Positions 1-64,000 of a stretch of DNA of 64,000 bases are shown in pieces. How positions within the stretch are numbered: position 1 is the first letter of the stretch; every line of letters begins with the position of its first letter. The position numbers and the translations under genes are program-made. The notes under the pieces are model-generated. The model ran no database searches. It was given only the letters and a program-made list of their open reading frames with translations, and had not been told where the DNA came from. The stretch comes from Mobula birostris (Eukaryota): NCBI RefSeq assembly GCF_030028105.1, contig NC_092376.1:179280080-179344079 (forward strand), in the 5' to 3' direction.

Positions 1-1200
1 AAACACTGATTCATGATGGAATTAATTTGACTTTTTTGACACTGATCACCACGAAGGACTCTTTTGTGTCAAAGTGAGAACAAATTTCTACAACTTGGTC
101 TAAGTTTATTCAATTATTAAAGAAAGTAATTGGTTGCATGATTACTCACCCCTCAAAAGTCAGTATTTAATAGATGCTAGTAGATGCACCTTTGGCAGCA
201 ATTACAGCCTTGAGTCGTGTGTATAGATCTCTAGCACCTTTGCACATCTGGACACTGGAATTTTATCCTCATTCTTATTTGCAAAACCGTTCAAGCTCTC
301 TCAGATTGCAAGCTCTTTTCAAGTCCATCCACAAGTTCTCAACGGGATTCAGGTCTGGACACTGATTTGGCCGCTGCAGGTCTTTAACTTTGTTATTTTT
401 AAGCCATTCCTGTAAAGCTTTAGCTTTATGTTTGGGGTCATTGTCTTGCTGGAAAACAAATCCTCTCCCAAATCGCAGTTCTGTTGCAGACTGCATCAAG
501 TTTACCTCCACGATTCCCCTATGTTTGCTACATTCACTTTATCTTCCCAACATTTCCAAGGCCTGTTGCAGTATAGTATCCCCGCAGCATGAGGTCACCA
601 TGATTCAGGGTAGGGATGGTGTGTTTTTATGCTGTGCTGTGTTTGGCATAGCGTTTACTCTGATGGCCAAAAGGCGCAATTTTGGTTTCATCAGACCATA
701 GACCCTTCTTACAGCTAACTTCAGAGTCCCCCATATGTCTTCTTGCAAACTCTGGCCGAGATTTCATATGAGTGTTTTTTTTTTTCAATGGTTGATTTCC
801 CTTTGCCAGTGTCCCGCGAACAACGACTGGTGAAGCATTCTGGCAACATGTGTTGTGTACGCAGACTTTCTCATTTCAGCCACTGAAGCATGCAACGCTT
901 CCAGATTTGTCACAGCTCTCTTTATGGCCTCGCTCACTAGACCCCTTTCTGCACGGTCACTCAGTTTTCGAGAAAGGTCTGCTGTAAGAAGATTTACATC
1001 TGTGCCATATTCTTTTAACTGCACTTCAAGGAATATTCAGCAACGTGGAAATTTCCTGGTATCAATCTCCTGGCATACTTATTAAATAACCTTTTCGCAG
1101 AGTTACTTGAGGTGTTCTCTTGTCTTCATGGTGTAGTTTTTGCCAGGATACTGACTCACCAGCCACCAGCCAGTTGGACCTTCCAGATACAGGTTGATTT
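1..1200 (-). mobile_element. Degenerate Tc1/mariner DNA transposon (transposase relic)
   Basis: Minus ORF 275-511 has FQQDNDPKH...PDLNPVENLW (Tc1 DD34E C-terminal motifs). Minus ORF 785-1024 resembles the N-terminal HTH region (RKLSDRAER.LV). Broken by frameshifts; boundaries approximate. Confidence 0.9.
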
Positions 1201-2950
1201 CTGTAGGTTTGCAAGAGTTTCCTGATCTGTTATCTTCCTGCAAATTTTTGCTTTGTTGTATGTCCTCTCTTTTGGTTTTATTTTAGGTTTGACTTACCTT
1301 GTTAACCACGGCTGAACTATTTTACCTTTTGAGTGTTTCTTTGTTTTGGGAAACATCTGCCATGCACCTACCTCATTTCCCCGCCAGAAACTCAAGCCAT
1401 CCCTGCCAACATTTCATTCCAATTTACTTTGGCTAAACCCTTTCTGAAGCCATTATATTTCCTGTACTCCACTGAAATACTGCTTGGTCAGACTTGACTC
1501 TCTCCCTATCAGATTTCAAGTTGAACTCAATCATATTGTGGTGACTGTCTCCGAATAGTTCCTTCATCTTACGCTCCCTAATCGCCTCTGGTTCCCTACA
1601 TAACACCCAAAGAAATATAGCTGATGCCGAAGTAGGATCAACGACAAATCGCTCTGAAAGCCATCTCGTAGGCATTCATCAAATTCACTCTCTTGGGATC
1701 CATTACCAACCTGATTTTCCCAATCTATCTACATGTTAAAATCTCCCATGACTATTGTAACATTGCCCTTTTGACACACCTTTTCTATTTCCCGTTGTTA
1801 TCTGTCACCCACATTTCAGCTGTCGTTTGCAGGCCTGCACGGCCGTTTTACCATTGCAGTTTCTTAACTCAGTCCACAAGGATTCACTATCTTCCCATAC
1901 GATGTCACATCTTTCTAATGATTTAATGTCATTCTTTAGTAGCAGAGACACGCACCCCTCAGCCTACCTTCCTTTCCCTCGAGTACAATGTGTAACCTTG
2001 GACGTTCAACTCATAACGACAACCATCCTTCCGTAACGATCCAGTGATGGCCATAACATCATACCCAACCATCTGTAAGCATTGTTATAAGACCATAAGA
2101 CAAAGGAGCAGAAGTCGGCCATTTGGCCCATCGAGTCTGCTCCGCCATTTTATCATGAGCTGATCCATTCTCCCATTTAGTCCCACTTCCCCGCCTTCTC
2201 ACCATTTCCTTTGATGTCCTGGCTACTCAGATACCTATCAATCTCTGCCTTAAATACACCCAATGACTTGACCTCCACTGCCGCCTGTGTATGTCTTATA
2301 CTCCGTGCATTGCGATATTATACTTACAGTACAGTCTGTGCTACCTACCCTATTTGATTCAGCATCCTTAATGCACTGATATTCACCCTGCTTGCGTCTA
2401 TTTTGCTCTGTCATCTGCCTGTCCTTCCTGACAGTCTGTCTACACTCTATCATTGTTCCTTTATCATCCGTACTCTCCCGAGTCCCTTCTCTCCGGATCC
2501 CATCCCCCCTGCCAAATTAATTTAAACCCTCCTCAACAGCTCTAACAATTCTGCTCGCGAGTGTATTGGTCCCGCTCCTGTTCAGGTGCAAACTGTTTCT
2601 TTTGTACAGATCATGCTACCCCCAGAACAGATGCCAAAGATGCAAGAACCCGAAACCCTGCCCCTGCACCATCTTCTCAGCCATATATTTTTCCGCCAAA
2701 TCACCATGTTCCTACCTTCTGTGGCGCGTGGCACAGTTAGCAATCCAGAAATTTCTACCCTGGAGGTCCTGCTTTTTAGCATTCTACTCGGCATTTCTCT
2801 TCAGGACTTCATTCAGTTTCCTTCCTATGCCATTGGTACCAATGTATACAAAGACATCTGGCTGCTCTTCCTCTCTCTCCAAAATGCTCTGAATACGATC
2901 AGAGACATCTCTGACCCTGTCACCTGGCAGGCAACATACTATTCGGGTAC
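1200..2950 (-). mobile_element. Patchwork of degenerate CR1 LINE fragments (endonuclease, 3' end, ORF1 esterase)
   Basis: Minus ORF 1433-1675 has GDSHHNMIEF (APE C-terminus). A CR1-type 3' end lies at ~2090-2290. Minus ORFs 2582-2794 and 2784-3050 (VCCLPGDRVRDV, VFVYIGTNGIG, LKSRTSRVEISGLL) match the ORF1 esterase of the CR1 at 34923-35624. Confidence 0.8.
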
Positions 2951-3309
2951 CAACACCATTGACACAAGTGCAGCCAGAAGCAGGGTGGATTAATGAATGA
3001 AGCACATTTGCAGTGCGAAAGAAGTAGTACAAATGAAGAACAGTATACATTTCACCACCGATACATATTTTAAGTTCGCTTCGTCATTGAGCTTCCTGTT
3101 TATATTCTTCCCGCATTTCTGCTTTTTTGTTCAATTGCTGTTAAAAGAAAATAGGACCTGAAAAATAAACTGTATATATTAAAACTAAGGTTTACGACTT
3201 GGGTATATGGCCCTGTTGACAATTTTCAACATTTTTGATATCTCTTGCACTTCATGTTTGCTTTTGCTCACATTGTTAGAAAGCGCATCTATGTTGCATC
3301 ATAAGATTA

Positions 3310-4125
3310 GTGCGGAGGGAGCCAGGAGGGACAACTCCCTCCTGACACGTATCCTTGCAAGCGGAACAAGTGCATCACCTGCCCCATACAAGTCCTCGCT
3401 TAATACCATTCAGGGTCCCTAACAGTCCTTCCAGGTGAGGTGACACTTTACTTGTGTCTGTTGGGGTCATCTACTGTGTTTGGTGCTCACGGTGTGGCAT
3501 ATTGGATATTGCTGAGACCCGACGTAGATTGCGAGACCGCTGCGCCGAGCATCTACGCTTTGTCCGCCAGAGCAAGCGGGATTACCCAGTGGCCCCCCGT
3601 TTTAATTCCACTTCCCATTCCCATTCCGATATGTCCATCCATGGTCTCCTCCACTGCCGGGATAAGGCCACACTTAGGTTGGAGGATCAACAGCTTATAT
3701 TCAGTTTGGGTAGCCTCCAACTTGATGGCATGAACATCGATTTCTCAAACTTTAAGTGATACCTCCACCAACTCCCCCCCCCCCACCCCGCCTTCACCAT
3801 TTCCCCTTGTTATTCTCTCATGTTATCTGCTTTCCTGCCCATAACCTCCTTCTGGTGCTCCCCCCTCCCCCCCCCCCACCACTCACCATCACCTTTCTTC
3901 TTTCTTCCACGGCCTTCTGTCTCTTTCATCAATCAACTTCCTAACCCTTTGCTTCATCCATTCCCCCTGCAAGTTTCACCTGTCGCCTTCCCCAACCTTT
4001 CAAATCTACACTTCAGCTTTTTTTTTCCCCCTCTGGTCCTGCCGAAGGGTTTCGGTCAGAAACGTTGACTGTGTTTTTTTTCCCCCTATATGCTGCTTGG
4101 CCAGCTGAGTTCCTCCAACGTTTTA
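3310..4125 (+). mobile_element. 5'-truncated Penelope-like element (GIY-YIG endonuclease, pyrimidine-rich 3' UTR, hammerhead-bearing terminus)
   Basis: ORF 3454-3759 (VIYCVWCSRC...ETRRRLRDRCAEH...PVA..FN...GMNIDF) is a PLE-type GIY-YIG domain. It is followed by a C/T-rich tract and a hammerhead-like motif at 4034-4071. Confidence 0.85.
4034..4071 (+). ncRNA. Degenerate minimal type-I hammerhead ribozyme motif (PLE terminus)
   Basis: TGGTC-CTGCCGA-A-GGGTTTCGGTCA-GAAAC-GTT-GACTG versus window consensus CAGTC-CTGATGA-A-GGGTCTCGGCCC-GAAAC-GTC-GACTG. The core is mutated in this copy. Confidence 0.6.
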
Positions 4126-5612
4126 TAATCTATATTTTAACCACCATTCAAGGAGCAAACCAAACTTTTCACTTGATGTGAGGATCTGTCCAGGTCATCT
4201 ACTGCACCCGATGCTCCCTGTGCGTCCTGCACAGCAGCAGTGAGACCCGAAGAAGGTTAAAGTAGCGCTTCGATTCCTCCGCCGCAAAAGGCGGAAGTTC
4301 CGCACATCTTCAGAATCTCAGTGTTTATGATAATCTATATGCTCCTTTTCGTATTTTCGATCTCCTTTTCTTGGAAAGTTGAAATTCAGTGTGATGAGTT
4401 AGCTTCAATTCAATTACAGAGAATGGGCCGTTAAAGAAAGTGACACTTTAATGGCCCAGACCCTACCAGCTTCCGAAGGGAAAAACAGTCATATTTCTCT
4501 TTGAGTAAAAAGTGTACCTATTGCAGCTACCTAAGGTGAAGTTTGCCCGGGCTGGGCTGTTAGTTAAGTACAGCACGGACTGTCACAAGGACAGGAATGA
4601 CCCGGATTTTCCTGGAAAAGCCATCTGTCCATCGAGCACATCTACACGAAACGTCGTCACAGAACAGCCTCATCCAACATCGGGGACCCCCATCACATAG
4701 AATATGCTTTCTTCTTGCGGCTAGCATCAGGAAGAAGATACAGGAGGGAATATTAAGATCAAGATTAAATATTTTTTGCTGGCCGAAGATATAGTGAAAT
4801 ATCCAGTTGGAACGGAAATGCGATTTAGGAAACCCAATTAAATGGAAGTGGATACTTAATAGATGATAATCAGGGCATTCCATCGTCCTTCAATGCACCG
4901 TTTTATTTTGCTCCTTCTGTCCCATTATCTTGGATTTTACCAACCGGTTGTTAGTGCTGCAGATAAATTAATGTGGCATATCATATGGTGATCTCAAATT
5001 GTTGTTCCTTCAACATATTTGCACTAATGTTATTATCTCCTAAACCAGCGTCTTGCCATTACTTAAACGTCAAATTGAACTGGACCAAGCATGACTAAAC
5101 ACTAGACTGTTTATTTTTATATCAGTTTAAGACACAACTTTAAAATATATTATCAGTCTTTCAACGTATTGCGCTATTGGCGAGAACAAAGCCAACATAT
5201 AAAAAAACTAATTAAGTATATAAATTTAATGTCCTAATTGAAGACGTTTTGCGTGATGCTTAATACATGGGCATGTTTTTCAGTGTTGTTATAGGGAATT
5301 AGAAATAATATGTCTTCTATGTGCTCTTTAAATATATATTCTACACAAACTTATATTGAAAGTATTAATATATTTAGAAATCGCTGCTGATATTCAGCTT
5401 AACGATTTTATGGAATAGCTGGTTGTATGAGCAGTGTATATTTTACACTCTGTTGCCCAAAATCGTTAGTCATAATTAGAAAAAGAAAGGTTTTGCAACT
5501 TTTCAGTATGTAAAGTTGACAAGTATCCAGGAACTAAAGGAACTTAAATTCATTTACTATTCTCTAATTTGATTAATATTTTCATGGAAGTCAATATTTA
5601 TTGTGATATCGT

Positions 5613-5685
5613 TGTAGTTATAGGCTGAGACACTTTGTGTCGCTGTCTACCAATAAGGTGATGAGAACCACCATCCATCCTCCCT
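5613..5685 (+). promoter_or_regulatory. CSE (CGCT-box, putative CTCF site) and CCAAT of the pseudogene promoter
   Basis: 5623-5658 GGCTGAGACACTTTGTGTCGCTGTCTACCAATAAGG is 35/36 identical to the block upstream of all five intact exons. CGCT at 5641-5644. Confidence 0.85.
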
Positions 5686-6134
5686 CGCCAGGACTAGGCA
5701 CAAGTGCATTGCTGGCCCTTAACGGGGATGTAAATGACAATTCTCCCAAATTTCAGGTTAGTGAAATACGTTTGGAAATTGCTGAACTCGTGATGACCGG
5801 GACGCGTTTTAGGTTACCTGATGCGCACGATCCTGACGTAGGTATAAATTCCATTCGCAGCTACCAGCGGACTCCGAACGACCATTTTGTCTCAGATGTA
5901 CAGATCCGCGTTGAAGCTAAAATCCCAGAGTAGACGTTAGCGAAAGCAATCGATCGGGAGAAACAATCGCTGCATCGGTTGTTATTGACAGCCCTGTACG
6001 GTGGCTATCGACAAAGGACGGGCACCACCAACTCCAAGATAGTGCATGAGGATGCGACATTTGGAACATTGTTGGCGTTAATCTGTGTAAGAGACAAGGA
6101 TTCCCACGAAAACAGGCACGTTTATTGTCACATA

Positions 6135-6293
6135 GAAACAGAAACATAGAAAACCTAGAGCACAATACAGGCCCTTGGGCCCACAAAGTTGTACCGGACA
6201 TGTTCCTACCTTAGAAATTACTAGAGTTACCCGTAGCCCTGTATTTTAGTAAACTCCCTGTACCTATTCAAAAGTCTCTTAAAAGACCCTATC
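6135..6293 (-). mobile_element. Short CR1 3'-end insertion inside pseudogene EC4
   Basis: GAAACAGAAACATAGAAAACCTAGAGCACAATACAGGCCC... is the reverse complement of the CR1 3' end type at ~40290-40440. It interrupts YCHI|SPTLPF. Confidence 0.8.
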
Positions 6294-7227
6294 ACCAACT
6301 CTTCCATTTGCTCTAAAATCATCCTTTAAAATTTCATATAAGTTGGTGACAAATAATAGATTGGACCGAGAGCAGATTTCTGAATATAATATCTTGGTTA
6401 ATTGCAAAGACCGCGGATATCCTCCACTAACCAGCAACAAAACTTTCATTATCCATACTGCAGATATTAACGATAACGCACCGAGCTTCCTAATGTCTTC
6501 ATACACCGTCCTTGTAATGGAAAATAATGCGCCCAGCAGTTCCATCGGTAGAATGGTTGCCACCGATTCTGATATAAACCTGAACTCCCAGATCTCTTAC
6601 ACTATTCTGCAGAAGACGTACAGGGAGCGCAATTATATTCCTTTGTCTCAATTGATTCTCAAAGCGGCGTGATCTATTTGCAACGGGCATTTGATTACGA
6701 GCATCTTAAGCGTTTTCAGTTCGAAATACAAGCACAAGATAATGGAGCTCCAATGTTTTCTAGCAATGTTACAGTGACTCTGATTATTCTTGATCAGAAT
6801 GACAATCCTCCTATAATAAAAAATCCTGAGTCATTGAACCGCAGCATAACAGCTATTCATCGATCTGCAAGCCCAGAATACCTAGCGACCAGGATAGTTG
6901 CATTCGATGCAGATTCTGGTCAGAATGCACGTCTTTTCTATCAGATTCTGAGCCCTGCAGATCCTAGTCTGTTTATAATCTCACATAATTCTGAAGAAGT
7001 GAGAGCTGCTCGCTATTTTCAGGACGCGGACGCCATCATGCAAAAGATAATTATATGTGTGAGAGACAGTGACCATCCAATGCTTTCAGCTACGGCTAGT
7101 TTTACTCCATCATTTGGTCAACAAAGCGCAGGAATACGCTTAGACTTTGAGCAGCCACACAAGATTTTACAGTATCATTACGATATACTGTTTAATATCG
7201 TCATTTCTTTAGGAGTGCTGTCACTCT

Positions 7228-8053
7228 TGTTACGTGACGACGGCTTCGTTTACTGTAGGTGTCACTTTAAAACGCCTTGATGAGGCGGGACTATGACGTC
7301 AGTATAACGAGCTGCGACAGACCGCGGGAACNNNNNNNNNNNNNNNNNNNNNNNNNNNNNNNNNNNNNNNNNNNNNNNNNNNNNNNNNNNNNNNNNNNNN
7401 NNNNNNNNNNNNNNNNNNNNNNNNNNNNNNNNNNNNNNNNNNNNNNNNNNNNNNNNNNNNNNNNTGCTGCTAATAGCTTGCTGCAGCAATGAGTGAATTC
7501 TGATACTTTCCCATGCCCTGGAAATGGGTGATCAACAGCACCCAGTGCACATTGGATGTGACACTATCGCTTCCTATGATCCTTAAGTGGATTTTGTTGG
7601 AGTACCCTGTGGCGACCACTTTGTTAACCCTTACATGGTTTTGGGTATGTTATGTGGTAACCACTTGTGCTAAGGAATACTCTGTGACTGGCACCTTGTG
7701 ATATTTCTACATGGATTTCGGGTCGACTCGACGGATAACATCTTCGGCGACTGTCACTTCGTTTTCCCAGCGTGGAACCTGTGGAATTCTTCGTAATCGC
7801 CTCCTCTCTACATTTTAATGTGGATTTACAAGTTTCTCCCCTCACTTATTCCGTGGATTACTGGACCTTTCTAGTTTGCCATCTTAAGACTTTAGGAACT
7901 GTTCCTAAGCTTGACACTTTGGGAGCCCCACACAAACTGTTAACTTCTGTTTATTTCGTTTAATTTTCTATATTTTGAGTAGATACTAATAAATATAGTG
8001 TTTTAACATTAAACTCTGACTCAAGTTGTGATCTATTGTTGTGGTACGTGACA
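7228..8053. mobile_element. Solo LTR (or LTR element collapsed at the gap) in the pseudogene TM segment
   Basis: Termini TGTTACGT...ACGTGACA (TG..CA, 7/8 inverted match), CTCT target-site duplication at 7224-7227 and 8054-8057, AATAAA at ~7988. Removing it restores a continuous TM helix. Confidence 0.8.
7332..7464. other. Assembly gap (133 N)
   Basis: Run of N. Confidence 1.
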
Positions 8054-9926
8054 CTCTTACTTCTGATCTTTATAATTGCCCTTTCCGTCGCAATTTGGCC
8101 AACTAATAGAAGACCAGCTTATGCCAGAAACAGATTTTGGGCGAAGTGCTGTTGCGTCGCTGACTCGGAACATGAACACCAAATCTGAAATCCGGACGTT
8201 AACATCCAACCCAAAAATGACTGGGAATGTACTGGTGGTCGGAAGAGCTGTTTCCCTTGACACGTATCATTTTTTTTTCATTCAACACCTGATTTATTCT
8301 GCTGAATAGTTCAAACCGATATTGTTTTTTTTTCGTAATTTTCCCCGCAACGTCGTTATCAAAAGGGGGGAAAATATTTATTTTCGTTGTTAATTGCCCT
8401 TGACAGTTCTCATAATGCATATCACACAATAGATGAAACTCATGTACACAAGGTATTCTTATTGCTGTGGACAGCGATTTTGACCGAGCAACGGCAAATG
8501 AACCATGAGATAGGTGCTTATCAGAATAATTAGGAAATTAGTGGGAATCGTGTTGGTCGTGGAATTTCCATGACCTCTGTGCACTTGACCTAATGGCAGG
8601 AATGGTAACAGGCGATGGAAAGCCGACAAACGTTTGCTAAGGATGGTATTCAGTGCAGTACAGATTGAATATCTGATGAATTGGAGAGTTTTAAAGCGAT
8701 GCATTTTGGGTGTCGGTGTAGAGTTTGAATTTACCTCAGACTTCATGGATATTATGAGATGTGCTCTCATCTGGTAAGTGGGGGGTGGGGGAGTGGGGGG
8801 GGGTGGTTCCTCCTACTTCAGCACTTGATTCAAATCTGTTCGTAATAACCAAACGTGATGTGCCCCAAGCTTATAATTCACTGCTTTTCACAACAAAACA
8901 TTAAAAATACATTAAAGCGTGGGTAAATAAAAATAAAATAACATTAACTCCTTGACTGTGGCAGATAGAGATTATAAGGAACATGAAAAAAATATAACCA
9001 CTTAATACTGAATAGCATTACAACTTCTGAGCCACCACCAACATCACACTGGGTGGGAGCAGTGGTTGCAATAGTGGTGAGAAGGGAGCGGAGGCTGGAT
9101 CGCCACTAACTAGAAAGTAGTAAATCGTTCAATTTCTAATTGGTTTATTCTTGTCACATGAACAGCGGTGTAGGGAAAAGCTTTGTTTTGCATGTATTCA
9201 TCATATCCGTACATCGCAGAATATAATATCGTAGTTACAGATAAAATCTAGCTCAGACAGACAATAAAGCTAAGCTTACGACTTGATAGATTGTGAGGCC
9301 AAGAGTTAAACGTACCAGTGGACGGTTCAATGGTCTTATAACAGCGGTATGAAGCTGACCCTGAGCGTACTTTTAGGAGCGTTCAAACTATTGTCGTTGG
9401 GAGAGGGCATAATCAAAAATGTTTGAGGGAGGAGGGTTCTTTGATTATGTTGACCGATTTACTAAGGTAGAGTGAAGCCTTCTGGTTTATTAGTTTATTA
9501 TTGTCGCATGTATGCATACTGTCTATACCCATCAAAATTGTTGCACATGTTTTGAGGTAGAACAAGTTAAAACAATAGCAATAGTCCTTAATTTTCCGTG
9601 GTTATGCTTCCCTCGACACCAGTAACAATAACTTCGTAATATTCTGATCAACAACTTCGCATTGAATGTTGTCGTCTTTTCTACCTCAACTGATTTTGTC
9701 TGCTTTTATCATTTCAACAAAGTATCTTGAGTTTCATACATTTCTTCACTAAAGTTGGACAGCTCTGTGTACTGGTTAAGTTGTAGTACAGAACCGACTA
9801 TATTGCGTTGCCTTTGAACAAAAAAAAGCAGCAGTAAATGGACCAATTTTTCAGTTTTTACAGGATTCGGTCGTCACTACCAAGACTGAGATTAATTGAT
9901 GCTACTCTATTGTCGAATGAAAAACT

Positions 9927-10160
9927 CATAGAATCATAGAATCATAGAAACCTACAGGACATTACAGGCCATTCAGCACAAAATGTTCTGCCGAGCATGC
10001 AACATACTCTAGAAACTGCTTAGAATTGCCCTACTGCATAGCCATCTATTTTTCTAAGCTCCATGTACCTATCTAAAAGTGTCTCAGAATACCCTATTGT
10101 ATCCGCCTTTACCACTTTCACTGACAGTGCGTTTCACATACCGACCGCTCTCTGTGAAAA
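9927..10160 (-). mobile_element. CR1 3'-end fragment
   Basis: (CATAGAAT)n-like tail followed by sequence similar to the insert at 6135 and the reverse complement of ~40200-40440. Confidence 0.7.
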
Positions 10161-10417
10161 AATATAGTGTTATTATGTAATCATTTGATTTTAACTATGG
10201 GTAAATTTAATATATATTCAAATTAATGTCAAAATTAAACATATTTTCAAAAATCAAGGTTGCGACTGCACTTGCAAAATGTGAAAATATCTACGCTTGT
10301 ACAGAATGAGCATTGAATGACGTTCCTAGAAACGTTAACAACGGTAATACTTATTGTTGATGCGAGTAAGAGACATGCAATTTCAAGATTATCAGAAGCG
10401 CAAGAGATTAAGCAGAG

Positions 10418-10860
10418 CAACGCACACAGAAGGAACTCAGACGGTCCTGCAGTATCTTTGGACCACAATAAATAGTCGAGGTTTCGGTCCGATGCCCTTC
10501 ATCACGACTGGGAAGGAAGGGGACGAAGTCAGAATTAGAAGGTGAGGAGAGTGGATGTGATGCAGGCTGGTAAGTTGTAGCTGAAACCATACGGGTGAAG
10601 GGTGGCGTGAACGGAGAAGGTCCGAGGTAATACGTGGAAGAGGTAAAGGGCTGCAGAAGAAGGAACTTAATAGGAGAGTTCAGTGGACCATGGAAGAAGA
10701 GAAGGAGGCTGGTCACCAGATGTAGGTGATGGGCAGATAAGAAGAAGAGAAGGGGAAAGAGGGGAAGGAAAACAGAGAATATGGAGGGGGAGAAATCACC
10801 GAGTTAAAGAAATCGATTTCGTGCCATCAATTTGGGGTCTACCCAGATGGAATATCATGA
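10418..10860 (-). mobile_element. 5'-truncated Penelope-like fragment with hammerhead motif (10473-10510)
   Basis: Reverse complement runs from the GIY-YIG end (ATATTCCATCTGGGTAG, compare ~3700) through a pyrimidine tract to CAGTC-GTGATGA-AGGGCATCGGACC-GAAAC-CTC-GACTA. Confidence 0.75.
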
Positions 10861-12050
10861 ACGTATTATTTTCAGCGTATTTTCAACTCATTACTGAAAG
10901 TTTACTGAAATATTTAACACCTCGCAGATTCAAAATCCATTATTAAATCGTTGAAAGGGTTTCTAATGCAATTTTTTTTCATTAAGATACTTGAGTTTTG
11001 CAAAAGCAATATAATGTGATGCAATGTAAATCTATTTATTAATGGTAAGTAAATTACGGAGAATTTTATATTTTGAATTCCATTTTGTGTATTTAAGAGG
11101 GAGAGGTGTAGCATTTATTAAAGGACTGGTAATTAATTTAGATAGATACAGGCACCGATCTCCTGCATGAATATTTTTTTATCGCTTGTAAAAGGAATAT
11201 TGCTAAAATCTTGATGTCAGCTTTCGACCCGAAACGCCGATTATTCCTTTGCTCCACTCGCTGAGTTTCCCTTGTAGATTTTGCTTCTTTCCCCTTTAAT
11301 TACTAGCGAATGATGTGACTTAAAAATGATTGTATAATTATTGTTTTGCAATTGTCTTACGCCTTAGTGAAATTAATGCAATACTGAACATGTTGCAATA
11401 GCAACACAAATTAAACTTCGGCGTAATGGAATCACGGGATGTATCTACCTTATCAATAAAATAGACAAGACATTAAGTAGTAAAATTTCTGAAATTCAAA
11501 TCCACTGAAGGACCATCAATGATATCTGAATTGTCCCAATCTGATATCAGTTAAAGACAATCTGCCAGTCTATCATCTATCGGCGATTCACGAATTTCCA
11601 GTCTCCTGTGTCTCTACAAAGTAAAACCACGGAAAATATTTAAGTTTCATGCTATTTTACGATACAAAGCAGCAAAAATAGCCATATGAATAAGGAACTC
11701 GAAGATCAAAGCAAATTTGAGATTAAACCGCACAAAACATGCAAAATATATTCAAATGCGAGTTTTACGCCAAAAAAAAAGAATACTGGCCATTTTAATT
11801 ATGAATTTATAGAATATTCTATTATTTTTTATTAGCACTGCAAAAGCTGTAAGGCATAATTTTAATTACAATTTTAAAATTGCTGCAAGTATATAGATCA
11901 GCCTGATTTTGTTTATCCATTGTTATTTAGATAAACGCTGACCAGAATAGAAAATATATTCGAGGATAACTTCTAATAATCATATTTGTAAAAATTTCAA
12001 TGGTTCATTTTAACATTTTATGGTTTGAAATAGGGTTCCACTTTATTGAT

Positions 12051-12173
12051 ATTCTCAGTGCAATTATGGGCTGAGACTCTTTGTGTCGCTGTCTACCAAT
12101 AAGGAGGTGAAGTGCAGCTGGTGATCCACCACCCATCCCCCAATGCTTGGGAAAAGATGCTGAATAATGGCGG
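12051..12173 (+). promoter_or_regulatory. cPcdh promoter 1: CSE (CGCT 12087), CCAAT, E-box, CACCC tract, YY1-like TAATGGCGG
   Basis: ~120-nt block conserved upstream of all five exons; invariant 43-mer at 12069-12111. Confidence 0.9.
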
Positions 12174-12323
12174 ACTGTGACTGAAAGCAGAAAACCATCG
12201 TTGCAGCTCATTTTAATTCTTCATCTTATTTCGTACGCTGGCTATCGTAGTTCGGACGTGGGCCAGAAAATTATCAGCTAGAACAACTTCTGAAGCTTGA
12301 AGAATCCACCCTTTGGGATTGAA

Positions 12324-14777
12324 ATGAAAGAAGCAAGCATTCTTTGTGTGCTTAGACATTCAGCGGCATCATCCGTTTTACTCCTTTGTGTGTGGAATAT
12401 GGTTTCCGGGCAGATTCGTTACTCCATCCCTGAAGAACTGGAACGCGGTGCTTTCGTCGGAAAAATCGGAGAAGATCTGGGATTGAGCATAGAGGAGATA
12501 TCAAGACGTAAGTTTAGGATCATATCAGCGGACACAGAACTGTATTTTGATATAAATCGCATGAATGGGATTTTATTTGTGAATGCAAGAATTGACAGGG
12601 AACAGCTGTGTGGACAGAGTGATAGTTGTGTATTGCTCATGGAAGCTTTGGCAGAACAGCCCAATGAGCAGTATCGTGTGGAGGTCTATATTTTAGATAT
12701 CAATGATAATTCTCCAAGTTTTCCGAACAAAGAAATCCGCTTAGAAATTAGAGAATCCGCCGCACTTGGAGTTCGTTTTGCGTTGGAGCGTGCGCAAGAT
12801 GCAGATGGGGTGAATAACTCGGTCCGTACGTATCATCTGACACAGAATGAGCATTTCATTTTAGAGGTAAAAAATCGTGGAAAATGGAAAGTACCAGAAT
12901 TAGTGGTGAATAACATTCTCGACCGAGAAACGCAATCGAGGCACCATTTGTTGCTCACGGCTCTGGACGGCGGATTCCCAAAAAGATCAAGTACCGCTCA
13001 GATAACTATAATTATCCTGGACACGAATGACAATCCTCCTGTTTTCGACAAGTCCTTGTACATTGTTAGCATAAAGGAAAACGTGCCATCGGATACTTTA
13101 CTGATTCAGCTAAACGCAACTGATTTGGACGTGGATAAGAATGCGGAGATCATTTATTCTTTCAGCAGTTACAATGAGCCAAGAGTAACTGAGATTTTTG
13201 CGATTAATTCCAAAACCGGAGCGATACATCTAAAGGAAAGTTTAGATTTCGAGGAAGCGAATGTGTATGATATTGATGTTGAGGCTAAAGATGGATATAT
13301 ACCGCCATTAATGTCACACTGCAACGTGCGGGTGGAAATCGGAGATGTCAACGACAATGCTCCCGACTTAACTATAAATTCGGATTCCAGTATAGTCAGT
13401 GAAAATGTTCCGAGTGGTACTTTGATCGCGTTGATCAGCGTGACAGACAAGGATTCCAACGAAAATGGATATGCTGACTGTTCTATCTCACCCAAACTTC
13501 CGTTTGACCTCAAATCATCCTTCAGTAATTCTTATAGACTCATAACAAATACAGCACTAGACCGTGAAAGTGCACCTCAATACAAAATAATGGTGACTTG
13601 CAAGGACCGGGGAAGCCCGCCATTATTTACTAACCGGACAATTGTGGTAAATATCTCAGATATAAATGATAATGCCCCACGCTTTACGCAGCCTACATAC
13701 ACGGCGTATGTAATGGAAAACAATGTACCTGGCAGTTATATTGGATCAGTGACAGCTCTGGATCTAGATATTGGCCGAAATGCTCAGTTGTCTTACTCTA
13801 TTGTGGAAAACGACCTTCAATCAGTGCCGGCATCTTCATATCTCTATATCAACTCAAACAATGGCAGCATTTACTCGAAAAGGACATTTGATTATGAGCA
13901 AATCAAAAGTATTCAATTTCAAGTTCGAGCGCAGGATGCTGGATTACCATTACTTTCCAGCACCGTTGTTGTTCAAGTGGTTGTTTTGGATCAGAATGAT
14001 AATCCACCGACCATAATGTCCTGGAAAACGACGCGCAGTGGTACTTTACATGTGCCCCGATCTGCAGATCCAGGATATCTGGTAACGAGGATCATTGCTT
14101 CCGATGCAGATTCTGGCAAGAATGCTCAACTTTCCTTTCAGCTGAAACAAAACAGTATTCCAGGACTTTTTATAATTTCACATAATTCAGGAGAAATAAA
14201 GAGTGTTCGTAGATTCAAAGATAGCGACGCTACCAAGCAAGAACTAATTATCCACGTGAAAGACAATGGCTACCCAGCTCTTTCTGCCTCTACTACCTTA
14301 ACATTGACAGCAACTGAACAACAGATAACCTATGAACCCGATTTTAAGGAACCACGCCAAGATTTAAAAGAAACTCGGAAATTAAGTTTTTATTTAATAA
14401 TTTCTTTGGGAACAACATCTTTTATTCTGCTACTGGTTATCATTGTCTTGGTTATCGCAATTTGCCCACTGGGCAGTAGTGCTGCTTCCGGAGTTGTTTG
14501 TTCCTTTGCTGACTTTTGCTGCACCAAAGAATTGGAATGTCAGCATTCCACTGTCAATCTTCACGTTACACCAGATTTCCACATACTTCCCAGTGTGCTT
14601 GAGGTTCACGGAAAAGGATCACTTACAGACACCTACCGTTATAAAGTTAGATCAGCACCTGAATCATCCGACATGTACTTCGCACCATACAGTCCAGAAA
14701 TGGCAAGAATTGTTGGAAAGGAAACTGCTTACATGTCGCAGGAATATCCAATGGCGAGGAGGGTCTGTTCAGATCAG
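12324..14777 (+). CDS. Clustered protocadherin variable exon 1 (SP, EC1-6, TM, variable cytoplasmic domain)
   Basis: First ATG at 12324 (the ORF track starts at TTG 12297). QIRYSIPEE, EC1 C-x5-C (REQLCGQSDSC), repeated DxNDN/LDRE motifs, TM. Phase-0 donor CAG|GTAAGT at 14777/14778; the unspliced frame stops at 14801. Confidence 0.95.
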
Positions 14778-16854
14778 GTAAGTAATGTCAACATGACGTA
14801 AAATATCAATGTTGAAACAAAAAAAAATGCGCAAACGGGTAGTTGAGCTTCCACGCATTGACCCATTGCCTTGTACATCTGCCATTTTGTATTATTTTAT
14901 ATATTTGTCGCATTTAAGAATTCTTGAGCGAATCCCTAAATAACATTCTTTGCAGACTGTTATGATCCGTTGATTAAACAAATGCACTAGAGAAGATGAT
15001 ATCGTTCCTGATCCTTTCTGTTTAATATCGACTTGACAGAAAATGCTTTTGTTCATCGCGGTTTTAGAGTAATACGGTCGAATACAGTAGTCGATCATGG
15101 CAGTGAAGTATAATATTTCTGAAGTTACTGATTTAGTATTTAAGAGCATCAACCGAAAGCATGCAGTGAAACAGGCAATCTTTTCGATATTTACGGTATA
15201 TTTCCTCGTTGAGTAAATATTTGAACTTCTCGTTCTTGTTATTCATTTTCCATTCGAGCCAATTTGGAACTTTCTGCAATAGCTTTCCCTGTGTTATCAG
15301 CAATTTCGTACATCAACGGGGTTAATGAATAAGCAGAGACAGGCAAGATAGATGTTTATAGTTTGACAAAACTACTTCGCCAAGAGGTGCAATAAACATA
15401 TGGCATATTGGCCTTCATAAATCAAAGCAATGAGTGCAAGGATGGGATGTTATGTTGAAATTTCATAAGATGATGAGACCTACTTTGGGGTATTGTGTCA
15501 TAAACACAAGAGAATCTGCAGATGCTGGAAATCTTGGAGTATTGTGGAGAGTTTTGGTCACCTACCTAAAGATATTAATAAGGTTGAAAAAGTACCGATT
15601 AAATTGGCATGGATGTCGACGGGACTGGAAAATCTGAGTTATTAAGAATGACTGAATAGTTCAAGACTTTATTTCTTCCATACCCATGTAGCTATTTTTA
15701 TATAGCGCTTTATACGATTGTTCTTAAGGTTATGTTTATTGTGCTCTTTTTTTTTTGTTTTCTTGTTATTTTTATTTTGCTCTCTGTGTTTGCTTTTATA
15801 CTGCATTGGAGTCGGAGTAAAAATCACTTCGCTCTCCTTTACACTCAGGTACTGAAGAATGGCAATCAACAATCTTAAATCTTAAATTTTGTACTTTGAA
15901 ATCTAGTGTCTAGTTTAAATTGTACTACAGAACCAACAAAGTTATGGTGCCTCTGAACTTGAATCTGTAGCAGCCGGTGTACCTATATTGCAGTTTTAAC
16001 AGTATTTGATATGCACCGTCAAGCTAGCAATAAATGATGCTTTCCTAACATCTCTGATATGTATAGTTCTCAAAGAGCAGATAAAAAAAAATATATAAGT
16101 TAGAACGACAATAGACTATAGACAGCAGAGAGCAAGTAGACTTTCACTAATAGCTATTAGGGACATTCCAGTCATTCCTGCCAGCATTTAATTGGAATTT
16201 AATTACAGAAATATTATCAATTAGTACCTCCCCGATTTTATTCATAAAATGCACAAAAGACGTCTCTTGCTTCCTTTACGTCCAGTTTTATTTTGTCAAC
16301 AATCGTGGTAAGATTGTGTCTTGTTCGGCATTGCATCATTCAAAGAGGCACTTAACTACGGTAAAAAAAAATGTTGCAATTAATGACAGAATTAAATGTA
16401 AAGTATTTTAAAAGTCTAGATAGCGACTACTCTTACAAACTAGGGAAATACCTGCCTCCTTGTTCAGAATGAGCATTGACTGAAGTTGCTGGAAATATTA
16501 ACATCGGTATGTTTATTGCTCATGTGCACGAGGAAATGCAAGTATAAGCTTTTATTTTGTTTTCAACGCATTGTCTAATTCAGAGCCAGGAACTTAGACA
16601 AATATTTTGCATCTGTGGGATTCAATATTCATTCTTAAATAATCGAAAAGATTTCAAATACAAAGTTTCCAATGAGGTACATTTGTTTCGCAGAAAAAGA
16701 AAATATGATGTAATGCAGATCAATATGATAGTGGTTAGTAAATACGCAAGAATTTTACATTTTGAATTTTATTTTATGCATCCTAAGAAGGAGAATTATA
16801 GCATTTATATAAGGTCTGCTTCTTAATTTAAACAGGGCTATTTCTAAAACCCTG

Positions 16855-19465
16855 ATACTTCATACTTTATACTTTATTGTCGCCAAACAATTGGTTCTAG
16901 AACGTACAATCATCACAGCGATATTTGATTCTGCGCTTCAGACTCCCTGGATTACAAATATTAAATATTAAAAATATGAAAGATAGTTAAAATTAGTACA
17001 TATTAAAAATTTAAATTTCAAAATGATAAATAGAAAATAGAAAAATTGGAAGTAAGGTAGTGCAAAAACAACCGAGAGGCAGGTCCGAATATTTGGAGGG
17101 TACGGCCCAGATCCGGGTCAGGATCCGTTCAGCAGTCTTATCACAGTTGGAAAGAAGCTATTCCCAAATCTGGCCGTATGAGTCTTCAAGCTTCTGAACC
17201 TTCTTCCGGAGGGAAGAGGAACGAGAGGTGTGTTGGCTGGGTGGGTCGTGTCTTTGATTATCCTGGCAGCACTGCTCCGACAGTTTATGGAGTAAAGTGA
17301 GTCCACGGACGGAAGTTTGGTTTGTGTGATGTGATGCACCGTGTTCACGATCTCCTGCAGCTTCTTTCAGTCTTGGACAGGACAACTTCCATACCAGGTT
17401 GTGATACACCCTAGAAGAATGCTTTCTACGGTGCACATATAAAAATTAGTGAGGGTTTTAGGGGACAGGCCAAATTTCTTTAGTTTTCTCAGGAAGTAAA
17501 GGCGCTGGTGGGCCTTCTTGGCAGTGAACTCTGCTTGGTTGGACCAAGTCAGGTCATTTGTGATATTGACCCTAAGGAAATTAAAGCTTTTGACCTGTTC
17601 CACTTGCGCACCACCGATGTAAATTGGGTCGTGTGGTCCGCTACTCCTTCTGAAGTCAACAACCAATTCCTTCGTCTTGCTGACGTTGAGGGATAAGTTA
17701 TTGTCTTCGCACCATGCTACCAGGTTCTTAATTTCCTCTCTGTACACAAACTCATCATTACCTGAGATACGGCCTACAATTGTTGTGTCATCAGCAAACT
17801 TATATATTGAGTTCGATGGAAACTTTGCTACATAATCATGGGTGTACAGTGAGTACAGCAGGGGGCTGAGTACACAGCCTTCTGGAGCACCGGTGCTCAG
17901 AGTGATTGTAGAGGAGAGCTTGTGCCCTATTTTCACAGCCTTGGTCCTGTCTGTGAGGAAGTTGAAGATCCAGCTGCGGATCTGTGTGCTAAGGCCCAGG
18001 TTCCGGAGCTTAGGAATCAGTTTATTTGGAATGATGGTATTAAAGGCAGAGCTGTAGTCAATGAAAAGAAGCCTTACGTATGCGTCTTTATTCTCCAGGT
18101 GTTCTAAGGAAGAATGTAGGGCCAGAGAGATGGCATCTGCCGTTGACTTGTTGCTCCGGTAGGCGAATTACAAAGCGTCGAGGTTGACCGGTAGGCTGTG
18201 GTTGATGTGTGCCATAACCAATGTCTCGAAGCACTTCATAGCAATTTATGTCAGAGCCACAGGTCGATAGTCATTCAGGCATGCCACCTTGCTCTTCTTC
18301 AGCACTGTTTATCGTTGCCTTCTTAAAACACGAGGGGATCCTAGACTGCAGCAAGGAGCAGTTGAAGATGTCAGGAAACACTCCAGCTCGCTCGCTTGCA
18401 CAAGCCCGGAGAACCCGTCCCGGGACGCCATCTAGGCCCATCGACTTCCTTGGATTTATCTTCAGGAAGGCCCTTCTAATGTCCTCCTTGGTGACGATGA
18501 ATCTCGATGCCACCAGGTCCGGTTCATCCGAAGGTAGCGGGACGCTCCTCTTCTGTTCAAATCTTGCGTAGAATACGTTAAGTTCGTCAGGTAGAGAAGC
18601 GCCACAGTTATTGATATTCCCAGCCTTTTCTTTGCGCCCAGTGATCTCATTTAGACCCTGCCATAGTCTACTGGCATCCCTGTGGTTAGCCTGGGCTAGT
18701 CTACTGGCATCCCTGTGGTTAGCCTGGGCTTCCAACTTGGCCTCTTGGCGCCCTTAATGGCTTTCCGGAGTTCACGACTGGATTCCGTGTAGCGACTGGT
18801 ATCCCCGGAACTGAAAGCAGCAGCTCTAGCCTTTAAAAGGGATTTGACCTCATAATTCATCCAAGGTTTCTGGTTAGGGAATACCCGGACCGACTTGCGA
18901 GACACACAGTCTTCCGTGCATTTCCAAATAAAGTCCGTGACAGCTGAGGCATACTCGTCGAGGTTAGCTGCCGAGTACTTGAATACTAACCAGTCCACCA
19001 AATCAAAGCAGTCACTGAGGACCTCATCCGTTTCCTCCATCCAACGCAACACTACTTTTGACACCGTGACCTCCCGCTTCAGTTTCTGTTTGTAAGCCGA
19101 GAGGAGGAGTACGGCCTGATGGTCCGATTTTCCGAAGTGAGGTCGCGTGGGACGGAATGGTAGGCATCCTTGACTGTTGTGTAGCAGTGGTCAAGTATAT
19201 TCGGGCCTCTCGTGGGGCAGAAGGCATGTTGGTATAACTTTGGCAGCGCCTTTCTGAGGTTGGCCTGGTTAAAGACCCCGGCTGTAATGAGCAAAGCCTC
19301 CGGATAACTAGTCTCAAGTTCACTGATGTTGGCATACAGTATGTTCAGAGCACACTCCACGTCCGCCTGGGGGAGCAATGTAGACCGCTGTCAGTATGAC
19401 CGAGGTGAATTCCCGTGGCAGGTAGTACGGACGACACTTCACCGACGGGTGTTCCAGGATATAGG
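16855..19465 (-). mobile_element. Rex1/Babar-type non-LTR retrotransposon, 5'-truncated and frameshifted
   Basis: Minus ORFs: APE-like (CPTRGPNILDHCYT), NQKPWMN, RT ([29 protein letters not shown]), [22 protein letters not shown]. Confidence 0.9.
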
Positions 19466-19804
19466 ATATCAACCCGAAATGTCCATAATTTCTTTGTCGC
19501 ACGGATGCTGCTCGAAGCAGTGAGTTTTCCCGGTATTTTCTTTTAAATTATTCCAACTACAGTTAATACCTAATAATGTCACTTAGAAATCATTGTGTAT
19601 TTAAGTACTTGCAATTGTCTCATGCTTGTATCTTAATGAAATTAATGCAATACTGAAAAGGCTGCAATGGCCCAGGGATAGTTGCCAAATTAATTCGTAG
19701 CGGAATCTAAGGAGGTCCAATATTAGGAATACAATAGATGAAGGACTACACAATAATATTTCTGCTATTTCGATCCAATAAGTATCCATCAGTGATTACC
19801 TGAA

Positions 19805-21735
19805 CCATAAAACCATAGAAACTACAGCACAGAAACAGGCCTTTTGGCCCTTCTTGGCTGTGCCGAACCATTTTCTGCCTAGTCCCACTGACCTGCACAC
19901 GGACCATATCCCTCCATACACATCCCATCCATGTATCTGTCCAATTTATTCTTAAATGTTAAAAAAGAACCCGCATTTACCACCTCGTCTGGCAGCTCAT
20001 TCCATACTCCCACCACTCTCTGTGTGAAGAAGCCCCCCCTAATGTTCCCTTTAAACTTCCCCCCCCCCCTCACACTTAACCCATGTCCTCTGGTTTTTTT
20101 CTCCCCTTGCCTCAGTGGAAAAAGCCTGCTTGCATTCACTCTATCTATACCCATCATAATTTTATGTACCTCTATCAAATCTCCCCTCATTTTTCTACGC
20201 TTCAGGGAATAAAATCCTAACCTATTCAACCTTTCTCTGTAACTGAGTTTCTCAAGTCCCGGCAACATCCTTGTAAACCTTCTCTGCACTCTTTCAACCT
20301 TATTTATATCCTTCCTGTAATTTGGTGACCAAAACTGAACACAATACTCCAGATTCGGCCTCACCAATGCCTTATACAACCTCATCATAACATTCCAGCT
20401 CTTATACACAATACTTCAATTAATAAAGGCCAATGTACCAAAAGCTCTCTTTACGACCCCATCTACCTGTGACGACACTTTTAGGGAATTTTCTATCTGT
20501 ATTCCCAGATCCCTCTGTTCCACTGCACTCCTCAGTGCCTTACCATTAACCTTGTATGTTCTACGTTGGTTTGTCCTTCCAACGTGCAATACCACACACT
20601 TGTCTGTATTAAACTCCATCTACCATTTTTCAGCCCATTTTTCCAGCTGGTCCAAGTCCCTCTGCAGGCTCTGAAAACCTTCCTCACTGTCTACTACACC
20701 TCCAATCTTTGTATCATCAGCAAATTTGCTGATCCAATTTACCACATTACCATCCAGATCATTGATATAGATGACAAATAACAATGGACCCAGCACTGAT
20801 CCCTATGGCACACCACTAGTCACAGGCCTCCACTCAGAGAAGCAATTCTCTACCACCACTCTCTGGCTGCTTCCATCGAGCCAATGTCTAATCCAATTTA
20901 CCACCTCTCCATGTATACCTAGCGACTGAATTTTCCTAACTAACCTCCCATGCGGGACCTTGTCAAAGGCCTTACTGAAGTCCATGTAGACAATATCTAC
21001 TGCCTTCCCTTCATCCACTTTCCTGGTAACCTCCTCGAAAAACTCCAACAGATTGGTCAAACATGACCTACCACGCACAAAGCCATGTTGACTCTCCCTA
21101 ATAAGTCCCTGTCTATCCAAATGCTTGTAGATTCTGTCTCTTCGTACTCCCTCCAATAATTTACCTACTACTGACGTTAAACTCACCGGCCTATAATTTC
21201 CCGGATTACTTTTCGATCCTTTTTTAAACAACGAAACAACATGAGCCACTCTCCAATCCTCCGGCACTTCACCTGTAGACAGCGACATTTTAAATATTTC
21301 TGCTATGGCCCCCGCAATTTCAACACTAGTCTCCTTCAAGGTCCGAAGGAACACTCTGTCAGGTCCCGGGGATTTATCCACTTTAATTTTCCTCAAGACA
21401 GCAAGCACCTCCTCCTTTTCAATCTGTACAGTTTCCATGGTCTCACTACTTGATTCCCTCAATTCCATAGATTTCATGCCAGCTTCCTTAGTAAATACAG
21501 ACGCAAAAAACCTATTTAAGATCTTCCCCCATTTCCTTTGGTTCCGCACAAAGCCGACCACTCTGATCTTCAAGAGGACCAATTTTATCCCTTACAATCC
21601 TTTTGCTCTTAATATACTTGTAAGAGCTCTTTGGATTATCCTTCACTTTGACTGCCAAGGCAACCTCATGTCTTCTTTTAGCCCTCCTGATTTCTTTCTT
21701 AAGTATTTTCTTGCACTTCTTATACTCCTCAAGCA
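19805..21735 (-). mobile_element. Young 5'-truncated CR1 LINE (RT and 3' end)
   Basis: Minus ORFs 19879-20409, 20416-20619, 20803-21582 and 21512-21736 carry CR1 RT motifs (NYRPVSLTS, QHGF, DFSKAFDKV, RPNLEYCVQFWSP). Same subfamily as 36670-38597. Confidence 0.95.
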
Positions 21736-22312
21736 TTAAAAGTTAAAAGTCATCAGTGAAATATAATCTGCTATTCTGTCATCAGTTGTCATCTCAAGGA
21801 TTTGCCATCTCTTATGTCTCTATATTGCAATGGAAAATCATGTAAATTACTTTGTTTAATATTCTTGTAAGATACAAAATTCAACAAAGCTGGGATCATT
21901 GCATTAAGTATCCTTCCAGATCAAGAACCAAAGCAGCAAATATAGTGACAAGAATAAACAAATCGAAGACCAGAGCAAACGTGAGAAAAAAATACTCCTC
22001 AAAAAACTGCACAACAATGGCAACTGCGTGTTTTATGCCAGAGGGAAAACGGGTTATTTTACTTACGAATTTAAGGGACATTCTATTATCTTTCATTAGA
22101 CCTGCAAAAGACTTAAAACATCATTTTAATTATTATTTGTAAATTATAGTAAGTATAACATCATTTTGAATTTTGCTTATCCCTTGTCAGTCAGATAAAT
22201 GCAGGTCAGAATGAAAAACACATTCAAGAATTACTTCTATAACTCGTACAGAGTTTTAACAGATTTGCATGACTTGTTTTAGCTTTTTTTTTCAATTTTA
22301 TGGTTTGTTAAT

Positions 22313-22435
22313 ATTCTCAGTGCAGTTATGGGCTGAGACTCTTTGTGTCGCTGTCTACCAATAAGGAGGTGAAATGCAGCTGGGGATCCACCGCCCATCC
22401 CCCAATGCTCGGGAAAAGAAGCTGAATAATGGCGG
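22313..22435 (+). promoter_or_regulatory. cPcdh promoter 2 (CSE, CGCT 22349)
   Basis: Invariant 43-mer at 22331-22373 within the conserved block. Confidence 0.9.
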
Positions 22436-22582
22436 CGAGTGCACGAACGCAGAAGGCCAGCTTTGCAAATTATTTTCAATTTTCAGCATATTTCGAACAT
22501 TGACTACTGCCTTTCGGAAGTGCACCAGAATTTCATCAACTAGAACAGGTTCTGAGGTTTGAAAATCCACCCTGCATTTGAA

Positions 22583-25036
22583 ATGGCAGGGACAGACATT
22601 CTTCGTGTGCTTAGACATTCAGCGACACCATCCGTCTTTCTGCTTTGTTTGTGGAATATGGTTTTCGGGCAGATTCGTTACTCCATTCCTGAAGAACTGG
22701 AACGCGGTGCTTTCGTCGGAAAAATCGGAAAAGATCTGGGACTGAGCGTAGAGGAGCTATCAAGACGTAAGTTTAGAATCGTATCGGTCGGTACAAAACA
22801 ATATCTGGATGTAAATCCTATGAATGGGATTTTATTTGTGAATGCAAGAATTGACAGGGAACAGCTATGTGGACAGAGTGATAGTTGTACATTACTCATG
22901 GAGGCTTTAGCTGAAAATCCCGTGGAACTGTATCGTGTGGAGATCGAAATTTTAGATATAAATGATAATTCTCCAAGCTTTCCGAACAAAGAAATTCACT
23001 TAGAAATTACAGAAACGGCTACTCGTGGAGTTCGTTTTCTGTTGGAGCGTGCACATGACGCAGATGCGGTAAATAATTCAGTCTCTACGTATCATCTTAC
23101 GCCAAATAAGCATTTTGTTTTAGATATACGAAATCGTGGAAAATGGAAAGTTCCCGAACTAGTAGTGGACAACATTCTTGACCGAGAAACGCAATCGAGG
23201 CACAACTTGTTACTTACAGCTCTGGACGGCGGATACCCAGAGAGATCAGGTTCCGCTCATGTGACTATTATTATCTTGGACACGAATGACAATCCTCCCG
23301 TTTTCGACAATTTATTGTACACAGTTAGCGTAAAGGAAGACGTGCCACCGGATACTTTACTGATTGAGCTAAAAGCAACTGATTTGGACGTGGGAAAAAA
23401 TGCAGAAATTATTTATTCTTTCAGCAATTACAATGAACCAAGTATAACTGAAATATTTGCGATTAATCCAGCAACCGGAGCAATACATCTGAAAGAAGGT
23501 TTGGATTTCGAGGAAGCAAATGTGTATGAGTTTGATGTTGAGGCCAAAGATGGAAACGTGCCACCACTAATGTCACACTGCAGCGTGCAGGTGCAAATCA
23601 CAGACGTCAATGACAATGCTCCCAATTTGACTATAACTTCGGTTTCCAGTACAGTCAGTGAAGATATTCCGAGTGGAACTTTGATCGCGTTGATCAGCGT
23701 GACGGACAAGGATTCCAATGACAATGGGTATGCCGACTGTTCTATTTCGCCTACTCTCCCTTTTGATCTAAAATTCTCCTTTCGTAATTCTTATAGACTC
23801 ATAACAAGTACAGCACTAGACCGTGAAAGTGCACCTCAACACAAAATAATGGTGACTTGCAAAGACCGAGGAATCCCACCATTACTTACCAACTGGACAA
23901 TTGTGGTAAATATCTCAGATATAAATGATAATATCCCACGCTTTATGCAGCCTACCTACACGGCCTACGTGACGGAAAACAATTTACCTGGCAGTTATAT
24001 TGGATCAGTGACAGCTCTGGATCTCGATATTGGCCGAAATGCTCAGTTGTCTTACTGCATTGTAGAGAACGACCTTCAGTCAGGGCCGGCATCTTTATAT
24101 CTCTATATCAACTCTAACAATGGCAGCATTTACTCGAAAAGGTCATTTGATTATGAGCAAATCAAAAGTATTCAATTTCAAGTTCGAGCGCAGGATGCCG
24201 GATTACCATCACTTTCCAGCACCGTTGTTGTTCAAGTGATTGTCTTGGATCAGAACGATAATCCGCCAACCATAATATCCTGGAAAACGACGCGCAATAG
24301 TACTTTACATGTGCCCCGATCTGCAGATCCAGGATATCTGGTAACGAGGATCATTGCTTCCGATGCAGATTCTGGTAAGAACGCTCAACTTTCCTTTCAA
24401 ATGAAACAGACCAGTAATCCAGGTCTTTTTATAATTTCACATAGTTCAGGAGAAATAAAGAGTGTTCGGAGATTCAAAGATAGTGACGCCACCACACAAG
24501 AATTAATTGTCCAGGTGAAAGACAACGGTTACCCCGCTCTTTCTGCCTCGACTACCTTAACTTTGACAGCAATAGAGCAACATTTAACATATCAGCCCGA
24601 TTTTAAGGAACCACGCCAAGATCTAAAAGGAACTCAGAAGTTAAGTTTTTATTTAATAATTTCTTTGGGAGCAACATCTTTTGTTCTGCTGCTGGTTATC
24701 ATCGTCTTGGTTATCGCAATTTGCCCACTGGGCAGCAGCGCTGTTTCGGGCGGTGTTTGCCGCTTTGCTGACGGCTGCTGTATCAGAGAGTTGGAATGCC
24801 AGCATTCGAATGTCAACCCTCACGTTACGCCGGATTTCCACGTTCTCCCGAGTGTGCTTGAGGTTCACGGCAAAGTATCCCTTACAGACACATACCGTTA
24901 TAAAGTTCGGTCAGCCCCTGAATCATACGACTTCTTCTTCACCCCATACAGTCCAGAGATGGCAAGTATTGCTGGAAATAAACCCGGATTACTGTTGCAG
25001 GAGCCTCCAGTGGAGAGGAAGCTCTGCTTAGATCGG
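22583..25036 (+). CDS. Clustered protocadherin variable exon 2
   Basis: ATG at 22583 (the ORF track starts at TTG 22559). Six cadherin repeats and TM. Phase-0 donor CGG|GTGAGT at 25036/25037; unspliced stop at 25108. Closest paralogue of exon 1. Confidence 0.95.
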
Positions 25037-27534
25037 GTGAGTACTGCAATCAAGAGGTATGGCCTCAGTATTAAAGCAGAGAAACATGTCGCTAAGTCAA
25101 AGAAGTAGATTAGCTTCTACATACAGTCCGATTACTTTGCGCGTCCGCAGCATTTCATTAATTTTATATTTGTAATATTTAATCATTATTAAGCGAATCT
25201 CTAATTATCTGATATACTGATTGTACATCTTTGCGGACTGTGGTTATCCGCTGAGTAAAAGAAACAGACCAATAGAGTTTATATCGATACTGATACCGAC
25301 TCTTTGATGTAGCCTGAACAGAACCTGGTTGTCATCGTGTTATTAGAGTAGCACCGAGGAATGTAGTAAAGGATGATGGCAGTAAAGTGTAGGCATTGCT
25401 GAAAGTAATTACTTAACACTTAACAGCAGCAATGGACAGTGAATTTCGCAATAGTTGCGATTTCCGCAATACATTTTGTCACAGATTAGTCGTTTCTACT
25501 TTTTGTCTTAGTTATTCGTTTTCCATCTGAAGCAATTTAGAACATTCTGCAATAGCCTTGCATCTGTTCATTGTAATTGACATGTTATAAACGAACGGGG
25601 AAAAGAATAAACAAAGATAAATGAGGAATATATAGGTTTGGGCTGGCAGGTTATTTCGCCAGCAGGTGCAATGAGTCTTTAGGACATATTGTCATCACGT
25701 TTGTGCAACAGTTTTTGAAATAACTCTCATTTTTGCTATAAAATAAAAAGCTCAAATATGAAAGCTTAAGTATAGTGTTGACATTATATTCATGTTAAAA
25801 TGGCCCATCACAAACTGTGATATCACGTGGCGTTACGTGATTAAAAAAGGAGGGGGTGTTTAGTAGGAATGTGCGACTTCTTCCACATGTTTATTTATGA
25901 TATTCAGAGACATAGGTTTGGTCTTACATGGTGACCTACTTTTCTGTGCAAACATGCAATGTAACGTGCTTTTCCTTTATTGCGTAATTTTTCATATAAT
26001 GAGGATTCAGAAGCAAAGTTAACGTTTAAATTCCATAGTATATTATCCACTAATAACGTCAATCATCCCCATTCTACAATACGTTTTTGAAATTACCTTC
26101 AATGTACTATATGACATTTTGGGATTTTGATTCAGGAAGTCGAATAAACTTCTAGATAATTTGAAAGTAGAGTGATTACTAAATAACAGGAACTTATGAG
26201 AGAAAATCATGATGTCAACAGAAATCCTGTTGGTGTTACAGCTCCCGTGAACTTCCGGCACTAACCCTACCTCACAGAATTGAGGAGCTTCTATATATGA
26301 TGATCCTCCCTATCAATTACAACGCATTTGGTAGGCTTTTTTCTTCGATGTGCGTCAGGCCTGAAGGAAATGAAATTTTAAATTGAGCTGTTGGTATTAA
26401 TTTAAGGTCACGCATTCCAGGATAGCATCAACATATGGAGCATTGGTAGAGCTACATTTATCTAGTCATGCACTCGCTCTTCGTTCCGACATTTCAGATA
26501 AAACAAACTTTTCATCAATGAGTCACTTCGCAGAAATCTATAGGAATGTTTAGCAAGCGAGTACTCGCCTCTCACAGCAAAGAGTTGCGGAGAATTGTGG
26601 TCAACTATCTATTCATGCCACCCCTCCCTTTTAATGTTATGCCTACACATTGTCAAGGACTAGGAAGAGACCTGATAAAGGTCAGAATCGACTGTGCCTA
26701 GCCTCTCACTCCAAAGTTTCCAATGGAGTAACGCAATGACAATTGCAAACCTACACATACAACAATCTCGACAAGTCTCCTCCCATTCTGCTTCCTGAAA
26801 AGAGCTCGTTTAATTGCCTAAGGATCGGTTGCTCCGTCGCATCTTTTTCCGAAATAGCATAACTCCAAAATTTGCCCATTTTCCCTCAATCCTCGTTTCC
26901 CCAAGTCATGTCGTTAAAGGGGCTTTCAAGACTTCAGCTCTCGGTCCATCTCACACACTTAGATGAAGGATGGAGAACCCTTTGTTATCAACATCCACGT
27001 CGCAGACTCCATATTCAATTGCTTGATACTTAAATGCCCTTTTCAGCTCAAATTTCTTTCCTCTGTGGAATAGATGGCGATGTTTGTTGAAATTATTATT
27101 GCAGTACTTTATTATATTTTGCCTTATCTTATTTTCTAACAGCTTATCCTGTTTTACGCAATATTCAAACCAATTTTTGGGATCTCAGAAATAAAATTTA
27201 TGCACTACGTCCATTTAATCATTTTTCCACAGATTTAAAAAAAAATGTTTAAAAGCCGTTTGACCAGATACATGCTGCATTGAATCCTGTGAGTGTCGCT
27301 GCTGCGCCTGAGGCTTCAATAATATATATTCAATGGCTTCTTGTTGCCTACTATACTTTCTATTTTGCCGCAGCATCCTGGTGTCCGAATTCATAATCCC
27401 GGGGCGTCGCATTGTGTAGTACAGTATTATGAAAATCGGAACACTATTGTAGGAATGACAATGAGATCATAAATGACGTTAATCGCATCAGATATTAGCA
27501 GCTGGACTCCGGCAATATGACACATGGGGTTCCG

Positions 27535-27950
27535 AAGATACTGGCAATCCAAAGCAATACACACAAAAAGAAACAATGCTGGAGGAATTCAACAGGTCAG
27601 GCACCATCTATGGAAGGAATAAAGGAATACACAGTCGACGTTTCGGGCTGAGATTCTCCATTCGCTCTGGAAAGGAAGAGTGAAGAAACCAAAATATGAA
27701 GGTGAGTGGAAAGGAAGTAGTACAAGCTGTCAGGTGGTGGGCGAAGCCAGGTGAGCGGAAAGATGGTGGTTAGAGGAGGGGAGAAGCTGGGAGGAGATAG
27801 ATAGAAAAAATAAAGTTGCGCAGAAGAAGGAAACTGATAGGAGAGAAGAGTGGACAATGGGAGAGAAGGAAGGAGGAGACGCTCTTCGGGAAGCTTACAG
27901 GCAGGTGAGGAGAAGAGAAGACGTAAGAGGGGAGCCAGATTAAGGCCAGA
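27535..27950 (-). mobile_element. Penelope-like 3' fragment with hammerhead motif (27632-27669)
   Basis: Same terminus as the 10418 and 52325 copies. Reverse complement has an intact CCC-GAAAC-GTC-GACTG 3' half and a degenerate 5' half. Confidence 0.75.
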
Positions 27951-28819
27951 ATTAATGACTGGGACATAATGAATGTCCTCCTGCATACTTAAAACATATG
28001 ATTTGTGCTACCCTAATTTGAGGTAACGGAAACTTCTCTCCGTGATTATTTTAGCAATTTTCGGTTAAATGCAGCCTGGGATGAGAAGCATTTTGTCGAT
28101 CGACTAAAGATTGAAATCCATCCCTTTTATCGATGTTTACTATAAACTACGACAAAGACTGAAGCTGATTGCTTCTGACACAGTCCAGTCAAGCAACGGC
28201 ATGCGCTATAAATTCCACTTCAGTCAATTTGCTGAGGATGGAGACTAGGATGCCTGAGCAGACAGTGACCACAAAAATGAGGCCTGATATTTTGAAACAC
28301 ATCGTATCTGGAAGTATATTTTACCTTGTTTCTCGGTAAATACCATAATTGTGGACATATAAAACTAGCTTGAACAGGGACATTGCGGTATCCTGAATAC
28401 AAACTTTCAGTACCATAGTCGGAATGTTGTCACTATCAATAGATTTTTCTCTATCCGATGGATTCAATGATTTTGGCAGCTCTTCTTTTATTGGCTATAG
28501 AGCTATTCCACTAGCTAAATAAAAACTGCACCAGTTTTCAAAGCACGATCAGCCGCATATATTTTAGAAATTTATATGAGAGAATGACTTGATGACATAA
28601 TAATATAATAATGATTACATTATGCTATAACAACGGGAAAGCCATAGATGGAGGAGAAGTGCAACATCTTTCTCCTCTGAATGAAATGTCTAATAATAGA
28701 CTTACTATTTACATAGCCCCATCATCCGCATTGGGGCATACAACACAGACGGCTGCTCACCAATCCTCTGTCCTGGGTCAGTCTTTCAATTTATACCCGG
28801 GTATAACCTATAGGGGGTG

Positions 28820-29315
28820 CAGCGTAGGTTCACTAGGTTAATTCCTGGGATGTCCGGACTGTCTTACGCAGAGAGGTTAGAGAGACTGGGCTTGTAGACG
28901 ATGGAATTAAGGAGATTGAGGGGGGATCTGATTGAGACGTATAAGATTATTAAGGGATTGGACAAGATAGAGGCAGGAAATATGTTCCAAATGCTGGGAG
29001 AGTCCAGTACCAGAGGGCATGGTTTAAGAATAAGGGGTAGGTCATTTAGGACAGAGTTAAGGAGGAACTTCTTCTCCCAAAGAGTTGTGGAGTTGTGGTA
29101 CGCGCTGCCTCAGAAGGCAGTGGAGGCCAATTCTCTGGATGCTTTCAAGAAGGAGATAGATAGGTATCTTATGGATAGGGGAATCAAGGGTTAAGGGGAC
29201 AAGGCGGGAACCGGGTATTGATAGTAGATGATCAGCCATGATCTCAGAATGGCGGTGCAGGCTCGAAGGGCCGAATGGTCTACTTCTGCACCTATTGTTT
29301 ATTGTCTATTGTCTA
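28820..29315 (+). mobile_element. Young CR1 3' fragment
   Basis: ORF 28901-29194 (RRLRGDLIETYKI...TRGH...NFFSQRVV) with a CTATTGT-repeat tail. Confidence 0.9.
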
Positions 29316-30507
29316 TACTCGAAGGTCATTCCTCTCCCAGGGACGAGGACATTGGAGCTTCTGTTTGGGTTTTCTATTGCTCTGTTTTATTACGGGACTG
29401 GGTACCTATTCGCTATGCTCAACCCTCCTCCTTTCGCAGCCGGACTTGGGGACATCCAGAATGTATGCATATGAAGTGAAAGCGTGTGGCATCAAAGGAG
29501 ATGTGCCGAATAGATCTCTACACTGGGAGTGAAGGAATAGGCAGGTACGCTGAGATTAGTGGGTGCCTGGAATATGCTGCGTGGAATGGCGCTGGGGGGA
29601 AATATAATAGAGGCATTCAACTGTCCATTAGATAGGTATATGAATGTGCAGAATATGGAATTAACATAGTAACTGTGGAGGCAGAAGGAATGAGTTTAGC
29701 TGGGCATTCGGTGAATCGTTCACATAGTTTGGAATAATATTTTGGGCCAAAAGGCATGTCCCTCTGCTGTACTGTTCAATTTTATATGTTCCATTGTTTT
29801 ACTGCATTCAAATTAAAACCAAAATCGAGAGTAATTTTGGAAGATGATTGCAGTATGGGATGATAACTTTCTGACTGAACTGAATTACTTCAGCAACACT
29901 AGTGGTAATAGCTTGTAATTTCTTGCAGTAACTTTACATAAACAACATTCGTTCATAATATAAGCGTATTTCTTTTTGGAAACCCTTGATATAAATAGAA
30001 GAAATTAATTGTAAAACGTTAGTTGGGGGGCATGATATTGATTTAATTTGTGGCTGAATTACGAGTCTCACAATTCCCTTAACTCAACGGGAAACAGAGT
30101 GTCTAAAATTTGTGCAAAGGAATTAAGGCTTAAATTTAAAGAACTGTAAGGATAATTCCAACGAAAATTCAACAATGAAGTTACAATTTATATGGTTGGT
30201 ATTGGACCTCCTTAATAACGGCAACGTTCCTGTCCGAAATTTAGATGGGAGCTCATTCTTGCCTTGTTTTCAAATATGGTAAATAACTTTCAGTATTCTG
30301 TGTTTAAGAAAACGCGTTTAGGATTTGAAACCTGACACCATGCTGACATTTTTTTGCAAACTATATCCCTCTGAGAGACAAAATTTGCTTTTATTTACGG
30401 ATAAATATATGCGGAGGTCGTTGGAACGCCATTTGAAGATTACCTTATTCATTTTCATTTTTTATGTGAATCTTTACCCTTTTTAACTAGAGTTCAGTTT
30501 TATTAAT

Positions 30508-30630
30508 ATTCTCAGTGCAGTTATAGGCTGAGACTCTTTGTGTCGCTGTCTACCAATAAGGAGGTGAAATGCAGCTGGTGATCCACCACCCATCCCCCAA
30601 TATCCGAGAAAAGAAGCAGAGTAATGGCGG
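30508..30630 (+). promoter_or_regulatory. cPcdh promoter 3 (CSE, CGCT 30544)
   Basis: Invariant 43-mer at 30526-30568. Confidence 0.9.
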
Positions 30631-30779
30631 AGTGCGCTGGAACAAAGCGAATCTTCTCCACAGGCGATCGCTCTTCCTCGACTTATTTCCACTATTGAAT
30701 GGATTGCTTCGGATATCGAGCAGAATGTAATCAACCGTGAACGTTTTTGTGGGTTTAGACTATCTATGCTGCAAAAGCA

Positions 30780-33227
30780 ATGACACAAACAAGTGTCCCC
30801 CGCGTGCTTAGGAAATCAGAGATATCATCCATCTTTCTGCTTTGTGTGTGGAATCTGGTTAGCGGGCAGATTCGTTACTCCATTCCTGAAGAATTGAAAC
30901 CTGGTGCCTTTGTCGGAAAAATCGGAAAGGATTTGGGTTTGAGTATACAGGAGCTGGCAAGTCGGAAATTCAGAATTCTACCAGTCGCATCAATGCAATA
31001 TTTAAATGTGAACCGAGAGAATGGGATTTTATTCGTGAATGCAAGAATTGACAGGGAACAGCTATGTGGTCAAATTGATGACTGTGTACTGCTCATGGAA
31101 GCGGTGGTTGAAAATCCCGTCGAACAATACCGGGTGGAAGTTGAGATTCTGGATATAAATGATAACTCGCCGATTTTTCCGAACAGGGAACTTCAGTTGG
31201 AGATTTCGGAATCGGTAATGCCCGGAACACATATCCCCTTAGAGCGTGCACATGATCTGGACGGAAGAAATAATTCTATCCGCATGTATCGGCTTAATAG
31301 AAATGAGCTTTTCATTTTAAATGTACAAAGTACAGGAAAGTGGAAGTTACCCGAATTAGTACTGCAGAAGACTCTCGACCGAGAAAAAGAAATGAAGTAC
31401 AGTTTGCTACTGACCGCGCTTGACGGCGGTACTCCACAAAGGTCAGGTACTGCTCATATAAATATTGTTATTTTGGATGTAAATGATAATCTTCCCGTTT
31501 TCCAGAAATCGCTGTATAGTGTTAGTCTGAGGGAGAACGTCCCCGTCAATTCTTTAGTGATTCAGCTTAACGCGACTGACTTAGATGAGGGTACTAATGG
31601 TGAGATCATTTATTCTTTCGGCAGTAGTAATGAACCAAGATTAAATGAAATATTTGCTATTAATCCCAACTCAGGGGAGATTCATACAATAGGAATGTTA
31701 GACTTTGAGCAAACGAATGCTTATCAGATTCACGTGGAAGCAAAGGACAGAAGTGCGCAACCTTTATCTGCACACTGCAACGTGCGGGTGGAAATTACAG
31801 ACGTCAATGACAACTCGCCAGACTTGACCATAAATTCTATTTCCGGCACAGTCAACGAAGATGTCCCCACTGGAAATTTGATAGCGTTACTCAATATCAA
31901 AGATCGCGATTCCAATCAAAACGGAGACATAGACTGTTCAATTTCTCCTAACATCCCTTTTGAGCTACAATCTTCCTTTACAAATTCTTACAGACTGGTA
32001 ACTAGTGCACTACTGGACAGAGAAAAAGTTCCTCAATATATTATAACGGTGACTTGTAAAGACCATGGTTCGCCTTCGTTATATTCCAATAAAACCATAA
32101 TTGTCAATGTTTCGGATGTAAACGATAATGCTCCACAATTTACGCAGCCTTCATATACCGTCTACGTGACCGAAAACAATCAAGCTGGCAGCTACATTGG
32201 AAAAGTGACAGCTTTGGATCTTGATATTAATCGAAATTCACAGATATCTTACGCTATTGTGCAACCACAGTCGTTGCCAGTATCTTCTTATCTCTATATC
32301 AATTTAACCAACGGCAATATGTACTCCAAAATATCATTTGACTATGAGCAGCTTAAGACTTTTCGGTTTCACGTTCGAGCTCAGGATGCGGGATTACCAT
32401 CGCTTTCTACCGATGTATCTGTGCAAGTGATCGTCTTGGATCAGAACGACAATACACCTACTATACTATCAACCGGAACAAAGGGCAATGCTAGTTTACA
32501 TGTTCTCCGATCTGCGTATCCCGGATATTTGGTAACAAAAATCGTTGCATCCGACGCAGATTCTGGTAAGAATGGACAACTTTCCTATCAGCTGAAACAG
32601 GCCACTGTCCCGGGTCTTTTTATGGTTTCACATAATTCAGGAGAAATAAGAAGTGTTCGGTGGTTCAAAGATAGCGATGCCACTACACAAAAGCTAACCG
32701 TTCATGTGAAAGACAATGGATACCCATCCCTTTCGACTACGGCAATCTTAACTGTTACAGTAATTGATGAAGATACAACGTATCAGCCGGACATTAGTGA
32801 ACATCGCCAGGATATGATAAACAGGCAGCAATTAAGTTTCTATATAGTAATTACTTTGGGAGCAACTTCTTTAATCCTGCTGGTGATTATAATTGTGCTT
32901 TTTGTTGTAATGTGCCCAATGAGCAGAAGAGCTGCTTCCAGAAATTTCTGGGCTTTGGAACCCTGCTGCTGCACCAGAGATTTGGAATATCCGAATACAA
33001 ATGTCAATCTTCAGTTTGATCGGGATTCCCACCTTCCTCCAAGTATACTTGAGGTTCGCGGCAATGGATCCCTTAGAGAAACGTATCGCTATAAAATTCG
33101 GTCGGCGCCTGAACCAGATGAAATTTGTTTCACGCCATTCAGTCCGCCGATGGCAGGAATCATTGGAAAGAACGGCAAATTTACGCTGCAATACAACGCA
33201 AATGCGGATAAGACCTGGTCAAACGAG
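30780..33227 (+). CDS. Clustered protocadherin variable exon 3
   Basis: ATG at 30780; SP, EC1-6, TM. Phase-0 donor GAG|GTAAGT at 33227/33228; unspliced stop at 33296. Confidence 0.95.
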
Positions 33228-34374
33228 GTAAGTGCTGTGAACAACTTAGGACATGTAAATTTTACAACGTCATTAACCCCTAATGGTGTGAGATAACGTG
33301 ACCTACATATACGAGCAACTCTTACGTTGATTACCATTTTCTGACTGTATATTTATTACGTGCGGCGCTTTATAATTCCTAAGATAATTCGTGGAAAATT
33401 ACTGATCTTGTGTATTTATGATATAATTGTCACCTTTGCCGGTTTGCAATTAATTAGGCGATCAAAACAATATAGACTTATGCAAATTGAACTTGTTACT
33501 ACCTCTGTGATACACAACCTTAAAGGACAAGGGCCATCATTTCAGTACTGTATTAGTACCGGATAAGTGTTAAAAATTCTATGGCGAACACAACATACAT
33601 TGCATATAAATACAGTAGACCTTCGTTTAAAATCGTAGCGCGAAATATTTAATCGTTAAGATAAGGTGCTGAAATAACATAGTTATGCTAAGTTACATTC
33701 ATCCACATAAGTGGACATGTTCACCTACAGCTATCTATCTATCTATGTGTCCATCTGTCTGTTTGCTGTGTGTCTGTCAGTTCACCTGACTCAAAAAGAC
33801 AGATGAACTTCACGCTCCACTAGAGAAGACCAGATCACAATTTGCGCTCTGTTTCACCTTCAATATCGTTGTAAGGTTTACAACATTGAATTTAGAACAT
33901 TGACACATTTTATTTCGATTTTACTGACTCTGAGGCATGGCCTTCACCTCCAGCTATTAAACTTTGCTCCCAGTATGTCATTCGGTTCTTCCTATATGCT
34001 TCGGACTTTTTAATTGAAATCCATTTTTTTAATATGTTGTAATACTTATGAAAACAATTGTATTCATTCATTTTATATCAATTTAAAATTAACAGAGACT
34101 ATCACCGAAATGTTAAGAAGCGTTCAGCAACTAAAAGCAGCAAAACGTTCTACTTGGCTTTGTTGGCCAGTAGTCAGGCGTTCCCACATGATGTCTAATC
34201 ACTCCTTGCAACCTGCTGTGTTCACGGTGTTACTCAGGAATAATATGCCCATGATCATTGATGTTGTATTTTCACAATATCGACATATGGGCATTGGAGA
34301 ATTGTCCCCGGCGGCAGTTCCGATTGATGCGCTAAAAGATTAGTGAATAAATGTCATAGGTTCAAAAAGCTAGA

Positions 34375-37300
34375 GATCTAGAAAATTATAAGGCTAACAT
34401 GAAGGAGTTTAAGAAAGAAATTAGGACAGCCAGTAGCCAGTAGAGTGAAGAAATGGGGTAGAGAAAGTCGTTTTTTTAAAAACACTGCTCGGGGAGAAGG
34501 GTCTGCACTGCGCAGGCGCGTGACGTAGCGCGCCAAGGTTTAAAAAGCAGACCACCATATACAGCGGCCATCATCGGAATGGACTGAGTCAGAGTGGGAC
34601 GGCTTTGGCTCAACAGGCTTCGGCAAGAACAGGCAGAGGCCAGGGTAGGTTCCGGTAAGTTTTTTGTTCAGATTATTTAGAGTAGAAAGAATGCCAGGCA
34701 GGATGTTGGAATGCTCCTCTTGCAGGATGTGGGAAGTCAGGGATCCCTCCGGTGTCCCTGACAACGAAACCTGCAAGAAGTGCATCCAGCTGCAGCTTCT
34801 AACAAATAGCGTTAGGGAACTGAGCAGGAGCTGAATGACCTGCGGATCATTCGGGAGAATGAGGAGATTATAGATAGTAGCTACAGGGAGGTAGTTACGC
34901 CAAAAGAGCAGAGGACAGGAAATTGGGTCACTGTCAGGCGAGGGAAGAGGAAAGGGCAGGCAGAGCAGGGTTCCCCTGTGGCTATTCCCCTCAACAACAA
35001 GTATACTGCATTGGATACTGTTGGGGGGATGACTTACCTGGGACAAGCTGCAGTAGTTGGATCTCTGGCACTGAGTCTGGCTCTGCAGTGCAGAAGGGAG
35101 GGTGGAAAAAGAGGAGAGCGGTAGTGATAGGGGACTCGATAGTTAGAGGTGCAGATAGGAGGTTCTGTGGTGATGACAGAGAATCCAGGATGGTTTGTTG
35201 CCTCCCAGGTGCCAGGGTCAAGGATGTCTCTGATCGCTTGCATGACACTCTGAAGTGGGAGGGTGATCAGCCAGATGTCATTGTGGGCATCGGTACCAGT
35301 GACATAGCAAGGAAGAGTGAGGATGTCCTGGAGAGTGAGTATAGAGAGCTTGGTAGGAAGTTGAAAAGCAGGACCTCAAGGGTCCTAATCTCAGGATTGT
35401 TACCTGTGCTACGTGCCAGTGAGGGTAAGAATAGAATGCTCTGGAGGATGAACAAGTGGCTGAGAAACTGGTGTAGGGGACAGGGTTTCAGATTTCAGGA
35501 TCATTGGGACCTTTTCTGGGGCAGGTGGGACATGTACAAGAGAGACGGGTTACACTTGAACTACAGGGGGACGTATATCCTTTCAGGGAGGTTTGTTAGT
35601 ACTATTGGGGAGGCTTTAAACTAGATTTGCAGGGGATGGGAACCACAGTGCCAGAAAATAAATGATGTTAAAAGTTCAAGCAAATCCGCTAATAGAAAGG
35701 TTGTGAGTTGTTGTAAAAATCTTCTGAGGTGTATATATTGCAATGCTAATAGTATTGCGGGGAAGGCGGATGAGTTGAGGGCGTGGATTGACACGTGGAA
35801 TTATGACGTTATAGCAATTAGTGAAACTAAACTACAGGAGGGGCAGGACTGGCAGCTTAATATTCCAGGCTTCCGATGTTTCAGATGAGGAATGAAAGGT
35901 GGGGGAGCAGCATTGCTTGTTAGAGAAAATATTACAGCAGTGCTCAGGCAGGACAGATTAGAGGGCTTGTCTACTGAGTCCTTATGGGTGGAGCTGAGAA
36001 ACAGGAAAGGTATGGCCACATTAGTGGGATTGTATTACAGACCATCCAATAGTCAACAAGAATTGGAAGAGCAAATCTGCAGAGAGATAGCAGGCAACTG
36101 CAGGAAACATAAAGTTGTGGTGGTAGGGGATTTTAATTTTCTATATAGTGATTAGGACTCCCATACTGTTAGGGGTCTAGATGGTTTAGAGATTGTAAAA
36201 TGGGTTCAGGAAAATTTTCTAAATCAATATATAGAGGGACGAACTAGAGGGGATGCAATATTGGATCTCCTGTTAGGAAACGAGTTAGGACAAGTGATGG
36301 AAGTCTGTGTAGGGGAACACTTTGGTTCCAGTGATCATAACACCATTATTTTCAACTTGATCATGGACAAGGATAGATCTGGTCCTAGGGTTGAGTTTCT
36401 GAACTTGAAGAAGGCCAAATTTGAAGAAATGAGAAAGGATCTAAAAAGCGTGGATTGAGACAGGTTGTTCTCTGGCAAAGATGTGATAGGTAGGTGGGAA
36501 GCCTTCAAAGGAGAAGTTTTGAGACTGCAGAGTTTGTAGGTTCCTGTCAGGATTAAAGGCAAAGTGAATAGGAATAAGGAACCTTGGTTCTCAAGCGATA
36601 TTGCAACTCTGATAAAGAAGAAGAGGGAGTTGTATGACATGTATAGGAAACAGGGAGTAAATAAGGTGCTTGAGGAGTATACGAAATGCAAGAAAATACT
36701 TAAGAAAGAAATCGGGAGGGCTAAAAGAAGACATGAGGTTGCCTTAGCAGTCAAAGTGAAGGATAATCCAAAGAGCTTTTGCAGGTATATTAAGAGCAAA
36801 AGGATTGTAAGGGATAAAATTGGTCCTCTTGAAGATCAGAGTGGTCTGCTGTGTGCGGAACCAAAGAAAATGGGGGCGATCTTAAATAGTTCTTTTTTAC
36901 ATCTCTATTTACTAAGGAAACTGGCATGAAGTCTACGGAATTAAGGGAAATAAATCGTGAGATCATGGAAACTGTACAGATTGAAAAGGAGGAGGTGCTT
37001 GCTGTCTTGAGGAAAATTAAAGTGCATAAATCCCCGGGACCTGACAGGATGTTCCCTCGGACCTTGAAGGTGACTAGTGTTGAAATTGCAGGGACCCTGG
37101 CAGATATATTTAAAATGTCGCTGTCTACAGGTGAGGTGCTATAGGATTGGACAGTGGCTCATGTTGTTTGGTTGCTTCAAAAAGGATAGAAAAGTAATCC
37201 GGGAAATTATAGGCCGGTAAGTTTAACGTCAGTAGTAGGTAAGTTATTGGAGGGAGTACTAAGAAACAGAATCTACAAGTATTTGGATAGACAGGGACTT

Positions 37301-40300
37301 ATTAGGGAGAGTCAACATGGCTTTACGCGTGGTAGGTCATGTTTGACCAATCTATTGGAGTTTTTCGAGGAGGTTACCAGGAAAGTGGATGAAGGGAAGG
37401 CAGTGGATATTTTCTACATGGACTTCAGTAAGGTCTTTGACAAGGTCCCGCATAGGAGGTTAGTTAGGAAAATTCAGTCGCTAGGTATACATGGAGAGGT
37501 GGTAAATTGGATTAGACATTCGCTCAATGGAAGAAGCCAAAGAGTGGTAGTAGGGAATTGCTACTCCGAGTTCAGGCCTGTGACTAGTGGTGTGCCACAG
37601 GGATTACTGCTGGGTTCATTGTTATTTGTCATCTGTATCAATGATCTGGATGATAATGTGGTAAATTGGATCAGCAAATTTGCTGATGATACAAAGTTTG
37701 CAGGTGTAGTAGACAGTGAGGAAGGTTTTCAGAGCCTGCAGTGGGACTTGGACCAGCTGGAAAAATGGGCTGAAAAATGGCAGATGGAGTTTAATACAGA
37801 CAAGTGTGAGGTATTGCACGTTGGTAGGACAAACCAAAGTAGAACATACAGGGCTAATGGTAAGGCACTGAGGAGTGCAGTGGAACAGAAGGATCTGGGA
37901 ATACACATACAGAATTCCCTAAAAGTGGCGTCACAGGTAGATGGGGTCGTAAAGAGAGCTTTTGGTACATTGGCCTTTATTAATCAAAGTATTGAGTATA
38001 AGAGCTGGAATATTATGATGAGGTTGTAAAAGGCATTGGTGAGACCGAATCTGGAGTATTGTGTTCAGTTTTGGTCACCAAATTACAGGAAGGATATAAA
38101 TAAGGTTGAAAGAGTGCAGAGAAGGTTTACAAGGATGTTGCCGGGACTTGAGAAACTCAGTTACAGAGAAAGGTTGAACAGGTTAGGACTTTATTCCCTG
38201 GAGCATAGAAGAATGAGGGGAGATTTGGTAGAGGTATATAAGATTATGATGGGTATAGATAGAGTGAATGCAAGCAGGCTTTTTCCACTAAGGCAAGGGG
38301 AGAAAAAAACCAGAGGACATGGGTTAAGGGTGAGGGGGGGGAAAGTTTAAAGGGAACATTGGGGTGGCTTCTTCACACAGAGAGTGGTGGGAGCATGGAA
38401 TGAGCTGCCAGATGAGGTGGTAAATGCGGGTTCTTTTTTTAACATTTAAGAATAAATTGGACAGATACATGGATTGGAGGTGTATGGAGGGATATGGTCC
38501 GTGTGCAGGTCAGTGGGACTAGGCAGAAAATGGTTCGGCACAGCCAAGAAGGGACAAAAGGCCTGTTTCTGAGCTTTAGTTTTTCTGTGGTTTCTATAGG
38601 TCATGAGAAGGCCTTGACGGACAGTTTTAAGGAAAGCCCCAAGACATTCTACAAGTAGCTGAAGAGCAAGAGGATAAGACGTGAGAGAATAGGACCAATC
38701 ACGTGTGATAGTGGAAAAGTGTGTATAGAACCGGAGGAGATAGCAGAGGTACTTAATGAGTACTTTGCATCAGCATTCACGACGGGAAATGATCTAGGAG
38801 ATTGTAGGGATGACTTACAGTGGACTAAAAAGCTTGGGCATGTAGATATTAAGAAAGGGGATGTTCAGGAGCTTTTGGAAAGCATCAAGTTGGATAAGTC
38901 ACAGGGACTGGATGAGATGTACCCCCAGGCTACTGTGGGAGGCGTGGAAGGGGTTTCCTGAGCCCCTGGCGATGATCTTTGCATCATCAATGGGGAGAGG
39001 AGAAGTTCCTGAGGATTGGAGGGTTGTGGATGTTGTTCCATTATTCAGGAACGTAAGTAGAGATAGTCCAGGAAATTATAGACCAGAGAGTCTTACTTCA
39101 GTGGTCAGTGAGTTAATGGAGACGATCCTGAGCGGCAGGAAGTATGAACATTTGGAGAGGCATTATATGATTAGGAATTTTCAGCATGGCTTTCAGAAAG
39201 GCAGGCCGTGCGTTACGAACCTGATTGAATTTTTTGAGGCTGTGACTAAACACATTGATGATGGTTGAGCAGTAAATGTAGGGTAAATGGATTTCAGCAA
39301 GGCATTTGACAAGGTACCCCATGCAAGGCATATTGAGAAAGTAAGGAGGCATGGGATCAAAGGGAACATTGCTTTGTGGATCCAAAACTGGCTTGCCCTC
39401 GGAAGACAGAGTGGTTGTAGATTGATCATATTCCACATGGAGGTTGGTTACCAGTTGTGTGCCTCAGGAATCTGTTCTGGGACCCCTACTCTACGTGATT
39501 TACATAAATGACCTGGATGAAGAAGTGGAGAGATGCTTTAGTAAATTTGCTGATGACACAAAGGTTGGAGGTGTTGTGGATAGTGTGGAGGGCTGTCAGA
39601 GGTTACAGTGGGACATTGATAGGATGCAAAACTGGGCTGAGAAGTGGCAGATGGAGTTCAACCCAGATAAGTGTAAGGTGGTTCATTTTGGTGGGTCAAA
39701 TATGATGGCAGCCTATAGTATTAATGGTAAGACTCTTTGTGGAAGATTAGAGGGATCTTGTGGTCCGAGTTAAAAGGACACTCAAAGCTGTTGAGCAGGT
39801 TGACCCTGTGGTTAAGAAAGCATACGGTGCATTGGCCTTCATCAATCGTGGAATTGAATATGGGAGCCGAGAGGTAACGTTGCAGCTATATAGGACCTTG
39901 CTCAGACCCCACTTGGAGTATTGTGCTCAGTCCTGGTCGCCTCATTATAGGACGGATGTGGAAATCATAGAAAGGGTGGAGAGAAGATTTACAAGGGTGT
40001 TGCCTGGATTGGGGAGCATTACTTATGAGAATAGGTCGAGTGTACTCGGCCTTTTCTCCTTGGAACGACGGAGAATGAGATGTGACCTGATAGAGGAGTA
40101 TAAGACGATAAGAAGCATTGATCGTGTGGATAGTCAGAGGCTTTTTACCAGGGCTGAAATGCCTAGCACGAGAAGACACAGTTTTAAGGTGCTTGGAAGT
40201 AGATACAGAGGTAAGTTTTTTTAAGCAGAGTGTGATGAGTGCGTGGAATGGGCTGCCGGCGACAGTGGTGGAGGAGGATACGATAGGGTCTTTTAAGAGA

Positions 40301-40440
40301 CTCCTGGACAGGTATATGGAGCTCGGAAAAATAGAGGGCTCTGGGTAACCCTAGGTAATTTCTTAGGTAAGGATATGTTCGGCACAGCTTTTTTGGGCCT
40401 AAGTGTCTGTATTGTGCTGTAGGTTTTCTATGTTTCTATG
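34375..40440 (+). mobile_element. Older 5'-truncated CR1 (34375-~34435 plus 38598-40440), split by a nested full-length CR1
   Basis: Left piece encodes KEFKKEIRTA and the right piece resumes GHEKAL...PKTFYK, which is a continuous CR1 ORF2 stretch. RT ORFs at 38719-40348; tail at ~40423-40440. Confidence 0.85.
34440..38597 (+). mobile_element. Near-full-length CR1 LINE (5' UTR, ORF1 zinc finger and SGNH esterase, ORF2 APE and RT), disrupted
   Basis: GC-rich 5' UTR at ~34490-34660. ORF1 from ATG 34691 (CSSC...CKKC) continuing into 34923-35624 (GDSIVRG, GTSDI, DGLHLN). ORF2 fragments at 35703-38350. Several stops and frameshifts. Confidence 0.95.
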
Positions 40441-41111
40441 ATGCATCCAACATGATCTGCTGACAATGTACCTGACCGGAGTAGATGGTGAGGGTGTTTG
40501 TATTTAGATGTACGTTACTGCTAAGAGAGACGACTGTCTGAATGTGATCCACCTTGTTTATGTAAGGTTTTCTGTTATTGTAAGAGCCATGAATGGAGTC
40601 CTCCACTGTTAAAATATCAGACAGTATCTTCATTTCTGATCTTGTCAGAAAGGAATTTGATTAAAGAAATAAAATTACCTTGACATTATCTGGGAACATC
40701 CAGCAAGAATGAAATGGAATGAGAAGAATGCGCTGCAGTCTTTCCAACACTGCTTTACTTCGGATAACTTATCTTGAATGGATTGTTTCTCCCTGGTTCC
40801 GTAAGACTTGATTTGTTTTCACTGATATACATTTCTGTCACTGTTAGTTAAACTAAGCTAGAAGGTAAAGGTAAATCACTTCGGTGGCATTGTGAAACTA
40901 CCCTCTTATCAATGTTTCGACCAGGATAGTAATGAAACCTGAAGCTGAGTGATCCTGGCCCAACTCCTGCAACAGCATACAAGCTGTATTGAAGTCAGTA
41001 CTCATTCTGTCAACGCAAGCACTGGGCTAGATTTCATTCGATTTAATAATTCCTCTTTTTTTCTGAAATAACAGACACCTAGACTGTTTTCCAGTTCTAC
41101 ATGAAAACATA

Positions 41112-41724
41112 TGTAACGCACTGTAAGGATTCACTGCTAATATAATGGCTTTCCTGTAATGTTTCAGTGGTAAGGCTAATGAAATGGCTTCTCTGTAATG
41201 TTCACTGCTGGGGTAACGGTTTCTCTGCAGCAGCAACGTTTAGGCTATGGCTGGAGATAATGGGACTATGGTTATGCATGTTAGCCATTCGGGGGATTGT
41301 TGCTTTGTCTTGTGAATCTGGAAGGAGGCTTTTCGCGGTCTTTGGTCGAGGAGAGATGAGGGAAGACACGTGTGGAGAGAGCTGGTAGACCACCGTACGG
41401 AGTGGACTGGGATCTGAGGGACGGACGGTCGGCGACGCTCGGAGGAGAGCGATGGTGGAAGAATAGCGATTTTGTGAGATCCAACGTGTACTTTTGACTT
41501 TTCGTTGAAATATGCCTTTTTTGTTCATTACTAACCCCATATTCAGATTAAGATTCATAAAGTTCAATCATTTAATTGCATATGGTGTACTGTCTGATAT
41601 TTTGCGTTGTGGGCTTGTAACTGGGCGGTATATTACTTACACAGCATTCACACAAACGTGATTTCTCCGTTTGGCGGGGCCAGAGGCTGTTTTCCCCAAG
41701 ACAAACACGAGCCTGAGGGTTACA
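41112..41724. mobile_element. Solo LTR (Gypsy-like)
   Basis: Termini TGTAAC...GTTACA (perfect 6-nt inverted repeat, TG..CA). Flanks CATA/TATA form an imperfect 4-bp TSD. Short internal repeats at ~41140-41230. Confidence 0.65.
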
Positions 41725-43799
41725 TATATTTGAAGTACCTCAGTGAGTATACTCCTATAACACAAACGTTCAGCACTCTGGTCAAATGTGGACGCAATCA
41801 TATGTATTTACCTGAAAGATTAAAACTGCGTAATCAGGAATTGATTGAAGAAAAAAACAGTTTCAGCATGTGTTGCTGCTCGATTTTTTTTAATGATTGC
41901 GCGAGTGTTAAACAGCTAAGGTTTGGCTGGATTGTCCAACGCACTGGACATAAGCATAGTGGCTTGAATATTTTGCAGAAACTGTACTTGCAGCCCGCAA
42001 TACATTTAGCCATTCCCAGTGTCAAGCAGGATAGTTTCACTCGTAATGGAGATAGATCAATCAAATAGGCTGACGGAGACTGCAAAATCTTAGTTTGCAC
42101 TTTTACGCATATGCTGAACTTCCAGTTTTTGATGGCGTCGTAGTCCTCACAAATATTTATTGTACTATTGTTTTAACTTCTGCATTTTGAAACTTCGATC
42201 TAGCATATGTGGCAGTGTAAACTCTTTAATCTAACGTCCCCGACACTGAAAGCCGCTGATCAACGATTAGTTCTATCCACTGCAGCCATTAACTTTCTGA
42301 TATTTATAAGAATAAATAAATACATACATTGTGTAAACGGCACATTATCAGTCCATTAATGACTTCAAAGACTCGTTCGAATTTAAAACGTATTCGATAT
42401 CATTAGATAATAGATGAGGATCACTGGAATGAAAAGAAATCATATTTCAGTTCCAACAAAGAGTGCTTGATTTTGGAAATAACACTATATTGTTTTAATA
42501 TGTCTACAGATAGTGCATGACTTGCTGATTTTGCAGCATTTTCCATTCTTTTATTTATACACATTCGATTTTTCTTTTTGTTTTGTCCTTATTATTTTTT
42601 GTATCTCTGCCTTCTGCCAGCAATTGTTGGTATTATCTCTGCTATTCCCATTCTTATGTCCTCTCTTGCCACTTTGCTCCACAAATACCTGCCACCAACG
42701 GCTGCCATTTAATCTTTTGTTTTGCACTCTATCTTTTTCGTCATTGTTCCCCTTTCTAATTCCACTGTCTCAATAAGGTAGCCTTCCTTTCATTTCTAAT
42801 CAAAGTTGAAATGTTGTTTTGTACTTGTATCTCTTCAAACAGCATCTCAGATATTTTCTCATGTTATTTGTGTTTTATTGAAAACACAAAGACTATATGT
42901 GGAAGTTTTCTCTAAGCATATATATTATTATTAACTCGGTAAATTATAATATTGTAACTTGGACTTAAAATTGTCTCATGCAAGTTTTCAATAAATACTT
43001 GCTGTGATACAATTGAATCAGGTACAATTATGCACCTAAGACAAAGTTATACATTCTGCTGGTGCGTATAAAACACTTCTTACTGTGCTCAGAAAAATAA
43101 AAACAAACTGATGGGAATTTTGGAAAATATTTGTAGTAAGGAAGATCTTTGATACCTGTATCAACTGAAGTCCTATTGCACTGCAAAAGTAACTGAATGT
43201 AACCATTGATAGCCTCTTTATGATAGGAACTATCTTCATAACTGAAAACGTTGCCACAAACGTGAAAGCATCCTTGTGATTTTTAAAAATTTTATTCATG
43301 GTTTGCGTCAATAAGGGTTGTTTACAATCTTGCGGTAGCCTTCAGCAAGGTTAAATGTTGAAATTTTCAGCAAAGTCATTGAGTCTATCTCAAATATAAA
43401 GTAACTGTAATATCAACACGATTAAATGAGAAGAAGACCGTTGATATATAAACGAGTGATTATGGACCCTATACTAAAAAAAAGTTCTATACGTATTTGA
43501 GCGAAATATAAATGAAAACATATTCTTGCTTTGTTTAAAAATATTACAAAGATTGCAAGAAATTCTACCTCAAATAGAATTTAAATTCCACTTTCAATTG
43601 CGTAATAATTTAGCATTTCCGATATATATCTCAGCGACAGAATAACATTTTTTATATATATGTAATCCCTTAAGTAACGTGCCTGTCATTAAAATGTCAA
43701 TAAACCATTCGTTTCTGTTAGTTTCGTTTCAAATTAGTTCAACGATTTGTAAAAATAACTTGTAATTTTAATTTTTAACTGGAGTTCAATTTTAACAAC

Positions 43800-43922
43800 A
43801 CTGTCAGTGCAGTTATAGGCTGAGACTCTTTGTGTCGCTGTCTACCAATAAGGAGGTGAAATGCAGCTGGTGATCCACCACCCATCCCCCAATACCCGAG
43901 AAAGGACGGAAAGTAATGGCGG
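43800..43922 (+). promoter_or_regulatory. cPcdh promoter 4 (CSE, CGCT 43836)
   Basis: Invariant 43-mer at 43818-43860. Confidence 0.9.
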
Positions 43923-44061
43923 TGAGCGCAGAAACAAAGCGAACCTTTTATTCAGATGATCACTCCTCGACTTATTTCTTTGGATTGCTTTGGATATCAA
44001 GCAGAATGTGATCAACCGTAAACATTTGTTTAAGGTTTCAGTCATCTAACCTGCAAATGAA

Positions 44062-46521
44062 ATGGCACATAGGAGTGTTCTTTTCGAGCTGAGAAAGTCA
44101 GCGATAACCTCCATCTTTCTGCTTTGTGTGTGGAATCTGGTTTGCGGGCAGATTCGTTACTCCATTCCTGAGGAACTGGAACGTGGGGCGTTTGTCGGGA
44201 AAATCGGAAAAGATCTGGATTTGAGCATAGAGGAACTAACAAGTCGTAAATTCAGAATTGTATCAGTCACGTCAATACAATATTTGGATGTGAACCGGTC
44301 GAACGGTAATTTGTACGTGAATGCAAGAATTGACAGGGAACAGCTGTGTGGTCAGAGTGATGACTGTGTACTGCTCTTGGAAGCGGTGGTTGAAAACCCC
44401 GTCGAACAATACCGGGTGGAAGTTGAGATTCTGGATATCAATGATAACTCTCCGACTTTTCCGAACACGGAAGTTCGTTTGGAGATTCTAGAAACTGTAA
44501 TGCCTGGAGCCCATTTTCTGTTAGAGCGCGCACATGATGGGGACGGACGAAATAATTCCATTCGAACGTATCAGCTTAATTCAAATGAACATTTCATTTT
44601 AGATGTACAGAGTACTGGGAAGTGGAAGTTACCCGAATTAGTACTGGAGACATTTCTTGACCGAGAAAATCAGTCCGAATACAGTCTAGTACTAACCGCT
44701 CTTGACGGCGGTTCTCCAGAAAGGTCAGGTACCGCGCATATAACTATTGTAATCCTGGATGCAAATGACAATGCTCCGCTGTTTCATAAATCGCTGTATA
44801 GTGTTAATCTGAGGGAAAATATGCCGCCTAATTCTTTAGTGATTAACCTTCACGCGACTGACTTAGACGCGGGTATGAATGGCGAAATTGTGTATACTTT
44901 CAGCAGTAACAATGAGCCAATATTAAGCGAAATATTTACAATTAATCCACACTCAGGGGAGATTCGTACAAAAGGAATGTTGGACTTTGAGCAATCCAAT
45001 ATTTATCAGATTTATGTGGAAGCTAAGGACAGAAGCGTGCACCCGTTGTCTTCGCACTGTGTCGTGCGCGTCGAGATTGCAGACGTCAATGACAACTCTC
45101 CAGACTTGACAATAAATTCTATTTCCAGTACAATCAGCGAAGATAGTCCGACTGGAGCTTTGATAGCGTTGCTGAGTGTCACAGACCGTGATTCCAATCA
45201 AAATGGAGATATCGACTGTTCCATTTTTCCGAACATCCCCTTCGAGTTGAAATCTTCCTTTTCAAATTCTTACAGGCTTGTAACTAGTGCGTTACTGGAT
45301 AGAGAAAGAGTTGCTCAACATATAATAACGGTGACGTGTAAAGACCATGGTTCCCCTCCGTTATTCTCCAACAGAACAATCATTGTCAATATTACCGATG
45401 TAAACGATAATGCGCCACAGTTTACGCAGCCTTCGTATACGGTCTATGTCACAGAAAACAATAAACGTGAAAGTTACATTGGAAGAGTGACGGCATTGGA
45501 TCTTGATATTGATCGAAATTCACAAATATCTTACGCTATTTTGGAGCAACAGATTCAGTCAATGCCGGTATCTTCTTACCTCTATATCCACTCAACCAAC
45601 GGCAGTATCTACTCCAAAATATCATTTGATTATGAGCATCTTAAGACTTTTCAGTTTCGCGTTCGAGCTCAGGATGGCGGACTACCATCACTTTCCAGCG
45701 ACGTTACTGTGCATGTAATTGTCTTGGACCAGAACGACAATACGCCTACTATAATATCACCAGGAACAAAAGGCAATGCCAGTTTGCCTGTCCTCCGATC
45801 TGCATATCCAGGATATTTGATAACAAAGATCATTGCATCCGACGCAGATTCTGGTAAAAATGGACAACTTTTCTATAATCTGAAACAGGCCACCGTCCCG
45901 GGTCTTTTTATAGTTTCACATAATTCAGGAGAAATAAGGAGTGTTCGGCGGTTCAAAGATAGTGACGCCACTATACAAAAACTAACTGTTCAGGTGAAGG
46001 ATAATGGGTATCCATCTCTTTCCGCCACAACAACCTTAACCGTGACAGTAATTGATGAAGGTGCAACGTATCAGCCGGACATTAGTGAGCCGCGTCAGGA
46101 TCTAAATAAAACACAGCAATTAAGTTTCTATATAGTAATTATTTTGGGAGCAACGTCTTTAATTCTGCTGGTGATTGTCATCGTGCTTGTCGTCTTAATA
46201 TGCCCAATGGGCAGTAGTGCTGCTTCAATCAACGTCTGCCCTTTCGCACTCTGCTGCCGCACCAGGGAGTTGGAATACAGGTATCCAAATGCAAATGTCA
46301 AACCTCAGTCTGCTCGTGATTCCCACCTCATTCCAAATATACTTGAGGTTCGCGGCAATGGATCCCTTTCAGAAACGTATCGCTATAAAATCCGGTCGGC
46401 ACCTGAACCAGCTGAAGTATGTTTCACGCCATTCGGTCTACAGGTGGCAGGAACCATTGGAAAGGACGGCAGATTTACTCTGCAGTACAATGCAAAGCCG
46501 TTGCATAGCTGTTCAAATGAG
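44062..46521 (+). CDS. Clustered protocadherin variable exon 4
   Basis: ATG at 44062; SP, EC1-6, TM. Phase-0 donor GAG|GTGAGT at 46521/46522; unspliced stop at 46599. Closest paralogue of exon 3. Confidence 0.95.
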
Positions 46522-47587
46522 GTGAGTGCTGTGTATAAAATGGAACATGAAAATTTTACGAAGTTATTCCCCTTAGGGGTGAGACATTACTTGGTTTGAA
46601 ATACCAGCCGACGCTTACATTGATTGACATTTCCTGACTGCAGTTTTCATTACTTATGGAGTTTGATCATTCTTAAGATTAACTGTGTTGCATTGATAAC
46701 ATAATGTCAGTTATGGTGTTTTGCAATTTATAAGGCGAACTGAACCATATAAACTTGTGGAAACTAAACTAGTTGCCACCTCTCTGATATACAACATTAC
46801 AAGAGAAGATCCCTAATTTCGGTAACGGATTATTGCCAGATAAGCTTTACAATTTACAATTTCTATACTCTTCATCTGGTACTAATTCAGTACCCAAATG
46901 ATGGCTCAAACATTTGGTTAAAGGGGTAGAAAGAAATATTTATACCTTCACAGAACGTGCTGTGATCGAGTAAATATGTTGATTCGCCGTCGCAGCATCT
47001 CATTTCTGTTTGAAGTAATTTCCAACAGAACATAATAGCAATCCTTCACCTGATTACTTTCAGGGTCATTAGATAATTTAACATGATTAGATAACTCAAA
47101 AATGTATGATCTTTAAATTTTCAAAATTATTTGGAAAGAAGGTGTAATTAATCCCGATAAAAGTATTCATAACAATAATTGCAGAGTTTTGCAAACAATT
47201 TCAATTATTTGAAGTAGAACAGTAATGCTAGTTGTCCAGGCGAATCAAAGGATAGTATGAAAGTTGTTTGAGAGAGTCAAAGAGCACGTTAATGAGCCAT
47301 TCGGCCAACTCATCCCCGCCCACTTCTGATCACCAATCCTTTTTAATGCAAACTTCCAGCACGAAGCGCGCAGCCATCAATGGCGAGGCGATTGAAACAA
47401 TTCCGTCTTTAAAAGAGGAAAAATATCAGTGCCAATCTCTCCGTCCTTCTTGGCGTTCCTATCAAAGTATATTTTTGATAAATATTTATCAATATTAATT
47501 CTATTGTTATCTTTTCAAATGCTTTCTGACTTGCCCGGTACCGCCAGTACTCCATTTTGTTTCAGATTTCTGGCAACTACCTTCTCA

Positions 47588-47620
47588 ATCTATCTACATG
47601 TCTATTTGTTTGATCTCTCG

Positions 47621-47657
<37 letters not shown>

Positions 47658-47732
47658 AGTCTATTTGTCAATCTGTCTCGCTGTCTATCTATCTATTTGT
47701 CTATCTATCTGTCTATCTGCCTGTCTGTCTGT
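47588..47732. repeat. Compound (CTAT)n/(CTGT)n microsatellite
   Basis: Direct reading. A shorter paralogous array lies at ~33731-33778. Confidence 0.95.
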
Positions 47733-48689
47733 CCCACTCCCCCTACTTATAAAGAGAGACGATATTCACCCTCCAATAGAGACAGCCACAGCAGAATTTG
47801 CGATGTATGTTTCTCTCTTCATTATCTTGTATGGTTTACTGAGTATTTAGAGAATTGGCTGATTTTATTTCAATTTTCCGTGTTTTAACTAGCATAATTT
47901 TACTGATTCTATAGCTTTCTCAACCAGCTCCTCATCTTTGCACAGCCAGCTATGTATAGTTTCTTCCGATTAGTATAGAATTTTTAATAAATTTATACTT
48001 TTATATTTTATAATATTTTAAATAACGTTATTCATTTCGTCTATTTCAACTTATTACTTGAAAATTCCATTGAAATGTTAAAGGGCGTTTGGCAGCCACA
48101 AACTGCAAAGCCCTGTCATTCGTCGCTGCCACGTGACGTCATCACTCCTCACGCCCTGTTCCGACGTTGCTAAGGCATAATACATCCGTGATCATTGATG
48201 CTGGAGTGTCGTAACATGTAGAATATGAGGGCTTGGGAAAGTTGTCCACGACTGAAGTTGCTGTTAACCCTTTTAAGGATAAACAAGCACAGGTCTTTGG
48301 TGGATCCAACATGTCCTGGCTGAAAGTGTACCTGACTGGTCCATTACTTCGGGACAAAATACCGATATCAGAAAATAGTCAATGCTCACGCCAAGGAACA
48401 AAATTACTTAGATGGTGAGGGTGCTTGTATCTTACTGAGATACTTCAACAGAGTAGCGGGAGCATTAGTGCGCCACATATCACTTGGAGCTGTTGAAGTG
48501 TTCGTAATTATGCATTTGGCAAGGTTCAATAAAAAGAGGTTAGGTTTAAGTGGAGCAGTCATTGCGTGAATGCAGAGTATCAGAGTGGAGAGTTCAGTCT
48601 TTGACTAATAGAGACTTCACTGAGGGTAGACGAAGGCTATATGGAGAATTTTTCGTTTGATTTTTATTCATTTATTTTTGTTGCATATT

Positions 48690-48870
48690 TAGAGCAGTGG
48701 GGGTGCCAGACCTGATAATGAAATGCTCCTCTCTCGGGACGTGGGAAAGCAGGAAGACCTCCACTGTCCCTGAAGGCTACACCTGCAAGAACTGCATCCA
48801 GATGCAGCTTCTTGCAGACCGTGTTAAGGATTTGGAGTTGAATCTGAATGAACATCGGATCATTTGGAGT
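48690..48870 (+). mobile_element. CR1 ORF1 5' fragment (zinc finger)
   Basis: ORF 48697-48930 (MKCSSLGTWE...TCKNCIQMQLL) aligns to ORF1 at 34691. Confidence 0.75.
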
Positions 48871-48872
48871 CT

Positions 48873-49017
48873 CACACACAAAATGTTGAAGGATCTCAGC
48901 AGACCATGCAGCATCTGTGAAAAACAATAAGTAGGTGACGTATCAAGTCGAGACCCTTCATCAGGACTGCCAGACTGCCTGGCCTGCGGAGTTCCTCCAG
49001 CATTTTGTCTGCGTTGC
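48873..49017. mobile_element. Asymmetric inverted PLE-terminus element with hammerhead motif (48932-48969, minus)
   Basis: Left arm reverse complement is CAGTC-CTGATGA-AGGGTCTCGACTT-GATAC-GTC-ACCTA. The right arm is a shorter inverted copy of the terminus (CTGCCTGGCCTGCGGAGTTCCTCCAGCATTTTGT). Confidence 0.75.
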
Positions 49018-49382
49018 GATGAAGAACCACGTTGAAATTTAAGCGAGTGGTTATGAATTCTGCATAATGGTGATTATGGATTTGAGCGAAATTTAAACGA
49101 GAACATATTTTTACCTTGTTTAGAAATGCAGCCGAGATTGAAACAAATTCTCTCAAACAGAATTTAAATTTTATTTTTAATTGCGTAATAACTGTTCTTA
49201 ATATCTCTGCATATGTCTAAGCGAAAGAAAGACTCTTCTATATATTTATCATCGTTTAGATAACGTGTCTGTAGTTCAAATATCTATAAACCATTCTCCT
49301 TTGCAATGTCATTTCAAATTATTTTACCGTTTCCAAAAAAATTCTAAGTTTAAGACGCTAACTGGAGTTCAGTTTTGACAAC

Positions 49383-49506
49383 ATTTTCAGTGCAGTTATA
49401 GGCTGAGACTCTTTGTGTCGCTGTCTACCAATAAGGAGGTGAAATGCAGCTAGTGATCCACCACCCATCCCCCCATTATCCGGGAAAGGAAGCAAAATAA
49501 TGGCGG
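49383..49506 (+). promoter_or_regulatory. cPcdh promoter 5 (CSE, CGCT 49419)
   Basis: Invariant 43-mer at 49401-49443. Confidence 0.9.
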
Positions 49507-49669
49507 TGTGTGTGCGAACGCAGCGAACCAACTGTTCAACTGATCGTACTTTTTCAACTTCTTTCCCGCAATGAGGGTATTGGCTTGGATTTGCTGGAGG
49601 ATGATGTCAACTAAAATCATTTCTCAGATATTTACAATCTATCACACAGAAGGAATAGCACAAAGGAAC

Positions 49670-52105
49670 ATGTTCTGCATGCACGGAAAGTCGGTGATAT
49701 CATCCATCTTTCTGCTTTGTGTGTGGAACCTGGTTTCCGGACAGATTCGCTACTCTATTCCAGAAGAGCTGGAACTCGGTGCCTTCGTCGGAGAACTCGG
49801 AAAAGATTTGGGTTTGAGTATAAAAGACCTGCAGAGTCGTAAATTTAGAATTGTTTCCTCCGCTTCCAAACAATATTTGGATGTGAATAGCATAAATGGA
49901 ATCTTATTTGTGTGTGCGAGAATTGACAGAGAACAGTTATGTGGACAGAGCAATAACTGCGCATTGCTCATGGAAGCCGTGATTGAAAATCCTGTGGAAC
50001 AGTACCGAGTGGAGGTTGAAATTCTGGATGTGAACGATAATTCCCCGATTTTTCAGAAAAGTGAAATACGTTTGAAAATATCAGAATCTGCGATACCAGG
50101 AGCACGTTTTCTGTTAGAGGGCGCGAACGATCTGGATGGAAGAAATAATTCTATTCGTACGTACCAGCTCACTAAAAATGACCATTTTACATTAGATGTA
50201 CAAAGTCTTGGGAAGTGGAAGTTACCCGAATTAGTGCTACAGAGCAACCTCGATCGGGAAAAACAATCAGTATACAATTTATTACTGACTGCTATTGACG
50301 GCGGTGCTCCAGAAAGGTCAGGTACTGCTCGAATAACAATTGATATTTTGGATGTTAATGATAATGTACCAGTTTTTGAAAAGTCGATGTATAGTGTTAG
50401 TCTAATGGAGAACGTGCTGCTAAATTCTTTGGTGATTAAGCTTAACGCGACTGATTTAGACGAAGGTACAAATGGCGAAGTCATTTATTCTTTCAGCAGT
50501 TACAATGAGCCAAGAATAACTGAAATATTTACGATTGAACCCGAGTCTGGGGAGATCCGTACAAAAGAAATGCTGGACTTTGAAGAAGCTGATGTTTATC
50601 AGATTCATGTAGAAGCGAGAGACAGAAGTGTGCAGTCATTATCTACACATTGCAGTGTGCGGGTGGAGATCGCAGACGTCAATGACAACACTCCTGAGTT
50701 AACAATTAATTCTGGGGCTGAAACAATCAGTGAGGATGTTCCGACGGGAACTTTAATCGCTTTGATTGGTGTAACTGACCGAGATTCCAATAAAAATGGA
50801 TATATCGATTGTTCTATTTCACCCACCTTACCCTTTGACCTGGAATCTTCCTTTACTAATTCTTACAGACTCGTCACAAACGCAAAACTGGATAGAGAAA
50901 CCGCTCCTCAACATAAAATAACAGTAACTTGCAAAGACCGTGGGATCCCACCGTTATCGACCATCCAGACAATTGTGGTAAATATCTCAGATATAAATGA
51001 TAATACGCCACGCTTTACGCAGCCGTCTTACACGGCCTATGTGGCGGAAAACAATGAACCTGGCAGTTACATCGGATCAGTGACAGCTCTGGATCTTGAC
51101 ACTGATCGAAATTCACAGCTGTTTTACACAATTCTGGAGAACCAGATTGAATCAGTCCCCGTATCATCCTATCTCTACATTAACTCAAACAATGGAAGCA
51201 TCTATTCAATACGACCATTTGATTACGAGCAATTTAAACGTTTTCAGTTTCACGTTCGAGCTCAGGATTCCGGCGTACCATCACTTTCAAGCGACGTTAC
51301 AGTGAAGGTGATAGTCTTGGATCAAAATGACAATCCACCTGTCATACTATCAAGTCCAACCGAAGGCAATACCAGTTTGCGTGTCCCGCGATCTGCAGAT
51401 CCTGGATATTTGATAACAAAGGTCATTGCTTTTGACGCAGACTCTGGTAAGAATGGAAAACTTTCTTATGAAATTCTACAGTCCAGTGATCCGGGTCTCT
51501 TTGCAATTTCATATAGTTCAGGGGAAGTAAGAAATGTCAGGCGATTTAAAGATAGCGACGCAACGGCTCAGAGACTGGTTGTCCAGGTGAAAGATAACGG
51601 TTATCCCGCACTCTCTACCACCACCACCTTTATGTTGACAATAGTTGAGGAACAGTCGGAGGGTCTGGTGGACGTCAATGAAGCGAGTGACCATTTGGAA
51701 GACACGCAGAGATTGTCCTTTTATATAATAATTACTTTGGGAGCAATATCTTTTATTCTTTTAATCGTCATAATTGTCCTTGTTGTGGCTATTTGCCCAG
51801 TGGGCACCAATCCTGCTTCTAGACGTGCCTGCACCACCAAGTGTTGCAGCAGAAGAGATTTGGAATATGACAATTCGACAGTTAACATGCGTATTGTGCC
51901 GGATTCCCACTTCCTTCCCAGTTTCCTTGAGATTCAGGGAAATGGATCTCTTTCCGGAACACACTCCTATAAAATTTGTTCCACGAAGGAGCCAATGGAA
52001 TTACTTTTCACACCATTCAGTCAGCAAATGCATGGAACCATTGAAAAGTGCTCTAAATATGTGCCAGCAGAAAATACAAAAGCGAGGAACAGTCGGTCGG
52101 ATGGG
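49670..52105 (+). CDS. Clustered protocadherin variable exon 5 (start codon uncertain: 49571, 49601, 49604 or 49670)
   Basis: Open frame from 49571. The position homologous to the paralogues' ATG is ATA (49655). SP, EC1-6, TM. Phase-0 donor GGG|GTAAGT at 52105/52106; unspliced stop at 52225. Confidence 0.9.
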
Positions 52106-52324
52106 GTAAGTGTAACAGAATTGTCAGAAAAATTCAGTGGTGTAGCAAAACGCTACCCAAAATTCCAAGCATATAATAACTTTTATTTGCGGTTGAATTC
52201 CTTTTGTATTTGTTTCAGATATTGATAATTTATATTTAAGTCGATCTTACGATAATATTACTTCTCAATTTCTCAAACGTATTTATTGCACCTCATCTAA
52301 CCGAGCAATAGAACTTATAAGTAA

Positions 52325-52515
52325 CACACACACAACGCTGGAAGAACTCAGCAGGCTTGGCAGCATCTATGGAAGAGAGTAAACTGTCGACGTTCGGGAC
52401 GAGGCCCTTATACAAGACCGGCCCTGAATAAGGGTGTCGGCCCGAAATGTCGACTGTTTAACCTTTTCCATAGATACTGTCTGGCCTGCTGTCTTCCTCT
52501 AGCATTTTGTGTGGG
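52325..52515. mobile_element. Palindromic element made of two head-to-head PLE termini, each with a hammerhead motif
   Basis: Two ~95-nt arms are imperfect inverted repeats centred at ~52418-52421. The plus arm reads CGGCC-CTGAATA-AGGGTGTCGGCCC-GAAAT-GTC-GACTG (52419-52456). Confidence 0.8.
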
Positions 52516-53599
52516 TTGCTTTGGAAATCCAACATCAACTGATTTTCTTATATTTGTGAATATAACATAATCAACGTTCAGTGAAAGCCTTGTAGCTGCA
52601 CGGTACATGTCCTCCCATGTTTCGAAGTATAATTCACATCAGTTTAGTTTTACTTCTAATCTGACTTAAAATACTCTATTCCGACTTCTCCAATTCCTAT
52701 CAAAATAATTTATTCTCTGAAATCAGATAACCAAAACTATTGTAATCCTCAATCTCTGATCTAAGTCGTATTCTGCAAACTTATAGTATTGCTCCAGCTG
52801 CAGCACCATCTGGGATCATGCAATGCTGCTGAAATGCTGGCATCAGCACGACATTGCGGGAAATTATTTCAGACTGTGTTGCTGACAAAAAAAAACTCCT
52901 GTAGGTTGTCACCCAACCTACACTCAGTTGTTAATAATCTGTTATCCACATGCGTGGCAAGTATCACTTACACATGAATAATCGGCTCACCAAATGCAGA
53001 TTCATTTTAGCACTTAACAAAGACCTCCGGAAAAAAATTACAGAAATTAATTAGCACGAAGATGAAGTGAACCTAATTTTAGGAGTTATATCTCGTTCAA
53101 GTAAAATATTTTTGGAGGTTCGTATACAAATATTCCTACCACAAGACATCACTTTGAGAGTTTCTCACGACAATGCTAACCATCCATAACTGCTTAATAA
53201 AAGGCAGTCCTTTAATGAAAAAGGCCATTTGATGAATGTTCAATAGTTAACACTGTTATCACAACGTGATGTTCACTTTTACACAGAAATGCTGGATCAG
53301 CCAAACAAATAACTTTATGACATAATTTTAAAGTTACGTCAGAGACAGGATATGCCGTTGAGAGTGATTCACCTATTTACAAGCAGTCTTACTAGGATCA
53401 ACGAGATAAAAATAAATCAGCGAAATTGGGATAATCTGTACTTCAGTAGTTCAGGTTTATCATCGCTCAGATATGTCATTTTTTTGCGCAGTAGTAAAGT
53501 GCAATACATGATGTATAAGTATATATAGCGAAATGTGCCTAAGATATTTGCCCAGTACTGTAGGAGCGGAATTAGACTATTCCGACCATGGAATCTGCT

Positions 53600-56500
53600 C
53601 CGTATTCCATCATGGCTGCCTCAAATTCGGTCTGTGGTCAGGGACAACAGGGTGTCACTGCAAGTGAGGCGGGTAATGGATTCAAGAGATAATAGTGGAC
53701 GAGCCTCAGCGCTTGAGCTAATCCGACAGGTCTGCGATTTTTTTCTCCCTGTGTAGATGGGAATGGGGCGCTGTAGGAAGGATGAGTAACCTGACTGTGG
53801 CACCGTAGTTCAAAGAACCATTCAATGGGGGTGGGGGAGAGAGAAGAGAAATACAGTATAGTCAGGGGAATAGAGTTCTCTGTCGTGAGGATAGAGCGTC
53901 CTGACGGCTGTGTTGCCTGTCTGGGGCCCAGGTTCGGGGCATCTTACTTGACCTGCAGAGGAATCTGCAGTAAGAGGGGAAAGATCCACTTATCGTGATC
54001 TACGTGGGTACTAACGACATAGGTAGAACGAGGGAAGAGGTTCTGCTGAGGGAATTTGAGCAGCTAGGGACTAAATTAAAAAGCAGAACCAAATAGGTGA
54101 TAATCTTTGGATTTCCGCCTGAGCCACGTACAAATTGGCATAGGGTCAAGAAGATTAGAGATTTAAACCTGTGGCTCAAGGATTGATGTAGGAAAGGTTT
54201 ATTGGAATGACAAAAAAAAGAAAATCTGCAAGAGTTTCGACCCGAAATGTCGACTGTCCTTTTGTCCTATAGATACTGCCTGTCCTGCTGAGTTCCTCCA
54301 GCATTTTGTGTGAACTGTTCCAATGGAACGGGCACCGCCTGAACCGTGATGGGTCATGGATACTAGTGAATCACAGTGGGGCTGTGGATAAAGCTTGAAA
54401 CTAAATAGTGTGGTGGTGGTGGGTTCAACAGACTGCAGAAGTATGTATAAAGTAAAAGAGGAAAGTGTGGATAAAGATAAATTAAAAACAAAAATAAGAG
54501 AGAAAAGTAAGAGTGGAGTGAAGAAAAGTCAAGTACAAAATAGAAAAAGAATCCAAGATTTTAAGAGCACAATGAGTATAAAAGCACTTTTTCTAAATGT
54601 CCGTAGTATTCGAAACAAAGTCAGTGAACTTGTGGCACAAGTCAGTAAAACGAGGTAGATTTAGTAGCTATTACAGAAACGTGGTTACAGGGTGGAGAGG
54701 ATTGAGAATTAAATATCCAAGGATATCAGGTAGTACTGGAAGATAGGGAGGAAGGTAAAGGACGTGGGGTAGCGTTATTAATTAAAGATGAGATCAGGGC
54801 GACAGCGAGAGACGATATAAGATCTAAGGAGCAGAAGGTTGAATCCGTCTGGGTAGAGATTAGGAATAGTAAAGTGAAAAAAAAATCACTGGTGAGAGCT
54901 GTCTGTTGGTCACCGTATAATAACATTACAATGGTACAGGCAATAAACAAAGAAATATCCGAGGCATGTAAGAACAGAACAGCAGTTATCGTAGGGGACT
55001 CTAATTTGCACGTAGATTGAGCGAATCATGTTGGTCAAGGCAGTCTTGAGTAGGACGTCATGGAATGCGTCCTTAATAACTTTCTTGAACAGCATGTGAC
55101 TGAACCTACATCTTATCTTAGATCTGGTTCTTGGGAATGAGACAGGTAAAATTAGTGATCTTGTAATTAGAGATCCTCTTAGAAAGAGTGATCACAGTAT
55201 GATTGAGTTTCCCATATAAATGGAGCGTGCAATAGTTGGCCAGTGTAGACTGGGAACAGAAGCTATATGGTGGGACAGTTGAGAAACAGTGGAAGACATT
55301 CAAAGAGATTTTTTTGCGGTACTCCACAGAAATATATTCCAATTAAAAGCAATGACAGTAAGAGTTGGGAAAGCCAGCCTTGGATAACTAAGGAAATAAA
55401 AGAAAGCATCAAATTAAATGCTCGTGTGTACAAAGTCGCCAGGAGTAGTGTGAAATTGGAAGATTGGGAAATCTTTAAAAAGCAACAATGAAACACTAAG
55501 CGAGCAATAAAGAAAGGGAACATAGATTATGATAATAAACTAGCACAAAATATGAACACGGATACTATTTTTTTTATAATTATATAAAGCAGAACATGTT
55601 GGTCCCTTGGCGGATGAGAAGGGGGAATTGATATTGGGTAATGAGGAAATGGCCGAGCTTTGAATGACTATTTTCTTTCGGTCTTCACGGTGGCGGACAC
55701 GTCTAACATGCCAAAGATAGAAGTTACGGTGCGATGGGAGGTGCGGAACTCAATACAATAGCTATTACTAAAGAGGTAGTTTTGAGCAAACTTGTGGGCT
55801 TGATGATAGATAAGTCCCCAGATCCTGATGGACTGCATCCCAGAATATTGAAAGAAATGGAGAAAGTTTTAGTGGAAGCTTCGGTGATAATTTACCAAAA
55901 TTCTCTAGACTCTGGGTAATCCCGGCAGATTGGAAGACGGCATATGTCACGCCACAGTTCAAAAAAGGGATATAGGCAAAAAAAGTAACTATAGGCCTGC
56001 AGTTGAGAAGATGCTTGAAGCTATCATTAAAGAAGAAATAGTTAAGAATCTGGAAAGAAATGGATCTACCAGGCCTACGCGATGTGAATTCAGCAAAGCC
56101 AGGTCCTGTTTGCGAAATTTGCTGGGGTTGTTTGAGGCAGGGGTTGGTGCTGGGCCCGCAACTATTCACGATATACATTAATGACTTGGAAGATGGGACT
56201 GGGTATAGTGTAACTTCTTTGCAGGTGACACTATATTGAGTGGAAAAGCAAATTGTGCAGAAGATAAGAAGAGTCTGCAGAGAGCTATAGATAGGTTGTG
56301 AGTGGGCACGGGTCTGGCAGATGCAGTACAGCGAGATCATCCACTTTGGAAGGAAAATCGAAGATCCAATTATTATTTAAATAGTAAAAAATGCTGTGGT
56401 GCAGAGGAACTTGGGATTACTTGTGTATGAATCACAAAAGGTGGTTGCAGGTGCAGCAGGCTATCAAGAAGACAAATGTGTTGGCGTCATTACTATAGGA

Positions 56501-57010
56501 ATTGAATTTGAGCAGGGAAGTAATGCTGTAACTGTACAGAGTATTAGTGAGGCTTCACCTGCATTACTGCGTGAAGTTCTTGTCTCATTACCTGGCGAAG
56601 GATATACTGGCTTTGGAGTTCGAGCAGAGGAGGTTCACCAGGTTGATTCCAGAGATGAGGGGGTAGACTATGAGAAGAGATGGAGTCGCCTGGGACTGTA
56701 CTCGCTAGAATTCGGAATAATGAGAGGAGATCTTATAGAAACATATGCAATTATGAAAGGGACAGATAAGACAGAGGCAGGAAAGTTGTTTCCACTGGTA
56801 GGTGGGACGAGAACGAGGGAACATGGCCGAAAGATTCGGGGGAGTAGATTTTGGACGGAGAGAAGGAACTGCTTTTCCCGGAGAGTGATGATTCTGTGGC
56901 ATTCTCTGTTCAATAAAGCAATGGAGGCTACCTCGGTAAATATAGTTAAGACAACGTTGGATAGATTTTTGCATAGCAGAGGAATTAATGTTATAAGGAA
57001 AAGGCAGGTA
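53600..57010 (+). mobile_element. Old degenerate near-full-length CR1, with a PLE-terminus insert at ~54231-54312
   Basis: ORF1 esterase remnants at ~53870-54390; ORF2 start ALFLNVRSIRNK (~54585); DKSPDPDGLHPRILKE; RGDLIETY. Many stops and internal deletions. Confidence 0.85.
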
Positions 57011-57524
57011 GGTGAAATCCAATTTTCCTCTCAGCCCCAAAACTCAAACTACTAAATAGAGTATAAAACATAGAAAATCGAACAGCATAGGTCCTTTGGC
57101 ACATCATGTTGTGCCGATCGTTTAAACATAGGACCATAAGATATAGGAGCAGAATTAATCCATTTGGCCCATCGTGTCCGCTCAACCATTTCATCAAGGC
57201 TGATGCAATTTCTTTTCAGCACCAACTTCCTACCTTCTTCCCATATTCCTTCATGCCATGACCAATCAAGAATCTATAAACCTCTGCATTTAAATATGGA
57301 CAAATATTTGGCATCCACAGCTCCCTGCAGCAAACGATTCCACAGATTCACCACCGTCTGTCTGAAGAAATTTCTCCTTATTTCCGTTCTAAAAGGACGC
57401 CCCTCAATTCTGAAGTTGTGTCCTCTGGTCTTAGACTCTCCCGCTATAGGAAAAATTCTCTTCACATCCACTCTATCAAGGCCTTTCATCAATTGATAGG
57501 TTTAAAAACAGTTACCTCTCATTC

Positions 57525-58360
57525 ATGGCAGATGCAATTTAATGTGGATAAATGTGAAGTTATCCACTTTGGTGGCAAAAATAGGAAAACAGATTATTAT
57601 CTGAATGGTGGCCGATTAGGAAAAGGGGAAGTGCAACGAGACCTAGGTGTCATTATACACCAGTCATTGAAAGTGGGCATGCAGGTACTGCAGGCGGTGA
57701 AAAAGGCGAATGGTATGCTGGCATTTATAGCGAGAGGATTCGAGTACAGGAGCAGGGAGGTACTACTGCAGTTGTACAAGGCCTTGGTGAGACCACACCT
57801 CGAGTATTGTGTGCAGTTTTGGTCCCCTAATCTGAGGAAAGACATCCTTGCCATAGAGGGAGTACAAAGAAGGTTCACCAGATTGATTCCTGGGATGGCA
57901 GGACTTTCATATGAAGAAAGACTGGATGAACTGGGCTTGTACTCGTTGGAATTTAGAAGATTGAGGGGGGATCTGATTGAAACGTATAAGATCCTAAAGG
58001 GATTGGACAGACTAGATGCAGGAAGATTATTCCCGATGTTGGGGACGTCCAGTACGATTGGCCACAGTTTGAGGATAGAGGGGAAGCCTTTTAGGACTGA
58101 GATTAGGAAAAACTTCTTCACACAGAGAGTGGTGAATCTGTGGAATTCTCTGCCACAGGAAACCGTTGAGGCCAGTTCATTGGCTATATTTAAGAGGGAG
58201 TTAGATATGGCCCTTGCGGCTACGGGGGTCGGGGGTATGGAGGGAAGGCTGGGGCGGGGTTCTGAGTTGGATGATCAGCCACCATCATAATAAATGGTGG
58301 TGCAGGCTCGAAGGGCCGAATGGCCTACTCCTGCACCTATTTTCTATGTTTCTATGTTTC
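57525..58360 (+). mobile_element. Young 5'-truncated CR1 with an uninterrupted 3' reading frame
   Basis: WQMQFNVDKCEV...RPHLEYCVQFWSP...NFFTQRVVNLWNSLP without stops; (TTTCTATG)n tail. Confidence 0.95.
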
Positions 58361-59655
58361 TTCTGAGTTATAGTGAATACAGGCCCACAGCTACCTGACG
58401 TTCTTCATATTACAAGCTGGGAATATTTTTGTGAACCTCCTTTGAACTCCCTCCAGTCACAACATACCCTTTCTCAGATAAGTGGCCCAGACCTTCACAC
58501 AATACTCCAAGTGAGAATTCACCAGTGCTTTATAAAGTTTCAGAATTATATCCCTGCTTTTGTATTCTAGTCCTCTTGAAATGAATTCTAAAATTCCATT
58601 TTCCTTCCTTAGCACAGACTCAACCTGCAAACTAATCTTTGGAGAGAATCTTGCACAAGGACTCACAAGTCATTTTTCAGCTCCGTGGTTTTTTTTTGTA
58701 TTTTTCTTTCCATTCAGAAAATATTCAACCCTTTATTTCTTCTGCAAAGTGCATGATCATACGCTTCCCGGCACTGTATTCCATTTGTCCTTTCTTTGCC
58801 CATGTTTCTAACCTGCAGCCTCTCTTCTTCCTGAAAACTACCTGCATATCCACCTATCTTCATATTGTATGCAAACTTTGCAACAAAGTATTCAATTCCA
58901 TTATCCAAATCATTAATATATAACTTAATAATAATCTGTGCTAACACAGACTTCTGTGAAGAAAACAGGAATCGCCAGAAACCAATCAAAAAAGGATCTA
59001 TTTATTCCCAATCTTTGCTTCCTCCCAATCAGCCACTGTTTTATCCATGCTAGAATCTTTCCAGTAATGCAATGGGCTGTTATCATGTTAAATAGCATCA
59101 TGTGCGACACCTCTGCAAAGGTCTTCTGAAAATCCAAATACACAACATCCACTACACTTACTTGTCCATTCTACTTGTCATTACTCAGTGAATTACAGCA
59201 GATATCCTAGGCAAGATGTCCCCTTTAGCAAACGTTGCTGACATTGGCCTATTTTATCATGTGTCACCTATTACTTTGAAACCACATCGTTAGTAATAGA
59301 CTCCAAAATCTTTCCAACCACTGGTCAAGCGCAACGGCCTATAATTTCCTTTCTTCTTTCTCCCTCCTGTCTTAAAGGGTGGAGTCACATTTGCAATTTT
59401 CCAGTCCTCTGGAGCCATTTCAGAATCTAGTAATTATTCAATGATCATTACCTAGCGTCCACAATCTCTTCAGCTACCTCTTTCAGAACTCAGTAGTGCA
59501 GTCTGTCTAGTCTAGGTGTTCTGTCGTCAGCCTTGTTAGTGTCCCCTTCCAATCAATTTTGTCCAGCTCCAATCACAAGCCTCTATAATTCTCTTTATTC
59601 CACATCTGATCTTGGCGTCTCGTCTCAAACTGCACGGTGATTCTTCCATATTATT

Positions 59656-59897
59656 ATCGGGGAGAGGAGGGTGGAGGGAACGTCGACTCAGACCATGAGA
59701 GGCCTGCATCGGGCATTTTCATGCCTTACAAGGCACAGATTGGAAGTCTGTGTGGGGCGCCACTCCTCGCACAGAGCAATGTGTGGTTAAGTGCCTTGCT
59801 CAAGGACACAAACACGCTGCCACAGCTGAGGCTCGAACTAGCGACCTTCAGATCACTAGACGAACGCCTTATCCACTTGGCCACGTGCCCAACACAA
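59656..59897 (-). mobile_element. tRNA-derived SINE with RTE-type 3' end
   Basis: Reverse complement has a GGGCACGTGGCCAAGTGG head (A box), a GTTCGAGCC B box and the core TGTCCTTGAGCAAGGCACTTAACC. 8-bp TSD ATATTATT at 59648-59655 and 59898-59905. Confidence 0.85.
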
Positions 59898-61099
59898 ATA
59901 TTATTCTCAATGCCTCTTAAGTGTTCATTTAGCTTTAGTTCCCTAATCAAATCGGCGTGGTTACATTACACCCAATCCAGAATTACCATTCCATTAGTCG
60001 GTTCAACCATAAGCTGTTCTATAAAGCCTTCTTGTAGGCATTCTACAAATTACCCCTCTTGGGATCCAGCACCAACCTGATTTTTTCAATCTCTTTGCAT
60101 CTTGAAATTCCACATGATTATCACAACATTGCACTTTTTACACGCCTTTTCTATGCCCGTTGTAATTTATAGCTCAGATATTGTCTAGTATTGATGGGTC
60201 TATCACGCATCAAGGTCCTTTTATCCTTTCAGTTTCTAAACTCTCCCCACAAGAGTACACTTGGACCCTCCACAGATTATGGAAGAAGAGATGCTTGCTG
60301 TCCTGAAGGAAATTAGGGTGAATAAATCCCCTGTGGGAGGGGAGTGCACAAATTGTAGGAGCCCCTGCAAAGGTATTTATAACATGCTTTGCCACGGATG
60401 AGGTGCAGAAGATTGGAGGAGAGCTAATACTGTGTATTGTTTTAAAGAATAACACAGAAAATTATAGGCCGGCGAGCCAAACATCAGTAGTGGAAAGGTT
60501 ATTGGAAGGTATTCCAAGGAACCGGATATATAATTATTTGGATAGACAGGGACTGATTAGATATATTCAGCATGGTTTTGTGCGTGGTGAATCATGTTCA
60601 ACCAATTTTTGGAGTTTTTCCAGGAAGGCACCTGGGAAGTTGATGAAAGCAGAGCAGTTAATACTGTCTGCATGGACTTTAGTAAAGCCTTTGACAAGCT
60701 TCCACGTGGGAGGTTAGTCATAATTATTCAGTCGCTTGATATTCAAGATGAAGTATTAAAGTAAATTAGATCGTGAATTCACGAAGTAGCCAGAGAATGG
60801 CTGTACATGGTTGACCCTTCGACTGTAAGCCTGTGACTAGTAGTGTAGCACTCTGTTCCGTGTTATGCCCGTTGTTGCTTGTCATCCATATCAATGACCT
60901 GGATGACGATAGTGTCGTAAATTCTGTTGTCATCAAGTTTGGAGGAGCAGTGGACAGCGAAGAAGGCTATCAATGCTTGCAGCGATACCTGGACCATCTG
61001 GGGGAAAACGACACATAGAATTTAATGCAAAGAAGTGTGAGGTGTTGCACTTCCGGAGGACCAACAGTGGTACATAGGTCTTACATGTTAAGTGAAGGG

Positions 61100-62516
61100 C
61101 AAGGGTCCCCAACCTTTTTTGCACCGCGGACCGGTTTAATATTCACAATATTCTTGCGGACCGGCCGACCGCGGGGAACGGGGGGTATTCAAGTGGGGTT
61201 AAACTCACCTCAGCATGTATTTTACAGTTAGGGTTGCCAACTTTCTCACTCCCAAATAGGGGACAAAAGTAGCAGTCAAATACGGGACATGGCGAGTACA
61301 TGGCGTTTAACTGCGACGAAGGTACTCTCATGACCATAGAGAAAGATACCATTAAGAAAGTCTTTGACTACAAGTACCTCGGGTCAAGAATGATGAGTTC
61401 GGAGAAGGACATAAAGATACTGAAGGCGCTGGCGTGGAGGGCTATGAATGACATGAAGGAAATCTAGAAGTCGAACCTGACCAGAGGGCTTAAAAAGAGG
61501 ATTTTCATAGGAGTCGTAGAGTCCACTCGCACGTACGTATGCGAGACGTGGACACTCACCAAGACGATACGAAAGTCTCTAGATGGTTGCTATACACGAA
61601 TCCTCCGGATGGCTCTTGATGTGAGTTAGCAACAACACATGACGAATGTTGAGCTCTATAACAACCTAACGATGCTCTCCACTAAAATCGAAGCGAGAAG
61701 ACTGCAACTAGCGGGGCACTGTCTACGCCACCCCGAGCTACCTGCCAGCCTAGTCATTATATGGGAGCCCAAGCATGGGAGGATGAACCCTGGGCGCCCT
61801 CCCAAGACTATGGTCAACACGCTCCTAGAAGTCAGCGGTGCGGCTAATGTAGATGAACCGAACACACTGATGAGGGCGAGGGAGAAGTGGAGAGTCCGTC
61901 ATCCTGCCCTATGCCGGCCCCCTAGGCCTGAGTCGACGTAATAGTAGTAATGTGTTTACCCCTAGAAAGACTACCATAACCATGAAGCCTTGCGCGGGCA
62001 CCTGTGTGCGGATGCGTGACGTGCGCATATGTGACGTGCGCATGCGAGTACGTGCCGATTTCCCCCCTCCAAAATCGGTTTTGGCTTAATCTTCTCGATT
62101 ACACTGTACATACATTATTTCTACTTTATATCGGCTGTGTATTTATCATATAATTCCTGCTTTTGATATATGTTAGTGTTATTTTAGGTTTTATGTGTTA
62201 TTTGGTATGATTTGGTAGGTTATTTTTGGGTCTGGGAACGCTCAAAAATTTTTCCCATATAAATTAATGGTAATTGCTTCTTCGCGTTACGCCATTTCGA
62301 CACGAATGGTTTCATAAGAATGCTTTACCTTAGCGGGGGAAATACCAGGCAAGGGCGGTCCCGTATGGGACAAACCAATTCAGCCCTATATACGGTATAT
62401 CCCAGCAAATCCCGGCAAAAACCCTATCTTCAAGTTCAACAGTGCGTGACAGGGAATGAAGAAATGTGCAGCTGACTCATATCGTTTCCTCGCGGCCCGG
62501 TGGTTGGGGACCGCTG
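61100..62516. mobile_element. Non-autonomous hAT-like (Charlie-type TIR) element with nested inserts
   Basis: TIRs CAAGGGTCCCCAACC and GGTTGGGGACCGCTG (13/15). Flanking 8-mers GTGAAGGG and GCGTAGGG (6/8) fit a decayed 8-bp TSD. Confidence 0.75.
61290..61950 (+). mobile_element. RTE-clade LINE 3' fragment
   Basis: Translates as DYKYLGS...YVCETWTLTK...RILRMAL and, in ORF 61639-61941, RRLQLAGHCLRH...GRPPKT. Short TAA/TAG repeat tail. Confidence 0.8.
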
Positions 62517-62885
62517 GCGTAGGGTACCGAGGAGTACGGAAGAAAAGGGGGATTTGCAAATACAGATCCTTAATTCTTTGAAAGGAGCGGCACAGGAAGA
62601 GAAGGTCCTAATGAAACTCGAAATGAACGCATATATACAGATCAATACGTGTCCAATAGCGCACGCCCAATGTCGTGTTTCTAAGACATAAAATAGTCCC
62701 ATATTATACAGTAGGCTATATGGTACACTCCTCCCCTTTTATTTTAAAAGTGTATCAACTGTTTTTTTTTTAAGTTAACAGGGGCACTACGCTAAACAAA
62801 TACTGTATGTGTACCCCTAATATACAAACGCCCACCAGCTGTTTAATTAGTAACTTAATAATATGAAATTATAACAAAGTATAAC

Positions 62886-63395
62886 GAGGCGAGACGAGGC
62901 TGCAGGCAGGAGACTTGAGGCGAGGCGAGGCTGCAGACAGGAGACTTGCGGCGAGGCGAGGCTGCAGACAGGAGACAGGAAACTTGAGGCGAGGCGAGGC
63001 TGGAGAGCGGAGACAGGAGACTTGAGGCGAGGCGAGGCTGGAGGCTGGAGACAGGAGACTTGAGGCGAGGCGAGCCTGGAGACAGGAGACTTGAGGCGAG
63101 GCGAGCCTGGAGACAGGAGACTTGGCTCCTCCGGGGCAGGGCGCGGTTCACCTGGGCAGGGTGCGGATCTCCTGGGCAGGGCGCGGATCTCCTGGGCAGG
63201 GCGCGGATCTCCTGGGCAGGGCGCAGTTCACCACCCAACAGAGGCAAGGGACAGGAAGGGGCAGAACCACCCCAGGTAACGGCGAGACGGCCTGGCTTAC
63301 CTGGGCGGAGGCAAGGGACAGGAGGGGACAGAACCAACCCCAGGTAATGGCGAGACGGCCTGGCTTACCTGGACAGAGGCAAGGGACAGGAAGGG
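62886..63395. repeat. Three adjacent GC-rich minisatellite arrays (~31-nt, 20-nt and ~68-nt units)
   Basis: AGGAGACTTGAGGCGAGGCGAGGCTGCAGAC-like units (62886-63123), CCTGGGCAGGGCGCGGATCT units (~63130-63225), and ~68-nt units (~63240-63395). Confidence 0.9.
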
Positions 63396-63702
63396 AGCTA
63401 AGAACAGGGTGACTCCAGCACAAAACTGCAGGCAAGGCGAGGCGAGGGTTTCCAGCAAGACAAGGTAAGGGTTTCAGGAGAGGAAACAGAAGGCAGACAA
63501 GGGATACAAGGAATAAGGACAAGAACAATCCAGCAACCACACCCTGATCTCCGGAGGTATTTATACAGCCAGCCCCAATTAGCATCAGCTGCCTCAATTA
63601 GCTCAACAAGGACAGAAACAGGGTAGAAAGGAAAACCTGGAGCAAGGGTCGATGGACCGGATCGTGAACCGGAATACGGACTTTACGGACCGGACTATGA
63701 CA

Positions 63703-64000
63703 GCAAGGTGTTGTTGAGTTTTTCACCTGAGCATCCAGGACTTGATCCACATGATGTCTCCATACATTGTCTCCCACCTGTACTCTACACATCAGTGTCC
63801 CGTCTATGGCGGAAATTATACCCGGCTGCCACTTTTCAGTCCGGCAAGAACTGGCTGTCCCACATTGAAGCTTCGCATTGACTTAACATTCAAAAGTTTG
63901 AAGTGTCTGTTCTCTACATCACGCCGTACATTTGGTTTGAGAAGATCCATGCAGGACGTCAGGTGGCTCTTCAGAAACATCATCGCTGGAGTCTGGTTAG
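63703..64000 (-). mobile_element. Gypsy LTR-retrotransposon integrase C-terminal fragment
   Basis: Minus strand reads NQTPAMMFLKSHLTSCMDLLKP and VQVGDNVWRHHVDQV, resembling the SPAELLMGRxLRTxLDLLxP and WRRHxDQL motifs of Gypsy pol. Confidence 0.65.

Follow-up and report, generated by a model that had tools for sequence, protein, structure and literature searches.

Decayed minimal hammerhead motifs of a Neptune/Nematis-type Penelope-like element among protocadherin exons of Mobula birostris

Motif copies among the protocadherin exons

The window analyzed here is a 64,000-nt stretch of the Mobula birostris genome that contains five full-length clustered-protocadherin (Pcdh) variable exons on the forward strand (12294..52225; exons at 12294, 22556, 30759, 44050, and 49544). 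The splice donor of the last exon lies at about 52106. Between these exons are dispersed copies of a short motif resembling a minimal hammerhead ribozyme (min-HHR). The original prediction listed eight such motifs, and inspection of the window sequence located all eight at their positions and on their strands. A ninth, heavily decayed stub with four core changes had been overlooked at 19451..19547(+) (nhmmer E 5e-9), and there is an additional tail-only fragment at 42501..42547(+) (nhmmer E 5e-5).

The copy at 3341..4124(+) is 5'-truncated and reads, in order, linker, GIY-YIG endonuclease end, 3'UTR, motif, and tail. Its C-X4-C-X2-C linker motif (CKRNKCITC, 3356..3382, +) aligns to the same motif in the related proteins P0001-P0004 and is out of frame with the decayed C-terminal part of the endonuclease (3439..3759, +). 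This endonuclease piece has 58-76% identity to four Mobula/Hypanus RT-EN fragments, and its YIG stretch reads DIA. The min-HHR follows at 4034..4071(+), with A6 changed, a GUU triplet, and three of the four stem II pairs. Behind the tail, a second and more decayed endonuclease fragment (4140..4299, +; tblastn E 1e-4, nhmmer E 1e-5) forms a partial tandem. The 5'-truncated copy at 10405..10857(-) still has the final codons of the endonuclease, followed by 3'UTR, min-HHR (10473-10510, -), and tail. In its motif C3 is changed and the palindrome is broken. This copy has 61% identity with the 4034 copy across 449 columns (E 1e-21). Divergently oriented to it, with approximately 350 nt of unrelated DNA in between, is a stub at 11206..11302(+) that begins at stem I. 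This stub is among the most decayed (11/38 differences, three core changes), and its upstream flank is not pLTR. A further 5'-truncated copy at 27537..28024(-), 64% identical to the 10473 copy over 351 columns, contains 3'UTR, a min-HHR with three core changes (27632-27669), and a tail with a longer 3' extension that is common to the 52419 copy.

The remaining copies lie at the far end of the exon array. The stub at 48859..48969(-) begins exactly at stem I, has A14 changed and two of five stem I pairs, and is packed head-to-head with an inverted tail-only arm at 48974..49028(+) (nhmmer E 2e-9), also additional to the eight. Another head-to-head insertion has a left arm at 52312..52420(-), whose min-HHR (52384-52420) carries four core changes, and a right arm at 52419..52536(+), whose min-HHR (52419-52456) has G8 changed and a stem III of AUGU, followed by the longer tail extension. 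The stub at 54230..54328(+) is truncated inside the core, lacking the 5' half-core, and keeps the tail.

Searches with a 15-nt stretch of one copy returned seven matches at no more than three mismatches, compared to 0.59 expected, and none of 100 shuffles reached seven. One of the seven, at 4645, lies outside the family. The plurality consensus of the window matched six places at no more than 11 mismatches in 38, compared to none in each of 30 shuffles. The consensus originally drawn by eye is identical to this plurality, computed from nine copies, except for two columns with ties, namely the first loop-II base and the opening 3' base of stem II (G/A). The core of the plurality is complete. 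The core CUGANGA ... GAAA ... UH is present both in the window plurality and in the loose-end majorities of two species. There is an extra unpaired base between A9 and stem II, which is A in eight of nine copies; the G10.1-C11.1 pair is G-C in six of nine and G-U in one. Stem III is the palindrome ACGU with no loop III, intact in three of nine copies and AUGU in three. With 11 of 11 core bases, base 9.1, G10.1-C11.1, both stems, and the palindrome, the consensus has the type-I minimal hammerhead architecture that had been proposed. Covariance models from Rfam gave no hammerhead family match in the window at E values up to 10, and an intact-core descriptor, which detected the consensus as a positive control, found no site on either strand of the window.

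Using one copy as reference at 80% likeness, 5,543 and 5,916 contigs matched in DNA runs of two species; summed contig depth does not equal copy number, and run X1 may be the window's own sample. No RNA run was listed as containing the repeat, and runs X5 and X12, whose RNA origin is a guess or unknown, do not count toward expression. The loose-end majorities read ...CCAGT before 52423 (234 and 263 contigs in the two species), ...CAGTCCTGATG before 52430 (92 and 87 contigs), which is the intact 5' half-core lost by the reference copy, and GAAAC(G/A)TC before the tail (89 and 89 contigs). Considering that loose-end agreement is only 0.43-0.59, that subsets carry CpG-type changes at G12, G16.2, and G1.1, and that the per-position contig table is biased to the reference and omits 52428, 52429, 52436, and 52448, the genome-wide consensus is approximate. 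In the second species, 52405-52545 is contained in one contig with six differences in 141 nt, and this insertion is thus older than the species split. The head-to-head junction at 52419 has a depth of 8.85-22, versus about 1e5 in adjacent sequence. This is single-copy depth, and the junction was therefore not amplified as a unit. Two tandem-type joints going back 95-97 nt were found; they are rare, each occurring in one contig per species.

A Penelope-like parent element

The proposed link to Penelope-like elements (PLEs) is borne out by what surrounds the motifs. A tail of approximately 70 nt is common to all nine motif copies, three of which extend into the same 3'UTR and two into the GIY-YIG end, so that the copies form a nested series of 5' truncations reaching into 3'UTR and endonuclease. 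The motif said to sit behind a PLE GIY-YIG ORF is the 4034 copy, 274 nt past the endonuclease stop, and its endonuclease-3'UTR-motif order is repeated in the 10473 copy. Pfam returned no match for the endonuclease piece at 3439..3759(+), and the GIY-YIG matches of its relatives are weak (18.8-20.9 bits, below the cut-off of 22.6, in three of four proteins). Sequence comparison revealed a C-terminal GIY-YIG with CCHH-type residues and a CX4CX2C linker. A CX2-5CxxC linker is described as the mark of Neptune and Nematis (Craig et al. 2021, PMC8557442), and the combination is in keeping with these two. No reverse transcriptase (RT) is present in the 64-kb window, and the relatives contain only the RT end; the assignment is to the Neptune/Nematis pair. 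Neither a full-length element nor a second pLTR turned up in the window, and we therefore infer the dimer partner discussed below.

The 5' truncation, adjacent inverted copy, and optional tail are all present among the window copies. The copies have two 3' end lengths, a short and a long tail, in line with an optional tail of 30-40 bp and the pair of RT start sites described for other PLEs (PMC8557442, PMC11167929). Candidate target-site duplications gave best matches of 8-9 nt, no better than those of random flanks. The cut site is included in all motif-bearing copies, suggesting that the templates were uncut or re-joined. A pattern scan of viral contigs found no loci and protein alignment confirmed none of 15 pattern matches; in metagenome contigs, a tail-anchored pattern, chosen not to select for the core, found no loci, and protein alignment of 82 pattern matches confirmed no relatives. 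Based on sequence comparison, the motifs are the pLTR 3' ends of a Neptune/Nematis-type Penelope-like retrotransposon and not free-standing ribozymes.

Decay and predicted folding

As had been noted for the eight motifs, every copy is core- or stem-mutated: one to four of 11 core positions are changed in all eight copies that have the 5' half-core, and no core is intact among the nine, the partial 54231 copy being without its 5' half. Differences number 18/94 in the core, 60/295 in the tail, and 59/237 at non-core positions (core versus non-core, p=0.31). Core changes are 9/50 in sense and 9/44 in antisense copies (p=0.80), a strand test that has little power with nine copies. At the observed divergence, the probability of finding no intact core among eight is about 0.44-0.50. 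CpG decay was considered as the cause of the broken cores and rejected for the window copies: CpG columns hold 11/72 differences versus 65/258 elsewhere, and G12 is kept in nine of nine copies. The damage had been attributed either to age or to selection against cleavage inside the Pcdh pre-mRNA. Age explains the damage. Decay is no faster in the core than in the tail and both strands are alike; selection is thus unsupported, and we consider it very improbable that active sense-strand copies were removed or disabled by mutation to spare the long Pcdh transcript from cleavage. While all sense copies are broken, and Xenopus introns are reported to be depleted of tandem retrozymes, the antisense copies are equally broken, and the eight originally listed copies alone give 5/39 for sense (p=0.39), the opposite direction. 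Solo minimal motifs are also reported to be uncleaved in vitro, and the sense copy at 52419 lies in a predicted hairpin of approximately 200 nt with its inverted twin. The decay of the window copies is likely that of ordinary junk DNA, with no effect on the surrounding protocadherin genes.

The stem I of the 11206 copy had been read as a compensatory change. The G-C to A-U change is real, but compensation does not follow, as double-sided changes occur at shuffle level: three stem pairs are changed on both sides compared to 2.4 +/- 1.2 in shuffles, and 220 of 500 shuffles reach three. Among the nine decayed copies 71% of stem I/II cells pair, compared to 12-45% in slid controls, without exceeding shuffles (67-251 of 500); the anticipated stem covariation thus shows no excess over shuffles in these copies. 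The modelled monomer favours a rod in which core G5-G8 is paired with CGUC (-12.7 vs -10.5 kcal/mol), the open hammerhead making up 2% of the ensemble. Nearest-neighbour energies are -19.3 to -19.9 kcal/mol for the double hammerhead, compared to -24.8 to -25.4 for two monomers, and an inactive dimer is modelled at -30.3 to -34.9, below the double hammerhead. Folding of single copies gave the full hammerhead as lowest-energy structure in none of the seven folded, and the only low z-score, that of the 52419 copy (-2.63), belongs to a different fold. The lack of covariation above shuffles, the lack of an Rfam match, and single copies mostly without the hammerhead fold would suit a likeness that arose by chance in a repeat end. 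We find this scarcely credible, given that the plurality carries the entire architecture from the 11 core bases to the palindrome, and that the motif lies at the point in the pLTR at which hammerheads occur in PLEs of many phyla.

Dimer model, stubs, and comparison with known systems

The consensus had been called an obligate-dimer ribozyme. A dimer is the published expectation for such motifs, being the model of Cervera and De la Pena 2014 (PMC4209133), but "obligate" goes beyond that inherited model and the modelled energies are unfavourable. Two pLTR copies within the transcript of an active element would exchange strands, ACGU-ACGU forming a 4-bp stem III, and each core would cut after GUC, weakly and probably aided by the element's RT-EN protein; both steps are drawn from the literature. 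An internal start of reverse transcription, about 65-100 nt beyond the motif, would account for the fixed 3' ends of the short and long tail, and priming from both nicked strands would produce the inverted stubs. It is quite possible that the hammerhead is real yet protein-assisted or dispensable cargo, with no need for an RNA dimer. Cleavage by the PAc hammerhead of Anolis required the element's protein, and PAc catalytic mutants left in vitro insertion unaltered (PMC11167929); Naiads are described as proliferating without canonical hammerheads (PMC8557442). The span of all window copies across the cut site and the dimer energies point the same way. However, a loopless ACGU cannot close stem III within one strand, a Schistosoma minimal motif is reported to have cleaved weakly as dimer and trimer constructs but not as a monomer, and dimer formation and protein help are compatible.

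Six of the nine motif copies are stubs of about 100 nt, and three to four of the nine insertions have 5' ends at the front edge of the motif, the first base of stem I (P 1e-2 to 1e-6; this statistic assumes uniform truncation, uses an 8-nt window chosen post hoc, draws on copies selected for showing the motif, and is a lead only). We tentatively suggest that the stubs may be a fossil map of the element RNA, in which the 3' ends would mark two internal RT start sites, the transcript would begin at stem I, and the hammerhead would be the RNA 5' end, where it would remove 33 nt only as a dimer bound by protein; insertion would use uncut RNA. If true, thousands of ray copies would make the role of PLE hammerheads testable by end mapping alone. 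The stubs could instead be a separate non-autonomous family, retrozyme- or MITE-like, multiplying as a short hammerhead unit. The prevalence of stubs and the two rare 95-97-nt joints, which suggest tandem units somewhere, are in its favour, but it is improbable in view of the single-copy 52419 junction, the nested truncation series, the absence of tandem motif units from the window, and the absence of target-site duplications above random background.

Taken together, the motifs are very probably decayed pLTRs of a highly abundant Neptune/Nematis-type PLE whose consensus matches the published min-HHR; the templates were likely uncut RNA, and no activity is predicted for the window copies, whose decay is likely neutral. 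As they stand, these inert-looking copies have little significance. The abundance of the family allows genome-wide counts of copy starts and ends versus the cut site, and a properly powered comparison of sense and antisense intronic copies. The motif, documented in 2014 from numerous animal phyla, now also has a ray family of Neptune type.

Novelty of the loopless ACGU stem III is not supported, as this is the commonest form in the 2014 alignment: CGU follows GAAA in 29 of 56 rows of Fig. S3, 13 of them with GUC (hand count; PMC4209133). The min-HHRs of metazoan PLE pLTRs described there share the type-I fold, CUGANGA plus one extra base, G10.1-C11.1, GAAA, the palindromic loopless stem III, U-rich flanks, the place behind the GIY-YIG ORF, and mostly solo copies with some opposite-strand close pairs. 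A 4-bp stem II with tetraloop also occurs in the Acropora digitifera Neptune row and in Nematostella (2), and the layout of the Acropora motif is nearly identical to that of the ray motif. In contrast, the fugu, Xenopus, and snake rows have a longer stem II (7 bp), and the stem I sequence is family-specific. Cartilaginous fish are not among the 56 rows of Fig. S3, and shark, Callorhinchus, skate, and Leucoraja are absent from supplement file 2 of that paper. In the accessible, largely open literature on hammerheads, Penelope, and Neptune in sharks and Chondrichthyes, we found no description of the ray family.

Non-LTR retrozymes, reported in one chondrichthyan genome, carry the same type-I hammerhead derived from PLE pLTRs (bioRxiv 10.64898/2026.07.22.740005). 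They are tandem arrays with intact motifs, whereas the window copies are dispersed, solo or inverted, and broken, and nowhere in the window do two or more units with complete hammerheads follow each other in tandem. The dimer-cleaving small PLE hammerheads of Lunse, Weinberg, and Breaker 2017 (per PMC6765202) are likened by description only, having the same very short palindromic stem III and dimer model. PAc, an Anolis carolinensis Poseidon element, likewise has its hammerhead upstream of insertion ends that are fixed, with 3' ends of two lengths and inserted copies that include the uncut site (PMC11167929). It belongs to a different clade, and its ORF starts in stem II, a start not established for the ray copies. 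The EN+ PLEs Neptune and Nematis, as described in PMC8557442, have the same C-terminal GIY-YIG with CCHH-type residues, CX2-5CxxC linker, and pLTR hammerhead, together with strong 5' truncation, partial tandems, an adjacent inverted 5'-truncated copy, and an optional 30-40-bp tail.

Hammerhead copies and the family consensus

The original prediction placed eight minimal type-I hammerhead motifs, with a loopless ACGU stem III, at 4034, 10473, 11206, 27632, 48932, 52384, 52419 and 54231. All eight are present, far above chance, and a profile built from them revealed a ninth, decayed motif at 19451 and two tail-only pieces at 42501 and 48974 when the window was searched. Taken over all nine copies, the plurality consensus agrees with the by-eye one proposed earlier, save for two tied columns. 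All 11 core bases are in it, as are the additional A behind A9, a stem II of 4 bp capped by a loop of 4 nt, ACGU and the GUC triplet. That every copy is mutated was also borne out: the eight copies with a 5' half-core carry 1-4 core changes each, and the ninth (54231) is truncated inside the core. A descriptor that detects the consensus as a positive control found no intact core in the window, and no Rfam hammerhead model matched the window.

Public contigs from DNA runs of two species were aligned to 52405-52545, the 52419 copy, at 80% likeness. The run that best matches the window yielded 5,543 matching contigs and the second species 5,916. Loose ends before 52423 had the majority ...CCAGT (234 and 263 contigs; agreement 0.45 and 0.43) and those before 52430 ...CAGTCCTGATG (92 and 87 contigs; agreement 0.47 and 0.46); here the family has its stem I arm and CUGAUG intact, and the reference copy is mutated. 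Tail-anchored contigs gave GAAACGTC or GAAACATC (89 and 89 contigs, agreement 0.59). The family consensus from contigs is approximate, because the loose-end subsets are enriched for mutated copies, CpG-type changes are present in them, and four positions at which the reference departs from the family are missing from the per-position table. The head-to-head junction occurs at single-copy depth and is therefore a one-off insertion. In the second species a single contig carries all of 52405-52545, with 6 differences over its 141 nt, and the insertion therefore predates the species split. In each species one contig joins 52526 to 52430 (97 nt back) and one joins 52530 to 52436 (95 nt back). These joints suggest rare tandem motif-plus-tail units elsewhere in the two genomes, where a dimer in cis would best be sought.

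Parent element and protocadherin locus

A tail of ~70 nt follows the motif in all nine copies, and three share the same pyrimidine-rich 3'UTR upstream of it (61-67% identity, E 1e-33 to 6e-10). Two copies extend into the end of a GIY-YIG ORF, which upholds the proposed link to a Penelope-like element (PLE). The endonuclease piece of the 4034 copy is 58-76% identical to four ray RT-EN proteins, and that copy, like those proteins, also carries a C-X4-C-X2-C linker; the named sequences closest to this piece come from Mobula and Hypanus, so the host is probably a ray. According to the available text of PMC8557442, a CX2-5CxxC-type linker marks Neptune and Nematis PLEs, and typical features of PLE insertions are heavy 5' truncation, partial tandem arrangement, an inverted copy alongside and an optional tail of 30-40 bp. 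All four traits are seen in the window: a nested series of 5'-truncated copies, a second endonuclease fragment in partial tandem (4140-4299), two head-to-head units (48859-49028 and 52312-52536) and, common to the 27632 and 52419 copies, a longer 3' extension (0/500 random stretches score as high). No target-site duplications were found around the window copies. In six of the nine copies an ungapped test detected no terminal repeat (pLTR) upstream of the motif, with 2-7/20 matches; the yardstick is 11/20, reached by the best pair of long copies, and the 4034 copy, also long, scores only 7-8/20. Stem I is the starting point of 3-4 of the nine insertion events, a lead only, because the statistical model behind it is crude.

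The + strand of the window carries five full-length variable exons of a clustered-protocadherin (Pcdh) locus, and LINE debris fills the spaces between them. Each exon is preceded by a shared 118-nt block, likely the promoter, at 12027-12144, 22289-22406, 30484-30601, 43776-43893 and 49359-49476 (82-95% identity to the reference copy). A sixth Pcdh exon, in fragments (5581-7280) and only ~61% like the others, also has this block and is followed by a 133-base N gap (7332-7464). Two young, inverted LINE copies (20062-21735 and 36667-38587), 94-95% alike over >1.6 kb, lie 15 kb apart and enclose two Pcdh exons. Just past the 5' side of another LINE (17367-19390, - strand), which encodes an RT and then an ALKBH8_N-type domain, lies the 19451 hammerhead stub, a ~100-nt motif-plus-tail copy. 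Upstream of a LINE RT, the ORF at 34881-35624 encodes a GDSL-like esterase domain (E 9e-11) and is presumably the ORF1 esterase of a CR1/L2-type LINE. The GC-rich stretch 62850-63400 contains repeated short units that give several repetitive ORFs. On the + strand, the head-to-head insertion at 52312-52530 is predicted to form a ~200-nt hairpin (-118.8 kcal/mol, z -13 vs mononucleotide shuffles). The last Pcdh variable exon has its likely splice donor at about 52106, ~210 nt before this hairpin, which could serve in the pre-mRNA as a double-stranded substrate for RNA editing.

Decay of the copies

The core damage had been called consistent with age or with selection against cleavage within the Pcdh pre-mRNA. 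Across the nine copies, differences from the consensus affect 18/94 core cells, 59/237 non-core cells (p=0.31) and 60/295 tail cells, and at about 20% divergence the probability of finding no intact core among eight copies is 0.44-0.50. Selection is not borne out in this small test, as sense cores are not worse damaged than antisense cores (9/50 vs 9/44, p=0.80; 5/39 vs 9/44, p=0.39, for the original eight); age is enough. No excess mutation was observed at CpG columns of the window copies (11/72 vs 65/258 elsewhere). Stem pair counts in the nine copies exceed slid controls and do not exceed shuffles, 67-251 of 500 of which reach them, and the stem I change in the 11206 copy, earlier read as compensatory, is therefore no evidence of compensation. 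The loop-closing pair of stem II varies as U-A/U-G/C-G, which fits a stem but also lies within the shuffle range.

Cleavage model and published hammerheads

Anatomy and decay are read in the window itself; the rest of the mechanism draws on published work. From the available parts of PMC4209133 and PMC6765202 we infer that, because a single strand has no way to close stem III with a loopless ACGU, a double hammerhead would arise by strand exchange between two pLTR copies of the same RNA. Nearest-neighbour energies, computed without tertiary contacts and magnesium, give the consensus monomer a rod with core bases locked in pairs in preference to the hammerhead (-12.7 vs -10.5 kcal/mol). They place the double hammerhead (-19.3 to -19.9 kcal/mol) above two monomers (-24.8 to -25.4 kcal/mol), and an inactive dimer paired via GUCGAC and stem II (-30.3 to -34.9 kcal/mol) below it. 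These predicted values agree with weak cleavage activity; the Schistosoma minimal motif, in the available text of PMC4209133, does not cleave as a monomer and cleaves weakly as dimers.

For an Anolis PLE, the accessible portion of PMC11167929 describes hammerhead cleavage only with the element's protein, insertion that persists in catalytic mutants, and reverse transcription from two internal sites that sets insertion ends and tail. This matches the window, where all nine motif copies include the cut site and terminate at either of two distances beyond it. Because of these findings, the proposed obligate dimer is a reasonable default for the geometry only; protein help in cleavage is likely, and insertion may proceed without need of cleavage.

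A search for a published account of the ray family found none, several sources lying outside its scope, and the 56 rows that Fig. S3 has in the available text of PMC4209133 include no cartilaginous fish. The accessible part of a 2026 preprint (bioRxiv 10.64898/2026.07.22.740005) reports hammerhead retrozymes in one chondrichthyan. The published minimal consensus, as the available text of PMC4209133 gives it, runs U-rich, CUGANGAH, G...C, GAAAN, palindrome, NUH, AU-rich. CGU directly follows GAAA in 29 of the 56 Fig. S3 rows, 13 of them with a GUC triplet, by a hand count from extracted text in which the GAAA column is displaced. The original identification is correct in kind: the motif family is real and ordinary, and an Acropora row, given as Neptune in that figure, matches it in the 4-bp stem II, the tetraloop, the extra A and CGUC.
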